Shown here: piece by piece, positions 1 through 64,000 of the stretch
Layout of the letters: the number at the start of each line of letters is the position of its first letter
Position numbering within the stretch: the stretch's first letter is position 1
DNA from: an uncultured virus (IMG/VR IMGVR_UViG_3300036719_003654)
Lineage: Duplodnaviria; Heunggongvirae; Uroviricota; Caudoviricetes
Virus record (IMG/VR): IMGVR_UViG_3300036719_003654
Length of the DNA: 64,000 nucleotides
Reading direction: 5' to 3' (one strand)
Notes under the pieces: model-generated
The model's database searches: none
What the model saw: the letters and a program-made list of their open reading frames with translations, nothing else
What the model was told of the DNA's origin: nothing
Translations under genes and position numbers: made by a program

Positions 1-229
1 CGATAAGGCAAACCGCGTGGATGGTGGCTTTTTCAGCGATGTCTTCGTAAAAATCATATCCTTCTCCCGTCATGTCCGCATGGTCATGTTTTATCACCAA
101 CTGGTGGTTGGCGAGGAGTCCTTGCATCGCCATCGCAGCGAAGTATTCGCGTTTGGTGAGTCCCGCCAGAGACGGGTAATCTTTGTCTGTTTCTGTGGAG
201 AAAGTGGGGGCTTCGGTATGAGTTTCCAT
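1..229 (-). CDS. Conserved phage hypothetical protein, 3' end beyond the window
   Basis: Manual translation METHTEAP...GLTKREYFAAMAMQGLLA, a common phage motif (GxTxRxYFAAxAMQG); open to the left edge. Confidence 0.75.
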   Translation of the reverse strand, partial: METHTEAPTFSTETDKDYPSLAGLTKREYFAAMAMQGLLANHQLVIKHDHADMTGEGYDFYEDIAEKATIHAVCLI

Positions 230-241
230 AAGTCTGTACCC

Positions 242-273
242 AAAAAGCCGTCACCCCTCATCGGAGTAACGGC
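242..273 (-). terminator. Rho-independent terminator
   Basis: GCCGTTACTC...GGGTGACGGC stem followed by TTTTT on the minus strand, just after the 293 stop. Confidence 0.65.
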
Positions 274-292
274 GGATTGTGGTGTGTCGGTC

Positions 293-988
293 TTAGCCGA
301 GGTCCACTTCTTCAGTCTGTGCGTCAGGGTCGGTGTCCACAGCGCCGATCTTGACGGCGGCGGCGTGGATGTCCGCGTAATGCTCGGGGGCGATCTCGGC
401 CATGGTGTTGTAGCCGAACTTCTTCACGAAGTAGGCTTTGAGCTTGGCCTTACCTTCGTTCGGAAGGGTCTTCACGGTCTCGCGCAGACGTATTTCGGTG
501 ATGGCAGGCTGCTCAGGCTGCTCGGGCTGCTCGGGTTCTGGTTCAGGCGCAGGGGCCGGGGCCGGGGCGGCGGCTTTGGTAGCCTTGGCTTTGGCGGGTT
601 TCTCGACGACGGGGGCGGGCGTTTCCGGCTGCGGTGGTGGAGCGCCGAGAGCGCCAGTGGCGAGGTTGTTGATGGCATCGACAAGCGGCTTGACGCAGAT
701 GTCGAAGAAGGACTTGAACAGTTCGTTGGTCATGGTGTTTGTGTGGGTGTGTTGTTTTTCATCCTTTCCCGGCAACGTACCGGGAACTGATTGAAAGTCG
801 AAAGGAAGGGATCGGATAAAGCGGTTTAAGGCGTGGTTGTAAAGGCGGAACAACTCGGGTTGCTGCTGGCAGAGGTAGAGGAGTTTGCGCTGGGAGGCGC
901 GGCCACGGTCGTACGGGGCGTCACGCAGCGACTCGAAGCCCCAGTCGTGTGCTTTGAGCAGGGTGATGAAGTCGGTGGTGGGGATCAT
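293..988 (-). CDS. Replication-module hypothetical protein (Pro/Ala/Glu linker plus helical C-terminal domain); alternative start at 733
   Basis: C-terminus ITEIRLRETV...KKFGYNTMAEIAPEHYADI resembles proteins that precede the nuclease/SSB/PolA cluster in PolA-type phages. The N-terminal LKAHDW segment may be a separate fused unit. Confidence 0.6.
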   Translation of the reverse strand: MIPTTDFITLLKAHDWGFESLRDAPYDRGRASQRKLLYLCQQQPELFRLYNHALNRFIRSLPFDFQSVPGTLPGKDEKQHTHTNTMTNELFKSFFDICVKPLVDAINNLATGALGAPPPQPETPAPVVEKPAKAKATKAAAPAPAPAPEPEPEQPEQPEQPAITEIRLRETVKTLPNEGKAKLKAYFVKKFGYNTMAEIAPEHYADIHAAAVKIGAVDTDPDAQTEEVDLG

Positions 989-1191
989 TCTATGATGCCT
1001 TCGATGTTTTCAAAGCCGCCTGAAATAGTGGATATGTCATCCAGAGTCAAAAAACCTTTGGTGTGGAGAACTTCGCACAGACGCCCCACCGCACGGGATG
1101 TTCTTTCAGCCTTATCACGAGCCACCTCCAACGCGCCTGCGCCGTAGTCTAAACTGTCGGTGCAGCGGTCAAAGTGGTCAGCAACAGACAT
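985..1191 (-). CDS. Hypothetical protein
   Basis: 68-aa ORF with ATGA coupling to the next gene. Confidence 0.6.
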   Translation of the reverse strand: MSVADHFDRCTDSLDYGAGALEVARDKAERTSRAVGRLCEVLHTKGFLTLDDISTISGGFENIEGIIE

Positions 1192-1251
1192 GGTGGTGTT
1201 TGATTCTGATTTTCATGAGTCCTCACTATTGGATGAAGTCGGCGGTGGAGA

Positions 1252-1599
1252 TCATTTCGTCAGTTGATCTTTCAACGCCTTGACTGCCGCGTTGTAGATG
1301 TCGGGAAGGTCTTGCTGCATCATTTTGCTTTTGGCAATCTCAGGAATCACGACCATCATGGCGACGGTGTTGGAAGAGGGAATGAACGCGGAAAACAGCA
1401 GAGTAGTTACCGCCACAATCATGCACCGAAACCCGGATTTTCTTATTTTGGGGCGATCTTCGTCATCCAAATCAGGGTAGGTGGAAGCTACATAAGAGAC
1501 GATGGCAAAAATTGCGCATGCAACACTGAAGACTATGACAGCAGAGCCGAACTTGTCGGTGAGTTGCCAGAGATAGATGGTGAGCGGGGTGATGTTCAT
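1252..1599 (-). CDS. Membrane protein (2 TM)
   Basis: Two hydrophobic stretches; ATGA overlap with the primase stop. Confidence 0.7.
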   Translation of the reverse strand: MNITPLTIYLWQLTDKFGSAVIVFSVACAIFAIVSYVASTYPDLDDEDRPKIRKSGFRCMIVAVTTLLFSAFIPSSNTVAMMVVIPEIAKSKMMQQDLPDIYNAAVKALKDQLTK

Positions 1600-4196
1600 A
1601 GGTTTTCACTATTGGATGAATTTTCAGACTTGTCCACCAACATTTTCACGGGATCTCTGCCATTGAGGCGATCGGCGCGTGCCCAGACGTACTGCCGCTC
1701 ACCCGCGATCATGTGCCGACCGGATGGCGAGAACCCAGCGTTGCGCAGGACATGGGTGAGGTATTTGGGGGTGATGTTCTTGACGCCTTCCGCGTCCAAC
1801 GCGGACCTGAGAGCACCGACAGCCACCGCGTCAGCCTGGATCAGCGGGCACTCGTCGTTTTGCCAGATGCGGTTGAGCACGGCAGTCACGTCGTCGCTGG
1901 TGTCGGTGATCATTTCCTGCAAATATGAGGTAGTCGGGGCCGGGCCGGAGGGACGAAACGTGGAGCTGATGACGCGGTTCTCGAACATGTAGCGGTAGCC
2001 GCCTGCGTGGGTGGTTAGCGACTCGGCGAACCGGGCGAAATATTCCGGGTCTTTGTCCACGATGGCGCGAATCTGCTCTTTGTGCTGGAGCTTCGACTTC
2101 ACGACCCACCAGCGGCGTGAATCCTCACCAACCACGATGGCGTCATGGTGGTTGGTGAAGGCCATGTAGTTTGTCCTATTCTGGATGTTCCGCGTGTTTT
2201 TGTTTCGCTCATTGACCGGCAGGAAGTCGTTGGTGATCGGCTCTTTGAGCGTGTTCATCAACTCGTGACGGTTCTGCCCGGCCACTCGAAGCTCTTCGAT
2301 GCACACCACCTGTGAGCCGAAGGCCCAGTCGTTCCACCCTTTTTTGATGGTGTCGGAATTGATCAGACGGGTGTTGTCGAGTCCCAGGATAGCTCGGATG
2401 ACGCCGAAGAGCAGCGTTTTGCCGCAACCCTCCACCCCCTGGATGAGCAGCGCATGACGCACCTTGCTGCCGGGGAACTGCGCATGGTAGGCGATCCAGT
2501 CGAGCAGGTGAGTTCGGTAAGCAGGTTCGGTGATAATGTTGCAAAGTTGCTCGCACAGCACGTCTTCCGCGTAGTCGGCCAGTGCTTTGTCGGCTTCACG
2601 GTAGCTGCGACGGTAGAGGTTCACAAAGAGCTTGCCCTCCTCCCGCGTGATGATGTCCTCCGGGGCTGACGGGTTGTAAGTTACGTCGTCAACGGTCTGA
2701 CATTTGAGATGGTTGAGCAGGTACAGCGACGGCAACACCTTGGGCGTGTTGAGGGTTTGCTCGTTCACGTCTCGACCGATGGCCTGCAACTCGGCAGCCG
2801 TGGGGAGCAGTTTGCGGGCAAACACCGAATCGAACGGCACCTTCTTGTACTCCTGCCGGGTGCGGTGCCGCAGGAACGTATCAGTGGCGGCGATGTACAC
2901 GAAGCCCAACGACCATGGGGGGTGAATCACTTCCGCCGACTCGCTGCGTTTGGCGACGAGACATTCGCGAAGCACCTTCAACTCACGCTTCACGTTCATG
3001 AGCGGCAGCGGTTGCTGGTAGTCCTGCCGGGACTTCATCACCAGTGTTTGCAGCAAAGCGCCTTCCTCGACGTGGGAGAGCAGCGGGGCGGCAGCGATGC
3101 GCCGCACACCTTCGTTCATCAACTGGACTGCCGACTTGCATTCAAACATGATCCAGTCAGAGACGGTCTTGAAGCTAGACTCCTTGACCTTGTCACTGTT
3201 CCACCCACCCTCGACAGCACGTTTGAGCAGCGAGCGGATGGTGACGGGTTTGCGGCCTTGAGCCTGTTCTTGGAACGAGCGCCAGACGGTCGCCGTGTCC
3301 TTGTCGCCTTCATACTTGCTGCCCGTGGCGCTCCACGAGTCAAAAAGGGTGTACGCCTCATCGTCCTGCGATCCGCCGAATTGGTGCTTCAGGGCTGCCG
3401 CGATTTCCAGCCACTCGGGACGGGAGCAGTCGGCATTGATGAACGTAAGAGCCTCCTCCACCTGGGTAAGGTTCACACCTGCCACCGGGAATTGGAAGAA
3501 AGTCAGGAAGTCGTCGATGCTGCCGGAGGACGGCCCGCGACTCGGCTTGCTGCCCGACACGATGCCCGGCAGCGAGTCGAGGTCGGTGGAAATGTCGTCG
3601 GGTTTGAACGCACGCCCACCAAAATGCATGACGAGCACGGGATGCTCCAGATCGGGATCTTGATCCGCGAAGACGGTGGGACGAAACATCGGTTGGCACA
3701 CGATAGCAGACTCCCTCGTCACCTTTGGCAGCCCTAGAAGCTGCCCCACCGTGAGGGCTGCGTCGGGGTACCGCTCAACGGGCACGCTGTCGGCTTCCAC
3801 GATGACGCGGATGCGTGGGGACGCAGGCGTTGAGCTAATGGTTTGGTAGGCTGCGAAGTTGTATTTACCCAGTGCGTCGATCAGCAGACTCGGCTCTTCC
3901 ACAAAACGTCTGGCGTCGTCGGCGTCGTCGATGTCTAGGATGATGAGGTGGCAGGGTCGGGCGTGCTCCAGCTTGCGGCCTTCCCACGGCGAAGTACTGA
4001 AGGTGCAGGGGACCACATACCCAACGAGTTTTGCTTTAGCTTTTTCGGCTTTGGGCAGTGCATGGTATTCCGCGTGGGTGACGGAGAGCGGCACCGGCAG
4101 ATCGATAAATTGCTGAGCAAAATCGCGGAAGGTGGAAGCTGGTGACTTGACCAGCGTGTGGCTGCCAACGTGCTTGCCTGTAAAGTAGGAGGGCAT
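1596..4196 (-). CDS. Primase-helicase (primase-like N-terminus, PriCT-2, SF3/DUF5906-type helicase)
   Basis: IILDIDD; CSRPEWLEIAAALKH...FDSWSATGSKY (PriCT-2); Walker A GVEGCGKT; VCIEE; FTNH. Confidence 0.9.
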   Translation of the reverse strand: MPSYFTGKHVGSHTLVKSPASTFRDFAQQFIDLPVPLSVTHAEYHALPKAEKAKAKLVGYVVPCTFSTSPWEGRKLEHARPCHLIILDIDDADDARRFVEEPSLLIDALGKYNFAAYQTISSTPASPRIRVIVEADSVPVERYPDAALTVGQLLGLPKVTRESAIVCQPMFRPTVFADQDPDLEHPVLVMHFGGRAFKPDDISTDLDSLPGIVSGSKPSRGPSSGSIDDFLTFFQFPVAGVNLTQVEEALTFINADCSRPEWLEIAAALKHQFGGSQDDEAYTLFDSWSATGSKYEGDKDTATVWRSFQEQAQGRKPVTIRSLLKRAVEGGWNSDKVKESSFKTVSDWIMFECKSAVQLMNEGVRRIAAAPLLSHVEEGALLQTLVMKSRQDYQQPLPLMNVKRELKVLRECLVAKRSESAEVIHPPWSLGFVYIAATDTFLRHRTRQEYKKVPFDSVFARKLLPTAAELQAIGRDVNEQTLNTPKVLPSLYLLNHLKCQTVDDVTYNPSAPEDIITREEGKLFVNLYRRSYREADKALADYAEDVLCEQLCNIITEPAYRTHLLDWIAYHAQFPGSKVRHALLIQGVEGCGKTLLFGVIRAILGLDNTRLINSDTIKKGWNDWAFGSQVVCIEELRVAGQNRHELMNTLKEPITNDFLPVNERNKNTRNIQNRTNYMAFTNHHDAIVVGEDSRRWWVVKSKLQHKEQIRAIVDKDPEYFARFAESLTTHAGGYRYMFENRVISSTFRPSGPAPTTSYLQEMITDTSDDVTAVLNRIWQNDECPLIQADAVAVGALRSALDAEGVKNITPKYLTHVLRNAGFSPSGRHMIAGERQYVWARADRLNGRDPVKMLVDKSENSSNSENL

Positions 4197-4203
4197 GGGG
4201 CGG

Positions 4204-4578
4204 TTATTCTTCGACCCAGAGGTTGAGAGCGTGGAGAAAAGCCTTGGCCTGCTGCTCGGCAGTCGCGGTGGCGCGGTCTGCAACATGATCGACGTGCCCC
4301 CCATGTTTCACCAAACCGTCCAGCAACTCGATGTACCTCCAATATGTGTGCCCGTCTGGCAGCTTTTTCACAGCCTCGTGCATAGCGTCGAGACTGTCGA
4401 GGTAGTCAGGGATGATCTTGACCACGCCGCCACTACGCCAACCTTTGCGCCGTGTCCTGGCGGCGGAAGGAGTGAAGTACCCACGCTTCCACGCATCAGG
4501 GTCGGCAGGGTTGGCGACCTTCAGTACTTCAAGCCCGCACGCCTCGGCAATCGCAATTCGCTGTTTCTCGGGTGTCAT
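4204..4578 (-). CDS. Phage hypothetical protein (ABA-sandwich-like)
   Basis: QRIAIAEACG...PDYLDSLDAMHEA...ATAEQQAKAFL pattern. Confidence 0.65.
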   Translation of the reverse strand: MTPEKQRIAIAEACGLEVLKVANPADPDAWKRGYFTPSAARTRRKGWRSGGVVKIIPDYLDSLDAMHEAVKKLPDGHTYWRYIELLDGLVKHGGHVDHVADRATATAEQQAKAFLHALNLWVEE

Positions 4579-4781
4579 AGATTCAAGTCGCTGATGTTGA
4601 TGTTCAAAGCCTTGGTGAGCTTCTGCAATGTGGACAACTGCGTGTCGCCGACGCTGTTCTCGACGTTCCAAATGGTTCCGACGGCCACGCCGGACTTGTC
4701 GGAAAGCTCGGTGATGGTGAGTCCTGCTGACCGGCGCACACGCTGGAGCCGTTCGCCGGGGGTTTCGAGTTTGGGGATCAC
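4575..4781 (-). CDS. XRE/Cro-like HTH regulator
   Basis: RLQRVRRSAGLTITELSDKSGVAVGTIWNVEN...LSTLQKLTKAL. Confidence 0.9.
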   Translation of the reverse strand: MIPKLETPGERLQRVRRSAGLTITELSDKSGVAVGTIWNVENSVGDTQLSTLQKLTKALNINISDLNL

Positions 4782-4993
4782 TTCTTATCCTCCAAAATAA
4801 AACGACACGCTGCGTTGAAAATAAACCACATGGCGTACTGTGATGGAGTGGGGACGTGCTGCCGGATGATGTCGCGGAACCCCGGAGTTTGCAGCTTCCG
4901 AGGATTCCTCATTTGCCGAAGGCGGAGATACCTCTCTTCCGCCACCTTGGCGGCACGAGTGTAAACCTGGCTGTTGTCGTATGGAACGCTCAT
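4778..4993 (-). CDS. Hypothetical protein
   Basis: Coupled by overlaps on both sides. Confidence 0.6.
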   Translation of the reverse strand: MSVPYDNSQVYTRAAKVAEERYLRLRQMRNPRKLQTPGFRDIIRQHVPTPSQYAMWFIFNAACRFILEDKK

Positions 4994-5169
4994 GATAGTG
5001 CTGCAAACTCCTGCGGGTTTTTGGCAACGGGCAGCTTCCGGTACTCGCTGTCAGACATGTCAACGTACACCCCGATGTAGCCCTGCGCTTTCAACTCTTC
5101 CACACGAAGCGCGTCAGTGCCCTTGGGTTCGCCCTCGACACATTCGCAGCCGACGCGGCGAGGCCACAT
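4990..5169 (-). CDS. Hypothetical 59-aa protein (not in the ORF track)
   Basis: MWPRRVGCECVEGEPKG...FAALS*; ATGA overlap with the 4993 start. Confidence 0.55.
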   Translation of the reverse strand: MWPRRVGCECVEGEPKGTDALRVEELKAQGYIGVYVDMSDSEYRKLPVAKNPQEFAALS

Positions 5170-5214
5170 GCCCTTGAGCGGTTTGGGGTGGTTGGTGATC
5201 CAGGTCCTGACAGG

Positions 5215-6678
5215 TCAACCGTTCCTAAGATTCTCGCGAACCTCCACCAAAGTGTAATCCTTTTGCAGGACTCCGTCCTCGAACACTGGGACGAACGCAC
5301 AGTCGAGCACTTCCTCCCAAGTCGCTTGGTCCTTCAGTTGGTACTGCCCATCGGTTTTGAACACCGCAGTCAACCCTTTGGCCGACTTCTTGGTGCCGTC
5401 GTCTGTTTTCGGAGCTTTGAAAATCTCGCGGTCAACTCCGTTGACTCGGGCAAATGTGGCCTTCACTGCAAACCCATCCGTATCGCGGGTGACGTATTGG
5501 TAGGTGTAGCTGCCAATGCCAAACACCGCGTTGGTCGAGGCGAAGCCTTTGGACTTCAGACCTTCGCAGATAGCCTCGGCACGTTCGAGAGTGATGCTGT
5601 CCCCGTAGATCAGACCAACGTGGGTGTCCAATTGGCGAAACCTTTGCGGAGTGATTGTGCCTCCGAACACCTCCCACAACACCTCAATAGAACCTTTGTA
5701 CTCGGGGGAGTCTGCGGGCGCGTCTGGATCTCCACACACCACCTTCACCGGGTCTCCTGTGTCGGGACGAAACACCACTTTACCATCGCGGGAGAGGATG
5801 TCTTCCTTCAGTTGGACTGTGAACTGGGTCAACACCTGCCAGTAGTCCCACGAGTCCGAAACGATAGAGACGACTCCTGCCGGGTAGATGTCTTTGATCA
5901 AGCGACGGAAGGTACCAAGTTCATTGTCCATGCCTCCGGCGCACATAACGCTATGTTCGGTCGCAGGGACGCTGCCACCAACAAGCTCTTTGTCCGAGTC
6001 GGCGTTGTAATACTTCTCAAGGAAGTCGATGGCTGGGATGGTGTCTGTCCCAGTGAAGCTGAGAAGGTGTCCCGCCCCCGACATCATGGCTGCCTCCGGC
6101 CCAAACATGCCTCGAAACGAGAAGTCGTGACCCTGCCATTGGACGAAGTCTGTGCAACCGACCGTGTCCAAAGCATATCTGTCAAGCAGCAGTCGATACT
6201 GCCGGGCTGTCGTAGCAGAAGTACACATCCCCCAAACGCTTGTGGACAGGATCGTTTCAAGGTAGTTGGTCAGCCAGAAAAAGTCTGGCAAAGTGTTCCA
6301 GATCACCATGCAAGGTACTCGAATCGGGTACACACTGCCTTCCGGCAAAGACATGATCTTGATCGGCAGGTAGCCGAGATGGTGGAGGGCTTCGATATGC
6401 GCCGTTCCGACTTCGTTCGGACCCAAGTAGTTTTTGATACGTCGCTTGAACTCGGCCACAACCTTTTCTTTTGGACGTTGGAAGAAGTTCTCGTTCCACT
6501 GGCGTATGAGCACTTCTTTGACGAAGTATTGCAGTCCGAAAAACACCATGTCAGGATTTCCGGCGCGGCGGGTTTTACGGGAGGTCAGGTTGCTGAACAC
6601 CAGCTCGGTCCCTTCTGGGTATTGGCGGCGGTGGTCCACTTTGTAGCCGTCGATTTGAGTGCAAGGATTTGTGGTCAT
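5215..6678 (-). CDS. nadV: Nicotinamide phosphoribosyltransferase family protein (Nampt, or Namat of NARP1)
   Basis: DGYKVDHRRQYP, HDFSFRG, SVPATEHSVMC, SIVSDSWD, RPDTGDP, IYGDSIT, FGIGS, KKSAKG. Confidence 0.95.
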   Translation of the reverse strand: MTTNPCTQIDGYKVDHRRQYPEGTELVFSNLTSRKTRRAGNPDMVFFGLQYFVKEVLIRQWNENFFQRPKEKVVAEFKRRIKNYLGPNEVGTAHIEALHHLGYLPIKIMSLPEGSVYPIRVPCMVIWNTLPDFFWLTNYLETILSTSVWGMCTSATTARQYRLLLDRYALDTVGCTDFVQWQGHDFSFRGMFGPEAAMMSGAGHLLSFTGTDTIPAIDFLEKYYNADSDKELVGGSVPATEHSVMCAGGMDNELGTFRRLIKDIYPAGVVSIVSDSWDYWQVLTQFTVQLKEDILSRDGKVVFRPDTGDPVKVVCGDPDAPADSPEYKGSIEVLWEVFGGTITPQRFRQLDTHVGLIYGDSITLERAEAICEGLKSKGFASTNAVFGIGSYTYQYVTRDTDGFAVKATFARVNGVDREIFKAPKTDDGTKKSAKGLTAVFKTDGQYQLKDQATWEEVLDCAFVPVFEDGVLQKDYTLVEVRENLRNG

Positions 6679-6762
6679 TGGAAGGAGTAAGGGTCGTTGG
6701 TTTTTTCGAGACTCCATCCCGCTCGGATAACCGAGATGAATGTCGCCGCGATAATCAGCAGG

Positions 6763-6999
6763 TCAGTTAACAGGCTCGTAGGTTTGTTCAAAGATGTCGG
6801 GTTTGCAGGCGTACACCTCGCCTTGAACTCCTGTGATGATCCAATCGCCTGGAGTCACTTCGTGTTTGATGGCGGTGTGCTCAAGCGTGTGGATGCCGAA
6901 ACCTGTGGGGGATGTAATATCTGCCACAACTGAAGGGTGATCCCCTTCTTTGTTGAACCGCGTAGCTTCGATGATGACTGGTCTTTTCCTGAATTTCAT
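6763..6999 (-). CDS. Conserved phage protein (MKFRKRPVIIEA family)
   Basis: IHTLE...PGDWIITGVQGEVYACKPDIFEQTYE. Confidence 0.85.
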   Translation of the reverse strand: MKFRKRPVIIEATRFNKEGDHPSVVADITSPTGFGIHTLEHTAIKHEVTPGDWIITGVQGEVYACKPDIFEQTYEPVN

Positions 7000-7784
7000 A
7001 GTCCGAGTTTGATGGTGGTTACTTTGTCTGCGGCGTGATGCCAAAAGCTGTCGGTTGTGATGATCTCGTCAAACTTCTCCTTCAAAGTGTGAAAACCTTT
7101 GGAGAAGATGCCGTGCGAAACTATCAGGGTGAGGTGAACTGGTTCAATCTGCTCTGCGATGGCAAGGAACGTGGCTCCACCATCGCAAATGTCGTCGATG
7201 ATGACGCAGTTGCGTCCAGTGCAAATTTCCGGGTTCTGTACCACGAGGGACACACGCCCGGTCGTGGTGTCGCGGACTTTGTCGCAGAACACTTTTTCCG
7301 AAAGGCAGGCGTTCCAATCTTGGTAGTCGGCGGCTTTGCTGACAGCTCCTTTGTCGGGCACGATGAGAACCGCGCCCAACTGGTTGTAGGCTTTGACCAG
7401 CCTGCTGTTGTTGTGAGATCGCGAGTTGTGAATCAAAGATGTGGCAACGCTGCTGTGAACATCGAACAGGTTGACCGATAAGAAACCACAGGAGTTGATG
7501 CACTGCGCCACCACCTCAAGGTCAAAACTGTCGCCAGTATTGATGATGCGGTCGTACCGAGCACCCATCAGGTAGGGTACCACAAGTTCGCGGGGTGTCG
7601 CTTGTGTGTGTCGCACTGCATTGACCACGAGCATCAACTGAACTAGTTCGAGGGGACTTCGGATTGGACAAACAACCCGCACGTCGTCTCCCGGCTGAAT
7701 GTCATTCACTGTGACGTGAGGCTGGTTGTCCGGGAAAAGGAGAGTTTTTACACGCTCTCCGGTGATCAGGTTGATGGTCTTCAT
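6996..7784 (-). CDS. prs: Ribose-phosphate pyrophosphokinase family protein (Prs, or Adps of NARP1)
   Basis: FPDNQPH, PYLMGARYDR, DVHS, PDKGA, IIDDICDGGATF, SHGIFSKG. Confidence 0.92.
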   Translation of the reverse strand: MKTINLITGERVKTLLFPDNQPHVTVNDIQPGDDVRVVCPIRSPLELVQLMLVVNAVRHTQATPRELVVPYLMGARYDRIINTGDSFDLEVVAQCINSCGFLSVNLFDVHSSVATSLIHNSRSHNNSRLVKAYNQLGAVLIVPDKGAVSKAADYQDWNACLSEKVFCDKVRDTTTGRVSLVVQNPEICTGRNCVIIDDICDGGATFLAIAEQIEPVHLTLIVSHGIFSKGFHTLKEKFDEIITTDSFWHHAADKVTTIKLGL

Positions 7785-7828
7785 GGTGTGTTTGAATTTC
7801 ACTATACTGAAACGGTGCGGACAGATTG

Positions 7829-8278
7829 TCAACCCCAAAAGTCGTCAGATTCTTCGACTGGCATGGCCTTCCGACTCTCCTCGTCAATCTCCGCCTGCTC
7901 GGCGGCAGTGTAAGGCCACGCAGACGTTTCCCGTTTTGCCTGCCGCTTCGGAAAATACGCGTACATCGTGTGCCGCGCATTGTTGACCCGGTTGGCGAGG
8001 CACACGTCCACGAAGGCGACCGAGTGTACGGCTGTCACCTCCTCCACGAACTTCATGGTCTGTTCCAACGGGACGATCAGGGTCGGTATGCTGTCCTCCA
8101 GGATGTCCTCGGCGTAGTCGGTCAACGTGCCAAGCTGCGACACTTTGCGGGCGGCGGCAGCCTCGTCGAGGTAGAGAGAAAAACCGTTGCTCTCGTGGAG
8201 CATGCGCAGGGTAGCGCGGGGGGCGGCGGCTCGCATGGCGGCGAGCTTGTCGGTGAATATGGATTTGAAAAAGGTCAT
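7829..8278 (-). CDS. Stand-alone MutS domain-I-like protein, C-terminal DDFWG
   Basis: RMLHESNGFSLYLDEAAAARKV...GTLT resembles the MutS-I GDFYELFxxDAxxAA pattern. Confidence 0.55.
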   Translation of the reverse strand: MTFFKSIFTDKLAAMRAAAPRATLRMLHESNGFSLYLDEAAAARKVSQLGTLTDYAEDILEDSIPTLIVPLEQTMKFVEEVTAVHSVAFVDVCLANRVNNARHTMYAYFPKRQAKRETSAWPYTAAEQAEIDEESRKAMPVEESDDFWG

Positions 8279-8538
8279 GCGAGTATTCGTTTAGGAGTGG
8301 AAAGTTTTTTGCGTAGCGAGCGGAACAAGTGATCCCACCCACATTCAACGGTCTTGCCTTGAGCGATGACCTGGATGCCATTCATGCGCGTCCCCTGCTT
8401 GATTGCCCACCGCCTCATCCTCCCGTCTGCCGCATGCCATTGCAGCACGCCCAGCAGTTCACCGGCTGTATCCGGCAGGTCCACTTGAGCGTTTGATCTT
8501 GGGTCAACCCCAGAACTCTTTATCGTCTGAGGTGGCAT
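8275..8538 (-). CDS. Hypothetical protein (start uncertain)
   Basis: Fills the gap between neighbours; ATGA overlap at 8275-8278. Confidence 0.5.
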   Translation of the reverse strand: MPPQTIKSSGVDPRSNAQVDLPDTAGELLGVLQWHAADGRMRRWAIKQGTRMNGIQVIAQGKTVECGWDHLFRSLRKKLSTPKRILA

Positions 8539-8824
8539 CGGCTTGCTTGAGCTTCTCGCGCAGTAGGCGCATGCGGTGGGCCATCCACTGAGGATGTGCC
8601 TTTTGCTTCTTGGCGTTCCACGCGGCGGTCTTGGTCAGGTCGATCTTGCTGTCAAGGATGTGTGGTTTGCTGCCGCTTCCCGGTTTGCGCGGAGCCTTGG
8701 GCTTGCCTTTCTCGGCGCGATGGCGCAGCACGGTATTGGGGTGGCAACCGACGATATTGGCAATCTCTTCGTTGCGCATGGTTTTCCATGAGATGGTCTT
8801 CGGGTACTTGATGGGGTCAGACAT
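8504..8824 (-). CDS. Basic HTH protein, C-terminal EFWG
   Basis: NEEIANIVGCHPNTVLRHR helix-turn-helix. Confidence 0.7.
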   Translation of the reverse strand: MSDPIKYPKTISWKTMRNEEIANIVGCHPNTVLRHRAEKGKPKAPRKPGSGSKPHILDSKIDLTKTAAWNAKKQKAHPQWMAHRMRLLREKLKQADATSDDKEFWG

Positions 8825-8841
8825 ATGACCGACAGGCTAGG

Positions 8842-9207
8842 TTAAACTTTAGCCGTTTGCAAGAGGGATTCCAGCGGCCATCGGGCGAGGAGTTTCTGGA
8901 TTGGCTCGCATACAAACTCTGGGCAGCCGATCTTCTCCATTCGTTCGTGCAGGCTGAGTAACTCGGCGATCAGAATCCGCGTGCTCTCCCATCCTGCTTC
9001 GGCGTTTCCGGCGCAGGCGGCGATGTAGGCGGCGTTTGCATCGGAGTTGTCCATGCAATCGCAAATGAAATCTGCATCACTCCAGACCTCATTTGTGATT
9101 GTGCCTTCTTGCTGCCACCTCCCCGGCGTCCGTTTCGCGGCAATTTCGAGGAGATGGGCGAGGTGCGCGTCGATCTTGCGCAGGTGGTCGAGTTGGGCGG
9201 TGGTCAT
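8842..9207 (-). CDS. Hypothetical protein (TPGxW / NAxxIAA, Ead-like family)
   Basis: KRTPGRW...DANAAYIAA. Confidence 0.65.
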   Translation of the reverse strand: MTTAQLDHLRKIDAHLAHLLEIAAKRTPGRWQQEGTITNEVWSDADFICDCMDNSDANAAYIAACAGNAEAGWESTRILIAELLSLHERMEKIGCPEFVCEPIQKLLARWPLESLLQTAKV

Positions 9208-9803
9208 GGTGTTGGCTCTCCAATCCGGCATTCAGCCGTGTAAAGGTGTTCAAGGGACTCGAAGCGTGGGAGCGTTTCGCAGGGTGTAGCAAATGCGCTG
9301 TCCACACTCAGTACGCGGTTGTTTGGGACTGCTGCAAACCAGCCTGCCTCGACCTGGAGAACGTGGAGCTGTTTGTGCTGCTCGAAGTCGTTCGCCAGTG
9401 CGTTGCCTTCGAAATCCAATGTGAAGAGGTAGCGGGCGGCAAGGCGTTCGGGGTGTCCTTCGATCTGGCGCACGTTGAGCAGTTCAGCGTTGCCCCGCTT
9501 CCACAGGGCGAACTCGTGGACGCAGAAGGTCGAGGAGAACGTATCCCAAGGCTGGATCAATTCGGTGTCTGGCAGAGGGCACGGTTTCCAGCAGAGCGCC
9601 TGGATTGGTAAACAGAACATCGCTCCAGCCATTTCCGGCTCATCGAACCTCACTTGGAACTGGAGGCTGGCTGCTTCCTGGCAACGTATCCCCAGGATGT
9701 GGGCCTGAAGGTACTCGCCTTTCCGGCTTTGATGGTTCTGCGTGAACTCGGCGCGGACTAAGCAGCGGACGATTGAGGGCGTGTCGGAGAGAATGAAGGG
9801 CAT
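9204..9803 (-). CDS. Conserved phage hypothetical protein
   Basis: GAMFCLPIQAL...QPWDTFS...YLFTLDF...QHKQLH...PNNR pattern; ATGA coupling. Confidence 0.75.
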   Translation of the reverse strand: MPFILSDTPSIVRCLVRAEFTQNHQSRKGEYLQAHILGIRCQEAASLQFQVRFDEPEMAGAMFCLPIQALCWKPCPLPDTELIQPWDTFSSTFCVHEFALWKRGNAELLNVRQIEGHPERLAARYLFTLDFEGNALANDFEQHKQLHVLQVEAGWFAAVPNNRVLSVDSAFATPCETLPRFESLEHLYTAECRIGEPTP

Positions 9804-9821
9804 GGCGTTGGGCTTCGGTGG

Positions 9822-10190
9822 TCACTTGATGAAGGGTTGGAGTTTGGTGAGGGCTGCCTGCATCTGTGCCAACACGTCAAGCGTGTCGTCACGAGTACCC
9901 CGAACGAAGATTTGGAGTTTTATGGCGTTGCTTGCCTCTTTGATCGCCTCGCGCATCTTGGACAGTTCAGAAGGCTCGTGGTCTCGCAGAAACTTGTCCG
10001 TTTCGTCTTGGGCGTTCACCTCGTCGTCGCGTATTTCCAGAAGGAGTTCGCGGGCATCGTCTTTCCATCTGGCGAGGTCGTCGCGCTCACGTTCCAGTTT
10101 TTCCATTTTTTCGCGCAATTCAAAGCTCCATGCTCCTTTGGAGGCCATAATCGCGGCCTGAGTTTCTGGTGTTGGTCTTGTGTCGCTCAT
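9822..10190 (-). CDS. Coiled-coil hypothetical protein
   Basis: TPET...LERERD motif; coupled to the upstream gene. Confidence 0.65.
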   Translation of the reverse strand: MSDTRPTPETQAAIMASKGAWSFELREKMEKLERERDDLARWKDDARELLLEIRDDEVNAQDETDKFLRDHEPSELSKMREAIKEASNAIKLQIFVRGTRDDTLDVLAQMQAALTKLQPFIK

Positions 10191-10447
10191 GATTTCTTGG
10201 TGCTGAGTTGTTTCTTCCGCTCGGACTCGCTCCACTGCGCCATCCACATGAAGCACACGTCACGCGGATCTTTGCGCTTGAACGAATTGCGAAAGCCTGG
10301 GTTGGTTTTCCAATGGTGGCGCAGGCGGACGCAGAGCCGGGTCTGTTCGTCGCGGTCACGGGTTGCCCGACTGGCGATGACTTCCGGCACCAGATCGGGC
10401 AGGGCTTTGTCGATGTCAGGGTTGAGGTACTTGGATTTGGTTTTCAT
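10187..10447 (-). CDS. Hypothetical protein
   Basis: Preceded by the recurrent AAAACCCCGCGCC-ATG leader. Confidence 0.65.
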   Translation of the reverse strand: MKTKSKYLNPDIDKALPDLVPEVIASRATRDRDEQTRLCVRLRHHWKTNPGFRNSFKRKDPRDVCFMWMAQWSESERKKQLSTKKS

Positions 10448-10459
10448 GGCGCGGGGTTT

Positions 10460-10633
10460 TTAGGCGTTCGGGTATAGCAGCGAGCTGCTGCCGTTTTGCT
10501 CGTACTCGCGGGTTTCCGGGTTGCGCCAGAAATAAAGCCACATCCCGCCCTTGCGAATGGCGGTCTCTCCGCTGGCGAGCGTTTTGTACGCGGTAACTCC
10601 GAACTTTTGCAGTATGTCTTCAACAGTTTTCAT
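10460..10633 (-). CDS. Hypothetical 57-aa protein (not in the ORF track)
   Basis: MKTVEDILQKFGV...YPNA*, directly after a repeated promoter. Confidence 0.6.
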   Translation of the reverse strand: MKTVEDILQKFGVTAYKTLASGETAIRKGGMWLYFWRNPETREYEQNGSSSLLYPNA

Positions 10634-10673
10634 GGGCGTGGGGTTTTAAGGGTGAATTTTCATCGTGTCAAGC
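10625..10673 (-). promoter_or_regulatory. Sigma70-like promoter cassette, copy 1
   Basis: TTGACA-N17-TAAAAC-N9-ATG; 48 of 49 nt identical to 11869-11917. Confidence 0.75.
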
Positions 10674-10829
10674 TGGTATGTGAAAGTCATTTCACAAACC
10701 GTGCATCCGTGCAAGGCTCGGTCAGGTTGGTCGTTTGGTTGCGTTTGAGGGTGGCGAGCTTGAGCCGCCAGTGCTGGCGTTTGTCGGTCACACGGTCAGC
10801 CGGGCGGACGAGTCGCGGGGTTTTGGGTT

Positions 10830-11192
10830 TCATGGTGTCGTCAGGTTGAGAATGCGTTGAGTGATGCACGAGGCCAAGCCTCGCGCCTCCATCTCGGTTT
10901 TGCGGTTGCCTTGCCCGTCGAAATTCCATTTTCCATTGTGCGGGTTGCAGTCCACTTGCGTCCGGGCTTTGGTTGGGTCTGCAAATCGACCCATGACGGA
11001 CAAGAAACGCAGCGTGTCCCGGCCAGTGCCGAACGCCTTCTGCGCGTGGCAGGTGTAAGGCCCGACCATGGTTTGCACGGTGTACTCTTCCTCGCCGTAT
11101 GGGTTGGCAACGGGAGCGATGCCACGGGCGGCGAAGTCTTGCCTGATCTGGTCAAGAAAAGCCTCGTGGACTGCTTTGGTGTTGGTCTTCAT
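10830..11192 (-). CDS. Hypothetical protein
   Basis: MKTNTK...CNPHNGKWNF. Confidence 0.65.
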   Translation of the reverse strand: MKTNTKAVHEAFLDQIRQDFAARGIAPVANPYGEEEYTVQTMVGPYTCHAQKAFGTGRDTLRFLSVMGRFADPTKARTQVDCNPHNGKWNFDGQGNRKTEMEARGLASCITQRILNLTTP

Positions 11193-11369
11193 GGGGTTTA
11201 GAGAGGCAGTCCGTTGGAATCGCATTCGCGCACGTCGAGAAGTGTTGAGCCGGGGCGGTCCCAGGCTCGCCAGACATGCGCGGCGGAGACGCCGGGCAGG
11301 GTGATGGTGTAGCGGTTGGTTTCGATGCGGTAGGTGATGAGGAAACGGGCTTTCATGGGCGCGGGGTTT

Positions 11370-11684
11370 TTAGAAGGAGTACCCGGCTTTGATGAGCGCG
11401 GCCTTGGCGGCGTGCATTGCGTAATGGACTTTGGTGTTGCCTGTTCCTGACTCAGGGTGCCCAGCAAGCATGTTTTCAATCTCTTCCAATGCTTTCGCCA
11501 TGTCGGGGGCGGCGGCGATGAATTGAATGTTGGGCTTGTACGTCGGCAACAAATTGCCCTGCACGCGGCAGATGACCATGGCAGACTTCCCTCGTGGGGA
11601 GTCTTCGACGGTGCCTGCGATTATGGATCCGGGAAACTCGTGTGCGACGTTCCATTCTCCAGAGGTGATGTTTGGTCTTTTCAT
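11370..11684 (-). CDS. Hypothetical protein (TPGPW...IAAAPD family), paralog of 13959-14276
   Basis: MKRPNITSGEW...IAAAPDM...KAGYSF versus MKKPNITPGPW...IAALPDL...KAGYEF. Confidence 0.7.
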   Translation of the reverse strand: MKRPNITSGEWNVAHEFPGSIIAGTVEDSPRGKSAMVICRVQGNLLPTYKPNIQFIAAAPDMAKALEEIENMLAGHPESGTGNTKVHYAMHAAKAALIKAGYSF

Positions 11685-11697
11685 GGGCGTAGAGGTT

Positions 11698-11877
11698 TTA
11701 GGCGACGGTGTGTCTCGTTTGTTCAAGGCTGCGCACGAATGTGTTTTTGTCCGCACGTCGGCGGAAGGTCTGGAGATCGAAAAAGGGGCTGCCGTCTTTG
11801 TGGAATTTGGTGCCTCCGTGGAAGGAAACGGAATGCCGGGTTTTGCCGATGGGCGGGTTGTCTCGAAAAGTTTTCAT
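11698..11877 (-). CDS. Hypothetical 59-aa protein (not in the ORF track)
   Basis: VSFHGGTKFHKDGSPFFDLQTF; follows the promoter cassette. Confidence 0.65.
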   Translation of the reverse strand: MKTFRDNPPIGKTRHSVSFHGGTKFHKDGSPFFDLQTFRRRADKNTFVRSLEQTRHTVA

Positions 11878-11917
11878 GGGCGCGGGGTTTTAAGGGTGAA
11901 TTTTCATCGTGTCAAGC
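11869..11917 (-). promoter_or_regulatory. Sigma70-like promoter cassette, copy 2
   Basis: Near-identical to 10625-10673; the spacer contains the palindrome TGAA-AA-TTCA. Confidence 0.75.
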
Positions 11918-11977
11918 GCACAATCCAAAACTCGGCGGCCCCTGGCTATGGGGCGGGCGGGTTCTGGCTTGCGGGCT

Positions 11978-12460
11978 TTAGCTGCGGACGTAGTAGCTTT
12001 CACCTTGGTACTCGACCGTGGAGTAGTCCTGTTGCAGTTGCTCGGCGGCTTCAGTCCAGTCGATGCAGGTGAAAGGCCATGTGGCCTCGCGAACTGCTTT
12101 CCCGTGGATGACCTCGGCCATCTCGCGGGCGTAATCCTCGAAATCACTTTCGGGGATCATCGTCTCACCGTGCATGAACTCGCTGATCTCGTTTTCGAGG
12201 GTTTCGAGTTCGTCCAGCTCGGCTTTCTCGTCGTCGCTGAAGTCGGACTCGGCGATTTCAAGATTGCTCTCTGCGTCTGTCACTCCTTCGCTGGCAATCT
12301 CCAGCGCGGCCTCGCTCGCCTCATCTTCGGGGGTTTCCTCCAATGCTGCCAGCTCGCCTTTCTTTCCCTCCAGTTCCTCGCGTGCCGTGGTGACGGCATC
12401 GCGGAGTTCTTCGAGTTTGCATTTACGCTTGTACAGGTCGCGGGTGTATAGTGTTTTCAT
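11978..12460 (-). CDS. Highly acidic protein, ArdA-like C-terminus (candidate anti-restriction DNA mimic)
   Basis: Very Glu/Asp-rich; FEDYAREMAE...WPFTCIDWTEAAEQLQQDY. Confidence 0.55.
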   Translation of the reverse strand: MKTLYTRDLYKRKCKLEELRDAVTTAREELEGKKGELAALEETPEDEASEAALEIASEGVTDAESNLEIAESDFSDDEKAELDELETLENEISEFMHGETMIPESDFEDYAREMAEVIHGKAVREATWPFTCIDWTEAAEQLQQDYSTVEYQGESYYVRS

Positions 12461-12484
12461 ATTGTCTTGGTCGTTTGGTTTGTT

Positions 12485-12543
12485 GCGTCACTCTGCATTT
12501 GTCCGGGCTTGTGACCGGCGCACCGTTGCGGCTGCATTAACGC
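12485..12543 (-). ncRNA. Twister self-cleaving ribozyme, type P1
   Basis: GCGU-UAA-UGCA-GC-CGCA(ACGG)UGCG-CCGG-UCACAAGC-CCGG-ACAAA-UGCA-GAGUG-ACGC: P1-P4 plus both pseudoknots (CAC/GUG, GC/GC); intergenic and in the sense of the operon. Confidence 0.9.
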
Positions 12544-12556
12544 CCGAGGGCGGTTT

Positions 12557-13015
12557 TTAGTTGATCTCCTGCAACTGCTCAAGCTCGGCCCCGGTGAAGA
12601 AGGCGCGCAGCCGTTTGGCGAAGGCCGAACAGCGGCGGAACGTCTGGAGTGATTTGATGCTGTCCGACTCGTACCCGTATTCCGCGCAGAAGTCCGCGAA
12701 GGTTTCCGGCGTGTACGCATCGCCCGAGATGCAGGCGAGCACAGAATACGCGGAGACGGTTTGAATGCCTTTCTCCGCGTCTGCGATGCTTGACCAGAAG
12801 TCGAAGGTCAGGCGGTTTGAAGCGCAGACGTTGCCGGTATGTTCTGGAGTGCCTGCTTTGCCCTTGCTAAGCGTCACACGGTAGTGATGGCCGTGCTTGC
12901 CGTTGTCTCCCCACGCTGGCGCTTTGGTGTCGCTCAGCGTGGCGCGGAACTTGATCTCGTTGGAGGTCAAGAACTGCTCCGCTTGGGTGTCGTATTCGTT
13001 TGGTGTCGTTTTCAT
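12557..13015 (-). CDS. Conserved phage hypothetical protein
   Basis: YSVLACI...TFADFCAEYGYESDS. Confidence 0.75.
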   Translation of the reverse strand: MKTTPNEYDTQAEQFLTSNEIKFRATLSDTKAPAWGDNGKHGHHYRVTLSKGKAGTPEHTGNVCASNRLTFDFWSSIADAEKGIQTVSAYSVLACISGDAYTPETFADFCAEYGYESDSIKSLQTFRRCSAFAKRLRAFFTGAELEQLQEIN

Positions 13016-13101
13016 ATGTTTTGCTTTTGACGTTTTGCGGGTGTCTCCCCCGTTGGTTTCTCTGTCTGCCAGCGTCCACCGCTGGAAATTGATTGCGCGG
13101 G

Positions 13102-13129
13102 TATATAGTTTAAATGCTCACAGTGTCAA
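13102..13129 (-). promoter_or_regulatory. Sigma70-like promoter (CACTGT family)
   Basis: TTGACACTGTGAGCATTTAAACTATATA; related to the promoters near 13751-13778 and 16713-16741. Confidence 0.6.
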
Positions 13130-13727
13130 TCACTTCAAGGCAAAAGTTCATTGCCAGCAGGCGCGACTTTTTCAGATTGTCTGGCCCGGCTTCGATGTAC
13201 GCCGCGAGTTCTTCGGGCGTGCCTTGGAAGCAGCCGCAGAAAAACCTCTTGGCTTCTCCAATGGTTGCCAGCGTGAGCATTCGCCCGCACTCGCCGTGCC
13301 CGGTGAAAGCGACTTGCGCGAATTGCAAACCCCGGTTTTCGGAGAGGTTCGCGCCGGAGAGGTTCGCGCTGCGGAGGTTCGCGCTGCGGAGGTTCGCGCC
13401 GCAGAGGTTCGCGCTGCGGAGGTTCGCGCCGTAGAGGTTCGCGCCGCAGAGGTTCGCGCCGTAGAGGTTCGCGCCGTAGAGGTTCGCGCCGTAGAGGTTC
13501 GCGCCGGAGAGGTTCGCGCTGCGGAGGTCCGCGCCGTAGAGGTTCGCGCCGGAGAGGTTCGCGCTGCGGAGGTACGCGCCGTAGAGGTTCGCGCCGGAGA
13601 GGTTCGCGCTGCGGAGGTCCGCGCCGTAGAGGTTCGCGCCGCAGAGGTTCGCGCGTTTTCCGGCGGGGTCATTTACCAACCAAAGGGAATGTAAACGCAG
13701 GGTTTCTTTGATTTGTTCGGTGTTCAT
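13110..13727 (-). CDS. Pentapeptide-repeat protein with DUF5758-like C-terminus
   Basis: About 20 A(N/D)Lxx repeats followed by FFCGCFQGTPEEL. Confidence 0.9.
   Translation of the reverse strand: MNTEQIKETLRLHSLWLVNDPAGKRANLCGANLYGADLRSANLSGANLYGAYLRSANLSGANLYGADLRSANLSGANLYGANLYGANLYGANLCGANLYGANLRSANLCGANLRSANLRSANLSGANLSENRGLQFAQVAFTGHGECGRMLTLATIGEAKRFFCGCFQGTPEELAAYIEAGPDNLKKSRLLAMNFCLEVIDTVSI
13341..13654. repeat. 15-nt coding tandem repeat
   Basis: Units such as GAGGTTCGCGCCGTA encode the pentapeptides. Confidence 0.9.
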
Positions 13728-13735
13728 GGTGTCGA

Positions 13736-13756
13736 ATATATATATATATATATATA
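13736..13756. repeat. (AT)10A microsatellite in the promoter/leader
   Basis: 21 alternating A/T bases between TTGACA (13773-13778, minus) and the ATG at 13727. Confidence 0.9.
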
Positions 13757-13774
13757 GGTTAAAAATTCACAGTG

Positions 13775-13924
13775 TCAAGCCGGGAATGCGATTTTGATCC
13801 AGACAAACCCCGCCACCATGGCGAGCGCGAGACACGCGGCCCATGTGCGCAACGCCTTTGCCCTGCGTCTGCGGGTTGCTACTTGGGCGTAATGGTGGCG
13901 GAGTTTGTGAGGATCTGCGTTCAT
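13775..13924 (-). CDS. Small membrane protein, 49 aa (not in the ORF track)
   Basis: Basic RRRRAK followed by the hydrophobic WAACLALAMVAGFVWI. Confidence 0.55.
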   Translation of the reverse strand: MNADPHKLRHHYAQVATRRRRAKALRTWAACLALAMVAGFVWIKIAFPA

Positions 13925-13958
13925 GGCGGTGGTTGCTGGTTTTTGGCGGGGTGGGTTT

Positions 13959-14276
13959 TTAGGGGAACTCGTATCCGGCTTTGGCGAGTGCGTCTCTTGC
14001 TGTTTGCGTGTCGTATTCCATCCGTCCAGCTTCTCGCTGGTGGTCGTTTGCGCATTCCAGCAGGCTTAAAGCTGCTCCCAATGCCGCCAGCAAGTCGGGG
14101 AGCGCGGCGATTGCCTGCGCATCCGCGTTCAAAATGCGCGTGTCGCGTGAACTATCGACAAGGCAAATGCTGGCCCCGCCGTTTTCCCATGAGCGGGATA
14201 TGCCTATTTCCTGCTCTCCGTTTGCGGCGTTGGATTCTTTGCGCCACGGCCCCGGCGTGATGTTTGGTTTCTTCAT
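13959..14276 (-). CDS. Hypothetical protein (TPGPW family)
   Basis: MKKPNITPGPW...ADAQAIAALPDLL. Confidence 0.7.
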   Translation of the reverse strand: MKKPNITPGPWRKESNAANGEQEIGISRSWENGGASICLVDSSRDTRILNADAQAIAALPDLLAALGAALSLLECANDHQREAGRMEYDTQTARDALAKAGYEFP

Positions 14277-14279
14277 GGT

Positions 14280-14356
14280 GTTTCTGGTTTGTTGTTTCGC
14301 GGCTTTGTAGCTCACGCATGGCGGCACCCTCGCGGATGCCGTCAAGCGCGGTCTAG
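14280..14356 (-). repeat. Intergenic hairpin cassette, copy A
   Basis: TAGACCGCGC-[stem, GCGA loop]-GCGTGAGCTACAAAGC...GAAACAACAAACCAGAAA. Confidence 0.85.
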
Positions 14357-15294
14357 GCGGTTTGCAGTTCCTTTTTCTGACTGATCTTCCGCGCCACGTT
14401 GAGCGCGAGCATGGCGGCGGATGGGTTGCCCGTGCGGATGAGTTGCGGCAGTGTGGCAGAGTCGGCGATGCCATGCGCCGCTTGGAATGCGGCAATGCCG
14501 GGCGAGCAATAGCCGAGTCGGCGGGCATCTTCGATGGTTGCCACGGCGGAGCCACAGAGCCGGGCAATCAGTCGTGCCCGGCGCTCCACCTTGCCAGCGG
14601 CACGGGCGAGTTTTTGCTCGCGCGCGTGTATAGCCAGCTTGCGGGCAAACCCAGCCTGCGCATCCGCTGCCGATTTGGTGGAGTGATAGCAGAGCGCCGC
14701 GTTGCCCACGATCCAGCCTTTTTGGCTCACTATCTGCTTGCCGCTGGTTTTCACCCACACGGCGGAGCTGTCCGCGTACAGGGCAATCAGGTGCAAACCT
14801 TCGCGGGCGGAGCACTGGCGCAGGGCTTCCGACTCAACCAAAAGGATAGATCCTTCTGGCGTGAGTTTGACCGTGTGGCTTGCGTCCGTTTTGCTGTACT
14901 TGCATTGACGGCTGTACTGATCCCCTTTGTCCGTGTTGGTGAACGCGCACGGCTCGACCCCCCAGGATGCGCGGTAAGTCGTGTGTCCGCTGTAGTCTCC
15001 GCCCATCTGCGCGGCTTTTTTGCCGATTTCCAGCGCGATACGGGCAGCAGTTTCCGCCGTCTCGCGCCGGGCTTTTGGGAGCGCGGTAAAGGTGGCGGCG
15101 GCTTTTTCACTCTCAACCTTGCAACGGCGAGCCGCTGAAAGGGTGCACGGGTTAATCAGCGCAGGCACTATTGTCCCGGTGATGATTTGGTCGAGTTCCC
15201 GTTGCGCCGTTTGACGGGCGGCAACGGCTTTATCCTCGGTATTCTTGACAGCGAGCAACTTTTTAAGGTCGAGCACTTTCGTTTCGGTTTTCAT
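14353..15294 (-). CDS. Basic Ala-rich hypothetical protein
   Basis: 313-aa ORF bounded by cassettes; DARRLGYCSPGI motif. Confidence 0.75.
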   Translation of the reverse strand: MKTETKVLDLKKLLAVKNTEDKAVAARQTAQRELDQIITGTIVPALINPCTLSAARRCKVESEKAAATFTALPKARRETAETAARIALEIGKKAAQMGGDYSGHTTYRASWGVEPCAFTNTDKGDQYSRQCKYSKTDASHTVKLTPEGSILLVESEALRQCSAREGLHLIALYADSSAVWVKTSGKQIVSQKGWIVGNAALCYHSTKSAADAQAGFARKLAIHAREQKLARAAGKVERRARLIARLCGSAVATIEDARRLGYCSPGIAAFQAAHGIADSATLPQLIRTGNPSAAMLALNVARKISQKKELQTA

Positions 15295-15298
15295 ATCG

Positions 15299-15381
15299 TG
15301 TTTTCTGGTTTGTTGTTTCGTGCGCTTTGTAGCTCACGCTTGCGCCCTCCCTTTTGCAGGGAGGACGCGGGCGCGGTCTAG
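15299..15381 (-). repeat. Intergenic hairpin cassette, copy B
   Basis: TAGACCGCGC-CC-GCGTCCTCCC(TGCAAAA)GGGAGGGCGC-AA-GCGTGAGCTAC. Confidence 0.85.
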
Positions 15382-16001
15382 TAGATTTTTCCATCTGCGG
15401 TGAACTCGTACGCGTTTGCGATGATGTTCTCTGCCACGTTATCGTCGGCGTGGTAATCCTCGTACGCGGCTTCAAGCTGGCGGTAGATCCACCGCATGAA
15501 GTCCTTCGCCGTTTCCGTGATTTCCTTTTCCGCTGCTTCCCATTGATCCGAGGTGGATTTACCTTCCCCGTTGTCTTCATACTCGCCAAGACTGACGGAA
15601 AAGTCCGTACAATTCTCGTGCGAGTAGCGGCCGCAATGCTTGACGGTGAATGAGCTTTCCGGCCATGCTTTCGCAAACTTGGCAAACTCTGCGGCAATGC
15701 GCTTGATTTGCGTTGTTGCTTCGCTTTCGCCCCATCCATCTGCCACAAGCTCCGCTTTGACACTGGCAGCTTTCCAGCTTCCTTCAAAACATGCGCCGTC
15801 GCCTTGACTCCAGAAGCCGGAAAAATAGACGTTACTTATTTCCAGCCCCATTGCTTTTCCTTGCTCTTTCGCAAACGTGCATTCACTCCAAAAGGAGTCC
15901 CCATCTAGGCGACTCGATTCCTTCCACCAGTCGCGGGCTTTTGCTTTTGCCGTGTCTGTCAGTTCCTCGTATTTGAATATCTGGATTTCCTTGGTTCTCA
16001 T
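15378..16001 (-). CDS. Conserved acidic phage early protein
   Basis: YEELTDTAKAKARDW...GFWSQGDGACF...IIANAYEFTADG. Confidence 0.8.
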   Translation of the reverse strand: MRTKEIQIFKYEELTDTAKAKARDWWKESSRLDGDSFWSECTFAKEQGKAMGLEISNVYFSGFWSQGDGACFEGSWKAASVKAELVADGWGESEATTQIKRIAAEFAKFAKAWPESSFTVKHCGRYSHENCTDFSVSLGEYEDNGEGKSTSDQWEAAEKEITETAKDFMRWIYRQLEAAYEDYHADDNVAENIIANAYEFTADGKIY

Positions 16002-16015
16002 ATGTGCGCTTTCTC

Positions 16016-16098
16016 TGTTTTTGGTTCGTTGTTTCGCGGGCTTTGTAGCTCACGCTTGCGCCCTCCCCTTTTGCAGGGAGGACGCGGGCGCGGTCTAG
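16016..16098 (-). repeat. Intergenic hairpin cassette, copy C
   Basis: Near-identical to copy B. Confidence 0.85.
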
Positions 16099-16514
16099 TT
16101 GGATTCCGCCACTTGCGCGGCGTAGGTTTTAGCAGATTCGGCTTCGCAGTGCTTGATGGCTGCAATGATCTGGTTAGAGATGTCCAACTCTGTCGTTTGC
16201 TGACCTAGCTCTTCCAATGCTTCAACGGTCATTTGATTCTCGTATCCGCTGATTTCTGGATTGCTTTCCTCTGGCACGTCGCCAGCCTTTTCCCAGGTTC
16301 CGCCAAGGTACGCGTTACCTTCGATCTCGTCACCGTTGACGATTGCCACGGCTCGCACGTTGCTTTGCCACGCCTGCCAGTCGTCGGGGTTTTCATCTTC
16401 CATGCCATCGCAATACTTGCGGATGTCGGAATGATCGTTGTCGTGCTCCCAGATTGTGTGAATCGAGATTGATGGCGCAATCTGGGCAAGGGCTTTTTGC
16501 AGTTCGGTTTTCAT
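16095..16514 (-). CDS. Acidic hypothetical protein
   Basis: 139 aa, A/C-rich leader, AYLGG motif. Confidence 0.7.
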   Translation of the reverse strand: MKTELQKALAQIAPSISIHTIWEHDNDHSDIRKYCDGMEDENPDDWQAWQSNVRAVAIVNGDEIEGNAYLGGTWEKAGDVPEESNPEISGYENQMTVEALEELGQQTTELDISNQIIAAIKHCEAESAKTYAAQVAESN

Positions 16515-16602
16515 ATTGTGTGCTTTCTGTGTTTCTGGTTTGCTGTGGGCGTTCGCCGCCCGAAAGGTTGCCGGTTTGAGGAGAGCCGGGTTCCATGGGT
16601 TT

Positions 16603-16707
16603 TCAGTGGCACCATTCGAACAGCACTGCCGCGAAAAAGCAGGCGAAGATGATCGTAATGGCGAATTGAATGAAGGCGTGAGGCTCTTGAGGGTCGAGGG
16701 GGTTCAT
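16603..16707 (-). CDS. 34-aa membrane peptide (not in the ORF track)
   Basis: FIQFAITIIFACFFAAVLF; the ATG is 5 nt after a TTGCAC-N17-TATACT promoter. Confidence 0.5.
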   Translation of the reverse strand: MNPLDPQEPHAFIQFAITIIFACFFAAVLFEWCH

Positions 16708-16751
16708 GTGAAAGTATATAGTCTAAATGTTAACAGTGCAAGTCTTTTCTG

Positions 16752-16913
16752 CTATTGTGCGGCTTCCACCCACCATGGGCGGAGCTTGGCCAGTTTTTTG
16801 TCCTCGTGCGTTTTGCGCTCTTGCGCCTCCCGGCGCTCCCGCTCAACGCGGAGCTTGTCAAGAGTCGCCAAGAGGCGTTCCAGTTTATCGGGCTGAACGG
16901 GAGCGGGTTTCAT
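16752..16913 (-). CDS. Hypothetical protein
   Basis: Starts MKPAPVQ after the recurrent AAAAACCCCGCGCCCC leader. Confidence 0.55.
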   Translation of the reverse strand: MKPAPVQPDKLERLLATLDKLRVERERREAQERKTHEDKKLAKLRPWWVEAAQ

Positions 16914-16927
16914 GGGGCGCGGGGTTT

Positions 16928-17122
16928 TTAGATGTTCAAACCTTGGATCTTTTCGGCGCTCACGTAGAGAGCTTGTGACGCCTTTTTCCAAGGTTTCGCG
17001 GTCGCTTTGTCCTGCCATGCCGTTTCGATGTGTTCCACCTTTTCCAATGCCATGAGGTGAAGCGCCATCACCACGTCAAACAGGTTTGAAGCGTCCGTCA
17101 GTTTTTCGATTCGGTGATGCAT
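16928..17122 (-). CDS. Hypothetical protein, first gene of the leftward operon
   Basis: Upstream TTGACA-N17-TAAGGT on the minus strand. Confidence 0.6.
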   Translation of the reverse strand: MHHRIEKLTDASNLFDVVMALHLMALEKVEHIETAWQDKATAKPWKKASQALYVSAEKIQGLNI

Positions 17123-17410
17123 ATCGTTTTACGGGTTGAGGTTGCTTTAACGGACGAACCTTAACAGTGCTTTCTGAGGATGTCAACGGCCAGAAGTATA
17201 TATTTTGTATGTAATCATAGTTAAAGTGTAATTTACCCTGTCTGGCTAGTTAATCTGTACTCCCTTTCCTAGTACAGGAATATTTAAGGTTATAATGAGG
17301 ATAAAAATCGAAGAAAAAGAGAAAGGGAAAAGGGCTTTTAGGGCACGAGTCACAAGTCACGAGGCGAAAGAGTTGACGAATGAGGATAACCCTCATAGTA
17401 TAGAAATCCT
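17123..17410. promoter_or_regulatory. AT-rich divergent control region
   Basis: Strand switch; leftward TTGACA-N17-TAAGGT; rightward TTGACG(17373)-N17-TAGTAT; three CACRAGK heptamers at 17344-17364. Confidence 0.7.
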
Positions 17411-17998
17411 ATGATTCCGCTTCAACTGACTCTGAAAATCTACCATTCTAACCGTGTCCGGCTGGATATGGTCAAACTGCCCATTCCGACAAACCTGACC
17501 CGTTGGATAAACGAGGCTGTCACTAGGCGTTTGGACAGTGAACACCCTGAAACCATTGGAGCGGTGGAAGTTTTGCCGCCCGAACCTGAAAAGCCTATCA
17601 ACCCTATGGAGTTGTGGGAGAAAGCGAAGCAGGCTCCAAAGCCGTTGGACTTTCTCGGGCCGTACAGAATCAAATATGGGCAATATCCCGCTTTTCTGGC
17701 GCTCGCTGAAGGCCAGCGGCGTGAGTTGAAGAAAAAGGGCATCATCCTTGGACTGGAAGACCTTTTGGAGATTGTGGCGAAAAAGAACGGCATGGAATTG
17801 AGCGAAGACGAAAAGGTTTCCTTCATGGCCGAGCATCGCCAGAAACAATTGGAGGTTGCGGCGGAATCAAAACTGGAAAGTTTCGACGAAATCCCGGAAG
17901 ACGTGAGAGGACATCCCCGGAAGTACGCGGAATGGGATGCAAAGCGGCAGGCTCATCTTGCAGCGGTGGAAACCGATTTCTGGGGGGCTGCTGTATGA
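17411..17998 (+). CDS. Ribbon-helix-helix-like regulator 1, ends DFWGAAV
   Basis: LTLKIY...NLTRWINEAVTRRL. Confidence 0.65.
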   Translation: MIPLQLTLKIYHSNRVRLDMVKLPIPTNLTRWINEAVTRRLDSEHPETIGAVEVLPPEPEKPINPMELWEKAKQAPKPLDFLGPYRIKYGQYPAFLALAEGQRRELKKKGIILGLEDLLEIVAKKNGMELSEDEKVSFMAEHRQKQLEVAAESKLESFDEIPEDVRGHPRKYAEWDAKRQAHLAAVETDFWGAAV

Positions 17999-18252
17999 TC
18001 CTGAAGAAAATACTTTTGACTTATTATCCGGTGACTCGTGCGCGGCTGGAACTTGCTCGTATCCCGCTTGGGATGTCCATCACGCGCTGGATTAACTCGG
18101 CTATTTGTGAGAAGCTGGACCGTGAACAGCCAGAAACGATTTTGGAGGTTGCGCCGGTTGAAGCTTCGCCCGTTGTCGCTCCTGATACCGATTTTTGGGG
18201 TGAGGATGAAGCCGACAAGGTTCGGGCGCTCGTCAAACGTCACACACGGTAA
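17995..18252 (+). CDS. Ribbon-helix-helix-like regulator 2 (paralog), contains DFWG
   Basis: ILLTYY...SITRWINSAICEKLDREQPET; ATGA overlap. Confidence 0.65.
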   Translation: MILKKILLTYYPVTRARLELARIPLGMSITRWINSAICEKLDREQPETILEVAPVEASPVVAPDTDFWGEDEADKVRALVKRHTR

Positions 18253-18349
18253 AAGCTGGCGATAGCACATTGGAGGGGCGGCACGTTTCGCGCGTGCTGC
18301 CCTTTTTCGTGTCCTTGACTGGGGGGCGGGAGGATGGCAAGGTGACGGC

Positions 18350-18886
18350 ATGGCAAATCATCAAGTGACGGAGTATTGGCCGGAGATAAGGCGATTGGCG
18401 GAACTCGGCGTCCCGCTCGCCGACTTGGCGGAAAAATTCAAGGTCAACGCCAAGACCGTATACAACCGATGCGCTTCCGAGGATTGGTTGATCCCGAAAC
18501 GGTTAAAGGCGAAACTAGATCGGGTAAGTAGGGAATCCGGTTTTGACCCGCTTTTGGGGGGAAAATCCCCCTCTGAGTTTTCGCGTTCCCTCTTGGTTGA
18601 GACGTGGCAGGAGAAGGCGGAACACGTTCGTACCGTGGCTTATGAGGCAGCGATTCAAGCGATTGAGTCCAGTTCCGGCAACATCGTAATCGAATCGGCC
18701 AGTGACCTGAAACATGCGGTTCACGTCGCACGCCAAGCAACCGGAGTTCTCGACACGGACGCCCCCCAGATCCAGCTCTCCTTGTTCGCGAATCAGGACA
18801 TTTCTGGCCCTGCAATTATGGAGAGTCAAACGTATGAGGCCGAGACGTTACAGCCAGTGCAAGAGGATGCGGATTTCTGGGGATAA
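18350..18886 (+). CDS. Terminase small subunit-like HTH protein, ends DADFWG
   Basis: WPEIRRLAELGVPLADLAEKFKVNAKTVYNRCASEDW N-terminus, followed by a helical core. Confidence 0.6.
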   Translation: MANHQVTEYWPEIRRLAELGVPLADLAEKFKVNAKTVYNRCASEDWLIPKRLKAKLDRVSRESGFDPLLGGKSPSEFSRSLLVETWQEKAEHVRTVAYEAAIQAIESSSGNIVIESASDLKHAVHVARQATGVLDTDAPQIQLSLFANQDISGPAIMESQTYEAETLQPVQEDADFWG

Positions 18887-19000
18887 GTATGGAGATTCAG
18901 CGGAGAATGCAGGGTTTAGGGGTGCATCCTCCTTTCCATTACAGTCATTAAATGTAGCTAATACATTGTAGATACACGGGAAGGAAACACTGCGGACACG

Positions 19001-19146
19001 CAGACAAGGAGGCACCGGGCTAAGTACCTAGCAGGCGGAGCACGAGAGCAGGGGGTGAGCGGTGCCTCCTTGTCTGTGCTGCGGGGTGAAGGGTCACGCG
19101 GGTCCGGTGTGACCATTGAGCGCGAACCTCTCTTCACGTACTTAGC
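19001..19146. other. Structured non-coding element (17-bp inverted repeat, pseudoknot potential)
   Basis: 19001-19017/19060-19076; 19019-19027/19138-19146; 19086-19091/19132-19137; 19092-19097/19109-19114. Confidence 0.7.
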
Positions 19147-19300
19147 TCCGTACCAGTTTTGCTCTTGAAACCCAACCTTACACCACCCCCTCTACCGCTC
19201 ACCTCGGCACCCCTACCCCCTTCAAAGTTCAAACCCAAATTTTTCACAGCATCCGAGAATCCCATCTTTACATTACCTGAGAGTCTGCTATATCGCCTCC

Positions 19301-20095
19301 ATGAAAATCGACTTCACACCGTTCCCCCAGCAGAGGCAGAAGAAGGAAAACCGTCCCAAGGCCAAGGAGCGCAGGCCCAGCAGGACCACGTTCATCGACC
19401 TCACCGGCAAACGCTTTGGCCGGTGGACTGTTCTCCACGAGTCGCCGAAACCCAGGAAAGGCCAGACACGCTGGCATTGCCTCTGTGACTGCGGCAAGGA
19501 GAAGCCCGCTGTCCTCTATGGCGGACTCGTCAGCGGCGCGTCAAAGTCATGCGGCTGTCTCCGCATGGAGGGTCTGGTGAAGCCCACCCACCAAGTCCAC
19601 GGCCAGCGCAACCCCACCTACCGCATTTGGCAGGGCATGCGGACACGCTGCTACAACCCGCTGCACCCGTCCTACCGCAACCACGGTGAGCGGGGGATCA
19701 CCATCTGCCCGCAGTGGCAGGATGATTTCGACCAGTTCCTCAAAGACATGGGACCGCGCCCCGAAGGGTTGTCCATCGAACGCATCGACAATGAGGGGAA
19801 CTACACGCCCGAGAATTGTAAGTGGGGCACCCGCTGTGAGCAGGCAGGCAACACCCGCAGGAACCTCGTGGTCGAGTGGAACATGGTCCAGTGCAACCTG
19901 ATCGACGTGGCACGCATGGAGAACGTGGATTACGCCAGCCTGCGCTACCACGTCTTCCACAAGGGACGCCCCTTGAAGACGGCAGTGGCGATCCTGCGGG
20001 CATCGGGGCAAGCCTTCTACGAGATATCCAGTGAGAAAGGATCAACGCGGAAGAACAAGACCGACGAGAAGCGGAACAGGAGAATCAAGCTATGA
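19301..20095 (+). CDS. HNH-type homing endonuclease
   Basis: IDLTGKRFGRWTV, WHCLCDCG, SCGC, WQGMRTRC, SIERIDNEGNYTPENCKW. Confidence 0.88.
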   Translation: MKIDFTPFPQQRQKKENRPKAKERRPSRTTFIDLTGKRFGRWTVLHESPKPRKGQTRWHCLCDCGKEKPAVLYGGLVSGASKSCGCLRMEGLVKPTHQVHGQRNPTYRIWQGMRTRCYNPLHPSYRNHGERGITICPQWQDDFDQFLKDMGPRPEGLSIERIDNEGNYTPENCKWGTRCEQAGNTRRNLVVEWNMVQCNLIDVARMENVDYASLRYHVFHKGRPLKTAVAILRASGQAFYEISSEKGSTRKNKTDEKRNRRIKL

Positions 20096-20580
20096 AAAAC
20101 CTGCACCCCAGCGAGAACAAATTCCACGTCGGCAACGGGGATGACGGGAAGCACTACTGGCTGACACCACCTGAACTCTACGCAGAGTTGAACGCTGAGT
20201 TTCATTTTGACTTCGACCCGTGCCCCTGCCCAAAGCCTGACGATTTCGACGGGCTGACGTGTGAGTGGGGCAAGAGCAACTGGGTCAACCCGCCATTCGG
20301 CAGCATCATCCATGAGGGAAAAAAGAAAGGCCCGACCGCGTGGATGCGGAAAGCTATTGAAGAGCAGCAGAAGGGCAAACTGTCGGTGGTGGTCTATCCT
20401 GTGGACAAATGGGTGTTGATGATGCTCAAAGCCACGGGGGCGACGAACGTGCGCAACCTTGGAGACGTACGCTGGTGCGCCACGGAAGACGGGTCGCGGG
20501 GCAAAGGAACTGGACGGCACATCGCCATGTTCATCCTGCGCCCCGGAGAACCCTCCCCACCAGACGACTTCTGGGGCTAA
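20092..20580 (+). CDS. Phage DNA N6-adenine methyltransferase-like protein, ends DDFWG
   Basis: WLTPPELY...FDFDPC...DGL...WVNPPF. Confidence 0.8.
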   Translation: MKNLHPSENKFHVGNGDDGKHYWLTPPELYAELNAEFHFDFDPCPCPKPDDFDGLTCEWGKSNWVNPPFGSIIHEGKKKGPTAWMRKAIEEQQKGKLSVVVYPVDKWVLMMLKATGATNVRNLGDVRWCATEDGSRGKGTGRHIAMFILRPGEPSPPDDFWG

Positions 20581-20604
20581 CCCCTCATCTTTACACTTTC
20601 TTGA

Positions 20605-20619
20605 TTGACAACCTGTCAA
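20605..20619 (+). promoter_or_regulatory. -35 box within the palindrome TTGACA-ACC-TGTCAA (operator candidate)
   Basis: Perfect 6-bp inverted repeat upstream of 20642; similar TTGACAATCTGTC at 7820-7832 (-). Confidence 0.5.
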
Positions 20620-20641
20620 CCCCGTAGCACCGTCACACCCT

Positions 20642-21704
20642 ATGAGCGAACCACAAGCAAACCCACTCTTCCTCCGACGCGCCCGCAAGATCAACACCAT
20701 CGCCGAGGCCATTGACGGTGCGGCGGGGTACCTGAACAGCGGAGAGTTTGAACGGCAGGCGGCAGCCGCCTTCAATGGCAACTTCGGCCCCGAGCCGTTC
20801 GTCACCTTACAGATCACACTACGACGCGACCCCAAGCAGCCCGGCGCGTTTTCGTACCGCTGCAACACCAACGTCCGCCACGACATCGGCTCGGGCGTCA
20901 GCTTCTACGGACTTCAGCCATGAACACGATCACACTCAAAGACACTGACGGCGGCGAGTGCCGCTTCACGCAAAACGAAGATGGGCAGGTTCGTGTGAAG
21001 TCGATAACGCTGGATGGAGTAGAGTACTCTGACATCGCCACCCCCGTTGAGGCAATGCTGTTCCAACGCCTGCTCGAACTCTCGTGGGTACCCATCATCG
21101 AGCGCCTGCCCACGCGGGAAGACGCCAACGACTTTGCCGACGTGGAGTGGTCGGACGGCAAGCAGGTGTGGGAAGGCACGTTCAACGAACTCCACGACAC
21201 CGCAACCCATTGGAAGAGGATCGTGCTCCCATGACCACCGACGAACATCTCGACAAAATCGTGGAGCGGTGCCGTTCTGTTGCCGCCACCCCTGAAATGC
21301 TCCTGGTCCACGCGATGTTCAGCACAACCATCGTCGCCATCGAAGGGCTGCGGCTCATCGCCAGCCAAGGGTCGCACCCGGAGAGCAGTTCCGCCAAGTG
21401 CGACCTGCACAAGATCATCAATTTTTGGCCTGAAGAACTTCTTTGACAGCCACACCATTCAACCTTACACATTAATATAATGACTGACCTGCCCCAAGAC
21501 CCGCGCCTCAACCAAACCATACAGGCGTTCTCCGCCTACATGGCGGCATCCGAAGTGGCGCGAGTAGCCATCGGAGTGATTGAGGTGGCACTGAAAAAGG
21601 GGCTGCACCATTCCCGCCCATCGCTGGAGCAGGCTGTCCCGCTGCTCAGAGCGCAGTTGACCGACATCAGCCTGGGTCTCGACCCCAACACACCACCTTC
21701 ATGA
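20642..21704 (+). CDS. Four small hypothetical genes (20642-20923, 20920-21234, 21231-21446, 21480-21704)
   Basis: Tandem same-strand ORFs, mostly ATGA-coupled. Confidence 0.6.
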
Positions 21705-22174
21705 AGATCCTCTGCATCCTCCAAAACCAATGGGCCAAAGATCCCGACCGGATTCTCGCCCTGCACGCCAAGCACCCCGGCAGGCGCAACGAGATCATCA
21801 CGCGCATGTTGTTCCGTGAATCTCTGACTGGTCAGCGCATTGAGATGGTCTTTGGCGACCTGATGGAGCAGCACGCCTTTATCTTCGACGAAGCGTCCAC
21901 CGTGGTCACGCCGTCCAGCAAAGGCAATCCGCCCTACAACGCCAACCACGTCCGCGAAACCATCACTCGCGTCCAGCCAGATGCCGTCATCACCTTCGGC
22001 TCGTCCTCGCGTCGGGCGGTGGAGGATGTGCGCAAAGCCAAACGTCTCAAGATCGACCTGCCTCCGGTGATTGAGTGTGTCCATCCCGCCATCCAGAAAC
22101 CCACCTGGATGCGGCAGATGCTAGCCACCAAAGCGGCGCTCAAGGAAATCATTAAACGGCTGCAACCCGTATGA
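21701..22174 (+). CDS. Uracil-DNA-glycosylase-fold-like protein
   Basis: VQPDAVITFG...VIECVHPA resembles UDG-superfamily C-terminal motifs. Confidence 0.45.
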   Translation: MKILCILQNQWAKDPDRILALHAKHPGRRNEIITRMLFRESLTGQRIEMVFGDLMEQHAFIFDEASTVVTPSSKGNPPYNANHVRETITRVQPDAVITFGSSSRRAVEDVRKAKRLKIDLPPVIECVHPAIQKPTWMRQMLATKAALKEIIKRLQPV

Positions 22175-23124
22175 AAACCCCCTCCCTGATCGAAGACGGA
22201 CACACCCTCGACCTGACTCCCTGGTGGCATCGGTGCCTGCAAAAGCTCCTCCCGTTCAAGCGTCGGAAGGTGGTGGCACTGGAAGACGTGTTGCCGCTGC
22301 TTGATGCACTGGAAAGCGTCGAAGCCCAAGGCCGTCCGCACAGTCGCGTCTGCGGGTGTGAGTTGTGCGAGACCTGGGATCAAGTTCACTACGCCTACAC
22401 CAAGTTCATCTTCAAACATCCACTGCCATGAGTACCTCTGAATCTTCCGCAATCGAGTGGTTCACCAAAGACCGCGAAGGCGAGACACCTAAACGCCCGG
22501 ACGGTTCCATCGACTTTGAGGATTTGTGCGGGGAGTTCCTGGTTGAAGGAGTGCCCTACAAGACTGTAAAAGAAAAATACGACGCACTTCCACCCTATCT
22601 AAAACTTGACGTATGACCAACTCCCACTGGCTCACCCTCTCCGCCACCCTCCTGATCATCTCCGCCCTGCTGGTCGGGCGCTGGGTCTATGAGGTGTTCC
22701 GCTACACCAAGGAAAAGCGCATCGCGTTGGAGGCCCAACGGCACATGCTGCGTTTCTGCAAACACCCCACACGCCGCAACTGGGAGAACGCCTGGATATT
22801 CATCACTGACAACGAGGTCAAGCTCGGCGAGTTGGACTGGCCGCTGGTCGAGCGGTTCACCAAAACAGCGGTCGCCATCAACTTTCCACCCGAGGAGGTG
22901 AAGGCATGAATTTCAAACATTTCACATACACCTTCATCGGCGTCGTGTTTTTCAGTTTCGCCGCATTTGTCGGGATGTTCTTCCTGACCGTCCAACGCAG
23001 CAGAGAAGCAAATCGTGTTGCGTTGGACGTTTGGAATCGCACCCACCCTGAGATGCGCCTGACTCGTGAGGAGTTCGACGCGCTCAGCAACAGGCGCATG
23101 CTGAATCTTAACAAATCCGACTGA
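22171..23124 (+). CDS. Four small hypothetical genes (22171-22431, 22428-22616, 22613-22909, 22906-23124); the last two have an N-terminal TM
   Basis: ATGA-coupled chain. Confidence 0.6.
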
Positions 23125-23357
23125 TGCCCAACCCTCGCAAAAACCTCAAAGGCAAAACCTACGGCAGCCTCACCGTGCTGCGTCTGGCGAAGCCTGACAA
23201 CAGCGGCAACACGCAATGGCTGTGCCTCTGCGACTGCGGCAAGGAAACCACCGTGCGCTACCAGCACCTTTACACCGGACGCACCAAGTCGTGCGGCTGT
23301 GGCAAGAAGCGCGGGCGCAGCCTGGACCCGCTCAGCGAGGAGGCGTTCTGGGGATGA
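23124..23357 (+). CDS. Stand-alone HNH-associated Cys domain, ends EEAFWG
   Basis: NLKGKTYGSLTV...WLCLCDCG...TKSCGC, paralogous to the N-terminus of 19301. Confidence 0.75.
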   Translation: MPNPRKNLKGKTYGSLTVLRLAKPDNSGNTQWLCLCDCGKETTVRYQHLYTGRTKSCGCGKKRGRSLDPLSEEAFWG

Positions 23358-23656
23358 GTGCTGACGAGAGCAACTGGAAACCTGACTACTCCGTCACCCC
23401 TCGCCGTGTGGTGTGCGCAGCGAACCGCCACAAGACCAAAGGCATCGTCGTCTGCGGAGTAAGGCATTGGGACAAACTTATGAGAGGACAAGTCGATGCC
23501 ATGGGAGAGAAACCCATCGGCTGGGATCAAGGGTTTGTGGATCAGTTTGGCGATTGGATGAACCGTGAGGAGGCTTGGAAGATCGCCACCGATCAAAATT
23601 AGATTGTCCGAGAAGTGTCCTCGCCGGGAACCCTTTACAGCGAGAATTTGTACTGA
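23354..23656 (+). pseudogene. Conserved phage gene interrupted by an in-frame TAG at 23600-23602
   Basis: QGFVDQFG...REEAWKIATDQN*IVREVSSPGTLYSENLY*; the family-like tail lies after the stop. Confidence 0.6.
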
Positions 23657-24019
23657 TCACCCCTTCTTCGCAGGTTTCCCCACCTCCCCGATGAACCCTT
23701 TCACCGGCTTGACCAGTAGCAGGCGCACGACCTTCCGGTAGTTCCGTTGCACCGTGATCCTGCTCACACCCAGTAGTTGAGCGATCTTCTTGCAGCCGAG
23801 CGTCCAGTCCACCTGCACCCACGAGGACAGCGGGATGAACCGGCGTGTGGTCTTCAACCTCTTGCGCTGATACCCGGCTTTCATCTCGGCGTGTCTCTCG
23901 CACAACTTGCTCTTGGGACAACGGATGGAGGGTTTGCCGCCGCAGATGGGGCACAGGTTTGCCCCCTTGCGCATCAGCGCCCACCGCTGTTGTTTTGAAA
24001 GTTCATCGAAATTTAGCAT
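23657..24019 (-). CDS. Zn-finger plus HTH protein
   Basis: CPICG...LCERH and KKIAQLLGVSRITVQRNY; divergent from the portal gene. Confidence 0.65.
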   Translation of the reverse strand: MLNFDELSKQQRWALMRKGANLCPICGGKPSIRCPKSKLCERHAEMKAGYQRKRLKTTRRFIPLSSWVQVDWTLGCKKIAQLLGVSRITVQRNYRKVVRLLLVKPVKGFIGEVGKPAKKG

Positions 24020-24100
24020 TGACCTGATATATACTTGGTGGCAGCATGCGGTCAATAGCCTATTGCGCCCGTGGGGAATGTAGGCTCTTATCCCGGCACC

Positions 24101-26413
24101 ATGCCCGAATTACCCTCATCTCTCGCCAAGCTGCCAACGGAGACTCCCCCGGTCCCGGACGCCACCGCCGCCACTCGCGTCAAGCGGGCAAGCGACGTGG
24201 TCAGCCAGTTCCAAACACTCTTCAACGAGGACTACATCGCCAGCCGCGACAGAGCGGTCGTGCAGTCCATGGCAGACCGACAGCCGCCCTACAGCGACGG
24301 CGTGCTGCGCAAGCTGGGCATCTCTGGCATCACCAACGTCAACTGGGGCGACTTGGGCGTTGCCCAGGCCGAGGCAGAGAAGCCGTACAATTCGGTGCTC
24401 ATGTCGATGTCGCACTTCGGCATCGTGCCCTTCAAGCGTGAGGCGATCAACCAAGGCGTCGTCTCTGAGTCAGACGCCGAGGGAATGCAGATGGTCGTGG
24501 CGGAGGAGCTTCACCGCATGATCACCGAATGGCGAGACTTCCGGTTCTGGTGGAAGCTGCTGGCCCACTACTTCTCCATGTGGGGCGTCGGGTTCAACTA
24601 CCGCGACGACAATCTCGACTGGCGTTGGAAGGCGGCGTCCCTTCAAGAGGTGAAAATTCCTCGCGGCGTCAAAGCAAGCGTCAACGAGGCCAACCACATT
24701 TTCATGAAGGTGGACATGACCCCGTCCGAACTTTTTGCCAAAGTGAAAGACCCCGAGGCAGGCAGGCTTACCGGGTGGAACGAAGCCGCGATTCGCAAGT
24801 CCTGCATCAACGCACAGCCCAAGCCGCTCGAAACGCAGTCGCCCGAAGCAATGGAGGCAATGTGGAAGGATAACGCTTTTTACGCAGGTAACACCAACGT
24901 CGTCATCCAAGCCGTCCACGGATTTGACAAAGAAGTGGACGGCACGGTCAGTCACTACATCGTGGACTACCTGCTCAACACGGACGACGCTGAGTTCCTC
25001 TACGAGAAGAAGGGCGAGTTCGGCAGCATGTCTGAGTTCATCAACGCTTACCTCTTCGGCGTCGGCACCAATGGCGATTTGCACAGCATCCGAGGCAACG
25101 CTTTCAACCTGTTCCCCGCCGCCAGTGCCCTCAACAAACTGCGGTGCAAGCTGGTGGACAAGGCCAACGACGAGGCCAACACCTTTCTTTCCACCGAGAA
25201 CGAAGATGCGACCATTGACAACATGATCGTGCCTCGTGGTCCGTATTTCCAGCTCTCCACCGGCACCACCTTCGTCGAGCGGACCACACCCCCGGTCGCC
25301 CAGAACCTCGTACCCGCCATCTCCGCGATGAACGAGGTGTTCCGTACGCAGTCCTCGGGCATGGCTCCGCGCTCCACCAGCCAGTCGGAGGAGGGGCAGA
25401 AGACCAAGTACGAGCTTCAACGGCGGGACGAGATCGACTCCTCGCTCACCAGCGATGCCATGGACATGTTCATGGAAGCGTGGAAGTGGGACTACCGCGA
25501 GGTGGTCAAGAGGGTCATCAACCCGGAGCTTCACCCCGACCATCCGGGCGGTGCGCAGGCGTTTGAGTTTCGCAAAAGGTGTATCGAACGTGGGGTGCCC
25601 GAGCAGGCGTTGCTCTTGCTCGACTACGACCGGATCACCCTCAACACGGGCATCGGTCGTGGGTCGAGCGCCGAGCGCCGGTCAGTGCTCTCCAACTTGA
25701 ACGAGACCATCTATGGTCGCCTCGACCCCGAGGGGCAGCAGACCCTCACCCGCGACACCATTGCCGCGCAGACCGACTACCGTTACGCCCTGTCGCTCGT
25801 GCCACGGATGGCCGGGCAGCGTCCGCCAATCGACAAGCAGATCGCCAACAACGAGAACCAACTTCTTCAGGTCGGCGGCAACGCCATCATCGTGCCGAAC
25901 CAGAACCACGAGGTTCACGTCAGCACTCATCTCGAACTGTTGCAGGCGCTCAACGCCGCGCTCTCCAACGTCGAGATGGAGTTGGAAGAAGCCATTCCGG
26001 TCATGCAGAAGGCGTCCGAGCACTGCGGCATGCACATGGAGTACCTCGACCCAGAGAGTGCCCCCTACCGCGAGTTCAAGCAGCAGCTTCAACAGCTTGG
26101 CGAGGTCATCACCAACGGCGCGAAACATCTGGAGGCCGAACGGCGCAAAGCCGAGAAGGAGCAGGCCAAGATGCAGGGGATGCCCGCCACCGAGGACGGC
26201 ACCCCTCCCGGCGTGTTCGGACAGGCGGTGGACGCCGCCGCCAAGATGGAGTTGCTTACCCAGCAGGGTCTCACCAAGATGGAACTCCAGAAACGGGAGG
26301 CCGATCAAAAGCTCCTCATCAACGACGCCTTCGCCGCGCAGAAGCTCAAACACATGGAAGCCCAGCAGCAGGTTAAAGCGCGGGCACCCCAGAAGACACC
26401 TCCCCAAGCATGA
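24101..26413 (+). CDS. Portal protein (putative)
   Basis: About 770 aa, first gene of the head operon, with a Gln-rich helical C-terminus; positional call. Confidence 0.7.
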   Translation: MPELPSSLAKLPTETPPVPDATAATRVKRASDVVSQFQTLFNEDYIASRDRAVVQSMADRQPPYSDGVLRKLGISGITNVNWGDLGVAQAEAEKPYNSVLMSMSHFGIVPFKREAINQGVVSESDAEGMQMVVAEELHRMITEWRDFRFWWKLLAHYFSMWGVGFNYRDDNLDWRWKAASLQEVKIPRGVKASVNEANHIFMKVDMTPSELFAKVKDPEAGRLTGWNEAAIRKSCINAQPKPLETQSPEAMEAMWKDNAFYAGNTNVVIQAVHGFDKEVDGTVSHYIVDYLLNTDDAEFLYEKKGEFGSMSEFINAYLFGVGTNGDLHSIRGNAFNLFPAASALNKLRCKLVDKANDEANTFLSTENEDATIDNMIVPRGPYFQLSTGTTFVERTTPPVAQNLVPAISAMNEVFRTQSSGMAPRSTSQSEEGQKTKYELQRRDEIDSSLTSDAMDMFMEAWKWDYREVVKRVINPELHPDHPGGAQAFEFRKRCIERGVPEQALLLLDYDRITLNTGIGRGSSAERRSVLSNLNETIYGRLDPEGQQTLTRDTIAAQTDYRYALSLVPRMAGQRPPIDKQIANNENQLLQVGGNAIIVPNQNHEVHVSTHLELLQALNAALSNVEMELEEAIPVMQKASEHCGMHMEYLDPESAPYREFKQQLQQLGEVITNGAKHLEAERRKAEKEQAKMQGMPATEDGTPPGVFGQAVDAAAKMELLTQQGLTKMELQKREADQKLLINDAFAAQKLKHMEAQQQVKARAPQKTPPQA

Positions 26414-26769
26414 ACACACCCATCCTGTCCAGCCCCGAGATCAGCCGGTTCAGGTCTTCTGCCCCGTTGCAGGAAGCTCTGAAAGCCGAGTTGAAGCTGC
26501 CCGGCATTTCCGCCGCTCTCGCCGCCATCGCCAGCACCACGCTGCCACGGAGCATCCCCGGCAGTATTCCCGGCAACCACCCGGACACTGCCATCGCGCA
26601 TCAGTTCTTCCGCATGTTCGGGGTGCAGCAGGTGCTCTCCACGTTGGAAGCCATGTCCGTCGCCCCTGGCAAGCACATCCTGGAGCAGGTGCCCGAGGTG
26701 GACGCTTTCACCACCACCCTGCCGCCCGAGTTTGCTGATCCCCTCCCGCCTGACCAAAGGAAGAAATAG
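26410..26769 (+). CDS. Hypothetical head-region protein
   Basis: ATGA overlap; lies between portal and scaffold. Confidence 0.7.
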   Translation: MNTPILSSPEISRFRSSAPLQEALKAELKLPGISAALAAIASTTLPRSIPGSIPGNHPDTAIAHQFFRMFGVQQVLSTLEAMSVAPGKHILEQVPEVDAFTTTLPPEFADPLPPDQRKK

Positions 26770-26772
26770 TTT

Positions 26773-27954
26773 ATGTCCAACCCTACCACACCCGACGCCC
26801 CTGAATCTGTTGATCTCGACATGGGGGGACTCGACGCCGCCCTGGCAACCCTCAACCCGGCAAACCCGCCGCCCGTCGAGGCCGCTCCGGTAACGCCGCC
26901 TGACGCCCCTGCGGACGCTCCGAAGCCTGCCGACGCAAAACCCGCCGACGAGAAGCCCAAGAAAGGTCTCGACGCGCTGCCCGGCGAAGCGGTTGAGGAG
27001 AAAAAGGAGGAAGCCAAGAAGGAAGAGCCTGTTGCCGAACCAGAGGTGGATACCTCCAAATGGGCCAAACCCCAGCAGCAGGCGTTCGCCGCCATGCGTG
27101 CGGAGAAGAAACGCGCCGAAGAAACGGCCCGCGATGCCCAGATCCGCTACGACAAGCTCCAGAAGGAGTATGAAGCATTCAAAGCCACGCCGAAAGACAG
27201 CGAGGAGACTGCCAAAAAGCTCGCAGAACTGGAAACGTGGAAGCGTGCTCACGATTTGAAGAGCACTCCTGAGTGGGTGTCTGCCGTGGACACTCCCATC
27301 CAGCAAAGCCTTAGCCTGTTGGAGCGTATCGCCGGGCACGCCAAAATCGACGCCAAGGCGCTGATCGACGCCACGGACGAACCTATCCAGTTCGAGCGCA
27401 TTCTTGCCATCCGCGAAGTCTTCGAGGCGGCGGAAGAGCCGGTACCCGACACCCTCATCACCGCTGCCGTCAACGAGGCCGACAAGCTGCACCCGCTCTA
27501 CGAGAAAGCGGCGAAGATGGAGAAGGAGGCCGAACAAACCCTCAACAGTCTCAACCATCAGACCGAGCAGCAGAAAGCCGCCGCCGCCAAGGCGGAGGAA
27601 GCCGCCTACCTTAAGCACCACGACCACATTTATGACCAGATGGTGAAGAAGCTGCCGTCGATCTTCAACAATCCCGAGGTCGCCGAGGAGATCAAGTCCG
27701 CTCGCCCGGCCACCGATCCAGCCGACAAGGCGTTCCAAGCCCAAGCCGCCGCCGCGCTTCCCACCATCGTCAAGGAACTCTTTGCCGTCCGTGAAGAGGT
27801 GAAGAAGGAGCGTGCCGCCAAGCTCGCCCTGCTTAACACCCGTCCCGGCGTCAAGCCTTCCAGCACTCCTGTCCAGAAACCCGCCAGCCCGGAAGACGTG
27901 GAACTTGATGAAGAAGGGCTTACCGCCGCCCTGCGCGGGTTGAGGGCGCAATAA
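26773..27954 (+). CDS. Capsid scaffolding protein (putative)
   Basis: Pro/Ala/Glu/Lys-rich coiled coil immediately before the capsid gene. Confidence 0.75.
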   Translation: MSNPTTPDAPESVDLDMGGLDAALATLNPANPPPVEAAPVTPPDAPADAPKPADAKPADEKPKKGLDALPGEAVEEKKEEAKKEEPVAEPEVDTSKWAKPQQQAFAAMRAEKKRAEETARDAQIRYDKLQKEYEAFKATPKDSEETAKKLAELETWKRAHDLKSTPEWVSAVDTPIQQSLSLLERIAGHAKIDAKALIDATDEPIQFERILAIREVFEAAEEPVPDTLITAAVNEADKLHPLYEKAAKMEKEAEQTLNSLNHQTEQQKAAAAKAEEAAYLKHHDHIYDQMVKKLPSIFNNPEVAEEIKSARPATDPADKAFQAQAAAALPTIVKELFAVREEVKKERAAKLALLNTRPGVKPSSTPVQKPASPEDVELDEEGLTAALRGLRAQ

Positions 27955-27960
27955 TTCTGT

Positions 27961-27989
27961 TTGACATCCACATGCAGAGTGTATAGTGT
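27961..27989 (+). promoter_or_regulatory. Capsid gene promoter
   Basis: TTGACA-N17-TAGTGT. Confidence 0.6.
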
Positions 27990-28152
27990 TTGTCATTGAA
28001 GCGTAAAATCGCCTGACCTTCACAGGCATTTAGTAAACTGGAGCGTAAACACGCAGGCACCTCCCCTGACTCAAGCAACTCGCCTTGCTTTCGTCATCGG
28101 GATAATAACGGTCACGTTGAGCAGGCCAACACCCTCAACTTACCCTACCGTT

Positions 28153-29331
28153 ATGCCTGCCGACGCTATCAACCAGTACTTCATCTCCGACGCCTCCCGT
28201 ATTCAAGGCAAGATCGACAAGGTCATGCGCGTGAAAGGTCGTCTCTCCCCCCTTCTCAAGAAGGATGTCCTGCCCGATGGCATGGGCTTCAACTTCTCCA
28301 CCGTCATCACCAAACGCTCTGTGGGCGTCGGCGGTGGTTGGGTCGCTGTTGCCACTCCAGACGGTTCCGGCAACAACTGCGTTCCGACCCCCACGGTCGT
28401 TTCTCCTGCTCGTACGCAGATCAGCTACTCTGCCTCGCAGACGGTGCAGTTCTCGGAAGACATCTGCTTCCGCGACCTTGCTGCCGCCTACGACGCCCGC
28501 GATCAGCTTGCCACCGACCGCGACAACTTCGTCGCGAACGTCGTGGACCTGTGGGACATCCAGGACAAGCTCCAGTTCACCTACTGGGCCGGTCACAAGA
28601 TCATCTTCAACGGCTCGCTCACGGAGACGACCAACGGCACCACGATGCCCGCGACCATCGCCACCAGCACGATCAACCAAGGTCTCCTGGACGTGCTCTA
28701 CAACCGTGCGACCCAGGACGCCGCTGGTGAAGAGTCCGCCTACGCCAAACGTCAAGGCGCTCCGATCCTGCCGCTGATCCTCTCCCAACAGGCGCACCGC
28801 ACCCTCATCAAGGGCGACGACAGCATCCGCGACGACTTCCGCTGGGCTGACTCCGGCAAAGGCGACGGTGCTGTCCTGCTCCAGAGCTGGGGCATCGACC
28901 GTGAGTACGGCGGTTTCCACCACATCATCGACCAACGTATGCCCCGCTGGGACTTCGTGAACGGTGCCTGGGTGGAACGTCCGTTCTACTCCAGCACCGC
29001 CACCACCATCGGTGAAGCTGCTGACGTTTCTGCCGCTTACACCGCCGCCGAGTTTGAAGACCTCTACATCTTCAGCCCGGACGTGATGACCCGTCAGGTG
29101 CCGAAGCCCTCGACCTCCTTTGGTTCCGGCTCCAGCGCCAAGGCGATCAGCTTCAACGGTGAAGTCGTGTGGCTCAACATCCCCGACAAGGAACTCAATC
29201 CGTTCAGCGACATCGGCTTCTTCGCCGCCCGTCTGTATGCGGCTTGGAAGCCCCGCAAGGTGCAATACGGCTACGTCGTCCGCTTCAAGCGTTGCCCGAA
29301 CGTCGCCACGACTGACTGCCCCGCCTATTGA
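28153..29331 (+). CDS. Major capsid protein (putative)
   Basis: 392 aa, strong codon bias, follows the scaffold, with its own promoter and terminator. Confidence 0.8.
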   Translation: MPADAINQYFISDASRIQGKIDKVMRVKGRLSPLLKKDVLPDGMGFNFSTVITKRSVGVGGGWVAVATPDGSGNNCVPTPTVVSPARTQISYSASQTVQFSEDICFRDLAAAYDARDQLATDRDNFVANVVDLWDIQDKLQFTYWAGHKIIFNGSLTETTNGTTMPATIATSTINQGLLDVLYNRATQDAAGEESAYAKRQGAPILPLILSQQAHRTLIKGDDSIRDDFRWADSGKGDGAVLLQSWGIDREYGGFHHIIDQRMPRWDFVNGAWVERPFYSSTATTIGEAADVSAAYTAAEFEDLYIFSPDVMTRQVPKPSTSFGSGSSAKAISFNGEVVWLNIPDKELNPFSDIGFFAARLYAAWKPRKVQYGYVVRFKRCPNVATTDCPAY

Positions 29332-29356
29332 TAGCAGGGGTTGACACCTCAATCAT

Positions 29357-29395
29357 GGCGGGGAACCTGTTCACGCAGGCTCCCCGCCTTCTTTT
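29357..29395 (+). terminator. Rho-independent terminator
   Basis: GGCGGGGA...TCCCCGCC followed by TTCTTTT. Confidence 0.8.
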
Positions 29396-29409
29396 CACCC
29401 ACTCCCCTC

Positions 29410-29640
29410 ATGATCACGATCCCTGTCCCCGCCGAGTTTGACACCGCCTCCTACGAGATGGGCGTCCCCATTGAAGTCACCGCTACGGTCATCCTGACCG
29501 ACAAAGGGATGGAGCTTCAAGCCATCGACGGCATGCCCGTCGAGTCCGAAGAAGCTCCTATGGAGGAAGCAGAAGACCTAGAAATGGACGAGGCTGGGCT
29601 TGAACAGGCTCTTGGCCGCGCCCCAATGATGGAGGCATAA
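29410..29640 (+). CDS. Small acidic protein
   Basis: Its tail LEMDEAGLEQAL resembles the scaffold tail VELDEEGLTAAL. Confidence 0.7.
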   Translation: MITIPVPAEFDTASYEMGVPIEVTATVILTDKGMELQAIDGMPVESEEAPMEEAEDLEMDEAGLEQALGRAPMMEA

Positions 29641-29644
29641 CACC

Positions 29645-29776
29645 ATGACGACCACCACAACCACAGGCACCGCCGAGGACGCTGCCGCGCTGGCGGTCAT
29701 CGGAGGCACGGCTTTCGCTGAAACGGAGGTCGGACTGCTCCAGCAAATCCTCGTCGCCATCGCCAACGCACCATGA
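29645..29776 (+). CDS. 43-aa virion-type peptide (not in the ORF track), paralog of the next gene's N-terminus
   Basis: AVIGGTAFAETEVGLLQQILVAIAN versus DLIGGTAIGELRNELLKQILVATAN. Confidence 0.7.
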   Translation: MTTTTTTGTAEDAAALAVIGGTAFAETEVGLLQQILVAIANAP

Positions 29777-30306
29777 CCACCACTACACTTTTTGGCTCTG
29801 ATGAAGCACAAGCCGCCCGCGACCTAATCGGGGGGACGGCTATTGGCGAACTGCGCAACGAACTGCTCAAGCAGATTCTCGTGGCGACGGCTAACCGGGC
29901 GGGCGGTCTGCCGTCTGGCAGCACGATCACCGACATCATCAACCAGATTACCAATCCTGTTGAGTACTCGGTCGGCTACCTTGGCATCCCGCAGAACTCG
30001 AAGAGCGCAGCTTACACCACCGTCTTGACGGATGCCGGGAAGCACATCTACCACCCCGGCGCTGATACCACGGCCCGCACCTGGACGATTGATAGCAATG
30101 CCAATGTTCCCTACCCCATCGGCACCGCGATCACGTTTGTCAATGACACCTCCGCTGGGGTGATCACCATCGCCATCACGAGTGATACTCTTGTCCTTGC
30201 TGGTGCTGGCACCACGGGTTCACGCACGCTTGCCGCCAACGGCATCGCCACGGCGGTCAAAGTAACCTCAACCCGCTGGATGATCTCTGGCACTGGACTC
30301 ACTTAA
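29773..30306 (+). CDS. Fibre/decoration protein
   Basis: GYLGIPQNSKSAAYTTVLTDAGKHI...TRWMISGTGLT. Confidence 0.75.
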   Translation: MTTTTLFGSDEAQAARDLIGGTAIGELRNELLKQILVATANRAGGLPSGSTITDIINQITNPVEYSVGYLGIPQNSKSAAYTTVLTDAGKHIYHPGADTTARTWTIDSNANVPYPIGTAITFVNDTSAGVITIAITSDTLVLAGAGTTGSRTLAANGIATAVKVTSTRWMISGTGLT

Positions 30307-31002
30307 ATGGGCGCGATTCAACAGGTTTTAGCATCCTATCTGAGCGTCCCGCCATTGCCTGCTGGCCTGACGAACCGCTGGACGGCTCCGAGCACGGGCA
30401 GTGATGGGGACTTGATTGCGACGTTGACGGATTCCATCGCGGGCAACAACGGCACGGCAGCGGGTTCGGCACGTCCGACACTCAAGACGGGAGCCAATGG
30501 GCTGAATGGTCGGAACGTGTTGCGGTTTGACGGCGTAGCGAATGGCTACGCTCTCGGCACCGCGATCTCGCCGCAAAACTTTACCTTTGTGGCTGTCTCC
30601 AAAAGAATTGGAACGAATAACATTACTTTTGGTGGCACGGACTTTTACCCGTCTCTGATCACGGCGGTAAATTTGGTCGCTTTTGGAAACAACAGATGTT
30701 TCGGATCGGTCGGCGGTTATTCTGAATCTACAGCCAATCTCGGAACGGGCTGGACGGTTGTGGCCGCAGCTTGGAGCGGTGCCACCCACCAGAATCCCTT
30801 TTATGCCAATGGAGGCTCTCAAACCTTTGGCTCAGTCACTAACTATGGCAATGCAACAGGTTTGAGCCGAATCGGTAAAACTGCACACCTGTTTGGAAAT
30901 TGTGAAATCGCCGACATGCTGCTGTGGCAGCGGGCGCTGACTTCTCAAGAGTTGCTGGACGTTTCTGCCAACCTCAACGCCACCTGGGGAGGGGTTTACT
31001 GA
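30307..31002 (+). CDS. LamG/concanavalin-like protein
   Basis: LNGRNVLRFDG...IADMLLWQRALTSQE. Confidence 0.75.
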   Translation: MGAIQQVLASYLSVPPLPAGLTNRWTAPSTGSDGDLIATLTDSIAGNNGTAAGSARPTLKTGANGLNGRNVLRFDGVANGYALGTAISPQNFTFVAVSKRIGTNNITFGGTDFYPSLITAVNLVAFGNNRCFGSVGGYSESTANLGTGWTVVAAAWSGATHQNPFYANGGSQTFGSVTNYGNATGLSRIGKTAHLFGNCEIADMLLWQRALTSQELLDVSANLNATWGGVY

Positions 31003-31340
31003 TGCCCTACGCCGTCGCCATCCTGGTGACTGACCGCGTGAGCGGCACACCGCCGCAAGTGACGGCTGTGCGCGAATTGCTCGTAACTCACTTTGGCCGC
31101 GAGCCAGAAGTGGCGGCACAGGAGTTTGTGCCTGCGGCCTCGCCAGACGGCCAACTGCCTGCGTCCGCGTGGTGGCTGGCGACGTTGTTCGCCGAGGACA
31201 AGCTGGCACTCGCTCAGCAGATCGCCACGCAATACCCCGGCTCACGCGTGGAACCCTACGACCAGGACACCGAGCCGCTGAAGCCGTGGGACGTGCTCGC
31301 CGAGATGGGGATGCAGCCTCTCAACCATGACGTGCCATGA
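31002..31340 (+). CDS. Hypothetical protein
   Basis: TGATG coupling. Confidence 0.65.
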   Translation: MPYAVAILVTDRVSGTPPQVTAVRELLVTHFGREPEVAAQEFVPAASPDGQLPASAWWLATLFAEDKLALAQQIATQYPGSRVEPYDQDTEPLKPWDVLAEMGMQPLNHDVP

Positions 31341-31874
31341 GTGAATCCACCACGCTATGACATGCAGCTTCCTAAACTCACACCAGAATGGCAGGCGATC
31401 ATTTTCGATGAGTCCCCCGCGCCAATGGCCCTTGTTACTGCTTGCCATCGCTTTGCTCGATGTAACGACGCATATTGTGCCCTGGTTGGTTACTCGCGTT
31501 CTGAACTTCTCTCTCGCACATGGCAGTCTATCACCGCAGGCGAAGACATTGACGGCGATTTACAGGGAGCCGAACACCTTGCCGAGAACGACGACTCCCA
31601 AATCTATACCGTGGAGAAACGCTACCGAACCAAAGCAGGGCCGCTGGTATGGGTTAAGCTCCATGTTCGCGCTGTCTGGCTTGAAGGCCATTTCGAGGGC
31701 TACTACGTCACCGCCCTACCGCTCGACAAGCCAAGCTCTGCCACTCCCAAGTCTGTCGGCATCATCGAGTGGACGAAGAAAAACCCCAAAGACGCAACCA
31801 TTGTTAGCCTTGCAGGAATCCTGCTACTCGGGCGAGATGATTTTGTCGAACTTCTGAAACTTTGGATCAAATAA
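31341..31874 (+). CDS. PAS-domain protein with a C-terminal hydrophobic segment
   Basis: IFDESPAPMALV...CNDAYCALVGYSRSELL...WQSIT...EKRYRTKAGPLVWV; IVSLAGILLLG. Confidence 0.85.
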   Translation: MNPPRYDMQLPKLTPEWQAIIFDESPAPMALVTACHRFARCNDAYCALVGYSRSELLSRTWQSITAGEDIDGDLQGAEHLAENDDSQIYTVEKRYRTKAGPLVWVKLHVRAVWLEGHFEGYYVTALPLDKPSSATPKSVGIIEWTKKNPKDATIVSLAGILLLGRDDFVELLKLWIK

Positions 31875-31875
31875 A

Positions 31876-32337
31876 ATGTGGCCGTTCAAATCCAAGCCCA
31901 AGACTCCGCTTCGCAGCGCCATCGACGGCGCGACGGTTAAGCTACTTCTCGACATCGCCCTACAGGGCCGCAAGCGTGCTGACTATCGGCATCTCGGCCA
32001 GAAGGAGTCTCTGAGCGTCATCACCCGCGCCGACGTGGACAAGGCCAGCCGTAAGGCGTGGATGCCGTGGTTTGCTGGCAAGTGGGAATGCGAGGATCAA
32101 AGCCGCGCTCTCGTCCATGAGGCGCAAAAGATAGCTGCCGCCGAAGGCCGCTCCTGGGCTATTGGCACTCTCCGCGCTCGTGCGCCAAAAGGCTTGGACG
32201 GCTTCCACGTCTATGTGTGGGCTATCGTCCAGACCGAGGGCCGCTTCGGTGGCCGGGACGTTTACTTCTACGACCCTACCGCGCAAAGCTGGGCTAGCGC
32301 CGCAGACCTCCACGAAGTCGATTACACGATGACATGA
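31876..32337 (+). CDS. Transglutaminase/cysteine-protease-like protein
   Basis: Candidate triad WECED, FHVYVW, FYDP. Confidence 0.55.
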   Translation: MWPFKSKPKTPLRSAIDGATVKLLLDIALQGRKRADYRHLGQKESLSVITRADVDKASRKAWMPWFAGKWECEDQSRALVHEAQKIAAAEGRSWAIGTLRARAPKGLDGFHVYVWAIVQTEGRFGGRDVYFYDPTAQSWASAADLHEVDYTMT

Positions 32338-32843
32338 ACACCCCACCTCCCATGCCCTTGATCCGCCCGGTTCGGGATTCGAGCTTTGGCTTTGGCTTCC
32401 TGCCGCGTATTGGACCGCTCAAGAACTGGATTCAAGGTCCGCTCTTTGAGCTGTGCGAGACGCACGACTTCACGGTTTGCAACACGGGCTTTGAGAAGCA
32501 ATACCACATCCCAACGGGATACCAGTTTGACAAGGCCAGCGTGCCCCCTTTGGCGTGGTCGTTCGGATACACGCCTGACGGACTCTGCACCGTCCCGGCC
32601 CTGGAGCATGATTTCCTATGCGACCTGCATAACGGCGGCTCCGCTTGGCTGCGTGAACGCCTTGGAGAGATTCCAACCGCTCCGTCGCCAGCGGTGATTC
32701 ACAAGCATTTCCACCTGTCCCTGCAAGCCTGGGGAACTCGCGGCAGCAAGGCCAAGGTGATGTACACGGGAGTCGATTGGTTCGGCCCTGGCGGCAAAGC
32801 GTGGCCGACGAACTGGTTCAAAAGAAAAACTAAACTGTCATGA
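32334..32843 (+). CDS. DUF1353-like protein
   Basis: IPTGYQFDKASVP...ALEHDFLC. Confidence 0.75.
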   Translation: MNTPPPMPLIRPVRDSSFGFGFLPRIGPLKNWIQGPLFELCETHDFTVCNTGFEKQYHIPTGYQFDKASVPPLAWSFGYTPDGLCTVPALEHDFLCDLHNGGSAWLRERLGEIPTAPSPAVIHKHFHLSLQAWGTRGSKAKVMYTGVDWFGPGGKAWPTNWFKRKTKLS

Positions 32844-33337
32844 GCGCCTTCACCGAAACTCTCGTCACCATCGCTCTCGCTGAAGTCGGCGTCAAAGAGG
32901 TCGGCTCATCCAATCGTGGTCCTCGCGTTGACCAGTATCAACGTGCGACGTGGCTTGAAGAAAAAGATTGGGGCGCGTGGTGCGCTTCCTTCGTCTGCTG
33001 GTCCATTCGCGAGGCGATGAAAGCCCAAGGAGTCAAAGAGACTAAGGGTTTCAGACGCCCACGCACTGCTGGTGCATTCGACTTTGAGCGGTGGTCTCTC
33101 GCCCAAGACGCCACCACCGCAACCCGTAAACCGGCAGGGAAAGACATCCAGCGCGGCGACTTAGTCATCTTCTCCTTCTCTCACATCGGCATCGCTCTCG
33201 GACCTCCTGATAAGCAGGGCATGCTTCAGACCGTGGACGGCAATAGTAACGCCAAAGGCTCCCGTACAGGCGGAATGGTCTGCACACCCGTCCGCCACAT
33301 TGACCTTGTCCGTTCACGCATTCGTTTCACCATCTGA
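32840..33337 (+). CDS. CHAP-domain endolysin
   Basis: AWCASFVCW, GDLVIF, SHIGI, TVDGN. Confidence 0.85.
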   Translation: MSAFTETLVTIALAEVGVKEVGSSNRGPRVDQYQRATWLEEKDWGAWCASFVCWSIREAMKAQGVKETKGFRRPRTAGAFDFERWSLAQDATTATRKPAGKDIQRGDLVIFSFSHIGIALGPPDKQGMLQTVDGNSNAKGSRTGGMVCTPVRHIDLVRSRIRFTI

Positions 33338-33342
33338 CCCTT

Positions 33343-34029
33343 ATGGCTGCCACCGACCTCTACCTCATCCGCAAAAACCAGCAGTGGGTCAAGTACTCCG
33401 CTGTTCTGGATCTCACCGTCACCGGCCAGACTACCCCCTACGGGTCGATCACAGGGGTCGCGAGCACGGATGTTGTGACCATCCCCGGACTCACCGCCAT
33501 CGACGGCATGGGTGTTACGCTCACGAGCCTCACGGGAGGCGCTGGGCTGAGCACGGGCGTCAAATACTACCTCGTCAACTCCTCTGGTTCCACAGCCAAG
33601 CTGGCGACGAGCCAAGGAGGCGCGGCGATCAACTTCACCACGGACATCACAGCCGGGACGCTCTTGGTGTCAATAGACGAGATACTGGTGTGGAGCGGCG
33701 AATACCGCGACATCTTTGCTTCGGCCATCTCAATCTCAGGTTCCACAACAGCGGGGAACACAAGTTCGCCAAGCACTTACAGTGCCCCAGGAACGCTCAG
33801 CTCCGCAGCGTTCGTGTCTTCGCTGTCAGGGACCACGGTGACGAGCACTCTCACCCCCACCGCCGCCGCTCCTCAAAGTGATGAGACAGCACACGAGCCT
33901 CTCCGTCAGACGGCGCTCAAGAGAACCTGCTGGAAGTTCGACTACGGCGCGGCAGCCACTCCGAGGTACGGGTATGCTTTCGTCATGGATGGCGACATCA
34001 TTGCTAACAACCCACCGGAAACCGTGTAA
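33343..34029 (+). CDS. Ser/Thr-rich virion protein
   Basis: GLSTGVKYYLV...KLATSQGGAAINFT beta-rich module. Confidence 0.7.
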   Translation: MAATDLYLIRKNQQWVKYSAVLDLTVTGQTTPYGSITGVASTDVVTIPGLTAIDGMGVTLTSLTGGAGLSTGVKYYLVNSSGSTAKLATSQGGAAINFTTDITAGTLLVSIDEILVWSGEYRDIFASAISISGSTTAGNTSSPSTYSAPGTLSSAAFVSSLSGTTVTSTLTPTAAAPQSDETAHEPLRQTALKRTCWKFDYGAAATPRYGYAFVMDGDIIANNPPETV

Positions 34030-34862
34030 TGCCGCCTCCCGCCAGAGCACCGCAGCAGCCGGTAGGAGATTACTTCAATCTTCTGCCGACACCCAACCCG
34101 AGCGAAGTCATGTTCCGGGTCAAGCAGCCTGGGGCCATCTTCAAGTCCACGCAGATGCCTGCCCTCGGCACGCCTTTTAATCAGTGTGACATTCTTTCGG
34201 TGAAATCAGCAGTGCAGCTTCAGGGTTACGGCAGCTACGTCTATGTCATGTGCCGACGAGACAAAGAGAACATGTGGTTCTACTTCGGCAAGAGTCGCAC
34301 GCAAGCAGAGCGGGACACTCCCTTCCGCACTTACTACACCAAGCAAAACCATCCGTGGGACGCCGTGCTCGAAGACGTGTACCCCGTCCGAAGTGTAAAA
34401 CCCACAACGGACATTCTCAGCGACAACACCAAGATCCCCACTGTGGAGCCGGTGTACCAGATCCGGTACAAATACCGTCCGGCTGTCACCGTGAACAGTT
34501 TAGTTCGTGTTGACCTCTACCTCTCCGAAGTGCCGTGGGATCAGGCAAAGTTTCGTCATGAGCAGCCCATCCCCACCGACGTTCAAGGCAGTTTCGGCGG
34601 GCTAGATGTCAGCTTTCCTCGTTGCCTGCACGGGACCGTGACTTTCCCCGAAGCGTTGGCAGGGGCGCAGGTGGTGTCGGGTGTGGGCATGGTGAACCCG
34701 CCACCGGGGCGTAACCCCTCGAAAATGGTCTTCCCCGCCACCAACTTCACCGACTGGCAACCCTACGTCCTTGACGACGAGCAGGAGCCTGTGGACGGGA
34801 TGTACCTGCGCCAAAAGAAAACCATCCTTCCGCCAACCCAGCCCGAGACGGTAATAACATGA
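34029..34862 (+). CDS. Putative tail protein
   Basis: Coupled ORF in the structural operon. Confidence 0.6.
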
Positions 34863-35497
34863 TCACGACTCCTCAAGGCAACTTTGAGTCAGACAGTCCT
34901 TTCCAACGTCGATCTCAGACGGTGGGGATGCCTGACACTCGCGTCCTTCAAGGCAGCACAACGGTTCTCGGGCGGAATGAGTCACCGAAAGTGACGGCGC
35001 AAAACGTGACCGGGCTTCAAGGACCGACCGGGCCTCAAGGGCCGACCGGGACACAAGGACCGACCGGTCCGGGCGGGTCTCAAGGGCCGACCGGGCTTCA
35101 AGGACCGAGCGGGGCTTCAGGGCCGAGCGGGCCTCAAGGTCCGACCGGGACTCAAGGACCGACCGGTCCGGGCGGGTCTCAAGGGCCGACCGGCCCAAAG
35201 GGTAGCTTTGTCGAGACCCCCGCAGGAGTTTTTGAGCTTGCCTGCGCAGAAGGCACCCGCCCATACTTCTTTCACGTTCGCGAAGTGTCGGAGGCGGTGC
35301 CAGTGGAGTTCATGCACACCATCTCAGGGGAGCTTATCCGCTTCCTCTCACATGACGGCAAGCATGAACTGTGTTTGGGTGTTCGCCGAGAGTTTCCTGA
35401 CTGGTTTATGCCAAGGTCTAACCACAACCAGCTAGCCCACTCAGTCAAGTTTTGGAATCAAGAATACCTACCCCCAAGCCAACGAGGACCGACATGA
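34859..35497 (+). CDS. Collagen-like fibre protein
   Basis: About 21 Gly-X-Y triplets (GPT/GPQ) at about 35011-35200. Confidence 0.85.
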
Positions 35498-36111
35498 CCA
35501 CTTCAACAGGAGACAACGAAAACCCCTACACCGTAGCCATAGTAGCCATGGGGCCGAGTCATCGGGAGTACCTCGACAACTGCTTATCAAAGTCGTCGAG
35601 GCGTCAAGTGGCCGATGAGACGTGGGCGATCAACGCCATGGGGGGAGTCATCCAGCACGACAGGCTCATCTGCATGGACGCGTTGCCGTACTTTGCGAAA
35701 GCCGCCCGGTCAGAGAATCCCGCGCTTGTTGGATACGGCGATTGGCTCTCCAAGCACCCCGGACCCATCTACGCGCAGCGCGTGTACGAGGGGTTCCCCG
35801 GCTCGGTGGAGTACCCTTTGCGGGAAGTCTTGAAGGATTGTGGGTATGCTTATTTTAACAGCACCGTCGCCTATGCGGTCGGCCTTGCCCTTCTGATGCG
35901 AGTCAAGCATCTGAAACTCTACGGTTGCGACTTCACTGCGGGGCAGCATGCGGACGGTCAGACTGGCAGAGCTTGCGTCGAATACTGGCTGGCGGTGGCT
36001 TGCGGGAGGGGCATGAAAGTTACTATCGCCTCCACCTCCACCCTCTGCGACCAAAAGGCGGGGAGACCGTTATACGGCTACTCATTCCCACCAAATTCAG
36101 ATAGACTCTGA
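35494..36111 (+). CDS. Sialyltransferase/MptE-fold-like protein
   Basis: [29 protein letters not shown]. Confidence 0.55.
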
Positions 36112-36158
36112 CGCAGAAACCCTTATTCTGGAAACACCCTTTACTCTGACACACTTTT

Positions 36159-37199
36159 ATGGCCTCTGAAGCATTCCTACGTCGTAATCCCCGCTACCGC
36201 GAGGCGGAATGGAAGTCTCGCGGTCCGCGTGAAAAAAAGCCTGAGCCGGGCAGCAATCTCGACACGTTTCATCTTCAGAATCAAGGTTACTCCCGTGACG
36301 AGGCGAAGTATGCGGCAGCCGATCTGAGGGCGCGAGGAACGCGAACCGGGTTTGGCGGCAAGGGAGTAGAACCCAACCGCAACCTATCTCCTCGGGAGCG
36401 TCGCCAACTGGGTCTGGATCGTCGTCCCGGAGAAACCCGCACCCCCTCTGGACCGACAGACGACCAGCGTAAATGGGCGCGGAGTTTCCGTGAGAGTCGG
36501 AGGCCGATCACCACATCCACGAAACCTACATTGCCGCCCACGGGCATATCCGCCGTGGACATGCTAACACCTCAAGTCTCCACTGCCACTCGCGGTCCCG
36601 CACCTGCGATGAACTTCTCCCGTTCGGCACTCGTCGAAGGTGCCAAGCAGACCGGCGATTTCAAAAAAATCCGTGAAGGCTTCAACACTCAGTCTAAGCA
36701 GGCAGGAACCGGCATGCGGATGAACGACCTTGGGGTCGCGACACCCATCTCCAAAACCAAAGTAGGCTCTGACGGACTGACGCCCTACGCCCGCGAAAAG
36801 TTTGGGCCTGCGGTTGAGGACATTCGTGCTCGCCGCGACTTCGCCACCGGCAAGTCCACGACCACTTCGGGCACAACAGGTCTGTCCTCCGGCATCAATG
36901 GCCCGGACGCCGACGAGATGACTCCTGACACCGGAGGTGGCAGACCCATGCAGGCCTCAAACTTCCGCCGCGAAATATCCAGCAAGTATGGCAGCGGCTC
37001 AAACGTCACACGCACTCCCGGTCAGGCCGGTGGCACCATGACCGACCCTCTCACCGGCAAACCTGTTTCTATGACGGGCGCTCTTGCCGACCAATCGGCG
37101 GTGCAGAAGACCAAGGAGCCGGGTAGCACTTCGGGCGACGACTACTACGACCCAAAGAAACTCCGTCAGAGCATGCAGAATCGAAAGGGGAGGGTGTAA
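36159..37199 (+). CDS. Basic low-complexity protein (internal virion candidate)
   Basis: Arg/Gly/Thr-rich, 346 aa. Confidence 0.65.
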   Translation: MASEAFLRRNPRYREAEWKSRGPREKKPEPGSNLDTFHLQNQGYSRDEAKYAAADLRARGTRTGFGGKGVEPNRNLSPRERRQLGLDRRPGETRTPSGPTDDQRKWARSFRESRRPITTSTKPTLPPTGISAVDMLTPQVSTATRGPAPAMNFSRSALVEGAKQTGDFKKIREGFNTQSKQAGTGMRMNDLGVATPISKTKVGSDGLTPYAREKFGPAVEDIRARRDFATGKSTTTSGTTGLSSGINGPDADEMTPDTGGGRPMQASNFRREISSKYGSGSNVTRTPGQAGGTMTDPLTGKPVSMTGALADQSAVQKTKEPGSTSGDDYYDPKKLRQSMQNRKGRV

Positions 37200-38138
37200 A
37201 TGGACACCCGCCTCACACTCGCCGACGTTCGCCCGATTTTGGGGCCGATGATCAACTCGTCGGACCTGAATGACCCGTTGATCCTGCAAAGAATCAACGA
37301 GGGCGAGGAACGGCTCATCAACAGTGGTAAGTGGAAGGGCTGCATTGTCACCCTTCGGTTCGAGTCCTCCTCCGGGTTCGTCACGATGCCTTATAACTTT
37401 GCCGCTGCTTTGGCGTTGACGTATGACCGCTACCCTTTTCCCATCTTCACGCAGTTCCACCAGTACGTCGAAGAAGGTCCGGGCAAGATGGACGAGGCGC
37501 TCAACTGGCCCGGCATCCTCATCGACCTCGGCGACGGGTATTGCACACAAGCCGACATCCCGGCTGCGGGAGTCGTCCGCATCTACTCCTCGGCGCTCGA
37601 CAACGGTGACGTGGTGCGTGTGTATGGAAACCTCAACGGTGTCACGGTGTATGATTCGAGCGGCAATGAAGGCGAAGCGGTGACGCTCGCCGCCCCGTTC
37701 GTCGCTACCACCAACCAGTTCACCGAGATCACCGGCTTCACCAAACCGCTCACCACGGCACGGGTGTATGCCAAAAGTTGGGACGGTGTCACTGAGACGT
37801 TGGTGGGAACCTACCAGCCGAACGAAACGAGGCCGTGCTATCGTCGCTACCAGACCGGAGTGGCGGAGAAAGAAATCCGTCTCATCTGCCATCGCCGGTT
37901 CATCCCCACGGTTGCTGAGACCGACTGGATCATTCCCGGCAACATCTCTGCTTTGCGAGCGATCATACAGTCACTCCTCTTTGAGGATGCTTCCGACATG
38001 GACGCTGCCGACGCCTCATTTGCCAGAGCCATCAGTTTCCTCAACGACGAGGCCAAGACTTTCCGTGGAGGCGGTCGCGCCACTCTCAACACCAACCCGA
38101 CTCCGTGGACAGCCACACTGAGCCAAAACGTGACCTGA
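37200..38138 (+). CDS. Head-tail adaptor / tail tubular A-like protein
   Basis: MxxxLTLADVR...RINEGEERL N-terminus and helical C-terminus; position in the operon. Confidence 0.6.
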   Translation: MDTRLTLADVRPILGPMINSSDLNDPLILQRINEGEERLINSGKWKGCIVTLRFESSSGFVTMPYNFAAALALTYDRYPFPIFTQFHQYVEEGPGKMDEALNWPGILIDLGDGYCTQADIPAAGVVRIYSSALDNGDVVRVYGNLNGVTVYDSSGNEGEAVTLAAPFVATTNQFTEITGFTKPLTTARVYAKSWDGVTETLVGTYQPNETRPCYRRYQTGVAEKEIRLICHRRFIPTVAETDWIIPGNISALRAIIQSLLFEDASDMDAADASFARAISFLNDEAKTFRGGGRATLNTNPTPWTATLSQNVT

Positions 38139-38139
38139 C

Positions 38140-39873
38140 ATGGCAGACGCACTCACCAGATTTGGTCTCTCCCGCCGCCCCGCCAGCGAGTTGTTCGGAG
38201 AAGCCCCACGTCCGAAGCGCTCCTTCGCGTTCGACATGCTTGGCACTCCAGATGTGTCTGCTCCGGGGTGGGGCATGGCTGCCCGTCGCGGTGTGGAAGA
38301 GCATCAAGCAGCCCTCGACGAGGAAGCGGCTATCGCGGAAGAACGGGCGTCACTGGAAGACAGGCGCATGGCCCGCGAGAGAGAGCGTGAAGCGGAAAGG
38401 GTTGCTGACAAGTTCACGACCATCCGCAATCCGAGCGCCCGTGAGAAGTTCTTCGACGAGAACGAAGCCGCCATGGCTGGGTCGAAGCGTTACAACCAAC
38501 TCGCCGAAATCCGTCAGCGCCAACCGAGCTTCGCCGACAACGTCCTTGCCAAAAACCTCGCCGCCAAGATCGACGATCCCGACGAGCGGAACGTGTTTCT
38601 TGGGGCGGTGGCGAAAGGGGCGGGCACGCTTGCCGCTCGTGAGGAGGCGGACCGTTTTAGGATTCGCCGCCAACAGGCAGCACGTCTTGGTGAGGCTGGC
38701 TACAGCCCCGACGAGGCAGACGAGATTCTGGCGAAGGGGGTCGATGAGGCCCGCGTCAACTACGCCATCGCGCAGCGGAAGAACGAGTCGTCGTTCTCGA
38801 AAGACCCTCAAGCCCGAGCATTGGAAAGCTACTACCGCGTCGTGAAAGACCGCGCCCGAGCGGAGGAAAACAGGAACGGCAGCGTTTCTGATGAGACAGA
38901 GGCAGAGATTCTCCGCGTTTCGTCCCTGCTTGGAAGCAAGTACAAGATGATCGCTGAACCCCCTGCCCCGGCAACCGCTCCACCACCCGTTCCAGTGGGG
39001 ACGGGCACCGTGTTGCGCCCCCAAGCTGGAACCACGCCACCTGCTGGACAAAGTTTCAAGCAAGTCATGACTACGGGCAACAAACCTCCGGCAGTCGTTG
39101 CCGAGCCACAGGAGATCGAGCAGCAGTTAGAGCAGGAGATCAACTCCCCCGCCAACGACGAGAACTTCTACACCAATCTTATCTCTAATCCAAATGTCTC
39201 GGCCAACGCTAAGCAGCAGGCATTGGAGAAGTTTCGCGCTTTCGTGGCGAATCCACCCACCAACCCCTCTTTGACTCTGTCGCAGGTGTTCGCTCGCAAA
39301 CAGGATCTTCAGAATAAGCTCGAAGAAGCCGAGAAGGAAGTTGAGTTTCAACCCGTTCGTGAAAAGTACAATGAGGCGTGGTCCCAAGCTAAGGGAGAGA
39401 TGGACGCTCTTGTGGACAGCTTTGCAAAATCGCTCGGAGTGAACAAGCAGGCAGTCATCAACTCTATGGCAGCGGGCGAGAGGCTGTCGGTTCCAGGCAG
39501 AGAAACCGCCAACGCCGACCAAGGAGGGGTGTCCATCCCCCAACTGCTGGCCGAACATTGGGAACGTACGCGTGGGCAGCAACGAGAGCCAGGAGTTGGT
39601 CCGAACGCAGTATGGTCGCAGAAAGCAAAAACGCTGGAAGGCTTCGCAGACTCCCCTTTTGCCAGCCGTCTCGGAGAAAAGTTTGGCCCGATCTCCACAG
39701 CTAAGACGTATGGAGATGTTCTGGACGCTTATTTAAAGGAGCAAGGAAAAGCACCTCCCACTCAGCAAGCCGCGCCCGTCGAGGTGGCCGAAGTGACAAC
39801 GCGAGAAGAGGTCGAGTCCCTTCCTGTGGGTACGAAGTTCAAAGGTCCAGACGGCAAAATCCGAATCAGGTAA
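38140..39873 (+). CDS. Internal virion (ejection) protein candidate
   Basis: Helical and charged; ends EVESLPVGTKFKGPDGKIRIR; precedes the giant gene. Confidence 0.65.
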   Translation: MADALTRFGLSRRPASELFGEAPRPKRSFAFDMLGTPDVSAPGWGMAARRGVEEHQAALDEEAAIAEERASLEDRRMAREREREAERVADKFTTIRNPSAREKFFDENEAAMAGSKRYNQLAEIRQRQPSFADNVLAKNLAAKIDDPDERNVFLGAVAKGAGTLAAREEADRFRIRRQQAARLGEAGYSPDEADEILAKGVDEARVNYAIAQRKNESSFSKDPQARALESYYRVVKDRARAEENRNGSVSDETEAEILRVSSLLGSKYKMIAEPPAPATAPPPVPVGTGTVLRPQAGTTPPAGQSFKQVMTTGNKPPAVVAEPQEIEQQLEQEINSPANDENFYTNLISNPNVSANAKQQALEKFRAFVANPPTNPSLTLSQVFARKQDLQNKLEEAEKEVEFQPVREKYNEAWSQAKGEMDALVDSFAKSLGVNKQAVINSMAAGERLSVPGRETANADQGGVSIPQLLAEHWERTRGQQREPGVGPNAVWSQKAKTLEGFADSPFASRLGEKFGPISTAKTYGDVLDAYLKEQGKAPPTQQAAPVEVAEVTTREEVESLPVGTKFKGPDGKIRIR

Positions 39874-39877
39874 CATT

Positions 39878-42800
39878 ATGGCGGACACTCCTTCATGGCT
39901 TGCCGAATACCCCGAGGCTGCTGAAAAAGATTGGCTCAACGAGTATCCAGAGGCAAAAGACGAACCTTTCTTCGACCTCTCAGACACATTGTCTGCCGCA
40001 GGGCAGGCAGTCACGGGCTTGCCTACAACCGTGCCTCGGGCTTTCAGGCAACTTTACGAAGGTCTCGAAAACCCGTGGGAACGTGGAGAAGGGTATCTGA
40101 AATCTCAAGAAGCCGCCGACGCCTACCAGCAGGAGTTGGAAGCCGCCAACCTGGAAGCCGAGAAATCCGGCGACATCTCCACCATGTCTCGCGGCATGCG
40201 TCAAGCTGGGCAGTCTCTCGGCTTTAGTGCCGGAGCTATGGGCGCAGGTCTCATCGCCAGCACTCCATCTGCGGCTGCTGGCAGGACTATTGGCGGTCTG
40301 GCTGGCCCTGAAGGGGCGGTTGCTGGTGAAATCATTGGACGCGGTGCCGGTGCGCTCGCTTCAGGCTACGGCGCTGCCTACCGTATGGCTGGAGCGCAGT
40401 TCCTCGACGACGCCCGCAAAGAGATCGACGCCAAGTTTTTACAAGTCACGGGCGAACTGCCGAACGAGCAGCAGCAGGAAGAAGCGTATCAAGAACTCTT
40501 GCCGTTGGCGCAGGCGTTCGGGCACGCGGAAGCCGGTCCAGAAGCCATCGGCAACCTCGCCATGGCTGGGGCTGGTAAGTATGTGTTCGGCCTCGGGCGT
40601 AAAACCATTGAAAAACTGGCGGCGAGCGCCTTGGGCAAAACCGGGGCTGCGGCGGGAGCACTCGGCACCGAGCTTGCAGGCGAGACCATCACAGGAGTTG
40701 AGCAAAACCGCATCGACTCGCAGAAGAAGGACATCCTCGAAGGGCGAGACCCTTCAGAACTGCCTTCTCGGGAGATGGAAGACTACCTCAAATCGTTCAA
40801 AGAGGTGGCCCCAGCAACGCTCGCCACCATGGGCTTGATGAGTGTGGCCCCTGCCACCGTCAAAGCCGCCAGCCTCATCCGTGGGAAACCTGCGGAAGCG
40901 GCTCCCACCGACGACTTTGCCCAACGTGCCGCTATGGAAGGCGCAGTGGGGGAAGCTACCCCCGTCGAAGTGGAAGGCGTCGTCATCGCCACCATTCCCC
41001 CGGAGTCCGACATGACTCCCGAAGACGTGCTCGACTTTGCCAACAGTCCCGAGGACATGGCAATGCTCGCCCGCAATGGCAAGATTACACTCCCCGAAGT
41101 GGTGGAGCCTATCGACGGCGTTGACCCTGCGATTACCGAAGAGATGGACGCCCGACTTGCAGAGGGCAAGGCTTCTGGTTTGGCGGATCAAACTTTGGCT
41201 GAATTGGAGAGGCAGAAAGCTGCGCAGGGAGCGCCTGCCCCCACTGCCGAAGCACCCGCCCCCACTGCGCCTGTTGAGTTGCCAGATGTCGAATCTGGAA
41301 TCATTGATGCAAGGATAGATTTGCCCCGTTTACAGGCGGCCATACAGCAGAAGCCAGATGGAAAAACAAGCGGCCCTCGTGTTACCGACGTAGTTGCTAA
41401 CAATGATTTTGCTAAAAATGGAGGGTGGAAGCTGCATCTTTCCGTCACTCCAGAGAACTATCAAGCAGTTGATGAGTGGTTGCATAAAAACCACAAAGGT
41501 CAGTATAAACTTCTAAGCGGTGGATCACCAGAAGAAGGGTCTGATTTCACCGTTTATGTTGGTCATAAAGATGCCGCCAACGATCTTGCGTCCAAGATTG
41601 AATCTGAAATTGGAAACCTTCTAAACCCGTTTGAGAGCGGTCCAGCAAAGGACGCTCAGTTTAATGCCAAGGTTGGTGGGCGTTTTGATGTTGCACGCAC
41701 TGGAAACATTAAAGATGTTCCATGGAATTATGCTGGCATGAGTGGCGTTCCATTTGATGAGACGGCCATGGAGGCTATCAACAACATTGGTGAAGCTCCC
41801 AAAACACGAGAGCAGTTTGCCGCAAAAGCCGCTCCAGAAATTGAGCGAATCAATAAGCAGTTGGTCGCCAAATACGGAGACCGCTACACTGGATCAAAAA
41901 CACCTGCCCCCGTTGCCGAAGCACCCGCCCCCACTGCCGAAACTCTTGGTGTCACAGCGCCACTAGCCCCGACGCTGGAAACCCCCGAAGGCGCGGCACG
42001 CAACGCCGACATGCTCCGTCAAGCCGCTGCCCGTGTGGCAGGCACCGAGCGGGGGCCACGAGTTGGCCTGATTCCACAACCAAGTGTAAAGTTGAATTTG
42101 ACTCCTGACGAAACCAGCGGCACAGGTGCGGCGATGAAAGAAGAAAATCAACAGACCGAGAGTGGGGTGGTTCACAAGGCCGCCGTGCTTTCTAGTATTA
42201 ACAGCAAATCATCAGTCTCCGCCGAAGCCGTTGACACCTACAAGATCGCCCTTCCCGAAGGCTACGTCAAACAAGGCGATCTTTACGTCTTCAAATCCCC
42301 AGCCGCTACCGAAGGCGCGGTCATGCCGGGAGGCAGTGCTCCTGCTCCTGCTACAACACTATCACGCGGCAAACCCAGAGAAAGCATCGTTTTCAAAACG
42401 CCGGTAAAGACACCTCTTGGTGAGGTGGTTGGCTATTCATGGTCCAGTCAGCTTGTGGAGGACGTGGACAATATGGGCGAGCCAGTCCTTCGCCGCATCT
42501 CTAACTGGGAAGAGGCGACCAACAATGCCGAGACAGGGCGCGACATCGTTCACAAGTTCCTAATCAGGAAGCCAGACGGCACAACTTCCGAAGTGTCTCT
42601 TGAGAGCACTTTCGGCAAGATGACCGACAGCGACAAGAAGACCATCAAAGCCGTTGTCTCTGCGGCTAAAAGACTGCCCTTCATGCGCGCAGAACTGGCA
42701 GAGCTTCAAGACTTGCAGAAGCAGGCAGAGGCAGACTACCAACGGACGCAGAAGCTCACACCCGACCCAACGAAGTTGGAACTGCGGGAGCCAGACGTAA

Positions 42801-45800
42801 AATGGCGGGCTGAAAAAGGTGACAAGGTAGCCTATCTCGGCGGGGTGTTTATCGGCTTTGTCGAGAGCGGCAACATCAACGCTAAAGGTGAACTGGCTAA
42901 CAAAGCCAAGTTCGTGTATGACAACGCTTGGAAGTGGCAAGGTGCGCAGCGCAAGGTTCAGATGACCGAAGCGCAGAAAGACCGTTTGAAGTCTCTCACT
43001 CGCAACGTTAAAAAAGCTGAAGAACTCTTGAAGAGTGAAAATGTTGAAGTCGCGAAAGTGATAACCGATGAGCAACCAACTTCGCTGGCTGAAGCAGGTC
43101 CACCTGCTGCGGAAATGAAGACCCCCTCTGCGACGGCAGATCAGCCAGCCCCAATTTCTAAGGAAGAACCTACCAATACTCAGCGTGGACAGCGAGGGCG
43201 TGTGGCTGTTGGCGTACCACCCCGCGATACTGGAGCTACTGATACCCCTAAAAGACCCTCGCTCGGAAGCACCGGAAAACAAATCATCGACGCTTGGCGA
43301 TCCCTTCAAGGAGTACAAGTCGCCCCCGGAGAAACCGTTGTCGGGTGGGACGTAAACGGAGGAGGAACCTATGCCTTCATCAACAATAAACTTGTCAAAC
43401 TGAAGAGAGACAACAAGGGTTTCGAGTCCACTTACACCGACGCCACTGATGCGGACTGGCAAGAGGTCAGTGATGCGCTTGACCGTGGTGCTCTCCAAGT
43501 GGAAGTACGGAAGATCACAGGGTTGGGTAACTACCCAAAAGTAGATGCAGGTAAGACTGTCAAAGTTCTTCACCAAGCTACTGGGAAACCTCTGCAAGAG
43601 TTTCTGGATACACCAGAAGGGGCAGCCTATGAAGCCCGAATGCAGAAAGCGGTTGCTGAAAGAGGCCCGAAAGAGTCCCCTGCCCCACAGGCCCAGCAGC
43701 CAGCGCCCCAGCGTGACACGTCGAAGCCAGAGCAGATGACGCCGGAGGAGTTTGCCTCTTCTGAGCGCGACCCTGAACTGCCAAAGAACTATGTGCTTTC
43801 AGATGGCAACGGCAATTTTGTAACCGAAGAGAAGAATGGATGGTTCAGAGTTTGGAGGCTGACAGGTACGCACGCAACATTGGCGGGAACGGTAGGCTTC
43901 AAAGGCGCTGAAGGGCTAGCCAAAGCTAAGGCACGTCTGAAAGAAGTCAGCGCTGAGAGGCACGAAGAAAAGCTACAGAATGGTCTTCGCACAAAGAAAC
44001 CAGTCTCCGCCGCCGCCGTTGACGCCTACGGAATCAAGCTGCCAGAAGGCTACGTCAAGCAAGGCGACCTTTACATCTTTCAGCCTTCGTCAGAGAAATC
44101 TGACTTGGGCGCAGGTGCCGCTACAACTCCTTCAACGGAGCCATTGAAAGTAACAACACCGGAGGCTGGAAAATCTCCCCAAACCGCAAAGGTAGCCACC
44201 GAGTGGACGCCAACCGTCAATGCTCCTGCCGCTTTCACCGCCAATAACGGACAGAAACTCGTAGGCACCGTGCAGTCGATTGAGGGCGGTAAAGCCGTCG
44301 TGAGCTTCTCGTGGAACGGCCAGACTCAGAAGGCGACCGTTCGCCCTGATCGCCTTTCCAGCCCGGTTGCCTCGCTCACTGATCCGCCGCGATACCAATA
44401 CACGCAGGAGCAGAACACGCGAAAGATGGCGAAACACTTCCCATCGGCTCCCGGTGTTCACGCCAATCACGACTTCCGCAAGTCCTTCGCCTCCATGGCA
44501 AAGGACGCGTCGTTGTCGCGCATCTACCGGCAGATCGCCAAGGAGCTGTCGAAGATGTCCGCGTTCGCGAACGTGGATCTTCACGTCGTCGCCGACGAGA
44601 ACACGCGCTACGCAGGCGAGTATTCCCACAGCAACGGCAAGTCAGCCATCGCGGTCAACCTGCGGCAGGTCGGACGTGGCATGGTCGATGCCCTCGGCAC
44701 CATCCTGCATGAGGCGCTTCACCACGTCACACTGGCGAAGGTGCGCGATCCGCAGGGGGCTTGGGAGAACGAAGTCTTTAACAAGCTCGACACCATCCGC
44801 GAGAAGGTGTTGGAGTATGCCAAGGAAAAAGGTCTATACGATAGGCTGGACTACGAGCTTGACACTGTGGAGGAGTTCATCTCTGCCCTCACCAACCCCA
44901 ACTTCCAGAACTTCCTCGCCTCGATCCCCGACAGTTTCTCGACTGGTGTGTCTGTGGGCAAGTTCCGCTCGGTGCTCTCCGAAGTGTTCCGCCTCATTGC
45001 CGAGTGGATCAAAGGCGAGCCGGTTGCCAGGGGCAGCACGATGGAGCAATACTTTACGACCGTGCTCGCGACCTTCGAGACTCCGCACCGCGCCTGGGAC
45101 ACGGGCAAGTTGGAAGCGTTGAACGCGGTGCAGAGCGGGGCACAGCAGGCGACTCCCGAGTCAATCCGTCACGCCGAGTTGGAGGCCAAGTTCAACGCCG
45201 GAACGATCACGCCTGAAGAGACTGCGGAGGCGCGGCGGTTGGTGGGTGAGCGGGCGAAGGCGGCTGGGTATGACGTGGGACCGGTGTACCATGGTACAGA
45301 GCAGAAAGGTTTGACCGAGTTTTACGGCGGTTGGTGGTCTGACACAAAGAAGGTCACACGCGAGTTTGGTTCTCAGAGGTATTCAGCATATTTGAAGGGG
45401 CCGCTAGCGGATGGAGATACTCTTCGACAGCTTTACAAAGAGTACAACGGCACTGACATCGACCAAGACTCGGATGAGCCTCTGTACGATAGCGAAATTG
45501 GGGATGCCGCCATGGCTGGTTCTAAGTTTCAAGAACTTGTGCGCAGCAAGGGATACCAAGGAATAGAGGTGTGGGATGAGAGCAACGCCGAGACAGGGAT
45601 GGCTTACGCTGTTTTTGAACCGAACCAAATCAAATCCGCCGACCCCTTCACCGGGGTTCCGCTCGACCAGCGTTTCGATGAGAAGTCCAACGACATCCGG
45701 GCATCCCGTGCCGAGGGCAGAGGATACCGCTCCCCCACCGACATGCTCGCGGAGGCAGCGCAGAAGGCCAGAGGTGAAACCGTGGGAACCAAGCCGCAGG

Positions 45801-48800
45801 GACTCGCCAGCATGTTCAACCCGCAGGCCAAACGCCCGGCCACCGGGGAGCGCAAGTTGCTGGACATGCCACAAACTATCAATCTGCCACAAGCTGATAG
45901 CAAACTGATAGCAAACGCCTATCGCGAGGCCGTGCGTGGCTCCAGCACGCAGATGGCTCCGCTCTCCACCGTCTATGCGCAGGCTCGGCTGCTTCAACCC
46001 GGACTCACGCCCGAGACGTTCTTGGCACAGGTGCAGGAAGGCTACGACAACGGCACGCTGTTGCTCGAAGGCGCGGGCAGCCAGCAAGAAGCCGCACAGT
46101 CCAGCCTATCGCTGCCGGGTACTCCCGTGGGAACGGCTGTGCGTATGATGCCAGCACCGCAGGGGACGTTGAAGAGTAAGGCCGACGACGGCGAACCACC
46201 TATCATCGACATCGGCGGCGAAGCAGAACCTGCGGACGGTCCTGAGTTTGCCTTCACTCGCGCTCGCTTTGCTCCGCCAAAACCGGAGGACCAAATGTAT
46301 CAAGTCCATTCGGACGAGGAAGCTACCAAGAAAGCCTTTGCCTGGATCAACGCCGTTGGCCCACTCCGGGCTGCCGACCTGTTGATGGCAGACCGTGCGC
46401 CGAGCGACATGGACCTCAACGTGAAGAACATCGTCATGGGTGGTCTGCTCAAAGGTTTCACAGAGATTTCGATAGACCCCAACGCCAGTGAGGACGAGAA
46501 AACGGTCGCACGCGCCACCAATCAACGGCTTGGGAAGTATCGAGTACGGATGAACCAAGACGCCGCCCGTGGCATGCGTCAGATTGGAGTGCAGAACGGT
46601 GCAGTGCTTCAACTCATCGCCCCTATTCTTGCAGTGGAAGAGGTGCTCGCAGATCACGGAGAGAAGATTCTGGAGGATCAGTTCGAGGGAGGATCGGAAG
46701 GTGCGGCTCCGCGAGTAGCCGGTGCTGCCGAGACGGCCACTGCCGAAGCCGACGAACGATTGGAGAACATCATCCGTCGATTGATGGGCAGCCTGCGTCC
46801 AAAGCAAACCTCTGTTGGTGCGCTCGCCCGCATGTTCCGTGGTATGGGACAGCGTGACCAGATCATCGACGAAGTAGCCAAAGCCTTGATGCTCAAAGCC
46901 CGTGGCAACGTGGTCGCTCCCGAACGGAAGACCGCGCTTGCCAATTTGGTGAGCAGCCTTAAAAGCACTCTCGCAGCCAGTGTGAAGGGTGAGAAGAAGC
47001 CCGCGCCCGAGCGCACGCTGCAAGACCTGCTGACCAGCGCATTCGTCAATCAGGTGTCTGAGGGTCCGGCGTTTGAATCAGCGTGGAAAGAGGGTCGTCA
47101 AAAAGTGCTCGACATGCTGATTGATATGGAGTTGGACAAAACTTTCCATCCAGCCCAAAAGCGTCTGGCCGATCTTCGTGCCAAACTCACCTATTTGGAG
47201 GCTGGAAGTGCCGAACAGCAGGAAGCCAGTGCCGCAGAACGCGCTCAACTCGCCGACCAGATCAAGGTTGCCAAGGTGGAAACGAAAGCCGCTATGGATG
47301 CGGTCAAGGCAATGACGCCTCAACTCGAAGCGCAGCGCGATGCGTTGATGCCCGCCGCTCCAACGGTGGCGTTTGACCCCGTGTCTTCCCGTGAAGCGAT
47401 TGGCCGTGCATTTGAGAAGGCAGGTTACACCGCCGACTTGGCAACGGGTCTGGACAAGTCCGGCAAACGCACTCTCAGCATCAAAGACGCGCTGCTCAAC
47501 CGTCAACGCGCCGCTGACGCCGTGATAAAAGTGTTCGACGCGGAGATGCAAGTCCCGGACGCCGCGACTCAAAACGATTGGCCGCAAGCCCGCGCCCTTG
47601 CACTCAAGGCGGTCAACGAGACTCTCGACTCGTGGCAGGCGCAGACAGACGCCGACAAAGTGGCGAAGCTAGAAGCCGCCAAGCAGAGTCTTCTCAGCGA
47701 GGACTCCAAAGCTCTTGAGAAGCTGGTTAACTCCATCCGCAATAGAATCCTCCCCGACTCAGATTGGTCTGACATTCTCTACGACCTGCCGCGCACACAG
47801 GCGGAACGTCTTGCCGCCATCAAGGACCGTGTCGCCAAACATGAGGCACTGAAGAACCTCACCCCGGATGAGTCGAAAAAGTTGGCGGAGAGCATCGACA
47901 AACTGTGGCAGCGCGAAAGACTCAAAGCGTTCCAAGACGAACTCTTCAAAGCTGGCGTCCTGAAAGCCAAGACCACCAAGGCTGTTGCGAACGTGGCGTC
48001 TGCTGCTCCCGAGCTTCTCCGACTCATGAACCTGGGAGTGTTCAACTCCAGCACTTTCCGCGAAGCGATCTCCAAACGGTTCGGCTTGAAGCTCCTGACC
48101 GGCGTTCAGGCCGATGCTTTGCGCAAGCTGGCAGCCGAAGCGTGGGGCAGTCCCCAAGGCGTCCTGCGCAATCAGAAACTCGGCCAATTGGTTGAAGGCA
48201 TCCAGCACGCCACTGGTGCGAACTGGGCAGACGTGATGAACTCCTACTGGATCGCCAGTGTTCTTAGCGGTTTGCGCACTCACTTCGACACCTGGGGAGG
48301 TGTCGTGAATGGTCTCGGCACCAACCTCATTCAAGCAGGAGTCCAACTGTCGAAGGGCAGAGGGGTTGCCGCTTTCGACATCCAGGCTCAATGGTGGAAA
48401 GGATTGTTCACCGGACTCAATGAAGCCCTGTATCTCCTGCGCACCGGAGACCCCTCATTCACCAAGCGTTTTGAGGCCGATCTTATCGACGCTCTGAATG
48501 GCGAGAAGACCGCGCACCCCATTGCCATCGGCGAGAAGATGTGGAAAAGCGGCAGCCTGCTCCAGAAGATTCCCGGCGCTCTGATGATGGTGGTCGGTCG
48601 TAGCATGGTCGCCGCCGACCACGTGAACAACACCGCCACCACGCAGGGAGCGATGGCCGTGGCTCGGGCGATGAATCCTGAGCTTTATGAAGGCAAGACA
48701 TCTTGGACTCAGAAGGAGATCGCCGACGCTCGCAAGCAGGCGATTGCCGAGGCCACGGCAGGAGCGGAACCCGCGACCAAATTTGAACGCATGCTGGTCG

Positions 48801-50146
48801 CCAAGCGCACTCGCGAAATTCTTAACGCCGGGCTGACCGAGGCAGACCAGATGGCTGCTTCTGAAGTAGGAGACATCGCCGCATTCCAGAACGATCCGAC
48901 GGGGTTGTTTGGCGGACTCTACCATGCGGTTAAGTCAGGCTTGTCTTCCGCAGTCCGCAGTCTGGACCAAGTTGCACAAGATGAGGAAGCTGCCAAGATC
49001 ACGCGAGCGTTCGCCGCAGTGACGGCAGGCAGCGTCCACGCCCTCACCGGCACGAGGTTCATGCGCTTCGGCTTCAACCTCGGCAACGAGTTCATGCGCT
49101 ACATGCCCGGCTCGTGGCTGCTGAACAAAGGCACCAACATCCTCGGCAGCAAACTCAGCCCGATGCAGCAGGATATGCTGATTGGTAAGAACGTGGTCGG
49201 GGGCATTCTGCTTGCCACTCTCTATTCTCTGTTTGGAGACGACGACGAATCCGAGGACGGCAAGTGGCACATGGAAGGTCCGTGGAACGATCTCAGTCTC
49301 GGTGAGCAGTCTTCCCGCCTGAGCGCGGGATTGGCGAAGAACTCCTTTTGGCGCAGGAAAGACGGCAAGATTGAGCGCATCAGCTATGCACAATGGCCGA
49401 CTGCCGGACTTCTAGCCGCTGTGGGAAGCATGCTCGACGAGAAACGCTACAAGCCTGAAGACTGGAATCAGCGCGGAGTAGCGGGACACATTCTTCAAGG
49501 CGCTGTCACTGGGCTGTTTCAAGTCCAAGATGCTGCCGCCATGCAGCAGGTTGCCGAACTTTTCAGCACCTCGTCCTCGTACGGGGCGGCACAAGGGATG
49601 CCGGAGAAAGTCATTAAAATGGGTACGAACTACCTTGGGGGTCTGGTACCCACATCCGTCAAAGATTTGGACAAGTGGCAAGACCCACGCAATTTCCGGG
49701 CAGACGGCGTCTGGGAAAAGCTCGTCCGCGAGATGCCTGTCGCACGTCGATTTGTCAACGATGGGCGTCCGCAGTTCAACCGCATCGGTCAAGATGTCCG
49801 ACTCCACCGCGAGCCTTACAGCCGTCTCTACACAACTGACGAAGCAGACAAGGCGACTGTGGCCTACGGGCAGTTACTCGCGAGGGGTATCGACTTTCCT
49901 ACACCGAGCACCAAACGTCAGATCATCAAGGACGGCAAGAAGGTGCCTATGGACACCCTCGGCAAAGGAGTTACTTACGACTTCGAGAAAGCGGTCGCTC
50001 TCAGCTATGGCAAGTTCTTGCAGGAGAACGGCGAGCGGATCACAGGAATGTCCACCAAGGCGCTCGACAAACTGATTCGTGATCGGGCCACGCGCATCCT
50101 CGACATCGAGACCCGCAAGGTTCAAGCGAAAGTCAACAACCCATGA
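39878..50146 (+). CDS. Giant polyvalent/ejection protein (lyase-like, zincin peptidase and ART-like domains)
   Basis: GWKLHLSV (about 41423), LHEALHH (about 44705), VYHGT...GYQGI...FEPNQIKS (about 45284-45640). Confidence 0.8.
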   Translation: MADTPSWLAEYPEAAEKDWLNEYPEAKDEPFFDLSDTLSAAGQAVTGLPTTVPRAFRQLYEGLENPWERGEGYLKSQEAADAYQQELEAANLEAEKSGDISTMSRGMRQAGQSLGFSAGAMGAGLIASTPSAAAGRTIGGLAGPEGAVAGEIIGRGAGALASGYGAAYRMAGAQFLDDARKEIDAKFLQVTGELPNEQQQEEAYQELLPLAQAFGHAEAGPEAIGNLAMAGAGKYVFGLGRKTIEKLAASALGKTGAAAGALGTELAGETITGVEQNRIDSQKKDILEGRDPSELPSREMEDYLKSFKEVAPATLATMGLMSVAPATVKAASLIRGKPAEAAPTDDFAQRAAMEGAVGEATPVEVEGVVIATIPPESDMTPEDVLDFANSPEDMAMLARNGKITLPEVVEPIDGVDPAITEEMDARLAEGKASGLADQTLAELERQKAAQGAPAPTAEAPAPTAPVELPDVESGIIDARIDLPRLQAAIQQKPDGKTSGPRVTDVVANNDFAKNGGWKLHLSVTPENYQAVDEWLHKNHKGQYKLLSGGSPEEGSDFTVYVGHKDAANDLASKIESEIGNLLNPFESGPAKDAQFNAKVGGRFDVARTGNIKDVPWNYAGMSGVPFDETAMEAINNIGEAPKTREQFAAKAAPEIERINKQLVAKYGDRYTGSKTPAPVAEAPAPTAETLGVTAPLAPTLETPEGAARNADMLRQAAARVAGTERGPRVGLIPQPSVKLNLTPDETSGTGAAMKEENQQTESGVVHKAAVLSSINSKSSVSAEAVDTYKIALPEGYVKQGDLYVFKSPAATEGAVMPGGSAPAPATTLSRGKPRESIVFKTPVKTPLGEVVGYSWSSQLVEDVDNMGEPVLRRISNWEEATNNAETGRDIVHKFLIRKPDGTTSEVSLESTFGKMTDSDKKTIKAVVSAAKRLPFMRAELAELQDLQKQAEADYQRTQKLTPDPTKLELREPDVKWRAEKGDKVAYLGGVFIGFVESGNINAKGELANKAKFVYDNAWKWQGAQRKVQMTEAQKDRLKSLTRNVKKAEELLKSENVEVAKVITDEQPTSLAEAGPPAAEMKTPSATADQPAPISKEEPTNTQRGQRGRVAVGVPPRDTGATDTPKRPSLGSTGKQIIDAWRSLQGVQVAPGETVVGWDVNGGGTYAFINNKLVKLKRDNKGFESTYTDATDADWQEVSDALDRGALQVEVRKITGLGNYPKVDAGKTVKVLHQATGKPLQEFLDTPEGAAYEARMQKAVAERGPKESPAPQAQQPAPQRDTSKPEQMTPEEFASSERDPELPKNYVLSDGNGNFVTEEKNGWFRVWRLTGTHATLAGTVGFKGAEGLAKAKARLKEVSAERHEEKLQNGLRTKKPVSAAAVDAYGIKLPEGYVKQGDLYIFQPSSEKSDLGAGAATTPSTEPLKVTTPEAGKSPQTAKVATEWTPTVNAPAAFTANNGQKLVGTVQSIEGGKAVVSFSWNGQTQKATVRPDRLSSPVASLTDPPRYQYTQEQNTRKMAKHFPSAPGVHANHDFRKSFASMAKDASLSRIYRQIAKELSKMSAFANVDLHVVADENTRYAGEYSHSNGKSAIAVNLRQVGRGMVDALGTILHEALHHVTLAKVRDPQGAWENEVFNKLDTIREKVLEYAKEKGLYDRLDYELDTVEEFISALTNPNFQNFLASIPDSFSTGVSVGKFRSVLSEVFRLIAEWIKGEPVARGSTMEQYFTTVLATFETPHRAWDTGKLEALNAVQSGAQQATPESIRHAELEAKFNAGTITPEETAEARRLVGERAKAAGYDVGPVYHGTEQKGLTEFYGGWWSDTKKVTREFGSQRYSAYLKGPLADGDTLRQLYKEYNGTDIDQDSDEPLYDSEIGDAAMAGSKFQELVRSKGYQGIEVWDESNAETGMAYAVFEPNQIKSADPFTGVPLDQRFDEKSNDIRASRAEGRGYRSPTDMLAEAAQKARGETVGTKPQGLASMFNPQAKRPATGERKLLDMPQTINLPQADSKLIANAYREAVRGSSTQMAPLSTVYAQARLLQPGLTPETFLAQVQEGYDNGTLLLEGAGSQQEAAQSSLSLPGTPVGTAVRMMPAPQGTLKSKADDGEPPIIDIGGEAEPADGPEFAFTRARFAPPKPEDQMYQVHSDEEATKKAFAWINAVGPLRAADLLMADRAPSDMDLNVKNIVMGGLLKGFTEISIDPNASEDEKTVARATNQRLGKYRVRMNQDAARGMRQIGVQNGAVLQLIAPILAVEEVLADHGEKILEDQFEGGSEGAAPRVAGAAETATAEADERLENIIRRLMGSLRPKQTSVGALARMFRGMGQRDQIIDEVAKALMLKARGNVVAPERKTALANLVSSLKSTLAASVKGEKKPAPERTLQDLLTSAFVNQVSEGPAFESAWKEGRQKVLDMLIDMELDKTFHPAQKRLADLRAKLTYLEAGSAEQQEASAAERAQLADQIKVAKVETKAAMDAVKAMTPQLEAQRDALMPAAPTVAFDPVSSREAIGRAFEKAGYTADLATGLDKSGKRTLSIKDALLNRQRAADAVIKVFDAEMQVPDAATQNDWPQARALALKAVNETLDSWQAQTDADKVAKLEAAKQSLLSEDSKALEKLVNSIRNRILPDSDWSDILYDLPRTQAERLAAIKDRVAKHEALKNLTPDESKKLAESIDKLWQRERLKAFQDELFKAGVLKAKTTKAVANVASAAPELLRLMNLGVFNSSTFREAISKRFGLKLLTGVQADALRKLAAEAWGSPQGVLRNQKLGQLVEGIQHATGANWADVMNSYWIASVLSGLRTHFDTWGGVVNGLGTNLIQAGVQLSKGRGVAAFDIQAQWWKGLFTGLNEALYLLRTGDPSFTKRFEADLIDALNGEKTAHPIAIGEKMWKSGSLLQKIPGALMMVVGRSMVAADHVNNTATTQGAMAVARAMNPELYEGKTSWTQKEIADARKQAIAEATAGAEPATKFERMLVAKRTREILNAGLTEADQMAASEVGDIAAFQNDPTGLFGGLYHAVKSGLSSAVRSLDQVAQDEEAAKITRAFAAVTAGSVHALTGTRFMRFGFNLGNEFMRYMPGSWLLNKGTNILGSKLSPMQQDMLIGKNVVGGILLATLYSLFGDDDESEDGKWHMEGPWNDLSLGEQSSRLSAGLAKNSFWRRKDGKIERISYAQWPTAGLLAAVGSMLDEKRYKPEDWNQRGVAGHILQGAVTGLFQVQDAAAMQQVAELFSTSSSYGAAQGMPEKVIKMGTNYLGGLVPTSVKDLDKWQDPRNFRADGVWEKLVREMPVARRFVNDGRPQFNRIGQDVRLHREPYSRLYTTDEADKATVAYGQLLARGIDFPTPSTKRQIIKDGKKVPMDTLGKGVTYDFEKAVALSYGKFLQENGERITGMSTKALDKLIRDRATRILDIETRKVQAKVNNP

Positions 50147-50730
50147 AACGCCCCTTCAACGAAACTGTGGTCCCGCCTGGAGGTGGCTGGAAATACACCG
50201 ACCCCGTCACCGGAGTTCCCGTGTCGTCCAACTCCCTGACCGTCATGCTCCAGCAGGTGAAGGCGCAGCGCGTTGCCAATGGTGTCGAGGTCGGGAGTGG
50301 CTGGGAGCATGTGGTGCTCGACGAGATGTGCGAGCAGAACCCCGGCTTCCGGTGCATCGAGGCTGGAGCGCCCGAGATCCACATGACGGGGGACGACGTG
50401 AAGCGGTTCCTGCTCACACTTCAAGAGCTGTACGGCAATGAGTTGGTCAGTGACGAAGAGCATCGCCGCCGCGCCGACATCTGCCTGTCATGCCCCAAGA
50501 TGGCTGACGTTGCCTGCACGTTCCCGTGCGGTTGGGTGAGCAAGAAGTTGACCGAGATGCTCGGTGGTCGGAAGATTCACCGGCCTGCGGAGCTATATAA
50601 AAAGGGGTGCAGTGCTTGCGGCTGCGACGTGTCGAGCAAAACATACTACCCCCTCGACGTGCTCAAATCTGTGGACGTGAAGCTGGGGAAGCAGCCGGAC
50701 TACTGGGAGAATTGCTGGATGCGGGAGTGA
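50143..50730 (+). CDS. Cys-rich hypothetical protein
   Basis: PPGGGWKY domain plus RRADICLSCP...CSACGC. Confidence 0.75.
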   Translation: MKRPFNETVVPPGGGWKYTDPVTGVPVSSNSLTVMLQQVKAQRVANGVEVGSGWEHVVLDEMCEQNPGFRCIEAGAPEIHMTGDDVKRFLLTLQELYGNELVSDEEHRRRADICLSCPKMADVACTFPCGWVSKKLTEMLGGRKIHRPAELYKKGCSACGCDVSSKTYYPLDVLKSVDVKLGKQPDYWENCWMRE

Positions 50731-51124
50731 TCCTCTTCTGGATCAAGAACTGCCGTTGCTCCGAGTCGTCACATAGCTGGGCCAGCAGGTTCTTGGTGCC
50801 TTCGGTGGCTTTCGGCATCTCCGACACGAGGACGGCGCACAGGTTCTTCTCACCTGACAGGAGATCAGCAAACAGCTTTTCCGGGGAGTGCTCGTTCGGG
50901 TGGAACGCGGCTTTCGTGGCAGCGTCCATCCCCAGCTTGGCGAGGTCCATCTTGCTGCCGAGACCAACAGCCCGTTCAACCACCGAATCGTAGGCCGCGT
51001 CGTAGGCTTCGTAAAACTTCCCGAACGTCTTGTGGTCGGCGAAGAACGTCGGCCCTTGCGTGTCGTGATGGGCGCGTTGGGCAAACAGACGCAGGGTGAG
51101 CAGTTGGAGGGCGGCGAGGTCCAT
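50663..51124 (-). CDS. Dps/ferritin-like protein
   Basis: AHHDTQGPTFFADHKTFGKFYE...DSVVER; own promoter TTGACC-N17-TACAAT at about 51133-51161. Confidence 0.8.
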   Translation of the reverse strand: MDLAALQLLTLRLFAQRAHHDTQGPTFFADHKTFGKFYEAYDAAYDSVVERAVGLGSKMDLAKLGMDAATKAAFHPNEHSPEKLFADLLSGEKNLCAVLVSEMPKATEGTKNLLAQLCDDSEQRQFLIQKRITPASSNSPSSPAASPASRPQI

Positions 51125-51328
51125 GGTGGCGGATTGTAGTGGAGCCGGGGTGATGGGTCAACCCTTTGCAAGTGTCATGGAAGGTGCAGCCAAACCCAGC
51201 GATACCATACCCGTATAAATAGTTGCCTTTGAACGGTTTTTATCTCAGGGCAGAACAGCCACACCAGAGTAGCCGCCCACATAGCAAGGAGCCTGCGCAT
51301 TGGTCTGGTGATGGGGAAGTGCATAAAA

Positions 51329-52552
51329 TCAAGCCTCCGTGATCGGGATGGTGTTCTGCACCCAGCCAGCTTTGGCTACGGCATATCCGTTGATCGAGAA
51401 CGTGCCGATGAGGTAGGCCACATCAACTTCCAGCTTCTCCGCCAAGTCGTTGACGCGCATCTTCTTGCCACCGAGGGCGGCTTCGATGTCGGCGCGGGTG
51501 ATTTTCTTGACGGGTTTGACCTCGGGGGTTTTGATCTTCACCTCCTCGGGCAACTCGGTAACAGTGACGACGGGTGCCTTCGTGACGGTGTGAGCCGGAG
51601 GCTCGGGAGCCTTCACTGGGATGACCTCGGTAGGCTTCTCATCGTCGCCCCAGAAGGCGTCATCTTGGGCCGGGTTCGTGGCAGCCTCGACCACGTTTTC
51701 TGCCGCCTGCCGAAAGGACTCGACATCCACCTCAACAGTAGTCGTCTCCACGCTCCAACCGCTTCCCAACGTCCGCGCTTTTTCCCCACGTCCCAACACG
51801 ATGTCAGCCAGCGACCCGTCTTTGCAGCCATGCACCAGCACGGCCTTGGGGCTGACGACACCACCGCGAGGACGCACCACACGGCTGCCGTGATCCACGG
51901 ACTCACAGACGAGGTTGGTTCCTTCCATGTGGTAGTTCTGCGTGGACCACATGTCGCTGATGAGTTCGGTGTGCGACACGCCGATGTTGCGGATAGGCCA
52001 GCGAAGGTACACGTCGAACGGTTCACGCGGGTTCATCGTGTAAGGTTTGGCGAGATCGAGCAGCAGCGGCTTGATCCGTTCGTCCTTCTCCATGTTGGCG
52101 GGGTAGATGCCGGTGCCCATCATCATCTGATCGCCGTCCTTGTAGGCGATCTGTCCGTTCACGTTGAACGGCGTGTTGACGAGGACGCCACGGAACGGGG
52201 TGCCGCCGTAGCGGTAGTCCTCGAACAGGGCGACCGCCCAGCGCGGCTTCACCGGCAGCATGTCTAACTCCATCCACAAGAAGGGATCGGTATTGCCCAT
52301 CTTGGCGAGTGCGAAGACCACGCTGGCGAAGTGTCGGTTGCAGGCGACAGGCGCTCCACCCTCGAAGTCCTGAGTCAGCGGGTAGGTTTCCGCGCCCAGA
52401 CGCTCGGCATGCTCATAGGCGGTGTCCTTGGCGGCAGATGTGGGGAAGAAGATGACGGGATGCTCTTCCAACCCGCCGAGCTTGAGCAGGCATTCGGTGA
52501 GGTCGGGCAGCAGGTGCTTGTCGTGGGCGGATACGGGGATGGCGATTTTCAT
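51329..52552 (-). CDS. GT-A-like domain, acidic linker (DDAFWG) and C-terminal HTH-like domain
   Basis: FLWMELDMLP...MMGTGIYP; KMRVNDLAEKLEV. Confidence 0.5.
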   Translation of the reverse strand: MKIAIPVSAHDKHLLPDLTECLLKLGGLEEHPVIFFPTSAAKDTAYEHAERLGAETYPLTQDFEGGAPVACNRHFASVVFALAKMGNTDPFLWMELDMLPVKPRWAVALFEDYRYGGTPFRGVLVNTPFNVNGQIAYKDGDQMMMGTGIYPANMEKDERIKPLLLDLAKPYTMNPREPFDVYLRWPIRNIGVSHTELISDMWSTQNYHMEGTNLVCESVDHGSRVVRPRGGVVSPKAVLVHGCKDGSLADIVLGRGEKARTLGSGWSVETTTVEVDVESFRQAAENVVEAATNPAQDDAFWGDDEKPTEVIPVKAPEPPAHTVTKAPVVTVTELPEEVKIKTPEVKPVKKITRADIEAALGGKKMRVNDLAEKLEVDVAYLIGTFSINGYAVAKAGWVQNTIPITEA

Positions 52553-53040
52553 GGTTCAGGCGTTGAGGCGTTAAAGAGTTTGGCTGGGTACAAAGTAGTT
52601 AAGAAATAACCCAAAGAGCAAAAAGGGTTGTCTTGTTTGTCTATTCGGTTGACCCACCTTACTTCCAGGATGTCTTCCGGCATCAAGTTTTCGGGAGTGG
52701 ATAGGGCTTGAGCAAAAGCGTCGAGAGTAGTTTTTTTCGGGTTCTCGTCTTTGCACAGATAGGTAATATCCAGATATGTCCTCCCGACCTCAACGGCTTC
52801 ACGCCTACCCACGCTCTGAGGCAAACGCAGAGTCCTGTTTTTTATGCACAGGTTGTGCAAGAAGCGGTTGAGAGGAGTGTCTTCGCTGACAGAATCCGCA
52901 AACACTTTTTCCGCCACGAGGGCATACTCCTCGCGATCTTTCTCAGTCTCCTCAGACAGATCAGGACCACCAGTCTGCACCCATTTCCAGTCTGATAGAC
53001 CGGATCGGGTGAATTTCATAGGCTCTTTGGAAGTACTCAT
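52549..53040 (-). CDS. Hypothetical protein
   Basis: ATGA-coupled; AT-richer than its neighbours. Confidence 0.6.
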   Translation of the reverse strand: MSTSKEPMKFTRSGLSDWKWVQTGGPDLSEETEKDREEYALVAEKVFADSVSEDTPLNRFLHNLCIKNRTLRLPQSVGRREAVEVGRTYLDITYLCKDENPKKTTLDAFAQALSTPENLMPEDILEVRWVNRIDKQDNPFCSLGYFLTTLYPAKLFNASTPEP

Positions 53041-53402
53041 GGTGCGAGAACGTGTTGGGGGATTCGTAGATATTCTCCGTTGGCGAAGTTGTATCGGTTC
53101 GGGTTCGCGTCGGCCAACACTCCGGGGCGCGACTTGGACATGCCAATAGATAAAGGCTCGTCTTGCCCCTTCCTCCGAAATCTCAGCAACAATCTCGCCG
53201 ACCCTTTCTCTTCCACCGTTTGGCGCATCTCAACAGAGAGAGCACTGCTAAAGATCACCACGTCCTCATAAGCCGCTGTCAGATACTCAGGGTTGACCAC
53301 ATACTTTGCCGCTTTCGGCAGAGCAGGCACCAAGCCGGTGATCTCCATGGCTGCGGCACACGCTGCCCCGGCAAGGAGTTTGAAGATGGAGCGACGGTTC
53401 AT
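53037..53402 (-). CDS. Protein with a twin-arginine-like signal
   Basis: MNRRSIFKLLAGAACAAA. Confidence 0.65.
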   Translation of the reverse strand: MNRRSIFKLLAGAACAAAMEITGLVPALPKAAKYVVNPEYLTAAYEDVVIFSSALSVEMRQTVEEKGSARLLLRFRRKGQDEPLSIGMSKSRPGVLADANPNRYNFANGEYLRIPQHVLAP

Positions 53403-54397
53403 AGGCTGTAATTTTCAAGAGCTTGTTGTACGCGGAGAAACTGGGCCTGCCCCCCGTGATCCGCAAAGAAGGCGGGGCATCGTTCGACATTGGCGTCGTA
53501 CACGGCGTCCTCGGCATCATCAATAGTGAGATTCTCCCTCTTCGCAACTTCTCTCACCAAAAGTTCAAAGCAGGGTGAAGCTCCACCGTTGTAGCGCCAG
53601 TTCCCCGGTGGCGTGGTGTGGATTTTCTTCTCCGTCTTGGGGCGGACTCCGCGCAGCACGGTGCCGTCTGGCAGCGTGACCACGCCGTCAGCGACATGGG
53701 AGGCGTTGGGGCGGACGTAGATGCAGTCGGGGAAGCCCAGATGAGTCTCTTGAATGAGGTTGTGTTTCAGCCCTTCGGCGATGGCGTTGGCACAGGACTG
53801 GTTGCCGATGAACAGGTCAGACCCTTTGATCAGCCGCGCCACCTCCAACATGTCTGTGGTGGGCTGGAACTCGACGTAGCCGTGGTGGCCGATGAACTCG
53901 CGCCACTCGTGATGCAGTCCGACGAAGAGCAGACGGTTGCGGAGATGAGCCACGATCTCTTTCCACGGGAACCGCTCGTTGCGATAGCGCCCGGTGCGGT
54001 TGATCACCACACGCCCTTTGGAGCGCGGCGACGGTTCGACGCCGTACAGCCACGGCTCGTCGGCGGTGAAGTTCTGCCCGATGCTGTGCGTCTTGATGAG
54101 GTGGTTGAGGTGCGCCCGCATGAGCGTCTCGCCTTTGGTGTAGTGACGTTCGCGGAAGCCCTCGCTCTTCCAGTCCACCGGGTCGCCCGGCTGGATGATC
54201 TGGATGTCCGCGATGTAGGGTTGCAGCTTCACCAGTGGTGCCAGCAGATCATACATGCGTTGCACGCCTTCCGGTCCTTTGGCCTTGGTCGAAGACGATG
54301 AACGCAGGCACAGGGTGTGTGGGCCGTCGGGGATCTGTTTGAGCAGACACAGCGCAAACACCACATCGCCAATGTCACCTGTAGAAGAAATTTTCAT
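53399..54397 (-). CDS. GT9-like (GT-B) glycosyltransferase
   Basis: TGDIGDVV; DMLEVARLIKGSDLFIGNQS. Confidence 0.75.
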   Translation of the reverse strand: MKISSTGDIGDVVFALCLLKQIPDGPHTLCLRSSSSTKAKGPEGVQRMYDLLAPLVKLQPYIADIQIIQPGDPVDWKSEGFRERHYTKGETLMRAHLNHLIKTHSIGQNFTADEPWLYGVEPSPRSKGRVVINRTGRYRNERFPWKEIVAHLRNRLLFVGLHHEWREFIGHHGYVEFQPTTDMLEVARLIKGSDLFIGNQSCANAIAEGLKHNLIQETHLGFPDCIYVRPNASHVADGVVTLPDGTVLRGVRPKTEKKIHTTPPGNWRYNGGASPCFELLVREVAKRENLTIDDAEDAVYDANVERCPAFFADHGGQAQFLRVQQALENYSL

Positions 54398-54441
54398 GTG
54401 TTGGGGGATATTTCTTATTTCGTCATAAAATCTCCCCACGG

Positions 54442-55668
54442 TCAAATGAAGTTCTTATGCCGTGGCTCCGGCCCCACTGGCTGCGGGTCAGCCCCTTTCC
54501 AGATAGCGTCCAAGGCGCGGTTCTGCGTGCCGAACACGCATTTCTGGCAATGCACCATCGGGTCGATCAGCGAACGCACAGGCTGCTCGTAGAGTTCATG
54601 AATGGTGTCCCAGCGTCCGATGACGTAGGCGCTGCCGCCCTGTGAACGGTTGGCTTGATCCAAAAGGGTTACGCTATCGCAGGGTGTCACGTCGCCGGAA
54701 GGCCATAACACGGGATGTGAATAACCAAGCAGACAACAGGTGTGGGGGGCTGGCGGCTTGTACTGCACCATGATGCGAGGGTCCACTTCCAACGCCAGTT
54801 GTTCCAACTCGATGCACCGTTCCGGGATCTTCTGAATCTCGTAGCAGTTCGGCAGCGCACGGATGTAGGTGAACGGTTTGGTGGAAAGCAACTCCTTCAA
54901 TTTCTGCTTTATGAACGGGAGGCGGTCCTTGCCATAGGTCACGCGCTCCGCTTCATCGCCTGCGAGCAAAGGAGTTTGAAGGTCTTCGGGACGACTGACT
55001 TTTCCGTGCCGGTCGAGCGGATCTTTGTAGGAGTCGTGATACACCCAGCTTCCGCCAAGAGCAGTCAGTTCTGGATTGATGTCAGGCACTTCCACTTCCT
55101 CACCATGGTCCCACGCGCTGAGAGAGATGCGAATCCATGTCAACTTATCCAAGGTTTCAGGCCGAACGGTTCTCCAAGAGGTCCGGCCATCGGGATACTG
55201 CACCATGTTCTTGAGGCCGTTGCTGATCAGCCCGATTTGCAGACCTTTGCCATGCAGCGTGTCCACCAAGTCGTCGAAATCGTAGCCCTTTTCGCGGTCC
55301 TTCCACAATATGGGGTTCCCTCCCCCGCTCAGAATAACGGCTTTCAAACCCAATGGAATGAGCTGATCCACATATGTTTCCACCTGATGCAATGTCAGGG
55401 CGGCGTTGCCTCGGTTGGCAGTAGAACAGAAAGAACACTTGTGCTGGCAGGCGTCTCCCACAAAAATCCCGCTCACCTTGGGCACTCCTTTGCCTTGATG
55501 CAGCCCCTCGATGATGTCGCGGTGCCAAGGGATTTTGGATGAGGTGCTGGTGAACTCGTTGAGCAAATCCTTCATGGACTCAGGAGTCTCGTGATTACAC
55601 GTCTCTGAGTCGCCGGGGATGGTGTCCAGTTCGGGCTTGTCGGCGATGGCGGAAGGGAGGGTGTTCAT
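54442..55668 (-). CDS. Radical SAM protein with SPASM/twitch-like C-terminus
   Basis: CQHKCSFC, LSGGGNP, LISNG, GDVTPC, CQKC. Confidence 0.9.
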   Translation of the reverse strand: MNTLPSAIADKPELDTIPGDSETCNHETPESMKDLLNEFTSTSSKIPWHRDIIEGLHQGKGVPKVSGIFVGDACQHKCSFCSTANRGNAALTLHQVETYVDQLIPLGLKAVILSGGGNPILWKDREKGYDFDDLVDTLHGKGLQIGLISNGLKNMVQYPDGRTSWRTVRPETLDKLTWIRISLSAWDHGEEVEVPDINPELTALGGSWVYHDSYKDPLDRHGKVSRPEDLQTPLLAGDEAERVTYGKDRLPFIKQKLKELLSTKPFTYIRALPNCYEIQKIPERCIELEQLALEVDPRIMVQYKPPAPHTCCLLGYSHPVLWPSGDVTPCDSVTLLDQANRSQGGSAYVIGRWDTIHELYEQPVRSLIDPMVHCQKCVFGTQNRALDAIWKGADPQPVGPEPRHKNFI

Positions 55669-56246
55669 AGAGGTTTCCGTGCCCACATCTCCAACGAGAA
55701 GATACGGCGGTTAAGTTTTGGCACGATCTCGGCAACCGTGGGCGAGTGGTTCTCGTCTGAGTTGACAAGGAGATGGACGTGGTGTGAGGGGAAACCTGCG
55801 CGGACAAAATGTGCCCACATGGAATCCTCTGTGAAGATTTGAGCGTGCTGGTCAAACCACAAAGCTGCCTCGAACCACGTTGGGATAGGGTTCGGTGGAT
55901 CTGTCACCTCGAACAAACGAGGCCAGTTCTCGTTGCGGTCCTCGTCGTGGACAGAACGGAAGTAGGTGGCGTCTGGCACGCTCACCAGTATCACGCCACC
56001 AGGGTTGAGCACTCGCAGCACTTCCTTCATCACCTTGACCGCTTCACGGCAGTCCATGTGCTCCAGAACATGGCTGCACAAACAGCCGTCAAACGAGTTG
56101 TCGGGAAAAGGGAGTGGCTGGCGCAGATCGTGCCGGACGAAGTTCGGCTCGTTGATCTCATGACCACCGCCCTCCCAGTTGTCGAGGTTGACCCAGATGT
56201 TGTCGATGGGTCTTGTTGACCCGGCTCCGAGGTTGAGAATTTTCAT
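55665..56246 (-). CDS. Class I SAM methyltransferase
   Basis: LNLGAG, LPFPDNSFD, SHVLEH, RVLNPGG. Confidence 0.9.
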   Translation of the reverse strand: MKILNLGAGSTRPIDNIWVNLDNWEGGGHEINEPNFVRHDLRQPLPFPDNSFDGCLCSHVLEHMDCREAVKVMKEVLRVLNPGGVILVSVPDATYFRSVHDEDRNENWPRLFEVTDPPNPIPTWFEAALWFDQHAQIFTEDSMWAHFVRAGFPSHHVHLLVNSDENHSPTVAEIVPKLNRRIFSLEMWARKPL

Positions 56247-56980
56247 ACTTTCAAGTCGTGTTCAGTTTGGTCGAGGATGCTGGAATAGTCCAGTCCGGTG
56301 ATGGCGCTGGCCTCGTCAAAGTGGGCCTTCTGCTGCTCCAGGGTGAGCGGGCGCAGGTCAACGCCGGGGTTGGGGTAGGGCAGTTCTTGGGAGAACGTGA
56401 TCAACCGGCGCGACTGTTTCTTGACGAAGAGGGTCAGCCCGTTGTCGGAGTGGAGGTCGAGTTGCTGCCAATCTGTAAGCCCTCCCAACCTGTCGGTCAG
56501 TCCGTCCACCAACATGCGGGGACCAACGCAGTTCTCCACGTCATCGAAGGCTATAAAGGAAGCGCCTCGGTTGATCGCCGTCTTCATCTCGAACAGCGCG
56601 GCCTCGTGGCTGTGCCAAGCGTCGATGTAGATAAAATCCACACGCTCCGGCCAGATGCTCAAGTTCTTGGTGTCACCGTCATGGAACTCCACCCAATCGC
56701 GGACACCGAGATGAGTCAGGTTCTCCTCGGCGTGTTGCTTCGGCGTCTTACCTTCAAGGATGTGTACGTGCTCCAATAACGACCAGTTGTCGAGGCAGTG
56801 GACGCGGCCTAGGTTGTTCTCTTGGCAGGCTTTCGCCATCCATGCGGCAGACAAGGCCCGGTAAGTGCCACAATCGACGATATGCTGCGGCTTCAGACAG
56901 CGGGTGAATCCGTGCAGCAGGCGCGGGCTGTCGTAATTCCAAGAGGCGTAAACCTTGTTGATTTCTTCGTAAAAACTCAT
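56243..56980 (-). CDS. Class I SAM methyltransferase (Methyltransf_24-like)
   Basis: VDCGTYRALS, DFIYIDAWHSHE, FDD. Confidence 0.85.
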   Translation of the reverse strand: MSFYEEINKVYASWNYDSPRLLHGFTRCLKPQHIVDCGTYRALSAAWMAKACQENNLGRVHCLDNWSLLEHVHILEGKTPKQHAEENLTHLGVRDWVEFHDGDTKNLSIWPERVDFIYIDAWHSHEAALFEMKTAINRGASFIAFDDVENCVGPRMLVDGLTDRLGGLTDWQQLDLHSDNGLTLFVKKQSRRLITFSQELPYPNPGVDLRPLTLEQQKAHFDEASAITGLDYSSILDQTEHDLKV

Positions 56981-57756
56981 GCTTTTGGTTGGTGTGAAAT
57001 CCACATGTCTTTGGTGCATCCCGGCATCAACGCCTCGTAGGTGGCGATGTCCTCGGTGTTCTGTTCAGGCTCCATGGCTCGATAGTGGTGCGAGTAGTGG
57101 TCGATGTAGAGCGACCCGTCAGTCACCCGGATAAACTTTGGCTCGGCCCATGTTGGCGTCCATATCAGGCGCTCGTGCATCTTCACCTCCGGGTCGTAGC
57201 ACAGGAAGGGGGTGTTCTTCAATAGCCTGAGTTGCCAGTCGTGCTCCGCGTGCCAGTTCTGGCAGGGGCGGTCCCACTCACCGGGAGCACCGAACCAGTG
57301 ACGGCGGGACACGCAGATGGCGAGAGCTTGCTCTGCCTCGGCATGCCCGATTAAATGCCGCAGCTTCTCACGCTGGTTGACGTTGCCGCCAGCACCCGTT
57401 TGGTTGGAGACGTGCAGATCGGGGGTGAGTGTCTCGGGGAACTTGCCGGTGCCAGTGACGCCGAGGATGGGGGCAAGCGGCCACACCCGTTCATCCGCGT
57501 CCAAGATCATCACCCATTCGCAGGACGAATACCCGATGCAGCGGGTTCGTAATGCTCCGAAGCCCTGGCTCAGGGTATCGTGGATGAGCTTGTGACCGGA
57601 CGCCTCTGCAATGGCAATCGTCTCAGGGTCAGCCGGGGTGCCGTCCATGGGAGAGGATACGAGCACGATCTCGTCGAACATTCGCTCGGCGGTTTCGATA
57701 AAGCCGGGCAGAGCATGGCGCTCGTTGTGGAAATGACAGACTGCGGAGATTCTCAT
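56977..57756 (-). CDS. GT2 glycosyltransferase
   Basis: HNERHAL, FGALR, WVMILDADER, MHE. Confidence 0.85.
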   Translation of the reverse strand: MRISAVCHFHNERHALPGFIETAERMFDEIVLVSSPMDGTPADPETIAIAEASGHKLIHDTLSQGFGALRTRCIGYSSCEWVMILDADERVWPLAPILGVTGTGKFPETLTPDLHVSNQTGAGGNVNQREKLRHLIGHAEAEQALAICVSRRHWFGAPGEWDRPCQNWHAEHDWQLRLLKNTPFLCYDPEVKMHERLIWTPTWAEPKFIRVTDGSLYIDHYSHHYRAMEPEQNTEDIATYEALMPGCTKDMWISHQPKA

Positions 57757-58427
57757 ACTCGCGTAAATTGGATAAACCCGCAGGACTTCGGCACCTCAGA
57801 GGAGGCAGGTTTGAGTCCGGGGTAGTGCCATGAACCAGTGATGCACCCTTCGTCTAAGGAGACACTCTCCCTGAACAAATCCATCCACATGTCCAGCGGC
57901 CATGCGTTGCAGTGTGACGGGTCGGAGTTGTCCTCGTCGCGGAGGTAGGGACCGTCGGGATGGTGAGTCAGCGGGACGATGGCGAGTAGGTGCTTCCGGG
58001 TGGAGGCGAGCAGTTGTTTGAGCAGAGGACGAAGTTGATCGAGCAGGATGTGCTCTGCCACATCCTTCAGGATGATGTGATCAAACCGTTCATCGGGCAT
58101 CACGTTGGACACATAACCCTTCACCCCTTCGTCGCAGTTCTGGATGGCCCACTCGCTGCTGTCGTATCCGAAAGCGTTCACCCCGCGCATGCGTAACGCC
58201 TTGACGAGGTAGCCTCGGGCGCACCCAAAATCGAGAACCGTGTCGCCGTCCTTAATGTGCAGGACGCGCTTGAGCCAGTCCGCCATGGGGAGCGTGAGAT
58301 CGGGCTTCCAACTGTAATCGACGTAGTTTGATTTGCCGGATGTCGGGCCGGTCAGGTAGTACTCGGCGTCGTAAAATTCAGATTCCATGGGTGCGGCGTT
58401 CTTCGTGTTTGATAGGGTGAATGTCAA
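57753..58427 (-). CDS. Class I SAM methyltransferase
   Basis: VLDFGCARGYLV, GYDSSEWA, DVAEH. Confidence 0.9.
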   Translation of the reverse strand: MTFTLSNTKNAAPMESEFYDAEYYLTGPTSGKSNYVDYSWKPDLTLPMADWLKRVLHIKDGDTVLDFGCARGYLVKALRMRGVNAFGYDSSEWAIQNCDEGVKGYVSNVMPDERFDHIILKDVAEHILLDQLRPLLKQLLASTRKHLLAIVPLTHHPDGPYLRDEDNSDPSHCNAWPLDMWMDLFRESVSLDEGCITGSWHYPGLKPASSEVPKSCGFIQFTRV

Positions 58428-60388
58428 TGGAAACTTTGATCAGCCCAGCCCTGATTGGCGCTGAGTGAGGCGGTGATCAGGTCCGAGTATTTGCCCCGTC
58501 CCTTCGTGTCGGTCACGGCTGCCACCAGATGAGCGTGACGGACGGACATGGGGTTCTTGGGCGCGTTCGACGGCAACGCGGTTCGGCGGGCAGCCTTGAC
58601 CAGCGAAGTCAGCCCATGACGGCGACGGGCGATCTCGATGCAGCCGAAGAAGGCGTCGGCGCGGTCGGGGCTTCTGCCGTTGGTCCGCTGCTTCATCACC
58701 TTCTTGGACTCCACCTCAACTTTCTCCCGGTCCACGAGCTTGTACATTCTCGCACACATCTGGATGCACGTCTCTGGGTCGAGGCCACGAATCTGTCCGG
58801 CCTTGATGAAGTCTTTGCCGACGTACCACAGCTCGGACACCCGGTTGGCGAACCTGTCCTTGCCGGTGCGCGAGTTGGTGGTGCCCACGGTCTTGTCTGA
58901 CGGCGCTCCCGCGAAGCTCACCATCTGGAAGCCCCGGCCCATCTTGATCGCCATGAGCGAGGCGAACGGATCACCGGCCCCTGTGGAGTCGGAGCCTCGG
59001 TCTTCCACTTTGACGCCGCGCTTGGCGCACTCGGCATCGTAGAGATTCACCAACTGCTGATTGCGGTCCACCGTCTTGTTACTGGCATCGACCAAGGCCA
59101 TGAGGTTGATCGTCTCAACCAGTTCAATACCTTTGACGGTGCGCTGGTGGATGGCTGAGTAGTAGTCGCCCACCCGACAAAAACAGGCGTCCGCTTCGTC
59201 TCCACCATGGCTGAAGGCCGGGTCGAGGAAAGCAATTGGGGTGGGCGGGGTGAGCCATGTGCTGACTCTGTGCTGGCTGCCGCTGCTGGTGATCTCGACT
59301 TCCGTGTAGATGGCATTGGCGTCTCCATCGGGGGAGAGGAAGCCGCGCACCATGCGGTAGTACTCCGGCGACTTCGGGCCAAGGTCTCGACGCAGATCCG
59401 TGACGGTGCGCAGGCTGAGAATGCCCTTCCACACCTCCCGACCGGCGAGCACGTTGGGAGACTTCTCCCCGTCAAATCGAATGCAGTAGCCACGTTTGGT
59501 CTTCCACCCGTCGAAGGTTTCGTCGATGGAGTTCCACCCTTCCTCCGGCTCCATGAACACGCCGAGCGGGTCAAACGGCGAAGTGGGGTTGCCAATGCCG
59601 ATGAACTGCAAGTACTCATTGGACTGCAAGTTGGTGATGGCGGTGTTGTAAAGACTGTGGGTGAGCAACGGCAGTTCGTCCGCGATGAAGATCACACAAC
59701 GGTTCTTGAAACCGATCTTGGTCGAGGCGTCCTTGTCCTGTCCCTTGCCGCCAGCAACGAGAGTGATGCCTGCGAGCTGGTTCTGCTTGCCATCAGAATT
59801 GACGCGCACGATCTTGCCGAGGGAGGACACCAGCTTGGCCTGCATGTACTGCTCGCCGCCGAAGAACCGGCAAATCTCCGCCCAGTAGCCCTCGACGACG
59901 CCCCAGATACGACCGCGAGACTCGTCCAACGATGTCGAGGTAATGAACACCTTCACATACTCAGGAGATGCCACAGGGCAGTCGGGAAAACGTGCGCCGA
60001 TGAGGAAGCGCCCAATGGCGTAGAGGGCGAAAAATTCAGACTTGGAGCAACTGGCGTGCCCCGCGACGGCGAGGAAGTTGTTGGAGTAGGCTTCTTCCAA
60101 CATCCGCATGGCGTACGGGTTCCACTCGAAGCGGTAGCGGGGGTTGGTCTCGGGACGATCCAGCATCAACGAGATGAACCTGCGGAAGTGCCACGTCCAC
60201 GGGTTGAGCTGGCTGCCCGGCAGATTAACGAAATGCTCGTAGTTGCCCAAGATAAACTTTTCGAGATCCACCTCCTGCAACAGCTCATACCCGGCGCTCG
60301 TCTTGGGCACGCCGGGGAGACGTTTCCACCACCGCCCATAGCGAGCGATGTGGGTGCGTTCCATCTGCTGGGGAGAGGGTTGGGGCAT
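58424..60388 (-). CDS. terL: Terminase large subunit
   Basis: Variant Walker A GHASCSKS, IFIADE, GIGNPT; nuclease motifs FLDPAF.GGD and RSPDRADA. Confidence 0.85.
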   Translation of the reverse strand: MPQPSPQQMERTHIARYGRWWKRLPGVPKTSAGYELLQEVDLEKFILGNYEHFVNLPGSQLNPWTWHFRRFISLMLDRPETNPRYRFEWNPYAMRMLEEAYSNNFLAVAGHASCSKSEFFALYAIGRFLIGARFPDCPVASPEYVKVFITSTSLDESRGRIWGVVEGYWAEICRFFGGEQYMQAKLVSSLGKIVRVNSDGKQNQLAGITLVAGGKGQDKDASTKIGFKNRCVIFIADELPLLTHSLYNTAITNLQSNEYLQFIGIGNPTSPFDPLGVFMEPEEGWNSIDETFDGWKTKRGYCIRFDGEKSPNVLAGREVWKGILSLRTVTDLRRDLGPKSPEYYRMVRGFLSPDGDANAIYTEVEITSSGSQHRVSTWLTPPTPIAFLDPAFSHGGDEADACFCRVGDYYSAIHQRTVKGIELVETINLMALVDASNKTVDRNQQLVNLYDAECAKRGVKVEDRGSDSTGAGDPFASLMAIKMGRGFQMVSFAGAPSDKTVGTTNSRTGKDRFANRVSELWYVGKDFIKAGQIRGLDPETCIQMCARMYKLVDREKVEVESKKVMKQRTNGRSPDRADAFFGCIEIARRRHGLTSLVKAARRTALPSNAPKNPMSVRHAHLVAAVTDTKGRGKYSDLITASLSANQGWADQSFH

Positions 60389-60933
60389 CAGTCTGTTCGT
60401 GGTTTCTTCAGTTGGCCTGCGCATTCGGCATACCCGATGATGTCAACCAGGGTGTCTCGCTTCGTACTCGTCTTGGCTCGGCTGACTTTCAACAGAATCA
60501 TCATCTGCGCCACGTCCCACGGGGAGATGTGCGACCCTGTGTAGGCGCTCCACAGTTTCGCGATGCGAGCGAAAGAGTCGTTCACGTCGCCGTAGTCGGC
60601 TGCACGGTCTCCAGCCACAATGGCTGCGGCCTCTTCGGCGAGGGATTGAGGGGCTTTGGGGTCTGTGTCGGGGGATACTACACGGTAAGGCCCGCGCAGG
60701 TGCAGGGTTTCGTCGTCGGTTTCGACGTTCGGCACGGCGTACCAAGAGTTGAACTGCTCTGCATGTAGGTGTGCCCCAATCAGCAGACTGGGTCGCCACT
60801 CGTGGGGGCACCCTTCGAGATCGTTTTTCGCATCCCAGACCAACGTGTCCTGTGGCACTGGGTCTGGCACGTCTTTCCCGAGCATCACTGTGTAACCTTC
60901 CGGCGCTTTTGGTCTTTGGTCGTCGTCTTTCAT
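60388..60933 (-). CDS. DUF6378-like protein
   Basis: GDRAADYG...FARIAKLWS...MILLKVSR...DTLVDIIGYA. Confidence 0.8.
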   Translation of the reverse strand: MKDDDQRPKAPEGYTVMLGKDVPDPVPQDTLVWDAKNDLEGCPHEWRPSLLIGAHLHAEQFNSWYAVPNVETDDETLHLRGPYRVVSPDTDPKAPQSLAEEAAAIVAGDRAADYGDVNDSFARIAKLWSAYTGSHISPWDVAQMMILLKVSRAKTSTKRDTLVDIIGYAECAGQLKKPRTD

Positions 60934-60954
60934 GGTGTTTGTATGGTTAAATGT

Positions 60955-62397
60955 TCATCCCCAAAAATCTTCTTCGTTGAAATCCGGTTCTTCGGCTGGC
61001 TTGACGCTCAAACCGACATCGCGGGAGCTTTCTAGCATCATGAGCGCGGACAAAAGCCTGTCCTCAGTGTCGCGTTTGTCCTCCAACACGGTAGCGATAG
61101 CGTCGTCCACGGTGCCGGGGCACATCAGGCGGTACACGTCCACGTTACACACCTGACCGGGACGTGCCAGACGAGCGAGCATCTGGGTGTATCGGCGGTG
61201 GGAATAGATGAGAGACATCCAGACCATGGTGCTGCCACCCCACTGCATGTTCAGCCCGTGGCTGGCGGAGAAGGGGGACACAACCAAGATGGGTATCTCT
61301 TTGCGGTTCCACTCAGCCAGCATCTTCGTTTGCGCTGCAAGGGTGGTGGCGTCGGCAAAGAACGTGGCGTTGGGGAACGCTTCTCGCAACCGGGCCTGCT
61401 CGTGCTTGAAGATCGCGGCCACCAGAACCGGCCCTTTGGTCTTCTTGATGATCTTCCTGAGAGCGTCAATCTTGAGATCGTGGATGCAGTGGTAGGTGCC
61501 GTTTTCGTCGTACACTGCGCCGCTGGTGTATTGCAGTAGCTTGGTCACAAGGGCTGCCGCGCTGGGGGCTGTGATCGTTACCGAGCTTTTCAGTTCCAAC
61601 ACCAACTCCCGTTCAAACTCCTGATACTTGGAAAGTTGATCCGGTGTCATGTGGACATCCACATCCTGCACCACCGCGTCCGGCATGTCAGGCATCCACT
61701 CAGAAGCTCGCAACGTGATGGTGATGTCACAGATGCGTTTCTCAATCAGTTCCTTCGCCCCGTCGTTGGCGTCCCACTTGTATCCCATGTAATCGGCTTT
61801 GTGGAAGTAGGTGGACTTGAAGTGCTGGAAGCTGCGGCCCAGTCGTTCTCCACCATCTAGCAGACGGAACTGTGCGAACAAGTCCACCAGCTTGTCCATA
61901 GGAGTACCAGTCATTCCGATGCGTCGTCTCACTTGGGGGGCTTCTCGGCGTAGCAGGGCTATGCGCTTCGAGTCAGGGGATTTCGCGGAATCAACTTCAT
62001 CGTACACCACGGTATCGTAGGGCACGGTGCCTCCTCGCTTCTCGATCAACTTCACCAACAGGGGGATGCTGTCGAAGTTGATTAAATATATGTCTGCCCT
62101 ACCGGCGATGAAGGCTTGACGACCAAGAGGTGTGCGCAGGTTGGCAACTTTGAAATTCTTGAAATCCGACCACTGTGAAATTTCAAGAGGCCAGACCAAA
62201 TTCGCCACACGGAGAGGCGCTATCACCAACATTCCAATGGTGTCGAGCGACGAGTGCCACTCTTTGAAAGCACTAAGCACCGCCGCCGTCTTCCCGAGAC
62301 CCATAGAAATGCTGCCATAAACCACGTCATGCGACAGCATGTGGTCGATGAAAGCCTTCTGCGCTGGGCGTGGGGAGAACTTGCTCACGCCCTCCAC
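60955..62397 (-). CDS. SNF2-like helicase, ends EEDFWG
   Basis: MGLGKT, IAPLRVA, YDE, MTGTP, HGLNMQ, ARLARPGQ. Confidence 0.92.
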   Translation of the reverse strand: MEGVSKFSPRPAQKAFIDHMLSHDVVYGSISMGLGKTAAVLSAFKEWHSSLDTIGMLVIAPLRVANLVWPLEISQWSDFKNFKVANLRTPLGRQAFIAGRADIYLINFDSIPLLVKLIEKRGGTVPYDTVVYDEVDSAKSPDSKRIALLRREAPQVRRRIGMTGTPMDKLVDLFAQFRLLDGGERLGRSFQHFKSTYFHKADYMGYKWDANDGAKELIEKRICDITITLRASEWMPDMPDAVVQDVDVHMTPDQLSKYQEFERELVLELKSSVTITAPSAAALVTKLLQYTSGAVYDENGTYHCIHDLKIDALRKIIKKTKGPVLVAAIFKHEQARLREAFPNATFFADATTLAAQTKMLAEWNRKEIPILVVSPFSASHGLNMQWGGSTMVWMSLIYSHRRYTQMLARLARPGQVCNVDVYRLMCPGTVDDAIATVLEDKRDTEDRLLSALMMLESSRDVGLSVKPAEEPDFNEEDFWG

Positions 62398-62702
62398 CCC
62401 TCCACCGTGCGATACTCAATAGGACGACCGGCAAGCTGCGCTGCACGAACACCAAACTCCATGCCGCGACTGATGCCGCAGTCGGTGTACACGACGGTCT
62501 TGTCCGCTTTCCACGCCAGTCCTGCCGCGATGCCCATGGCACGGTCGGTCGGGTCTTCGTCGTCAAGGACTTGGGTGTAGAGCAGGTGGCTCACCATCGG
62601 CGCTTCGCCGCGCAACAGCGAGTCGCGCATGGCGGCACGGGCGTAGCGGATATTGCGTTGCAGGTTGCCTGCGTAGGGCGATTCGAGGATTACGGTGGTC
62701 AT
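62385..62702 (-). CDS. Conserved phage protein (nucleoside-deoxyribosyltransferase-like fold)
   Basis: VILESPYAG...SHLLYTQVLDD...GISRGM. Confidence 0.75.
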   Translation of the reverse strand: MTTVILESPYAGNLQRNIRYARAAMRDSLLRGEAPMVSHLLYTQVLDDEDPTDRAMGIAAGLAWKADKTVVYTDCGISRGMEFGVRAAQLAGRPIEYRTVEGWRA

Positions 62703-62703
62703 G

Positions 62704-63150
62704 TCAGAAAGGGTCTCCTTCATTATCTGCTGCGTGCTGTCGTGCGCCGATCTTCGCATCAACGAACCGTTGCCGACGTTCCGCGTGCTCTTTCTCCACG
62801 TTCTCCGTGCATGTGAGCACCTGGATGTTGTCCTCCTCGTAGCCACGGGTGCTGTCCTTGCGGTCGATGTGCAGACAGAATCGCTCCTTACCCTTCTCGT
62901 CCATGTAGCAGGTCGGCAGGATGGCGGCTTTGAACTGATCGAAGGTCAAGGTGAAGGCGATCTTGCGCTTGCGAGCGGATGCCCGGAGGTTGTCGAAGGC
63001 ACAGTGAACGGGGTTGTTCAAACGCCATTGCTGCTTGGCGTGGGAACCGCAGAGCTGCGTGGAGGTAGGATGGTCGGACAGGTTGCGCGGCACACCTTTG
63101 CACCGGCTGACGGGGCAGCGACCAGGGATTTTGATTTTGCGCAGTTTCAT
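62704..63150 (-). CDS. HNH-like endonuclease-fold protein
   Basis: HIDRKDSTRGYEEDNIQV; acidic GDPF tail. Confidence 0.7.
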   Translation of the reverse strand: MKLRKIKIPGRCPVSRCKGVPRNLSDHPTSTQLCGSHAKQQWRLNNPVHCAFDNLRASARKRKIAFTLTFDQFKAAILPTCYMDEKGKERFCLHIDRKDSTRGYEEDNIQVLTCTENVEKEHAERRQRFVDAKIGARQHAADNEGDPF

Positions 63151-63455
63151 CCCCAGAACCCCCTAGGGCTTATCAAGCCATCCACGAAGTCTTTGCCGTC
63201 CGACACGTTGTCGCACCAGCCTGTGTTGGCACCCACCTTCGCCAGCAGTTCCATTTCTGCTTCCTGTGCCTTGGTCGGCTTGCACCCACCGCGCTTGATC
63301 TCCAAAAAGCCGACCACCCCGCCCGGCGCAATGATCAGACGGTCAGGCACCGAACGGTTGTTGGGTGAGACGAACTTGCGGACGTAGCAGCCTTTCAACT
63401 TGGCGTAGTCGCAGATTTTTTTCTCGATCTCCTTTTCGAGGGGTGGGGGTTTCAT
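63147..63455 (-). CDS. VRR-NUC nuclease, ends GFWG
   Basis: EKEIE, VPDRL, FLEIKR, PTKAQ. Confidence 0.9.
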   Translation of the reverse strand: MKPPPLEKEIEKKICDYAKLKGCYVRKFVSPNNRSVPDRLIIAPGGVVGFLEIKRGGCKPTKAQEAEMELLAKVGANTGWCDNVSDGKDFVDGLISPRGFWG

Positions 63456-63537
63456 AAGTCGTGGTCTCCATAAATTACCCAATGGATGGTCAGAAGAACC
63501 AATCCAGAGAAGACGAGGATGAAAGGAAGGTGCTCAC

Positions 63538-63684
63538 TCATTTCCTTCTCCTCTTTTTGATTTTGTTGGCGTGATATTGCATCCGGCATGGCGGGCACAT
63601 TAGAAAGTCGGCTTCGTCTGTGTGCAACTTGAATGTTCTGCCGCACCGACAAATGCGACCTCGGGTGTGTGGTGTTTCGGACAT
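63538..63684 (-). CDS. Small Zn-ribbon protein (not in the ORF track)
   Basis: CRCGRTF...CPPCR with a basic tail. Confidence 0.55.
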   Translation of the reverse strand: MSETPHTRGRICRCGRTFKLHTDEADFLMCPPCRMQYHANKIKKRRRK

Positions 63685-63689
63685 GGTGG

Positions 63690-64000
63690 TTACTTGGTGT
63701 AGTAGGGTTGAACTTTACCATCGGCTGCCACGGGCAGACCTTTCGTCCACTCAGGCACATTGGTCATGTGTCCAACCAATTCTTCGATGGACTGGCTTTC
63801 ACGAGTGTAGGTGAGAATCTGGTCATGGATCAGCGAGCACACCTCGTAGCCCGCTGCCTCTGATTTGATGATGCCGTTGTTGAGCAGGTCAGCGCCGACC
63901 CCTTCGCAGAAATTCTGGAGCAAAAGACCTCCGTATAGACCGCATCGACCCCAGATAGTTTTGCCGCGAATCTGCCCCCAGTAGGTGAGAGATTGACGAG
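63690..64000 (-). CDS. Family A DNA polymerase, C-terminal fragment
   Basis: LYGGLLLQNFCEGVGADLL...LIHDQIL...PEWTKGLPVAADG...YYTK. Confidence 0.85.
   Translation of the reverse strand, partial: RQSLTYWGQIRGKTIWGRCGLYGGLLLQNFCEGVGADLLNNGIIKSEAAGYEVCSLIHDQILTYTRESQSIEELVGHMTNVPEWTKGLPVAADGKVQPYYTK

Follow-up and report, generated by a model that had tools for sequence, protein, structure and literature searches.

About a tenth of the proteins of this uncultured phage (IMG/VR record IMGVR_UViG_3300036719_003654), proteins that handle DNA, carry a common short acidic peptide tipped by Phe-Trp-Gly (FWG), and the probability that this peptide serves in docking, whichever its socket, can be put at roughly 0.65. 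Judged from the sequence, the motif is real and selection acts on the peptide. A simple custom codon-usage caller gave 89 complete genes in the window (the whole stretch of 64,000 nucleotides analysed here), and FWG is the exact C-terminus of seven of them, against about 0.004 predicted from composition (binomial P ~2e-21); in 2000 shuffles, at most three proteins ended in the same tripeptide. Anywhere in the called proteins, FWG was observed 10 times versus 0.86 expected, the three further cases being acidic FWG motifs near the end of a protein or in a linker. These are the ten sites named in the original prediction, all of which were found in place; the shuffles upheld the excess of C-terminal FWG, and no called gene of the structural block (24101-50730) has the tail, as had been claimed. 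The claim that the motif is kept in frame also held: ten of the 14 TTYTGGGGN sites on the two strands of the window lie in frame 0 of a called gene, two in frame +1, two are antisense and none is intergenic, a distribution that goes against a DNA site.

Seven proteins of the window end exactly in FWG. The first (7829..8278, minus strand; 149 aa) ends in VEESDDFWG, and its orthologues in the related genomes G002, G013, G012 and G011 all end in DFWG; Pfam and PHROG searches gave no match, which leaves its earlier label, "MutS-I-like", unsupported. Next to it, a basic protein of 106 aa with weak helix-turn-helix (HTH) matches (8504..8824, minus) ends in SDDKEFWG; its orthologues end in KEFWG or PDFWG, that of G002 ends in GFWGSN, and that of G011 has no tail. 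The 178-aa TerS-like protein (18350..18886, plus) ends in QEDADFWG and combines an N-terminal HTH with long helices and a disordered acidic tail; its AF2 model, which is of low confidence overall (pLDDT 59.5), scores about 85 over the HTH (residues 10-44) and below 50 over residues 140-178, so that in this protein, the sole client modelled, the tail is predicted to be disordered. Its orthologues in other lineages end in DGFWG, DGFWE, GLDFC, ASDIC or LEDCGV, and in G013 and G016, both DTR genomes, its gene sits at the end of the genome. The TerS label is thus plausible from architecture and position but falls short of proof. A 162-aa Dam-like DNA methyltransferase (20092..20580, plus) ends in PPDDFWG, its label being supported by phrog_111 at 8e-19 and by PF05869 just under the cut-off. 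A 77-aa Cys-rich protein (23124..23357, plus; phrog_374) ends in SEEAFWG and resembles the HNH endonuclease encoded at 19301-20095 over the latter's N-terminal part; its orthologues end in EAFWG (G013), PDFWS (G011) and NQDFC (G016).

The two remaining exact tails are on the SNF2-family helicase (60955..62388, minus), which ends in DFNEEDFWG, and on the VRR-NUC-type endonuclease (63147..63455, minus), which ends in SPRGFWG and whose stop overlaps the ATG of the next gene. Both labels agree with profile matches (PF00176 and phrog_62 for the former, phrog_93 for the latter). In the helicase, the core ends near residue 453 and a variable linker follows; among the 20 matches listed from 1669 phage records, alignments stop at residue 449-453. 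VRR-NUC orthologues end in EDFWG, GFWK, GFWR, DFWA, DFWE, TDFC or TEFC. The three other copies of the motif comprise, first, a 195-aa regulator-like protein (17411..17998, plus) with ETDFWGAAV at its end, the motif lying three residues from the terminus; secondly, the adjoining ORF (17932..18252, plus; start at 17995 according to the custom caller), which carries DTDFWGEDEADK internally in frame 0, followed by a short basic helix; and thirdly, a 407-aa two-domain protein (51329..52552, minus), which has DDAFWGDDEKPT in its interdomain linker, around 105 residues before the C-terminus (FWG codons at 51647-51655). The first two are paralogues, as proposed for the pair originally described as RHH proteins, and the linker motif of the third is kept in 7 of 8 aligned orthologues, being absent from L155 (G011).

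In the relatives, FWG is kept despite synonymous codon changes and variable linkers. The 44 tails in eight genomes use both TTT and TTC, all four GGN codons and varying acidic codons, in agreement with the synonymous variation from which selection on the peptide had been proposed; in the nine DFC tails of G016, GAT and GAC, TTT and TTC, TGC and TGT, and TGA and TAA are all used. Alignment of the SNF2 proteins reveals a core that runs to ALMLLEG, then 0-50 unconserved residues, then [DE]F[ND]EE[DEA]FWG; the window SNF2 is 56-59% identical to the other FW-tailed SNF2s (76-99% among themselves), and shares their tail. The terminal Gly may be replaced, giving FWD, FWE, FWA, FWS, FWK and FWR, and tails that are not acidic (SPRGFWG and REGGFWK) exist. 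The acidic side chain can probably replace the terminal carboxylate, since linker copies of the motif read FWG[DE][DE].

Whether orthologues in distant phages lack the tail was a check proposed at the outset: FWG is indeed replaced there, but the proteins are not bare, and the same orthologous proteins end in another common tail (FW[DEASKR], EEW[IV], EDFC, D[IF]C, xWD or LEDCGV). The orthologous client set consists of the TerS-like protein, SNF2, VRR-NUC, an exonuclease, DNA methyltransferases and HNH-like proteins, to which sister lineages add the primase-helicase (lineage tail in G016, G017, L184 and L185) and the SSB protein (in L168). Per genome, there are six FWG and one FWR among 94 genes in G012, five FWG and one FWK among 74 in G013, six FW[EGDAS] among 92 in G011, nine DFC among 73 in G016, four DIC plus DFC and EFC among 86 in G017, and three [DE]WI among 27 in G018, while G021-G023 have LEDCGV, LEGEV or EEV on the TerS-like protein, methyltransferases and SSB. 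On this comparison, the tail switches in concert, lineage by lineage, on a single client set that is itself conserved. In four relatives, methyltransferases of four different families end in FWG, and the tail goes with the genome rather than with the gene.

Some of these observations concern the DNA itself. In G002, G006 and G007, methyltransferase cassettes lie between direct repeats, 18-27 nt long, made up of the tail codons plus TGA-A, two of the seven window tails overlap the ATG of the next gene within GGGGATGA, and in G002 there is an in-frame stop directly before the terminal FWG at a site of cassette loss. At the DNA level, a side effect is that the tail codons, with their overlapping stop and start, make up the direct repeats on either side of exchanged methyltransferase cassettes. 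Part of the concerted change within a genome could come from recombination between such tail-coding repeats rather than from co-evolution with a socket.

Tails of this build are known from T7: the SSB protein gp2.5 and the primase-helicase gp4 each have an acidic, Phe-tipped tail that docks on the family-A polymerase gp5, at basic patches; in the T7 record, the two proteins end in EADEDGDF and WSNDTDF. Bacterial SSB (C-terminal tip DDDIPF), sliding-clamp motifs and the gp45-binding tails of T4 likewise organise genome-maintenance proteins around a hub by short acidic or hydrophobic C-terminal peptides. The original prediction took the SSB tip and the T4 clamp tails as the nearest analogues; the T7 pair is closer. 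SSB has the reverse topology, one tail for many sockets, and clamp motifs require a clamp, whereas a Pfam/PHROG profile search of the window gave neither a clamp nor another obvious hub gene. With T7, there are in common the disordered acidic tail with its aromatic end (EDGDF and NDTDF in T7; EEDFWG here, EEDFC and EEWI in sister lineages), a gp2.5-like SSB (phrog_112, PF10991, in the window's relatives) together with a family-A polymerase, and, in sister lineages, the primase-helicase and SSB as clients.

In the favoured explanation, the acidic-FWG end would be a docking plug, attached to the folded DNA-handling domain before it through a disordered linker whose length varies, and all plugs would fit a single socket provided by a phage-encoded member of the machinery for replication and packaging; we infer both that the partner is common and that it is encoded by the phage. 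The T7 arrangement, with its two clients, would have grown to 6-9 per genome through addition of the SNF2 helicase, the VRR-NUC nuclease, the recombination exonuclease, DNA-modifying enzymes, the TerS-like and HNH-like proteins and early DNA-binding regulators. The recruitment of unrelated DNA-acting proteins to one hub by a short peptide under selection, as first proposed, is supported by the synonymous codons, the variable linkers, the tie of the tail to the genome rather than to the gene and the lineage-wise switching on the same clients. There are, however, differences from T7: one or two residues follow the aromatic residue here, the tip switches between lineages, and the classical T7 clients of the window's lineage are without FWG, the primase-helicase (1596..4196, minus; profile matches) ending in ENSSNSENL and the SSB of G006 and G013 in DLSIDDM, even though the primase-helicase orthologues are clients in the DFC, DIC, EWI and xWD lineages. 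This absence, the non-acidic tails and the tail-less HTH orthologue of G011 count against docking.

As to the socket, the family-A polymerase or replisome ranks first, tentatively and at well under even odds, and the large terminase (TerL) second; a host protein comes below these, and the rest of the odds falls to another socket or to several. The C-terminal end of the polymerase lies at 63690..64000 (minus; profile match), where the gene runs off the window, and the stretch present in the window is 100% identical to the corresponding part of the complete gene in G006. Polymerase ends are constant across all lineages examined, and none of around 20 loci has a tail. The gp2.5 tail of T7 anchors on the front basic patch of gp5, as described in PMC12339929, and the aligned region is not notably basic in the candidate polymerase, which counts against it. 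So does G012, where the tail class is out of step with the polymerase: despite its FWG tails, it has a polymerase with only 44-48% identity to those of other FW-tailed phages (FWG, FWx), the closest (58%) being those of the LEDCGV lineage. A TerS-like protein and transcription-type regulators would also be odd clients for a polymerase.

Another possibility within docking, a doubtful one, is that the tails are TerS-type plugs for TerL or the packaging vertex and that the enzymes of replication, recombination and DNA modification either ride on the packaging motor or compete there. TerL (58424..60424, minus), which an ESM Atlas lead and its predicted fold identify (AF2 pLDDT 86; Foldseek top matches Sf6, HK97 and T4 TerL), lies in the same operon as clients, has a net charge of +11 and bears the class tail in none of the related lineages. 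The TerS-like protein has its lineage's tail wherever it was found (the window, G012, G011, G016, G017 and G023), the tail class follows TerL better than it follows the polymerase (the TerL of G012 is 80-86% identical to those of other FWG phages), and in the unrelated phage G009, TerL itself ends in DEYDDFWG. We know of no precedent, however, for TerL as the docking site of a primase-helicase, SSB or exonuclease by way of a TerS-like tail; moreover, L182 and G017 have TerLs that are 76% identical but tails that are unlike (EWI and DIC, respectively), the class follows the whole genome backbone rather than TerL alone, and the TerS identity comes from architecture and position only. A 2026 review (PMC13595956) describes binding of the TerS C-terminus to the TerL N-terminus, which fits such a socket, and TerL's C-terminal tail is described as binding the portal. 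These are flexible docking peptides of packaging too (PMC13595956, PMC5389665, PMC5290284), but with one tail per partner, as opposed to a tenth of the proteome sharing one here. TerL also has a disordered Trp-containing tail of its own (residues 648-666 below pLDDT 50; NQGWADQSFH at the end), whose socket is probably a different one, because its [GAS]-W-[GA]-[DE] form stays constant while client tails change class. The third candidate socket is a probable portal protein of 770 aa (24101..26413, plus), the first gene of the structural block, for which there is only an ESM Atlas lead (a cluster with a score of 0.96, 11% of whose members have SU10_portal).

Among cultured phages, Salmonella phage Chi (NC_025442) is a parallel with the same habit: an acidic-[DEN]V end is found on 8 of the 53 CDS examined, among them those annotated as primase, exonuclease, gp2.5-like SSB, PAPS reductase and small terminase, the last of which suits a terminase socket. 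The gene module (primase, exonuclease, gp2.5-like SSB, PolA, VRR-NUC, SNF2 and terminase) and client set are alike, whereas the tip in Chi is an aliphatic Val after a long acidic run. We found no paper describing the acidic-Val tails of Chi-like phages, and tblastn with the window TerL gave no match among cultured phage records.

That the socket is a host protein (sliding clamp, SSB-interacting protein or RNA polymerase), with tail classes mirroring different hosts, is unlikely. The lack of a hub gene in the window would suit it, tail classes differ between lineages that may infect different hosts, and the [DE]xDPF end of an endonuclease-VII-like neighbour, which resembles the SSB tip, indicates that host-type tails occur in these phages. 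Yet the tails resemble neither the clamp motif QL[SD]LF nor DDDIPF, the T7 socket is phage-encoded, and tails change fast between close relatives (FWG to FW[DE] at 72-79% TerL identity, EWI to DIC at 76%), a turnover that would be unusual for a conserved host hub.

Slightly less probable still is that there is no common partner and that the tails, mimicking DNA, fold back on their own protein's DNA-binding surface and inhibit it. Every client binds DNA, acidic and aromatic residues could stand for phosphate backbone and base, and Marintcheva is said to have found in 2008 that the gp2.5 tail competes with ssDNA for its own cleft, on the OB fold. However, folds as unrelated as HTH, SNF2, VRR-NUC, methyltransferase and PD-(D/E)XK would not demand one exact tip, nor would a joint switch per lineage (FWG, DFC, EWI) be expected.

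It is very improbable that what is conserved is a signal in the DNA or RNA at the ends of genes (a cassette recombination junction or translational coupling) with the peptide as a by-product, as the cassette repeats, overlapping ATGs and G002 stop might suggest: against this stand the in-frame sites, the synonymous variation at each degenerate position, linker copies distant from gene ends, gaps of 27 to 415 nt after several tails and, in other lineages, entirely different codons (GAYTTYTGY) in the same place on the same proteins. A degron or conjugation tag, offered as an option in the original prediction, is disfavoured to the same degree; many early proteins do have the hydrophobic-tipped end and the Gly recalls ubiquitin-like ends, but the last residue is freely swapped (G, D, E, A, S, K and R all occur), a point against a Gly-dependent tag, linker-internal copies are conserved, SSB, primase-helicase and TerS are needed in quantity, a Pfam/PHROG profile search of the window revealed no E1-like or protease gene, and T7 tails of the same build are docking sites.

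FWG, first taken for a system of its own, is, on comparison of orthologues, one lineage's form of a wider family of acidic, hydrophobic- or aromatic-tipped tails that changes fast, and these tails look like an enlarged version of those by which T7 plugs its replication proteins into one partner.

Seven of the 89 complete genes in the window (64 kb, 57.6% GC, with about 90 genes according to our own simple codon-usage caller) encode proteins that end exactly in Phe-Trp-Gly (FWG), where 0.004 would be expected, and none of 2000 shuffles produced a C-terminal tripeptide common to more than three proteins. They are the seven proteins named in the original prediction: a 149-aa protein (7829-8278, - strand), a 106-aa protein (8504-8824, -), a 178-aa protein resembling a small terminase (TerS-like; 18350-18886, +), a Dam-like methyltransferase (20092-20580, +), a small Cys-rich protein (23124-23357, +), an SNF2 helicase (60955-62388, -), and a VRR-NUC-type endonuclease (63147-63455, -). 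The three further copies predicted near an end or in a linker are also in frame and in an acidic context, namely ETDFWGAAV at the end of the ORF at 17411-17998 (+), DTDFWGEDEADK in the ORF that runs to 18252 (+), and DDAFWGDDEKPT in the interdomain linker of the ORF at 51329-52552 (-). When both strands are counted, TTYTGGGGN occurs 14 times, seven of them as the final three codons of an ORF; apart from the three near-end or linker copies, the other four are out of frame (two) or antisense (two). With ten of the 14 copies in frame and none intergenic, the motif is not equally frequent out of frame and between genes, as a DNA or RNA site might be. The FWG tail is real and statistically overwhelming.

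We refer below to a tail-bearing protein as a client (a client tail peptide being ...EEPDFNEEDFWG, with ...EEPDFNEEDAAG as its counterpart for comparison) and to the presumed common partner as the socket. Pfam and PHROG scans back the SNF2, VRR-NUC, and Dam labels, and they show that the Cys-rich client resembles the HNH endonuclease encoded nearby in its N-terminal part. The 106-aa and 178-aa clients both give weak HTH signals. The 149-aa client matched nothing in these scans, which leaves its "MutS-I-like" label unsupported. In the 178-aa protein, an HTH and long helices are followed by a tail that is disordered in a weak AF2 model (pLDDT 59.5), and its gene lies at the genome end in two relatives with direct terminal repeats, G013 and G016 (G and L numbers denote related phage genomes and loci, which are IMG/VR contigs and mostly metagenomic fragments). 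The scans gave no terminase family match for it, and its TerS-like label is putative, as is the label of the 770-aa protein at 24101, which is probably the portal, the one basis for this being an ESM Atlas lead. A 415-bp non-coding stretch (18887-19300) directly follows the TerS-like gene and may hold a packaging site or terminal repeat, since the homologous gene in G013 is at the right end of the genome.

The replication module of this uncultured phage comprises a primase-helicase, a PD-(D/E)XK exonuclease (DUF2800), a gp2.5/Enc34-like single-stranded DNA-binding protein (SSB), a family-A polymerase, the VRR-NUC protein, an endonuclease-VII-like protein, and SNF2. The exonuclease and SSB genes sit just past the right end of the window, as does most of the polymerase gene, and all three were read from G006. 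Over the final 77 polymerase codons, the part of that gene that lies inside the window, G006 and the window are 100% identical; G006 has both the gp2.5-like SSB (phrog_112, PF10991) and the family-A polymerase (phrog_17, PF00476). The large terminase (TerL) is the 666-aa protein at 58424-60424, for which an AF2 model (pLDDT 86) has the TerL structures of Sf6, HK97, and T4 as its top Foldseek matches. Searches of PDB sequences with phmmer gave nothing useful for the 666-, 407-, and 332-aa window proteins, and cultured phage records held no match to 58424-62397 (blastn) or to TerL (tblastn). Just downstream of TerL, a cluster at 53399-58388 (-) encodes three SAM methyltransferases, a GT2 glycosyltransferase, the uncharacterized 332-aa protein, and a radical-SAM enzyme that is 97% identical in G002 and G007; together they may form a pathway that modifies DNA or some other target. 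Intein Pfam domains are present in four TerL homologues (P0074-P0076 and P0109), and intein-sized insertions occur at polymerase motif B in G012, L169, and L173.

Other genes deserve mention in their own right. The sole match of the 3422-aa ORF at 39878-50146 (+) is to ART-PolyVal, the ADP-ribosyltransferase of polyvalent proteins; relatives conserve it at 50-57% identity, and it probably encodes a polyvalent protein that is injected. At 5215-7802 (-), a nicotinamide phosphoribosyltransferase gene adjoins one for ribose-phosphate pyrophosphokinase, and the pair looks like an NAD-salvage auxiliary module. Three very acidic small early proteins, all on the - strand (11978-12460, net charge -30; 15378-16001, -15; 16095-16514, -20), may be DNA mimics or anti-restriction proteins.

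Several observations indicate selection on the peptide. FWG ends recur in relatives, in seven of 67 genes in G006, in four of 26 in G007, in four proteins (plus a linker copy) of G002, whose SNF2 is 59% identical to that of the window, and, with single variants, in G012 (six FWG and one FWR among 94 genes) and G013 (five FWG and one FWK among 74). Across 44 tails from eight genomes, every degenerate codon position varies, which bears out the synonymous variation originally reported. In SNF2, the alignment runs through a conserved core to ALMLLEG, then through 0-50 unconserved residues, and then to [DE]F[ND]EE[DEA]FWG; the window protein shares no more than 56-59% identity with the other SNF2 proteins that have FW tails, yet its tail is the same. 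Alignments to SNF2 in cultured phages stop at residue 449-453 in the 20 matches listed from 1669 records, and the SNF2 tail is an add-on to the core. Four unrelated methyltransferase families carry FWG (Dam-like in the window, C5 in G006, N6_N4 in G007, and N6-like in G002), as does a PAPS-reductase-like protein. In G011, the orthologues of the clients (assigned by BLAST, E 1e-4 or better) end in FWE, FWG, FWD, FWA, FWD, and FWS, so the Gly is dispensable, the core is acidic-Phe-Trp-x, and the FWG form is the variant of one lineage. At least 99 stretches of viral sequence contain [DE][DE]FWG followed by TGA, many of the single matches being short ORFs or unrelated families.

The ends of client orthologues were then compared in 79 loci fetched with TerL as the marker. 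The tails are [DE]EW[IV] in G018, L176, L182, L184, and L186/L189; [DE]DFC in G016, L190, and L196; D[IF]C in six of the 86 genes of G017; xWD in L185; and FW[DE] with DWD in L168, where the SSB is among the carriers. In G016, nine of 73 genes have DFC tails, again with synonymous codon variation: those for the TerS-like protein, two HNH-like proteins, SNF2, VRR-NUC, an N6_N4 methyltransferase, the exonuclease, the primase-helicase, and a 232-aa protein that we take for a putative C5 methyltransferase from a Pro-Cys motif spotted by eye. In G021-G023, LE[DG]CGV, LEGEV, or EEV ends the TerS-like protein, methyltransferases, 149-aa and 246-aa proteins, and the SSB. Since orthologous clients carry different lineage-wide tails, one set of clients is conserved and the tip is rewritten jointly in all of them. 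The class tail was never found on the polymerase or TerL in the lineages examined. As to whether distant phages lack the tail, FW tails are missing from the 66 and 59 ORFs listed for the outgroups G004 and G005 (SNF2 33-35% identical to that of the window). G004 (loci L127-L129), which has a similar replication module, shows three to four DGL or GLGL ends, that of the primase included, and these may be yet another tail class.

Two other acidic ends were seen in the same genomes. The endonuclease-VII-like protein (62704-63150, -) ends in [DE]xDPF (NEGDPF in the window; EEDPF, ESDPF, EPDPF, EGDPF, EEPF, or NPF in relatives), which recalls the tip of bacterial SSB. It is a tail type separate from the FWG type and does not vary when the latter does. 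Another acidic type is found on core replication proteins of the window's lineage, with EEVDLG on a 231-aa protein (293-988, -) and, in G006, GVDLGEES on the exonuclease and DLSIDDM on the SSB; the exonucleases of G012 and G011 have VDL[GS] and an FW tip together.

We favour the reading that the FW tails are docking tails of the T7 type, with a probability of about 0.65, a figure that applies to docking as such, whatever the socket; the tie between tail and socket is one that we infer. T7 has the textbook replisome held together by two acidic tails, and its gp2.5 (SSB) and gp4 (primase-helicase) end in EADEDGDF and WSNDTDF, respectively, in the T7 record. PMC12339929 describes the gp2.5 tail as anchored on the front basic patch of the gp5 polymerase (K587, K589, R590, and R591) and cites genetic studies of the terminal Phe, in which suppressors of gp2.5 without that residue were mapped to gene 5. 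No known system is closer: the FW tails share the build of the T7 tails, except for the non-acidic SPRGFWG and REGGFWK; the phages here have a gp2.5-like SSB and a family-A polymerase; and tails are present on the primase-helicase of G016, G017, L184, and L185 and on the SSB of L168. In the lineage of the window, unlike T7, neither has FWG, the primase-helicase ending in ENSSNSENL and the SSB (read in G006 and G013) in DLSIDDM. The cultured phage Chi (NC_025442) has a similar habit, with acidic-[DEN]V ends on the products of eight CDS among the 53 examined. The annotated small terminase is one of the eight, together with an HTH protein, the primase, gp4, the exonuclease, the gp2.5-like SSB, gp18, and a PAPS reductase; the polymerase and TerL are again free of the tail. 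In these phages, the T7-type docking tail would have been enlarged to about a tenth of the proteome and would evolve in concert. Our literature searches on FWG or DFWG in phages, and on common acidic tails of the small terminase, SSB, and polymerase, found no description; the T7 device itself is known, and the shared-tail habit at this scale was not found in print. The motif also differs from clamp-binding (PIP) motifs, whose consensus is QL[SD]LF or QxxLxxFF-like; scans of the window proteins with Pfam (86) and PHROG (85) found no phage-encoded sliding clamp, the search covering phage genes.

What, then, is the socket? The polymerase is a tentative candidate, on the T7 precedent and because it is itself never tailed. 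However, the polymerase of the FWG-tailed G012 shares only 44-48% identity with the polymerases of the other phages with FW tails (FWG and FWx) and comes nearest (58%) to that of the LEDCGV lineage, whereas the G012 TerL is 80-86% identical to those of the other FWG phages, so the tail class follows the genome backbone rather than the polymerase. Alignment of the T7 front basic patch with these polymerases gives no guidance, and co-folding of the G006 polymerase (66-row alignment) with SNF2 residues 444-477 scored 0.00 in both runs, a result that counts neither way. A phylogenetic profile yields no candidate either, because G021-G023, which proved to have a tail class of their own, contain homologues of every window or G006 protein that is represented in all five tail-rich genomes.

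TerL is a more doubtful candidate. The TerS-like protein is tailed in every lineage where it was found, as is the annotated TerS of Chi, and TerL is net basic and predicted to be co-transcribed with clients; according to a 2026 review (PMC13595956), the C-terminus of TerS binds the N-terminus of TerL. Against this, TerLs that are 76% identical are paired with different tails. We know of no case in which replisome proteins use the TerS site of TerL. TerL homologues have a terminal motif of their own, [GAS]-W-[GA]-[DE], with a Trp within the last 12 residues in 87 of 120 (29 expected) and W-x-x at the end of 31, and the corresponding tail of the window TerL (residues 648-666) is disordered in the AF2 model. 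By likeness to T3, lambda, and P22, for which PMC5389665 and PMC5290284 describe binding of the TerL tail to the portal, this motif may bind the portal. Since it is unchanged when the client tails change class, it is considered a separate plug, and the portal was demoted as a hub for the client tails.

A wider proposal, which we consider rather unlikely, is that phages with PolA, VRR-NUC, SNF2, and terminase have a proteome-wide address tag, in which one fast-evolving C-terminal plug (FWG, DFC, EWI, DEV, etc.) would join six to nine proteins per genome to one phage socket, possibly TerL or the packaging vertex. The plug would serve the replisome along with recombination nucleases, enzymes that modify DNA, the small terminase, and early regulators; it would physically couple replication to DNA modification, debranching, and packaging, and a new gene would join the network by landing beside a tail-coding junction. 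That the socket is a host protein seems less probable still.

Methyltransferase cassettes in G002, G006, and G007 are flanked by direct repeats of 18-27 nt that consist of the tail codons plus TGA-A. The cassettes, whose methyltransferase families differ, lie between the VRR-NUC and endonuclease-VII-like genes and also after SNF2 (loci L015, L119, and L121); some of the junctions have a stop codon that overlaps with the following ATG (GGGGATGA). G002 has an in-frame stop right before an orphan FWG and its stop, where relatives have the PAPS-reductase-like gene. On the strength of these repeats and this orphan, tail-coding junctions seem to serve as cassette boundaries, which could help new genes gain the tail and keep the tails of one genome alike. 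A pure DNA signal is nevertheless unlikely, as junction repeats leave unexplained the linker copies, the synonymous variation, and the different codons of other lineages. The degron and conjugation tag considered in the original prediction are unlikely as well, given that the invariant last residue of such tags (e.g., LAA or Gly-Gly) is absent, with G, D, E, A, S, K, and R all occurring, and that conserved copies also lie inside linkers, away from the free C-terminus that such a tag would require. Nor is it likely that the tails act purely in auto-inhibition.

A T7-like device thus appears to organize roughly one-tenth of the proteins of a phage, among them DNA-methylating and -modifying enzymes, the packaging initiator, and regulators, with a tip that is rewritten jointly from one lineage to the next. 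Because cultured Chi-like phages share the tail habit, the question is testable at the bench. Identification of the socket would show how replication, DNA modification, recombination, and packaging are coupled in these phages; it would turn the tail into a simple sequence rule for predicting orphan proteins that act in phage DNA replication, modification, and packaging; and it would provide a natural model for the co-evolution of a short linear motif and its reader. The tail-coding junctions, for their part, suggest how acquired genes such as the methyltransferase cassettes get wired in upon insertion.

What the first reader, a model, noticed from the sequence alone, without database searches (positions are those of the whole stretch)
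12485..12543. Intact twister ribozyme inside the early polycistronic operon
Seen on the minus (sense) strand: P1 GCGU/ACGC, cleavage loop U^AA (predicted cut between 12539 and 12538), P2 UGCA/UGCA, P3 CGCA/UGCG, P4 CCGG/CCGG with loop UCACAAGC, then GAG. Pseudoknot T1 is CAC/GUG, a compensatory variant of the CCC/GGG I recall from the rice twister. It lies 13 nt after the stop of gene 12557 and 24 nt before the acidic ArdA-like gene. A competing hairpin, CGCC-CUCG-GGCG, overlaps the P1 5' strand. Inference: host-independent mRNA processing that gives the downstream message a 5'-OH end, possibly gated by ribosomes terminating upstream.
Basis: partly seen in the sequence, partly recalled or inferred. 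Interest (0 to 1): 0.82.

Follow-up and report, generated by a model that had tools for sequence, protein, structure and literature searches.

The report
Twister self-cutting RNA between phage genes
The 59-base stretch is a genuine-looking twister ribozyme sitting between two same-strand genes of an uncultivated phage, an arrangement that turns out to be common in phage DNA and is therefore an ordinary new member of a known family.

Summary
On the minus strand, 12543..12485 matches the whole Rfam type-P1 twister model (RF03160, positions 1-68 of 68). The score is 59.4 bits and E is 7.4e-11 for the whole window. The score lies below Rfam's gathering cut-off of 67.2, so a default scan reports nothing. 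The same is true of 23 of 25 twister hits in 20 other viral loci.

The CAC/GUG pseudoknot is a common phage variant: 21 of 48 unique viral type-P1 twisters carry it, and the middle pair covaries.

The layout is typical of these phage twisters:
- a stop codon, then a GC hairpin, then the ribozyme (hairpin in 41 of 48);
- same-strand ORFs on both sides (34 of 48).

A review already proposes that such ribozymes process polycistronic mRNA (PMC6765202). This scan has 209 earlier notes that hold the words twister and ribozyme, in at least 165 genomes; the eight shown were on other DNA, seven of them phage.

Cleavage, its consequences and any ribosome gating are untested. The "ArdA-like" label for the downstream gene is not supported. 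Verdict: a real feature and a new member of a known kind, of modest interest.

The parts
12485..12543 (-). Type-P1 twister ribozyme with P3: P1, UAA, P2, GCC, P3, P4 with loop UCACAAGC, A-rich linker, P2', GAGUG, P1'
   Evidence: Rfam RF03160, 59.4 bits, model 1-68/68, E 7.4e-11. All pairs verified.
12538..12539 (-). Predicted scissile U-A step (cut between U12539 and A12538)
   Evidence: Alignment of U12539 A12538 A12537 to the model's U5 A6 A7. Cleavage at the U-A step is taken from PMC6154101 section 5. Not tested experimentally.
12541..12552 (-). GC hairpin CGCC-CUCG-GGCG directly after the stop codon; its 3' strand shares 12543-12541 with the P1 5' strand
   Evidence: hairpin alone -7.6 kcal/mol; hairpin plus P2-P4 -18.3, against P1-P4 -15.9. 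A hairpin of at least 4 bp ends 0-6 nt before the cut-site triplet in 41 of 48 viral type-P1 twisters.
12489..12493 (-). GAGUG: G12493 lies at the foot of P2, the position of the conserved catalytic guanine; G12491-G12489 is the 3' strand of T1
   Evidence: Aligned to model GAGGG. The role of the guanine at the bottom of P2 is from PMC6154101 passages. The mapping is my inference.
12511..12513 (-). CAC in the P4 loop, the 5' strand of pseudoknot T1
   Evidence: Covariation with the GAG-N-G position in 45 of 48 unique viral sequences.
12557..13015 (-). Upstream gene, 152 aa, phage family of unknown function (phrog_4273)
   Evidence: Relatives found in 6 viral contigs.
11978..12460 (-). Downstream gene, 160 aa, acidic, phage family of unknown function (phrog_25535); the ArdA link is not supported
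12461..12484 (-). 24-nt A/C-rich leader, predicted unpaired, no Shine-Dalgarno motif
13102..13129 (-). Promoter-like repeat (TTGACA, 16 nt, TATATA) that may start the two-gene unit holding the ribozyme
   Evidence: Direct-repeat family D3. Read by eye as a promoter; not called by the scan, whose rule needs a T at the last position of the second hexamer.

Best explanation
This is a functional-looking type-P1 twister self-cleaving ribozyme. It is encoded in the 96-nt spacer between two co-oriented small genes of an uncultivated tailed phage.

Shown:
- the sequence fits the whole family model;
- it can form every defining helix and both pseudoknots;
- it carries the conserved loop nucleotides;
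- it is kept identical in four near-identical contigs;
- its layout (stop codon, GC hairpin, ribozyme, short leader, next gene) is the usual one for phage twisters.

Inferred: once transcribed, the RNA folds and cuts itself between U12539 and A12538. The transcript splits in two. The upstream message ends in the CGCC/GGCG hairpin with a 2',3'-cyclic phosphate. The downstream message begins with a 5'-OH, the compact ribozyme body and an unstructured 24-nt leader before the ATG at 12460. The likely effect is to uncouple the stability and translation of the two cistrons, an RNA-level insulator.

The hairpin shares three bases with the P1 5' strand. It most likely takes that strand over after the cut, which would hold the products apart and cap the upstream 3' end. 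Because P1 has been reported as dispensable for twister cleavage, the hairpin need not block the reaction.
For: Family match:
- Full-length RF03160 match at 59.4 bits, E 7.4e-11 for the window, and the only ribozyme hit in 64 kb.
- All pairs of P1-P4, T1 and T2 verified.

Covariation in 48 unique viral type-P1 twisters:
- the T1 middle pair is Watson-Crick in 45 (A-U 21, C-G 20, G-C 3, U-A 1);
- P2 is fully paired in 42, with 13 sequence types;
- P1 is 4/4 paired in 23, against a shuffle mean of 4.0 and maximum of 11.
Other T1 positions covary too: GAC/GUC, UAC/GUA and GGC/GCC in L150, L158 and L160.

Relatives:
- Four near-identical contigs carry the identical ribozyme.
- L089 carries it with one change, in the hairpin loop.
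- A 90-95% relative in an RNA library has P3 re-paired with other letters: 3 of 4 pairs changed on both sides, worked out by me from tables 3 and 4.

Score: the window's value is typical. In 20 viral loci, 25 twister-P1 hits scored 47.3-68.1 bits and only 2 reached the gathering score.

Context:
- 34 of 48 lie between same-strand ORFs, against 11 of 48 for the antisense control.
- 41 of 48 have a hairpin of at least 4 bp ending 0-6 nt before the cut-site triplet. The mean fold energy of the 40 nt upstream is -14.2 kcal/mol against -7.9 for control segments, p 1.5e-9.

Literature:
- P1 is dispensable for cleavage (PMC6154101 section 5; PMC5408937 figure 5 legend).
- Processing of polycistronic transcripts and a link to phage genes have been proposed (PMC6765202 section 13).
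Against: - No experiment here shows cleavage.
- The score is below Rfam's curated gathering cut-off (59.4 against 67.2; one search lists nothing).
- Nearest-neighbour energies favour the competing hairpin over P1 by about 2.4 kcal/mol (-18.3 against -15.9). The unconstrained MFE fold contains neither P1 nor P2.
- One linker position that is a conserved U in the model is C here.
- Two more distant relatives of the upstream gene (70% and 52% amino-acid identity) have no twister within 3 kb. One of them keeps the same gene pair with a different spacer. The ribozyme is therefore dispensable for this gene pair.
- In an RNA library, a contig of a 90-95% relative runs across the cut site (record 3, 12480-12815). 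This could be uncut precursor, carried-over DNA, or an assembler joining the two products.
Confidence: 0.8

Rival explanations
1. Translation-gated ribozyme. Before the cut, the hairpin C12552-G12541 holds the P1 5' strand. A ribosome terminating at UAA 12559-12557 melts the hairpin, frees 12543-12540 for P1, and so couples cleavage to translation of the upstream gene.
For: - The hairpin and P1 are mutually exclusive over 12543-12541, and the hairpin is predicted to be the more stable.
- The same overlap recurs in a subfamily with different hairpin loops: L004, L033, the second copies in L036 and L080, and L089.
- In those five, the upstream ORF's stop lies 11-13 nt before P1. That is within reach of a terminating ribosome; the footprint size is recalled, not tested.
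Against: - P1 is reported as dispensable for twister cleavage (PMC6154101 section 5; PMC5408937), so sequestering it may not switch the ribozyme off.
- In 31 of 41 viral type-P1 twisters that have the upstream hairpin, it ends 2-6 nt before the cut-site triplet (28 of them at 3-5 nt), so it leaves most or all of a 4-nt P1 strand free. That fits a stacking or 3'-end hairpin better than a switch.
- Short stop-to-hairpin distances are expected anyway in compact phage genomes.
- There are no data on kinetics or translation.
Confidence: 0.12
2. The ribozyme is active but is a sporadically acquired, largely neutral or selfish intergenic module. It moves between phage spacers and confers no specific benefit on these two genes.
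For: - It is absent from the 70% and 52% relatives, while the 70% relative keeps the same gene pair with another spacer.
- Near-identical ribozyme cores occur next to unrelated genes in many unrelated viral contigs, often several per contig and beside hammerheads: L036 has three twisters, L061 two, and L033 a twister plus a hammerhead II.
- The biological role of such ribozymes is stated to be unresolved (PMC6765202).
Against: - The placement is highly regular: sense strand, between ORFs, in 34 of 48 against 11 of 48 antisense.
- A hairpin is conserved just upstream (41 of 48).
- Compensatory changes maintain the fold.
All three argue for selection on function in the transcript.
Confidence: 0.2
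3. Inactive look-alike or decayed relic: the match reflects ancestry or chance, but the RNA no longer cuts.
For: - The score is below the Rfam gathering threshold.
- One conserved linker U is C.
- P1 competes with a stronger hairpin.
- Decayed copies do exist elsewhere: L196 lacks P4, and the second copy in L036 has an unpaired P1.
Against: - E is 7.4e-11.
- Every helix and both pseudoknots are intact.
- The only deviation at a conserved pseudoknot position is compensated.
- The linker position varies among other viral twisters.
- P3 is re-paired in a relative.
- 23 of 25 other viral hits score in the same sub-threshold range.
Confidence: 0.07

Closest known systems
Twister ribozyme, type P1 (Rfam RF03160, clan CL00120; family described by Roth et al. 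2014 as summarised in PMC5408937 and PMC6154101)
   Same: - Termini in P1 and a U-A-A cut-site loop.
- P2, the GCC junction, the optional P3, and P4 with loop UC-N-CAAGC.
- An A-rich linker and GAG-N-G.
- The double pseudoknot T1/T2.
- A full-length model match.
   Different: - The T1 middle pair is A-U where the model consensus has C-G.
- P3 is only 4 bp with a tetraloop, so 9 model positions are deleted.
- A linker U is C.
- The score is 7.8 bits below the gathering cut-off.
- The P1 5' strand is embedded in an upstream hairpin.
Other phage twisters in IMG/VR contigs, especially L089, L080 (second copy), L004 and L033
   Same: - The same CAC/GUG T1 and the same P2 (UGCA/UGCA).
- A hairpin after the stop codon that overlaps P1.
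- An intercistronic position.
   Different: - The flanking genes are unrelated, except in the near-identical contigs.
- The sequences of the hairpin loop and of P3 differ.
Bacterial and prophage hammerhead and twister ribozymes proposed to process mRNAs (PMC6765202, section 13)
   Same: A small self-cleaving ribozyme near phage genes, with a proposed role in cutting polycistronic transcripts into parts of different stability or translation.
   Different: That proposal is itself untested for natural loci. Here the ribozyme is in an uncultivated phage with no close isolate (best primase identity under 30%).
Optional stem P0 of twister (named in PMC6154101 and PMC5408937; its position 5' of P1 is recalled by me and was not read)
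   Same: An extra helix at the 5' side of a type-P1 twister. A hairpin there is seen in 41 of 48 viral examples.
   Different: In the window and a small subfamily, the hairpin overlaps P1 where most others stop short of it. The reviews give P0 in 21% of annotated twisters, far fewer than in this viral sample.

Membership tests
Twister ribozyme (Rfam RF03160, type P1) | Significant full-length match to the family covariance model | tested here: met
   59.4 bits, model 1-68 of 68, E 1.9e-13 (161 nt) and 7.4e-11 (whole window).
Twister ribozyme (Rfam RF03160, type P1) | Score at or above Rfam's curated gathering threshold (67.2 bits) | tested here: not met
   59.4 bits, so nothing is listed at gathering. 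This is a curation cut-off, not a structural feature. 23 of 25 twister-P1 hits in 20 other viral loci also fall below it.
Twister ribozyme (Rfam RF03160, type P1) | [quoted passage not shown] | tested here: met
   Four standard pairs in each stem, verified by script and by the model alignment.
Twister ribozyme (Rfam RF03160, type P1) | Double pseudoknot T1 and T2 between the P4 loop and loops L1/L2 | tested here: met
   T1 is C-G, A-U, C-G and T2 is G-C, C-G. The T1 middle pair covaries in 45 of 48 unique viral sequences. Formation in three dimensions was not testable.
Twister ribozyme (Rfam RF03160, type P1) | Strongly conserved nucleotides of L1 and L4, including the A 3' of the cut and the guanine at the foot of P2 | tested here: met
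   UAA, GCC, G-CCGG-UC-CAAGC-CCGG, AAA and GAG all match the upper-case consensus positions. The exceptions are the compensated T1 pair and one linker U that is C here.
Twister ribozyme (Rfam RF03160, type P1) | Site-specific self-cleavage at the U-A step, giving 2',3'-cyclic phosphate and 5'-OH ends | not testable with these tools
   Only assembled contigs of RNA libraries were available, and these cannot show RNA ends.
ArdA antirestriction protein (Pfam PF07275), for the downstream 160-aa gene | Match to the ArdA profile or fold | tested here: not met
   No Pfam family at E<=0.01. No solved relative at E<=0.1. The Atlas leads are below its own bar: feature score 0.81 to a cluster where 10% carry ArdA, and TM 0.46 to an ArdA cluster.

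The most novel reading that the evidence does not exclude
A conserved subfamily of phage twisters has its P1 5' strand built into a hairpin that starts 1-4 nt after the upstream stop codon, with the stop 11-13 nt from P1. Strand exchange between hairpin and P1 could then make cleavage depend on a terminating ribosome. Alternatively, it could lock the cut irreversibly and cap the upstream mRNA. Either would be a natural translation-coupled or product-trapping ribozyme switch.
Probability: 0.15. Interest if true: 0.6.

Novelty: new member of a known kind. Interest (0 to 1): 0.3.

Why it matters
It adds one more well-formed natural twister in a phage, in a clean and testable setting: probably a two-gene unit. 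Two practical points follow. First, Rfam's gathering threshold misses this one and most of the phage type-P1 twisters sampled here (23 of 25), so routine annotation under-counts them. Second, the recurrent layout of stop codon, hairpin, twister, leader and gene gives a concrete model for testing what intercistronic ribozymes do for phage gene expression, a question that the 2019 review PMC6765202 calls open.

Tried and rejected
- Default Rfam scan of the window: no match at gathering. The hit appears only with E-value thresholds.
- The other sub-threshold hit, sR32 at 2615-2671 (E 0.11), is taken as chance.
- Plain MFE folding does not recover the ribozyme and gives z 0.45.
- No whole genome is held for this window.
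- Megablast of 10000-16000 against cultured phages: no match.
- Primase tblastn: only remote hits under 30% identity, so no host could be assigned.
- RNA evidence. Three RNA libraries held small shares. When laid, two hold pieces more than 99% identical, but only at 12188-12358 and 12316-12466. One holds a 90-95% relative. All are contigs, so starts, ends and cleavage cannot be read, and parts without cover say nothing.
- The second DNA pattern returned mostly chance matches inside coding sequence. By eye, about 13 of the 106 unique rows are twister-like.
- My first parsing script mixed permuted twisters and Shine-Dalgarno GGAGG motifs into the type-P1 set. It was replaced by the stricter parse. 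In that parse one row (L122) is mis-registered and one (L079) is probably not a twister; both were kept in the counts.
- Roth et al. 2014 could not be opened by DOI or by a recalled PMC id. What I say about it comes from the reviews.
- ArdA link: rejected as unsupported.
- Earlier notes of this scan on this genome or sequence: none.

Full report
**What is there.** Read on the minus strand, the 96-nt spacer between the stop codon UAA 12559-12557 and the ATG at 12460 holds a 59-nt element, 12543..12485. Its parts are P1 (GCGU/ACGC), an unpaired UAA, P2 (UGCA/UGCA), GCC, P3 (CGCA/UGCG, loop ACGG), P4 (CCGG/CCGG, loop UCACAAGC), the linker ACAAA, and GAGUG.

A script checked every proposed pair, including the pseudoknots. 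T1 is C12513-G12489, A12512-U12490 and C12511-G12491. T2 is G12532-C12507 and C12531-G12508. So is the hairpin C12552-G12541, which overlaps P1.

**Is it more than chance?** Rfam's default scan at gathering thresholds lists nothing in the window. With E-value thresholds, the type-P1 twister model RF03160 matches 12543..12485 over its whole length (1-68 of 68). The score is 59.4 bits, with E 1.9e-13 for a 161-nt stretch and 7.4e-11 for the whole 64-kb window on both strands. It is the only credible RNA-family hit in the window; the other, sR32 at E 0.11, I take as chance.

The shortfall against the gathering score of 67.2 has visible causes in the alignment. P3 is short, so nine model positions are deleted. 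The two T1 letters differ from the consensus, and the model cannot credit them as a pair because it does not model pseudoknots.

Ordinary nested folding is unremarkable: z is 0.45, and the MFE fold lacks P1 and P2. That is expected for a fold held together by pseudoknots.

**Relatives of this very copy.** The upstream and downstream proteins retrieve four viral contigs at 98-100% amino-acid identity. All four hold the identical ribozyme. L089 holds it with a single change, in the hairpin loop.

Two more distant relatives of the upstream gene (70% and 52% identity) have no twister within 3 kb at E<=0.1. The 70% relative keeps the same gene pair, but its spacer of about 120 nt holds a different long hairpin and a CA repeat. 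In the 52% relative another gene follows at once. The ribozyme is thus a recent gain or loss at this spot.

An RNA library holds a 90-95% relative whose contig spans the element. From the listed substitutions and indels I infer that its P3 stem is re-paired with different letters. Three of four pairs changed on both sides and the loop changed too. That is natural compensatory evidence for P3. Differences within about 30 nt of that contig's end are not listed, so the rest of that copy is unknown.

**The family in phages.** There are 130 core matches, counting the window. Of these, 60 have type-P1 flanks (48 unique), 39 look circularly permuted, and 31 have no twister flanks.

In the 48 unique type-P1 sequences:
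- The T1 middle pair is Watson-Crick in 45: A-U 21, C-G 20, G-C 3, U-A 1. The three exceptions include one parse error of mine and one probable non-twister.
- P2 is fully paired in 42, with 13 sequence types.
- P1 is fully paired in 23, against a mean of 4.0 and a maximum of 11 in 1000 shuffles.

A second, independent anchor found T1 variants at the other positions as well: GAC/GUC, UAC/GUA and GGC/GCC.

In phages it is about as common as the model's CCC/GGG.

Rfam confirmed all 20 loci that I submitted, out of the 41 loci that hold the 48 unique sequences. It gave 25 twister-P1 hits at 47.3-68.1 bits, and only 2 reach the gathering score. The window's 59.4 bits is therefore typical for phage twisters.

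**Context rules.** In 34 of 48 cases, a same-strand ORF of at least 50 codons ends within 70 nt upstream and another starts within 80 nt downstream. The antisense control gives 11 of 48.

In 41 of 48 cases, a hairpin of at least 4 bp ends 0-6 nt before the cut-site triplet. The mean fold energy of the 40 nt upstream is -14.2 kcal/mol, against -7.9 for control segments (p 1.5e-9). Usually the hairpin stops 3-4 nt short of the triplet. In 10 of 48, including this element, it ends 0-1 nt before the triplet and so covers the P1 strand.

In the five members of this overlap subfamily that I looked at, the stop codon lies 11-13 nt before P1.

The reviews name an optional stem P0 in 21% of annotated twisters (PMC6154101 section 5; PMC5408937 passages). 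I recall, but did not read, that P0 lies 5' of P1. If so, the hairpin is that stem or a variant of it.

**Energetics of the competition.** The nested twister fold P1-P4 scores -15.9 kcal/mol. The hairpin plus P2-P4 scores -18.3. The hairpin alone scores -7.6. On secondary-structure terms the hairpin wins. These numbers ignore the pseudoknots, stacking and Mg2+. The reviews also report that P1 is not required for efficient cleavage (PMC6154101 section 5; PMC5408937, figure 5 legend). The hairpin therefore need not be an off-switch.

**Surroundings.** The window is phage-like. It encodes:
- a primase;
- nicotinamide phosphoribosyltransferase and ribose-phosphate pyrophosphokinase;
- a helicase, methyltransferases, tail-fibre and endolysin-like proteins;
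- a 3422-aa protein with an ADP-ribosyltransferase domain.

No cultured relative is close.

The ribozyme lies in an array of small minus-strand genes of unknown function, including a pentapeptide-repeat protein. The array carries repeated promoter-like elements on the minus strand: TTGACA, 16 nt, then TATATA or TTAAAA (read by eye). Copies at 13129-13102 and 11915-11888 bracket exactly the two genes that flank the ribozyme. The unit being cut may therefore be bicistronic. This is inference.

The leaders of several of these genes, including the 24 nt after the ribozyme, are A/C-rich, predicted unpaired, and lack a Shine-Dalgarno motif.

The downstream protein belongs to a phage-only family of unknown function. 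Calling it ArdA-like is not supported.

**How it most likely works.**
- Shown: the sequence is a complete, covariation-supported twister on the sense strand between two genes.
- Inferred from the family's established chemistry (PMC6154101, PMC5408937): the RNA cuts between U12539 and A12538, leaving a 2',3'-cyclic phosphate upstream and a 5'-OH downstream.
- Inferred from the anatomy: after the cut, the 4-bp P1 opens and its 5' strand is captured by the hairpin. The upstream message then has a structured 3' end. The downstream message keeps the folded ribozyme body at its 5' end, ahead of an open leader. The net effect would be to separate the fates of the two cistrons. This is the role proposed for such ribozymes in PMC6765202 (section 13), where it is said still to need proof.

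**Comparison and novelty.** It is a member of the twister family by every structural criterion tested; only the curated score cut-off is missed. The setting (a phage, between genes) and the proposed role are in print in general form. My literature searches for twister with phage terms found only general reviews, not a treatment of this layout. This scan already holds 209 notes with the words twister and ribozyme, in at least 165 genomes; of the eight notes shown, seven concern phage DNA and one an animal retroelement. I rate it a new member of a known kind.

Two things may be worth following up. One is the hairpin-overlap subfamily with its fixed distance to the stop codon. The other is the systematic under-calling of phage twisters at the Rfam threshold.

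**Limits.** No cleavage data exist here, and the RNA libraries gave contigs only. Host and timing of expression are unknown. They therefore describe that subset of phage twisters only.

Noticed in passing
window 13102-13129, 13751-13778, 16715-16742; 10615-10673 and 11859-11917: Repeated promoter-like elements on the minus strand. One kind is TTGACA, 16 nt, TATATA. The other is TTGACA, 16 nt, TTAAAA, followed after 10 nt by ATGAAA. A 25-nt family has 7 copies between 10440 and 16932. This suggests many short transcription units in the small-gene array.
   Followed up: partly
window 15302-15382 and 16018-16099: Two near-identical spacers (91-100% identity), each beginning right after a UAG stop. 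Each has a strong GC hairpin followed by an A/C-rich leader.
   Followed up: partly
window 13343-13654 and 13736-13756: A 15-nt unit repeated 20.8 times makes up most of a pentapeptide-repeat gene (Pfam PF00805, E 3.9e-37). An (AT)10.5 microsatellite sits just upstream of its start.
   Followed up: partly
window 39878-50146 (+): A 3422-aa ORF with an ADP-ribosyltransferase domain of the kind found in polyvalent proteins (PF18760, E 3.1e-07) and no PHROG match.
   Followed up: no
window 5215-6717 and 6996-7838 (-): Nicotinamide phosphoribosyltransferase and ribose-phosphate pyrophosphokinase genes lie side by side, a phage NAD-salvage pair.
   Followed up: no
window, starts at 16514, 16001, 15294, 13015, 12460 (-): The leaders are A/C-rich and G-poor, with no Shine-Dalgarno motif.
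   Followed up: no
L129 3627-3742: The 70% relative has the same two genes, but its spacer holds a different long hairpin and a (CA)n run with no Rfam hit. The spacer content has been swapped between relatives.
   Followed up: partly
L033 205-269; L036; L061; L091 373-443: Other viral contigs cluster ribozymes. L033 has a type II hammerhead about 300 nt from a twister. L036 has three twisters and L061 two. In L091 a tRNA gene lies beside a twister.
   Followed up: no
L002, L016, L023, L037 and many others (rows): Circularly permuted twisters end a few bases before a GGAGG motif and an ATG, so the cut would leave a message that starts just ahead of its ribosome-binding site.
   Followed up: no
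L196 about 562 (minus orientation); L036/L161, copy listed at 890-952 (L036) and 1024 (L161): Apparently decayed copies. One lacks the P4 hairpin. The other has a P1 3' strand that no longer pairs with its 5' strand.
   Followed up: no

Follow-up and report, generated by a model that had tools for sequence, protein, structure and literature searches.

Intercistronic hairpin cassettes in an uncultivated lake phage: candidate RNA processing sites at gene junctions apparently shared with self-cleaving ribozymes

Why would a phage place the same stem-loop at the end of one gene after another, holding its base constant while exchanging its upper half, and what would such an element do for the message that carries it? 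The question is raised by a 64,000-nt stretch of DNA (the window) from an uncultivated lake phage, present in 24 runs that are all lake-water metagenome DNA, in which three imperfect hairpins of 48-52 nt separate four consecutive genes. A first-pass annotation had proposed three hairpin cassettes with a constant base that end consecutive genes, and their positions, their folds and three exact copies of a 16-mer bear this out. All cassette features lie on the minus strand and are listed here along it, with bit scores from the covariance model R1.

16095..16514, minus strand: 139-aa gene upstream of cassette C; no family match, missing in the relatives examined
16046..16097, minus strand: cassette C hairpin, 91.1 bits; UAG 16097-16095, AC-CGCGC, upper stem CCGCGUCCUCCC..GGGGAGGGCGCAA, GCGUG 16055-16051, AG, CUA 16048-16046
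16002..16045, minus strand: cassette C tail and leader; CAAAGC, CGCG 16038-16035, AAAC, 44-nt A/C-rich leader to ATG 16001
15378..16001, minus strand: 207-aa gene between cassettes C and B; phrog_5162, no function assigned
15330..15380, minus strand: cassette B hairpin, 94.1 bits; UAG 15380-15378, AC-CGCGC, upper stem of the type in C, GCGUG 15339-15335, AG-CUA
15295..15329, minus strand: cassette B tail and leader; CAAAGCG, CACG 15322-15319, AAAC, A/C-rich leader to ATG 15294
14353..15294, minus strand: 313-aa gene between cassettes B and A; no family match
14308..14355, minus strand: cassette A hairpin, 77.3 bits; UAG 14355-14353, AC-CGCGC, upper stem UUGACGGCAUCC-GCGA-GGGUGCCGCCAU, GCGUG 14317-14313, AG-CUA
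14277..14307, minus strand: cassette A tail and leader; CAAAGC, CGCG 14301-14298, AAAC, A/C-rich leader to ATG 14276
13959..14276, minus strand: 105-aa gene downstream of cassette A; phrog_1273, no function assigned
13775..13924, minus strand: gene for a 49-aa protein with an Arg-rich N-terminus and a hydrophobic C-terminus

Each hairpin follows one layout, UAG-NN-CGCGC, an upper stem and GCGUG-AG-CUA, succeeded by CAAAGC..CRCGAAAC and then an A/C-rich leader. The 16-mer GCGTGAGCTACAAAGC has exactly three copies in the 64 kb and no other match even with up to three mismatches, and copies A, B and C fold at -28.4, -34.1 and -36.1 kcal/mol (z -4.0 to -5.7), a stability equalled by 0/200 shuffles; all three hold 18-20 pairs over 22-23 stacked positions on one diagonal, which amounts to about two helical turns. 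Copies B and C have the upper stem GCGUCCUCCC/GGGAGGGCGC in common and copy A carries a different one of similar length, as had been noticed, except that this swap is not a one-off, copy A's type being the commonest in relatives. The stop codons of the ORFs at 16095-16514, 15378-16001 and 14353-15294 are the UAG of hairpins C, B and A, in a window where TAG closes 11 of 73 crude ORFs; the annotated overlap of stop codon and hairpin thus stands for the window copies, but in relatives the UAG ends an upstream ATG-ORF (at least 33 aa) in only 8/15 sense instances. Each hairpin starts at or next to the upstream stop and ends some 30 nt before the next start codon.

Are these hairpins then terminators? 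The U-tract that follows the GC-rich hairpin of an intrinsic (Rho-independent) terminator was found 3' of none of the three copies, just as first annotated, and CAAAGC and A/C-rich sequence stand there instead; since the phage's own terminators carry U-tracts, the cassettes are not terminators. This bears directly on one rival explanation, modelled on the PeSLs of T4-type phages, which are described as short conserved terminator/promoter composites that flank variable genes in hyperplastic regions and act as points of homologous exchange (PMC4122927; see also PMC2839356). In the strict sense of that model the stem-loop would be a terminator, and the next gene would be transcribed from a promoter in the conserved 3' part. 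The strong conservation of the cassette 3' part speaks for this model, and so does the setting of the cassettes, which lie in a hyperplastic region on either side of single, variable genes and recombine there, as is reported for PeSLs (PMC4122927). The genes flanked by cassettes are absent in relatives, and the 207-aa and 313-aa proteins match only unnamed viral clusters in a protein atlas. As for recombination, in metagenome run X23 one contig of depth 38.7 runs from 15348 straight into 16066, so that the 207-aa gene and one cassette are gone and B is joined to C, a joint seen on a single contig assembled across a repeat and hence weak; joints 15990>16504 occur in both X23 and X24. The repeated cassettes and leaders appear to serve as homologous-recombination points for the gain and loss of single-gene modules. 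The terminator-promoter model itself is nevertheless highly improbable: besides the missing U-tract, conserved sigma-70-like hexamers are lacking (TTGACG occurs in copy A only, and a sigma-70 promoter within the cassette was rejected as not conserved in relatives), the CUACAAAG segment is replaced by CUAACCG or CUAAACCG in relatives, and the G-U pairs of the sense strand indicate selection at the level of RNA.

That selection can be followed into distant phages. A blastn search with 13900-17000 against the phage collection gave no match and the 15-mer is absent from the nearest record, G001; model R1, which scores the window copies at 77-94 bits, found one strong copy (59.8-90.1 bits) in each of 5/5 records, and a wider search added seven further relatives (8/26 records, one of them a near-identical copy of the window phage). 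Protein identity between these cassette-bearing relatives and the window is only 25-57%, and their GC content is 47-52% against 57.6%. In a covariation set of 16 distinct sequences, 95.8% of 286 cells are paired and both sides have changed in 7/10 upper-stem pairs; no shuffle of 500 reached the covariation score, and slid registers are merely 23-56% paired. These compensatory changes support the view of the first-pass annotation that structure is selected over sequence. Within this family (family 1) the base and tail are nearly invariant and the upper stem is swapped, L129 and L125 having the same base and tail with different upper-stem types; in a second copy in G002 the basal stem UUCAC/GUGAG replaces CGCGC/GCGUG. 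A degenerate pattern matched 27 stretches in viral contigs, 26 of them real (the match L140, without the stem and at 11.1 bits, is chance), and 40 stretches in 596 Gb of prokaryote genomes, of which 0/40 match R1. The cassette was found in this phage clade only, and it is dispensable there, because three contigs have the small downstream gene with no hairpin before it.

The same design recurs without the same sequence. At least eight sequence-unrelated hairpin families occur in the clade, all intercistronic, in which a 2x2 internal loop parts an upper stem of 10-14 bp from a lower stem of 8-10 positions. In families 1, 2, 4, 5, 6 and 7 and in the hairpin of G008 the distance from the apical loop down to the 2x2 loop is 10-14 bp, family 3 being the exception with its internal loop 5 bp from the apical loop. 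The two-turn helix is found in copies A, B and C and in 21 further hairpins, by a single-diagonal scan used in place of an energy-only scan, which gave at least 287 matches in this 58% GC window and did not discriminate; a hairpin at 9053-9104, inside a coding region, was treated as chance. The sense strand is the more stable in 21/24 hairpins, by a mean of 5.3 kcal/mol, and also in G008; in the window the fold energies are -33.1 sense versus -28.6 antisense for cassette C, -33.4 versus -29.6 for B and -27.7 versus -23.4 for A. Three of the 24 hairpins have no such advantage, and one G004 junction hairpin is far more stable antisense (-31.8, against -20.0 sense). A second shared property is that the 3' basal strand can re-pair with a segment just downstream, with a shuffle fraction of at most 0.076 in 19/23 hairpins and of 0.02 in G008, set against 0.17-1.0 in a mirror control, and with weak re-pairing (fraction above 0.19) in the other 4/23. 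In cassette B the S2:S3 hairpin, at -8.5 kcal/mol, is matched by 0/500 shuffles, and in cassette C the CGCG at 16038-16035 can pair with CGUG of the basal 3' strand, a small alternative hairpin being already contained in the minimum-energy fold of the 97-nt context. The strand bias supports, from predicted folds, an element that acts as sense-strand RNA.

It also weighs on the idea of an element that works as DNA, be it a cruciform, a single-strand hairpin promoter like those of N4, or a recombination site like attC or REP. Both attC and REP are imperfect palindromes with a conserved base, as the cassettes are, and recombination between copies was observed; the 3422-aa protein encoded in the window is, moreover, reminiscent of the giant virion RNA polymerase of N4. 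However, ART-PolyVal is the sole domain signal in that protein, a polymerase signal was not found in it, and the N4-like promoter was dropped on this ground and on that of the favoured coding strand, while Pfam scans of window proteins (sets of 23 and 45) found neither an integrase nor a Y1 transposase. The constant distance to the next AUG and a slot shared with ribozymes point to RNA as well, and a DNA-level element is therefore extremely unlikely. REP/BIME elements, the repeated imperfect intercistronic palindromes of enterobacteria, can stabilise upstream mRNA, form repeat families that extend over the whole genome and are associated with the RAYT (Y1) transposase. The cassettes resemble them as repeated imperfect palindromes in intercistronic spaces and differ in belonging to a phage, in having just three copies in 64 kb with no RAYT among the Pfam-scanned proteins, and in their fixed spacing to the next start codon and two-turn design with internal loops.

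The shared slot becomes apparent a little further downstream in the window, where two more elements lie.

12485..12543, minus strand: Twister-P1 ribozyme, 59.4 bits, E 1.2e-11
11921..11971, minus strand: further 51-nt hairpin, starting 7 nt after the stop of gene 11978-12460

The twister, which the first-pass annotation had rightly placed in the equivalent position between two downstream genes, begins 13 nt after the stop of gene 12557-13015 and ends 24 nt before ATG 12460; the default Rfam scan missed it because 59.4 bits is below the gathering score of 67.2. The hairpin at 11921..11971 shows no strand bias, is followed by TTGACA-17 nt-TAAAAC and may be a different kind of element. At the junction after the orthologue of gene 12557-13015 the twister of the window gives way to a Hammerhead_II-like element (29.8 bits) in G007 and to a 52-nt hairpin with the two-turn design in G008. 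Where the '..YAYRLN' gene adjoins the 111-aa gene, G031 has a hammerhead-like sequence and G002, G003 and G024 have a family-2 hairpin; ribozymes also share operons with the cassette in G004, G030 and G019. By this comparison of orthologous junctions, hairpins and predicted ribozymes share one slot. Clustered hammerhead and twister ribozymes are known to flank single prophage genes and have been proposed to cut long transcripts into single-gene mRNAs (PMC3088659, PMC6765202); the hairpins here are likewise structured RNA between individual phage genes, at the same orthologous junctions, yet they have no ribozyme core or Rfam ribozyme match, and any cut would be made by a protein and leave different end chemistry. 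Drum RNA was considered as a ribozyme-associated parallel and dropped, the consulted portion of PMC5737381 giving no support for it.

Could the cassettes themselves be an unrecognised class of self-cleaving ribozyme, as the first-pass annotation had also offered? An uncatalogued, conserved and structured RNA that shares its operons with twister or hammerhead ribozymes, some 1-3 kb away from them, is what one might look at, since such neighbourhoods were where new ribozyme classes were sought (PMC6765202). This part of the annotation fared poorly, because the internal and apical loops vary, with the conserved bases confined to helices, and because unrelated sequence families share the design; there is also neither a pseudoknot nor a multi-helix junction. 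Rfam gave no cassette match at gathering score over the whole window, and at E up to 10 over 9000-19000 it left the cassettes unmatched, returning only the twister and two chance-level matches elsewhere. A new ribozyme class is hence scarcely credible.

The explanation that I favour, with about as much belief as doubt, is that the cassettes would be intercistronic processing and stabilising sites of the RNase III type, used interchangeably with ribozymes, and that a long message is probably cut and capped where they stand. They would be intercistronic elements of one long leftward, probably early, mRNA, and the RNA of each is predicted to form an upper stem of 10-13 bp, then a 2x2 internal loop above a stem of 5 bp, and below that another 2x2 loop closed by the 3-bp UAG/CUA stem. 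A double-strand-specific endonuclease, most likely host RNase III, would cut at the internal loop below the upper stem, and the upstream cistron would retain a 3'-terminal hairpin; the released 3' basal strand (GCGUG-AG-CUA) would then re-pair with the conserved CRCG just downstream and provide the downstream cistron with a base-paired 5' end, the net outcome being a cut located between two hairpins. Hammerheads at like junctions in relatives should yield this same outcome, and with twisters the downstream product would begin with most of the folded ribozyme. Cleavage, its enzyme and site, and the protection of RNA ends are what I infer from the sequence and its folds, and the enzyme must be assumed to be the host's, since neither an RNase III nor an RNA ligase of the phage turned up when window proteins (sets of 23 and 45) were scanned against Pfam.

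The closest known system is that of T7, whose early genes are separated by the RNase III signals R0.3-R1.3, with R1.1, the model substrate, having an asymmetric internal loop. The cassettes are like these signals in being intercistronic hairpins of about two turns between early genes with no U-tract; they are unlike R1.1 in their symmetric 2x2 loops, and unlike the T7 signals generally in the conserved downstream partner of the 3' basal strand, in the ribozymes found at the same junctions in relatives and in the many unrelated sequence families within one clade. According to PMC1540722, RNase III substrates typically comprise two helical turns, and internal loops restrict cleavage to one strand, which leaves a protective 3' hairpin. 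Two turns amount to about 20-22 bp. In the length of their helix and the position of their internal loop the cassettes fit such a signal, and in this respect the RNase III-like sites of the first-pass annotation have held up: the internal loop lies below an upper stem of about 12 bp in R1.1, whose upper stem-loop product is 28 nt compared with a predicted 26-34 nt here, and the expected products would again be single-gene mRNAs with a protective 3' hairpin (PMC1540722), if cleavage is as I infer. The rules on inhibitory base pairs in the proximal and distal boxes are known for E. coli RNase III only, which may not be the host's. The counterpoint is that family 1 keeps the very nucleotides of its basal stem and tail in phages that are only remotely related, a degree of conservation beyond what a structure-specific nuclease requires; this points to a further partner that reads the sequence, or to a cassette that has spread horizontally.

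Such a partner is the core of another rival, in which the basal stem and the CRCGAAC tail are the site of a sequence-specific protein, as a translational operator or in antitermination resembling lambda nut or HK022 put. The near invariance of the family 1 base and tail beside an exchanged upper stem is what this would predict, and a candidate protein is at hand, for in most relatives the single cassette lies directly before a small gene homologous to that of the conserved, Arg-rich 49-aa protein (tblastn E 0.001-0.002), and neither cassette nor protein was found in five cassette-negative genomes, although an empty result with a 49-aa query shows little and the phylogenetic profile is confounded by relatedness. 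Lambda nut combines boxA with boxB, a short hairpin whose conserved, invariable loop is read by an Arg-rich peptide. The loops of the cassettes, by contrast, vary across relatives in sequence and in length, from 4 to 7 nt, the 49-aa protein looks membrane-like with its hydrophobic C-terminal helix, and one sequence-specific protein would not read the seven other families of unrelated sequence that share the design and the slot. I regard a protein site as improbable.

A less remote rival, though a doubtful one, keeps the punctuation and dispenses with the cut: the hairpin would be an exonuclease barrier, an insulator that keeps the A/C-rich leader single-stranded, or a two-state switch, in which a ribosome that stops at the UAG would melt the basal stem and so free the 3' strand to pair with CRCG, coupling the translation of neighbouring genes. 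That the hairpin begins on the upstream stop codon or no more than a few bases from it is in keeping with this, as are two mutually exclusive pairings supported across families, of which copy C already shows the alternative in its minimum-energy fold; Shine-Dalgarno-like motifs are rare (upstream of 11/73 crude ORFs), so open leaders may matter for initiation. But the small alternative hairpin ends some 20 nt before the AUG, with no obvious masking or exposing of the start site, and the self-cleaving ribozymes at the same junctions in relatives point to cutting over mere folding. A partial parallel exists in the SAS of cluster K mycobacteriophages, a conserved motif that includes the ribosome-binding site and lies at a fixed distance upstream of several starts, and in the extended SAS, where an imperfect inverted repeat with a variable spacer sometimes precedes the motif. 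The cassettes likewise have a conserved motif at a fixed distance before several start codons and an inverted repeat in front of it; unlike SAS, they lack a Shine-Dalgarno and the hairpin is the main feature.

Returning to RNase III-type processing, its wider form would be that two-turn 'cut-and-refold' hairpins and twister or hammerhead ribozymes are interchangeable modules of one general phage system, swapped at the same junction, that punctuate long early transcripts into single-gene mRNAs with a hairpin cap at both ends, a proposal that I put forward tentatively and consider plausible short of probable. Among the matches listed, the literature search returned no report that ties hairpins and ribozymes to the same phage junction, and the supplementary motif lists of ribozyme-discovery papers could hold similar motifs. 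What most self-cleaving ribozymes of bacteria and phages do for their carriers has yet to be settled, and more work on their purpose has been urged (PMC6765202); the shared junctions make 'mRNA punctuation' directly testable and suggest that a host nuclease and a ribozyme can perform the same task. If true, this would give a concrete function to the long-orphan twister and hammerhead ribozymes of bacteria and phages, and natural three-way replacements, with twister, hammerhead and hairpin after one orthologous gene, for testing what the ribozymes do. The cassettes also add an uncatalogued RNA motif family and, as repeated regulatory elements, appear to let a phage gain and lose accessory early genes.

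The window is an unknown tailed phage, with no match in the phage collection searched, and its products include a primase and a helicase, NAD-salvage enzymes, a pentapeptide-repeat protein and a protein of 3422 aa that carries an ART-PolyVal domain. The NAD-salvage pair, a nicotinamide phosphoribosyltransferase and a ribose-phosphate pyrophosphokinase (5215-6717 (-) and 6996-7838 (-)), might counter an NAD-depleting host defence. The sole family match of the 3422-aa ORF (39878-50146 (+)) is the ADP-ribosyltransferase domain at residues 1803-1922, and versions in relatives span 2400-4500 aa at 25-58% identity; a possible module for nucleic-acid or surface modification occupies 54442-58388 (-), where genes for a radical-SAM protein, three proteins with methyltransferase domains and a family-2 glycosyltransferase follow one another. 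The pentapeptide-repeat gene (13110-13727 (-)) is preceded by a (TA)n run at 13736-13756, and metagenome contigs break or differ strongly around 13360-13770. None of the window proteins scanned against Pfam was recognised as an RNase III, RNA ligase, integrase or Y1 transposase. The stretch turned up in 24 metagenome runs from lake water, and no RNA run is among them.

The first-pass annotation had described three hairpin cassettes between consecutive early genes, and reading the minus strand, counting the repeats and folding the RNA confirmed them. An AT-richer divergent region at about 16.7-17.4 kb has sigma-70-like promoter matches on both strands and, since the cassettes lie just downstream of it, "early" is a plausible label for the genes they flank, all of which are on the minus strand and run 5' to 3' as follows:

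16095-16514 (-), ORF of 139 aa
16097-16046 (-), hairpin of cassette C
15378-16001 (-), ORF of 207 aa
15380-15330 (-), hairpin of cassette B
14353-15294 (-), ORF of 313 aa
14355-14308 (-), hairpin of cassette A
13959-14276 (-), ORF of 105 aa, last in the series

Each hairpin consists of UAG, AC-CGCGC, an upper stem of 10-12 bp, a loop of 4-7 nt and GCGUG-AG-CUA, and is followed by CAAAGC, CRCG, AAAC and an A/C-rich leader, with 31 (A), 35 (B) or 44 nt (C) between CUA and AUG. The 64 kb contain exactly three copies of the 16-mer GCGTGAGCTACAAAGC, and the folds, at -28 to -36 kcal/mol, were equalled in stability by 0 of 200 shuffles. In all three cassettes the hairpin UAG doubles as the stop codon of the upstream ORF, as had been noted, and because TAG ends just 11 of 73 crude ORFs, three successive TAG stops stem from the cassette itself. 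Shine-Dalgarno-like motifs also precede only 11 of the 73 (7-21% of crude ORFs across the window and its relatives), where leaders are A/C-rich and G-poor. A terminator is rejected, as the cassettes indeed have no U-tract, whereas terminators of the phage itself (283-238 (-) and 18274-18308 (+)) do have them; a sigma-70 promoter within the cassette is not conserved, and no known RNA family is matched.

An exact 15-mer scan of viral contigs returned three near-identical phages, plus five distant phages that keep the architecture and have other upper stems. A covariance model of this hairpin family (family 1), applied in a wider search, recovered strong copies in relatives, in all five of those distant records and in 8 of 26 records encoding a relative of the 770-aa protein (one near-identical copy of the window phage and seven further relatives). 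A ninth record, G010, scored just 10.7 bits, and the closest complete relatives, the phage records G007 and G008, had no copy by this model. In viral contigs a degenerate pattern matched 27 stretches, with L140 as a chance match, and in 596 Gb of prokaryote genomes it matched 40, none of which fits the model. Protein identity between relatives and the window is 25-57%, and GC 47-52%. The earlier proposal that structure is conserved over sequence was borne out by covariation: across 16 distinct sequences, 7 of 10 upper-stem pairs are altered on both sides, 95.8% of cells pair, and no shuffle reached the observed score. The basal stem is almost invariant, in part by construction, the search pattern having fixed it; a second copy in the relative G002 has UUCAC/GUGAG in its place. 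There are three upper-stem types, copy A having the commonest and B and C the second, and two contig stretches (L129 and L125) with like base and tail and different types are a true swap.

Most relatives have a single cassette, 27-35 nt upstream of the gene for a conserved protein of 49 aa, Arg-rich at its N-terminus and hydrophobic at its C-terminus, which was not found in five cassette-negative genomes and whose window homologue (13775-13924 (-)) lies just after the 105-aa gene. Of 15 instances in relatives, 8 have a UAG that ends an ATG-initiated ORF of 33 aa or more; elsewhere the upstream gene stops at least one base earlier. Three contigs (L245-L247, about 1040-1200) have the 49-aa gene without the hairpin; an additional small hydrophobic gene is inserted ahead of the 49-aa gene, and upstream of the insert lies a CUAG...CCACGAAAC remnant. 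Since homologues of the 139-, 207-, 313- and 105-aa genes are absent from the relatives compared, the window lineage seems to have added gene-plus-cassette modules.

Contigs from lake-water runs fit this module pattern between genomes. One from run X23 joins 15348 to 16066, cassette B into C, with loss of the 207-aa gene and one cassette, at a depth of 38.7 against 0.8-6 over the skipped part, and joints 15990>16504 in X23 and a second run, X24, take out both the 139-aa gene and cassette C via 8 shared letters at the gene starts. The evidence for recombination between cassettes is weak, because the contigs were assembled across repeats; the behaviour reported for the promoter-early stem-loops of T4-type phages (PMC4122927) fits it. 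Several further joints close to the divergent promoter region (16134>17108, 16877>17120 and 16931>17102) point to deletions at the population level.

A twister had been placed in the equivalent slot between two downstream genes, and it is there, at 59.4 bits with all conserved core positions aligned; the Rfam gathering score is 67.2, so a default scan misses it. Ribozymes also lie directly between genes in cassette-bearing operons of relatives: a twister in G004 (48.3 bits) and type II hammerheads in G030 (38.1 bits) and G019 (38.5 bits), both above the gathering score of 37. At one junction, after orthologues of the gene at 12557-13015, the following elements occur:

12485-12543 (-), window, twister-P1, 13 nt after the stop and 24 nt before the next AUG
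2180-2247 (-) of stretch L154, G007, Hammerhead_II-like element (29.8 bits, which is below gathering; E 3e-4 for a search of 401 nt), with the core segments GAAAC, GUC and CUGACGA aligned in the match
55372-55321 (-), G008, 52-nt two-turn hairpin of the design shared by the families below

Where the "..YAYRLN" gene adjoins a 111-aa gene, G031 has a hammerhead-like sequence and G002, G003 and G024 have a family-2 hairpin. The hammerhead-like sequence also lies upstream of the 111-aa gene in G030, G017, G005, G019 and G026; Rfam scores are for G030 and G019 only, and an Rfam scan of the G026 region reported no hammerhead at E up to 0.01. Clustered hammerheads have been proposed to process long phage transcripts (PMC3088659; PMC6765202), and in our literature search no paper connected hairpins of this kind with ribozymes at a single junction.

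Scanning for long hairpins paired along a single diagonal, together with the model and inspection, showed that the same operons of relatives carry more families, unrelated in sequence to family 1: family 2 (UUGC-Y-UCCUU-GU-CUCCCC.., six genomes, all 114 cells paired, 2 pairs altered on both sides), family 3, two single hairpins in G002, four copies in G025, one family in G027 and G028, and one hairpin in G008. Those of the same design at successive gene junctions are:

7798-7848, 7269-7331 and 6513-6563 (-), G030, unrelated sequences
54784-55855 (+), G002, unrelated sequences
24717-25656 (+), G025, some preceded by a second, shorter hairpin
29519 and 30138, G027, and 5727, 6319 and 6824, G028, unrelated sequences

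Nearly all have 3-4 bp, a small loop, 5 bp, a 2x2 loop, 10-14 bp and an apical loop, and at the 19 junctions inspected a leader and ATG follow every element, with a stop codon just upstream in most. An unrecognised ribozyme, one of the options first raised, is not likely, because apical and internal loops vary and unrelated sequences have the same design. Of 24 hairpins compared, 21 fold more stably on the sense strand (mean difference 5.3 kcal/mol). A hairpin in G004 is a clear exception. Separately, a 51-nt hairpin without strand bias (11921-11971 (-)) lies right after a stop codon and is followed by TTGACA-17 nt-TAAAAC (11880-11915); together they may represent a terminator-less stem with an internal promoter.

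A second pairing is possible in every family, between the basal stem's 3' strand and a segment just downstream (in family 1, CGUG with CRCG). When the downstream 24 nt were shuffled, at most 7.6% of shuffles folded as well in 19 of 23 hairpins (2% for the G008 hairpin), and the mirror control, upstream flank with 5' strand, gave 17-100%; the minimum-energy fold of the 97-nt context of copy C already contains the small downstream hairpin. Where G-U pairs are used, the downstream segment is not identical to the 5' strand, which argues for selection on the pairing rather than for a duplicated target site.

In E. coli RNase III substrates, internal loops limit cutting to one strand and a protective 3' hairpin remains, and the cassettes match the description of these substrates in helix length, about two turns, and in the position of the internal loop, 10-14 bp below the apical loop (PMC1540722). 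We infer cassette cleavage, enzyme and cut site: a cut at the internal loop would leave the upstream cistron its 3' hairpin and would free GCGUG-AG-CUA to pair with CRCG, so that the new 5' end would be buried. RNase E senses free 5' monophosphates, and 5'-terminal stem-loops protect mRNA. From the consensus structures, the products of a hammerhead, cut between two hairpins, should have the same shape as those of our hairpins, and the downstream product of a twister would begin with most of the folded ribozyme. We hold an RNase III-type mechanism to be about as likely as not. The cassette is a real, conserved and uncatalogued RNA element, very probably a functional sense-strand intercistronic structure. 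Of the roles considered, the likeliest is that of a processing and stabilising site of RNase III type, interchangeable with ribozymes, that doubles as a recombination cassette.
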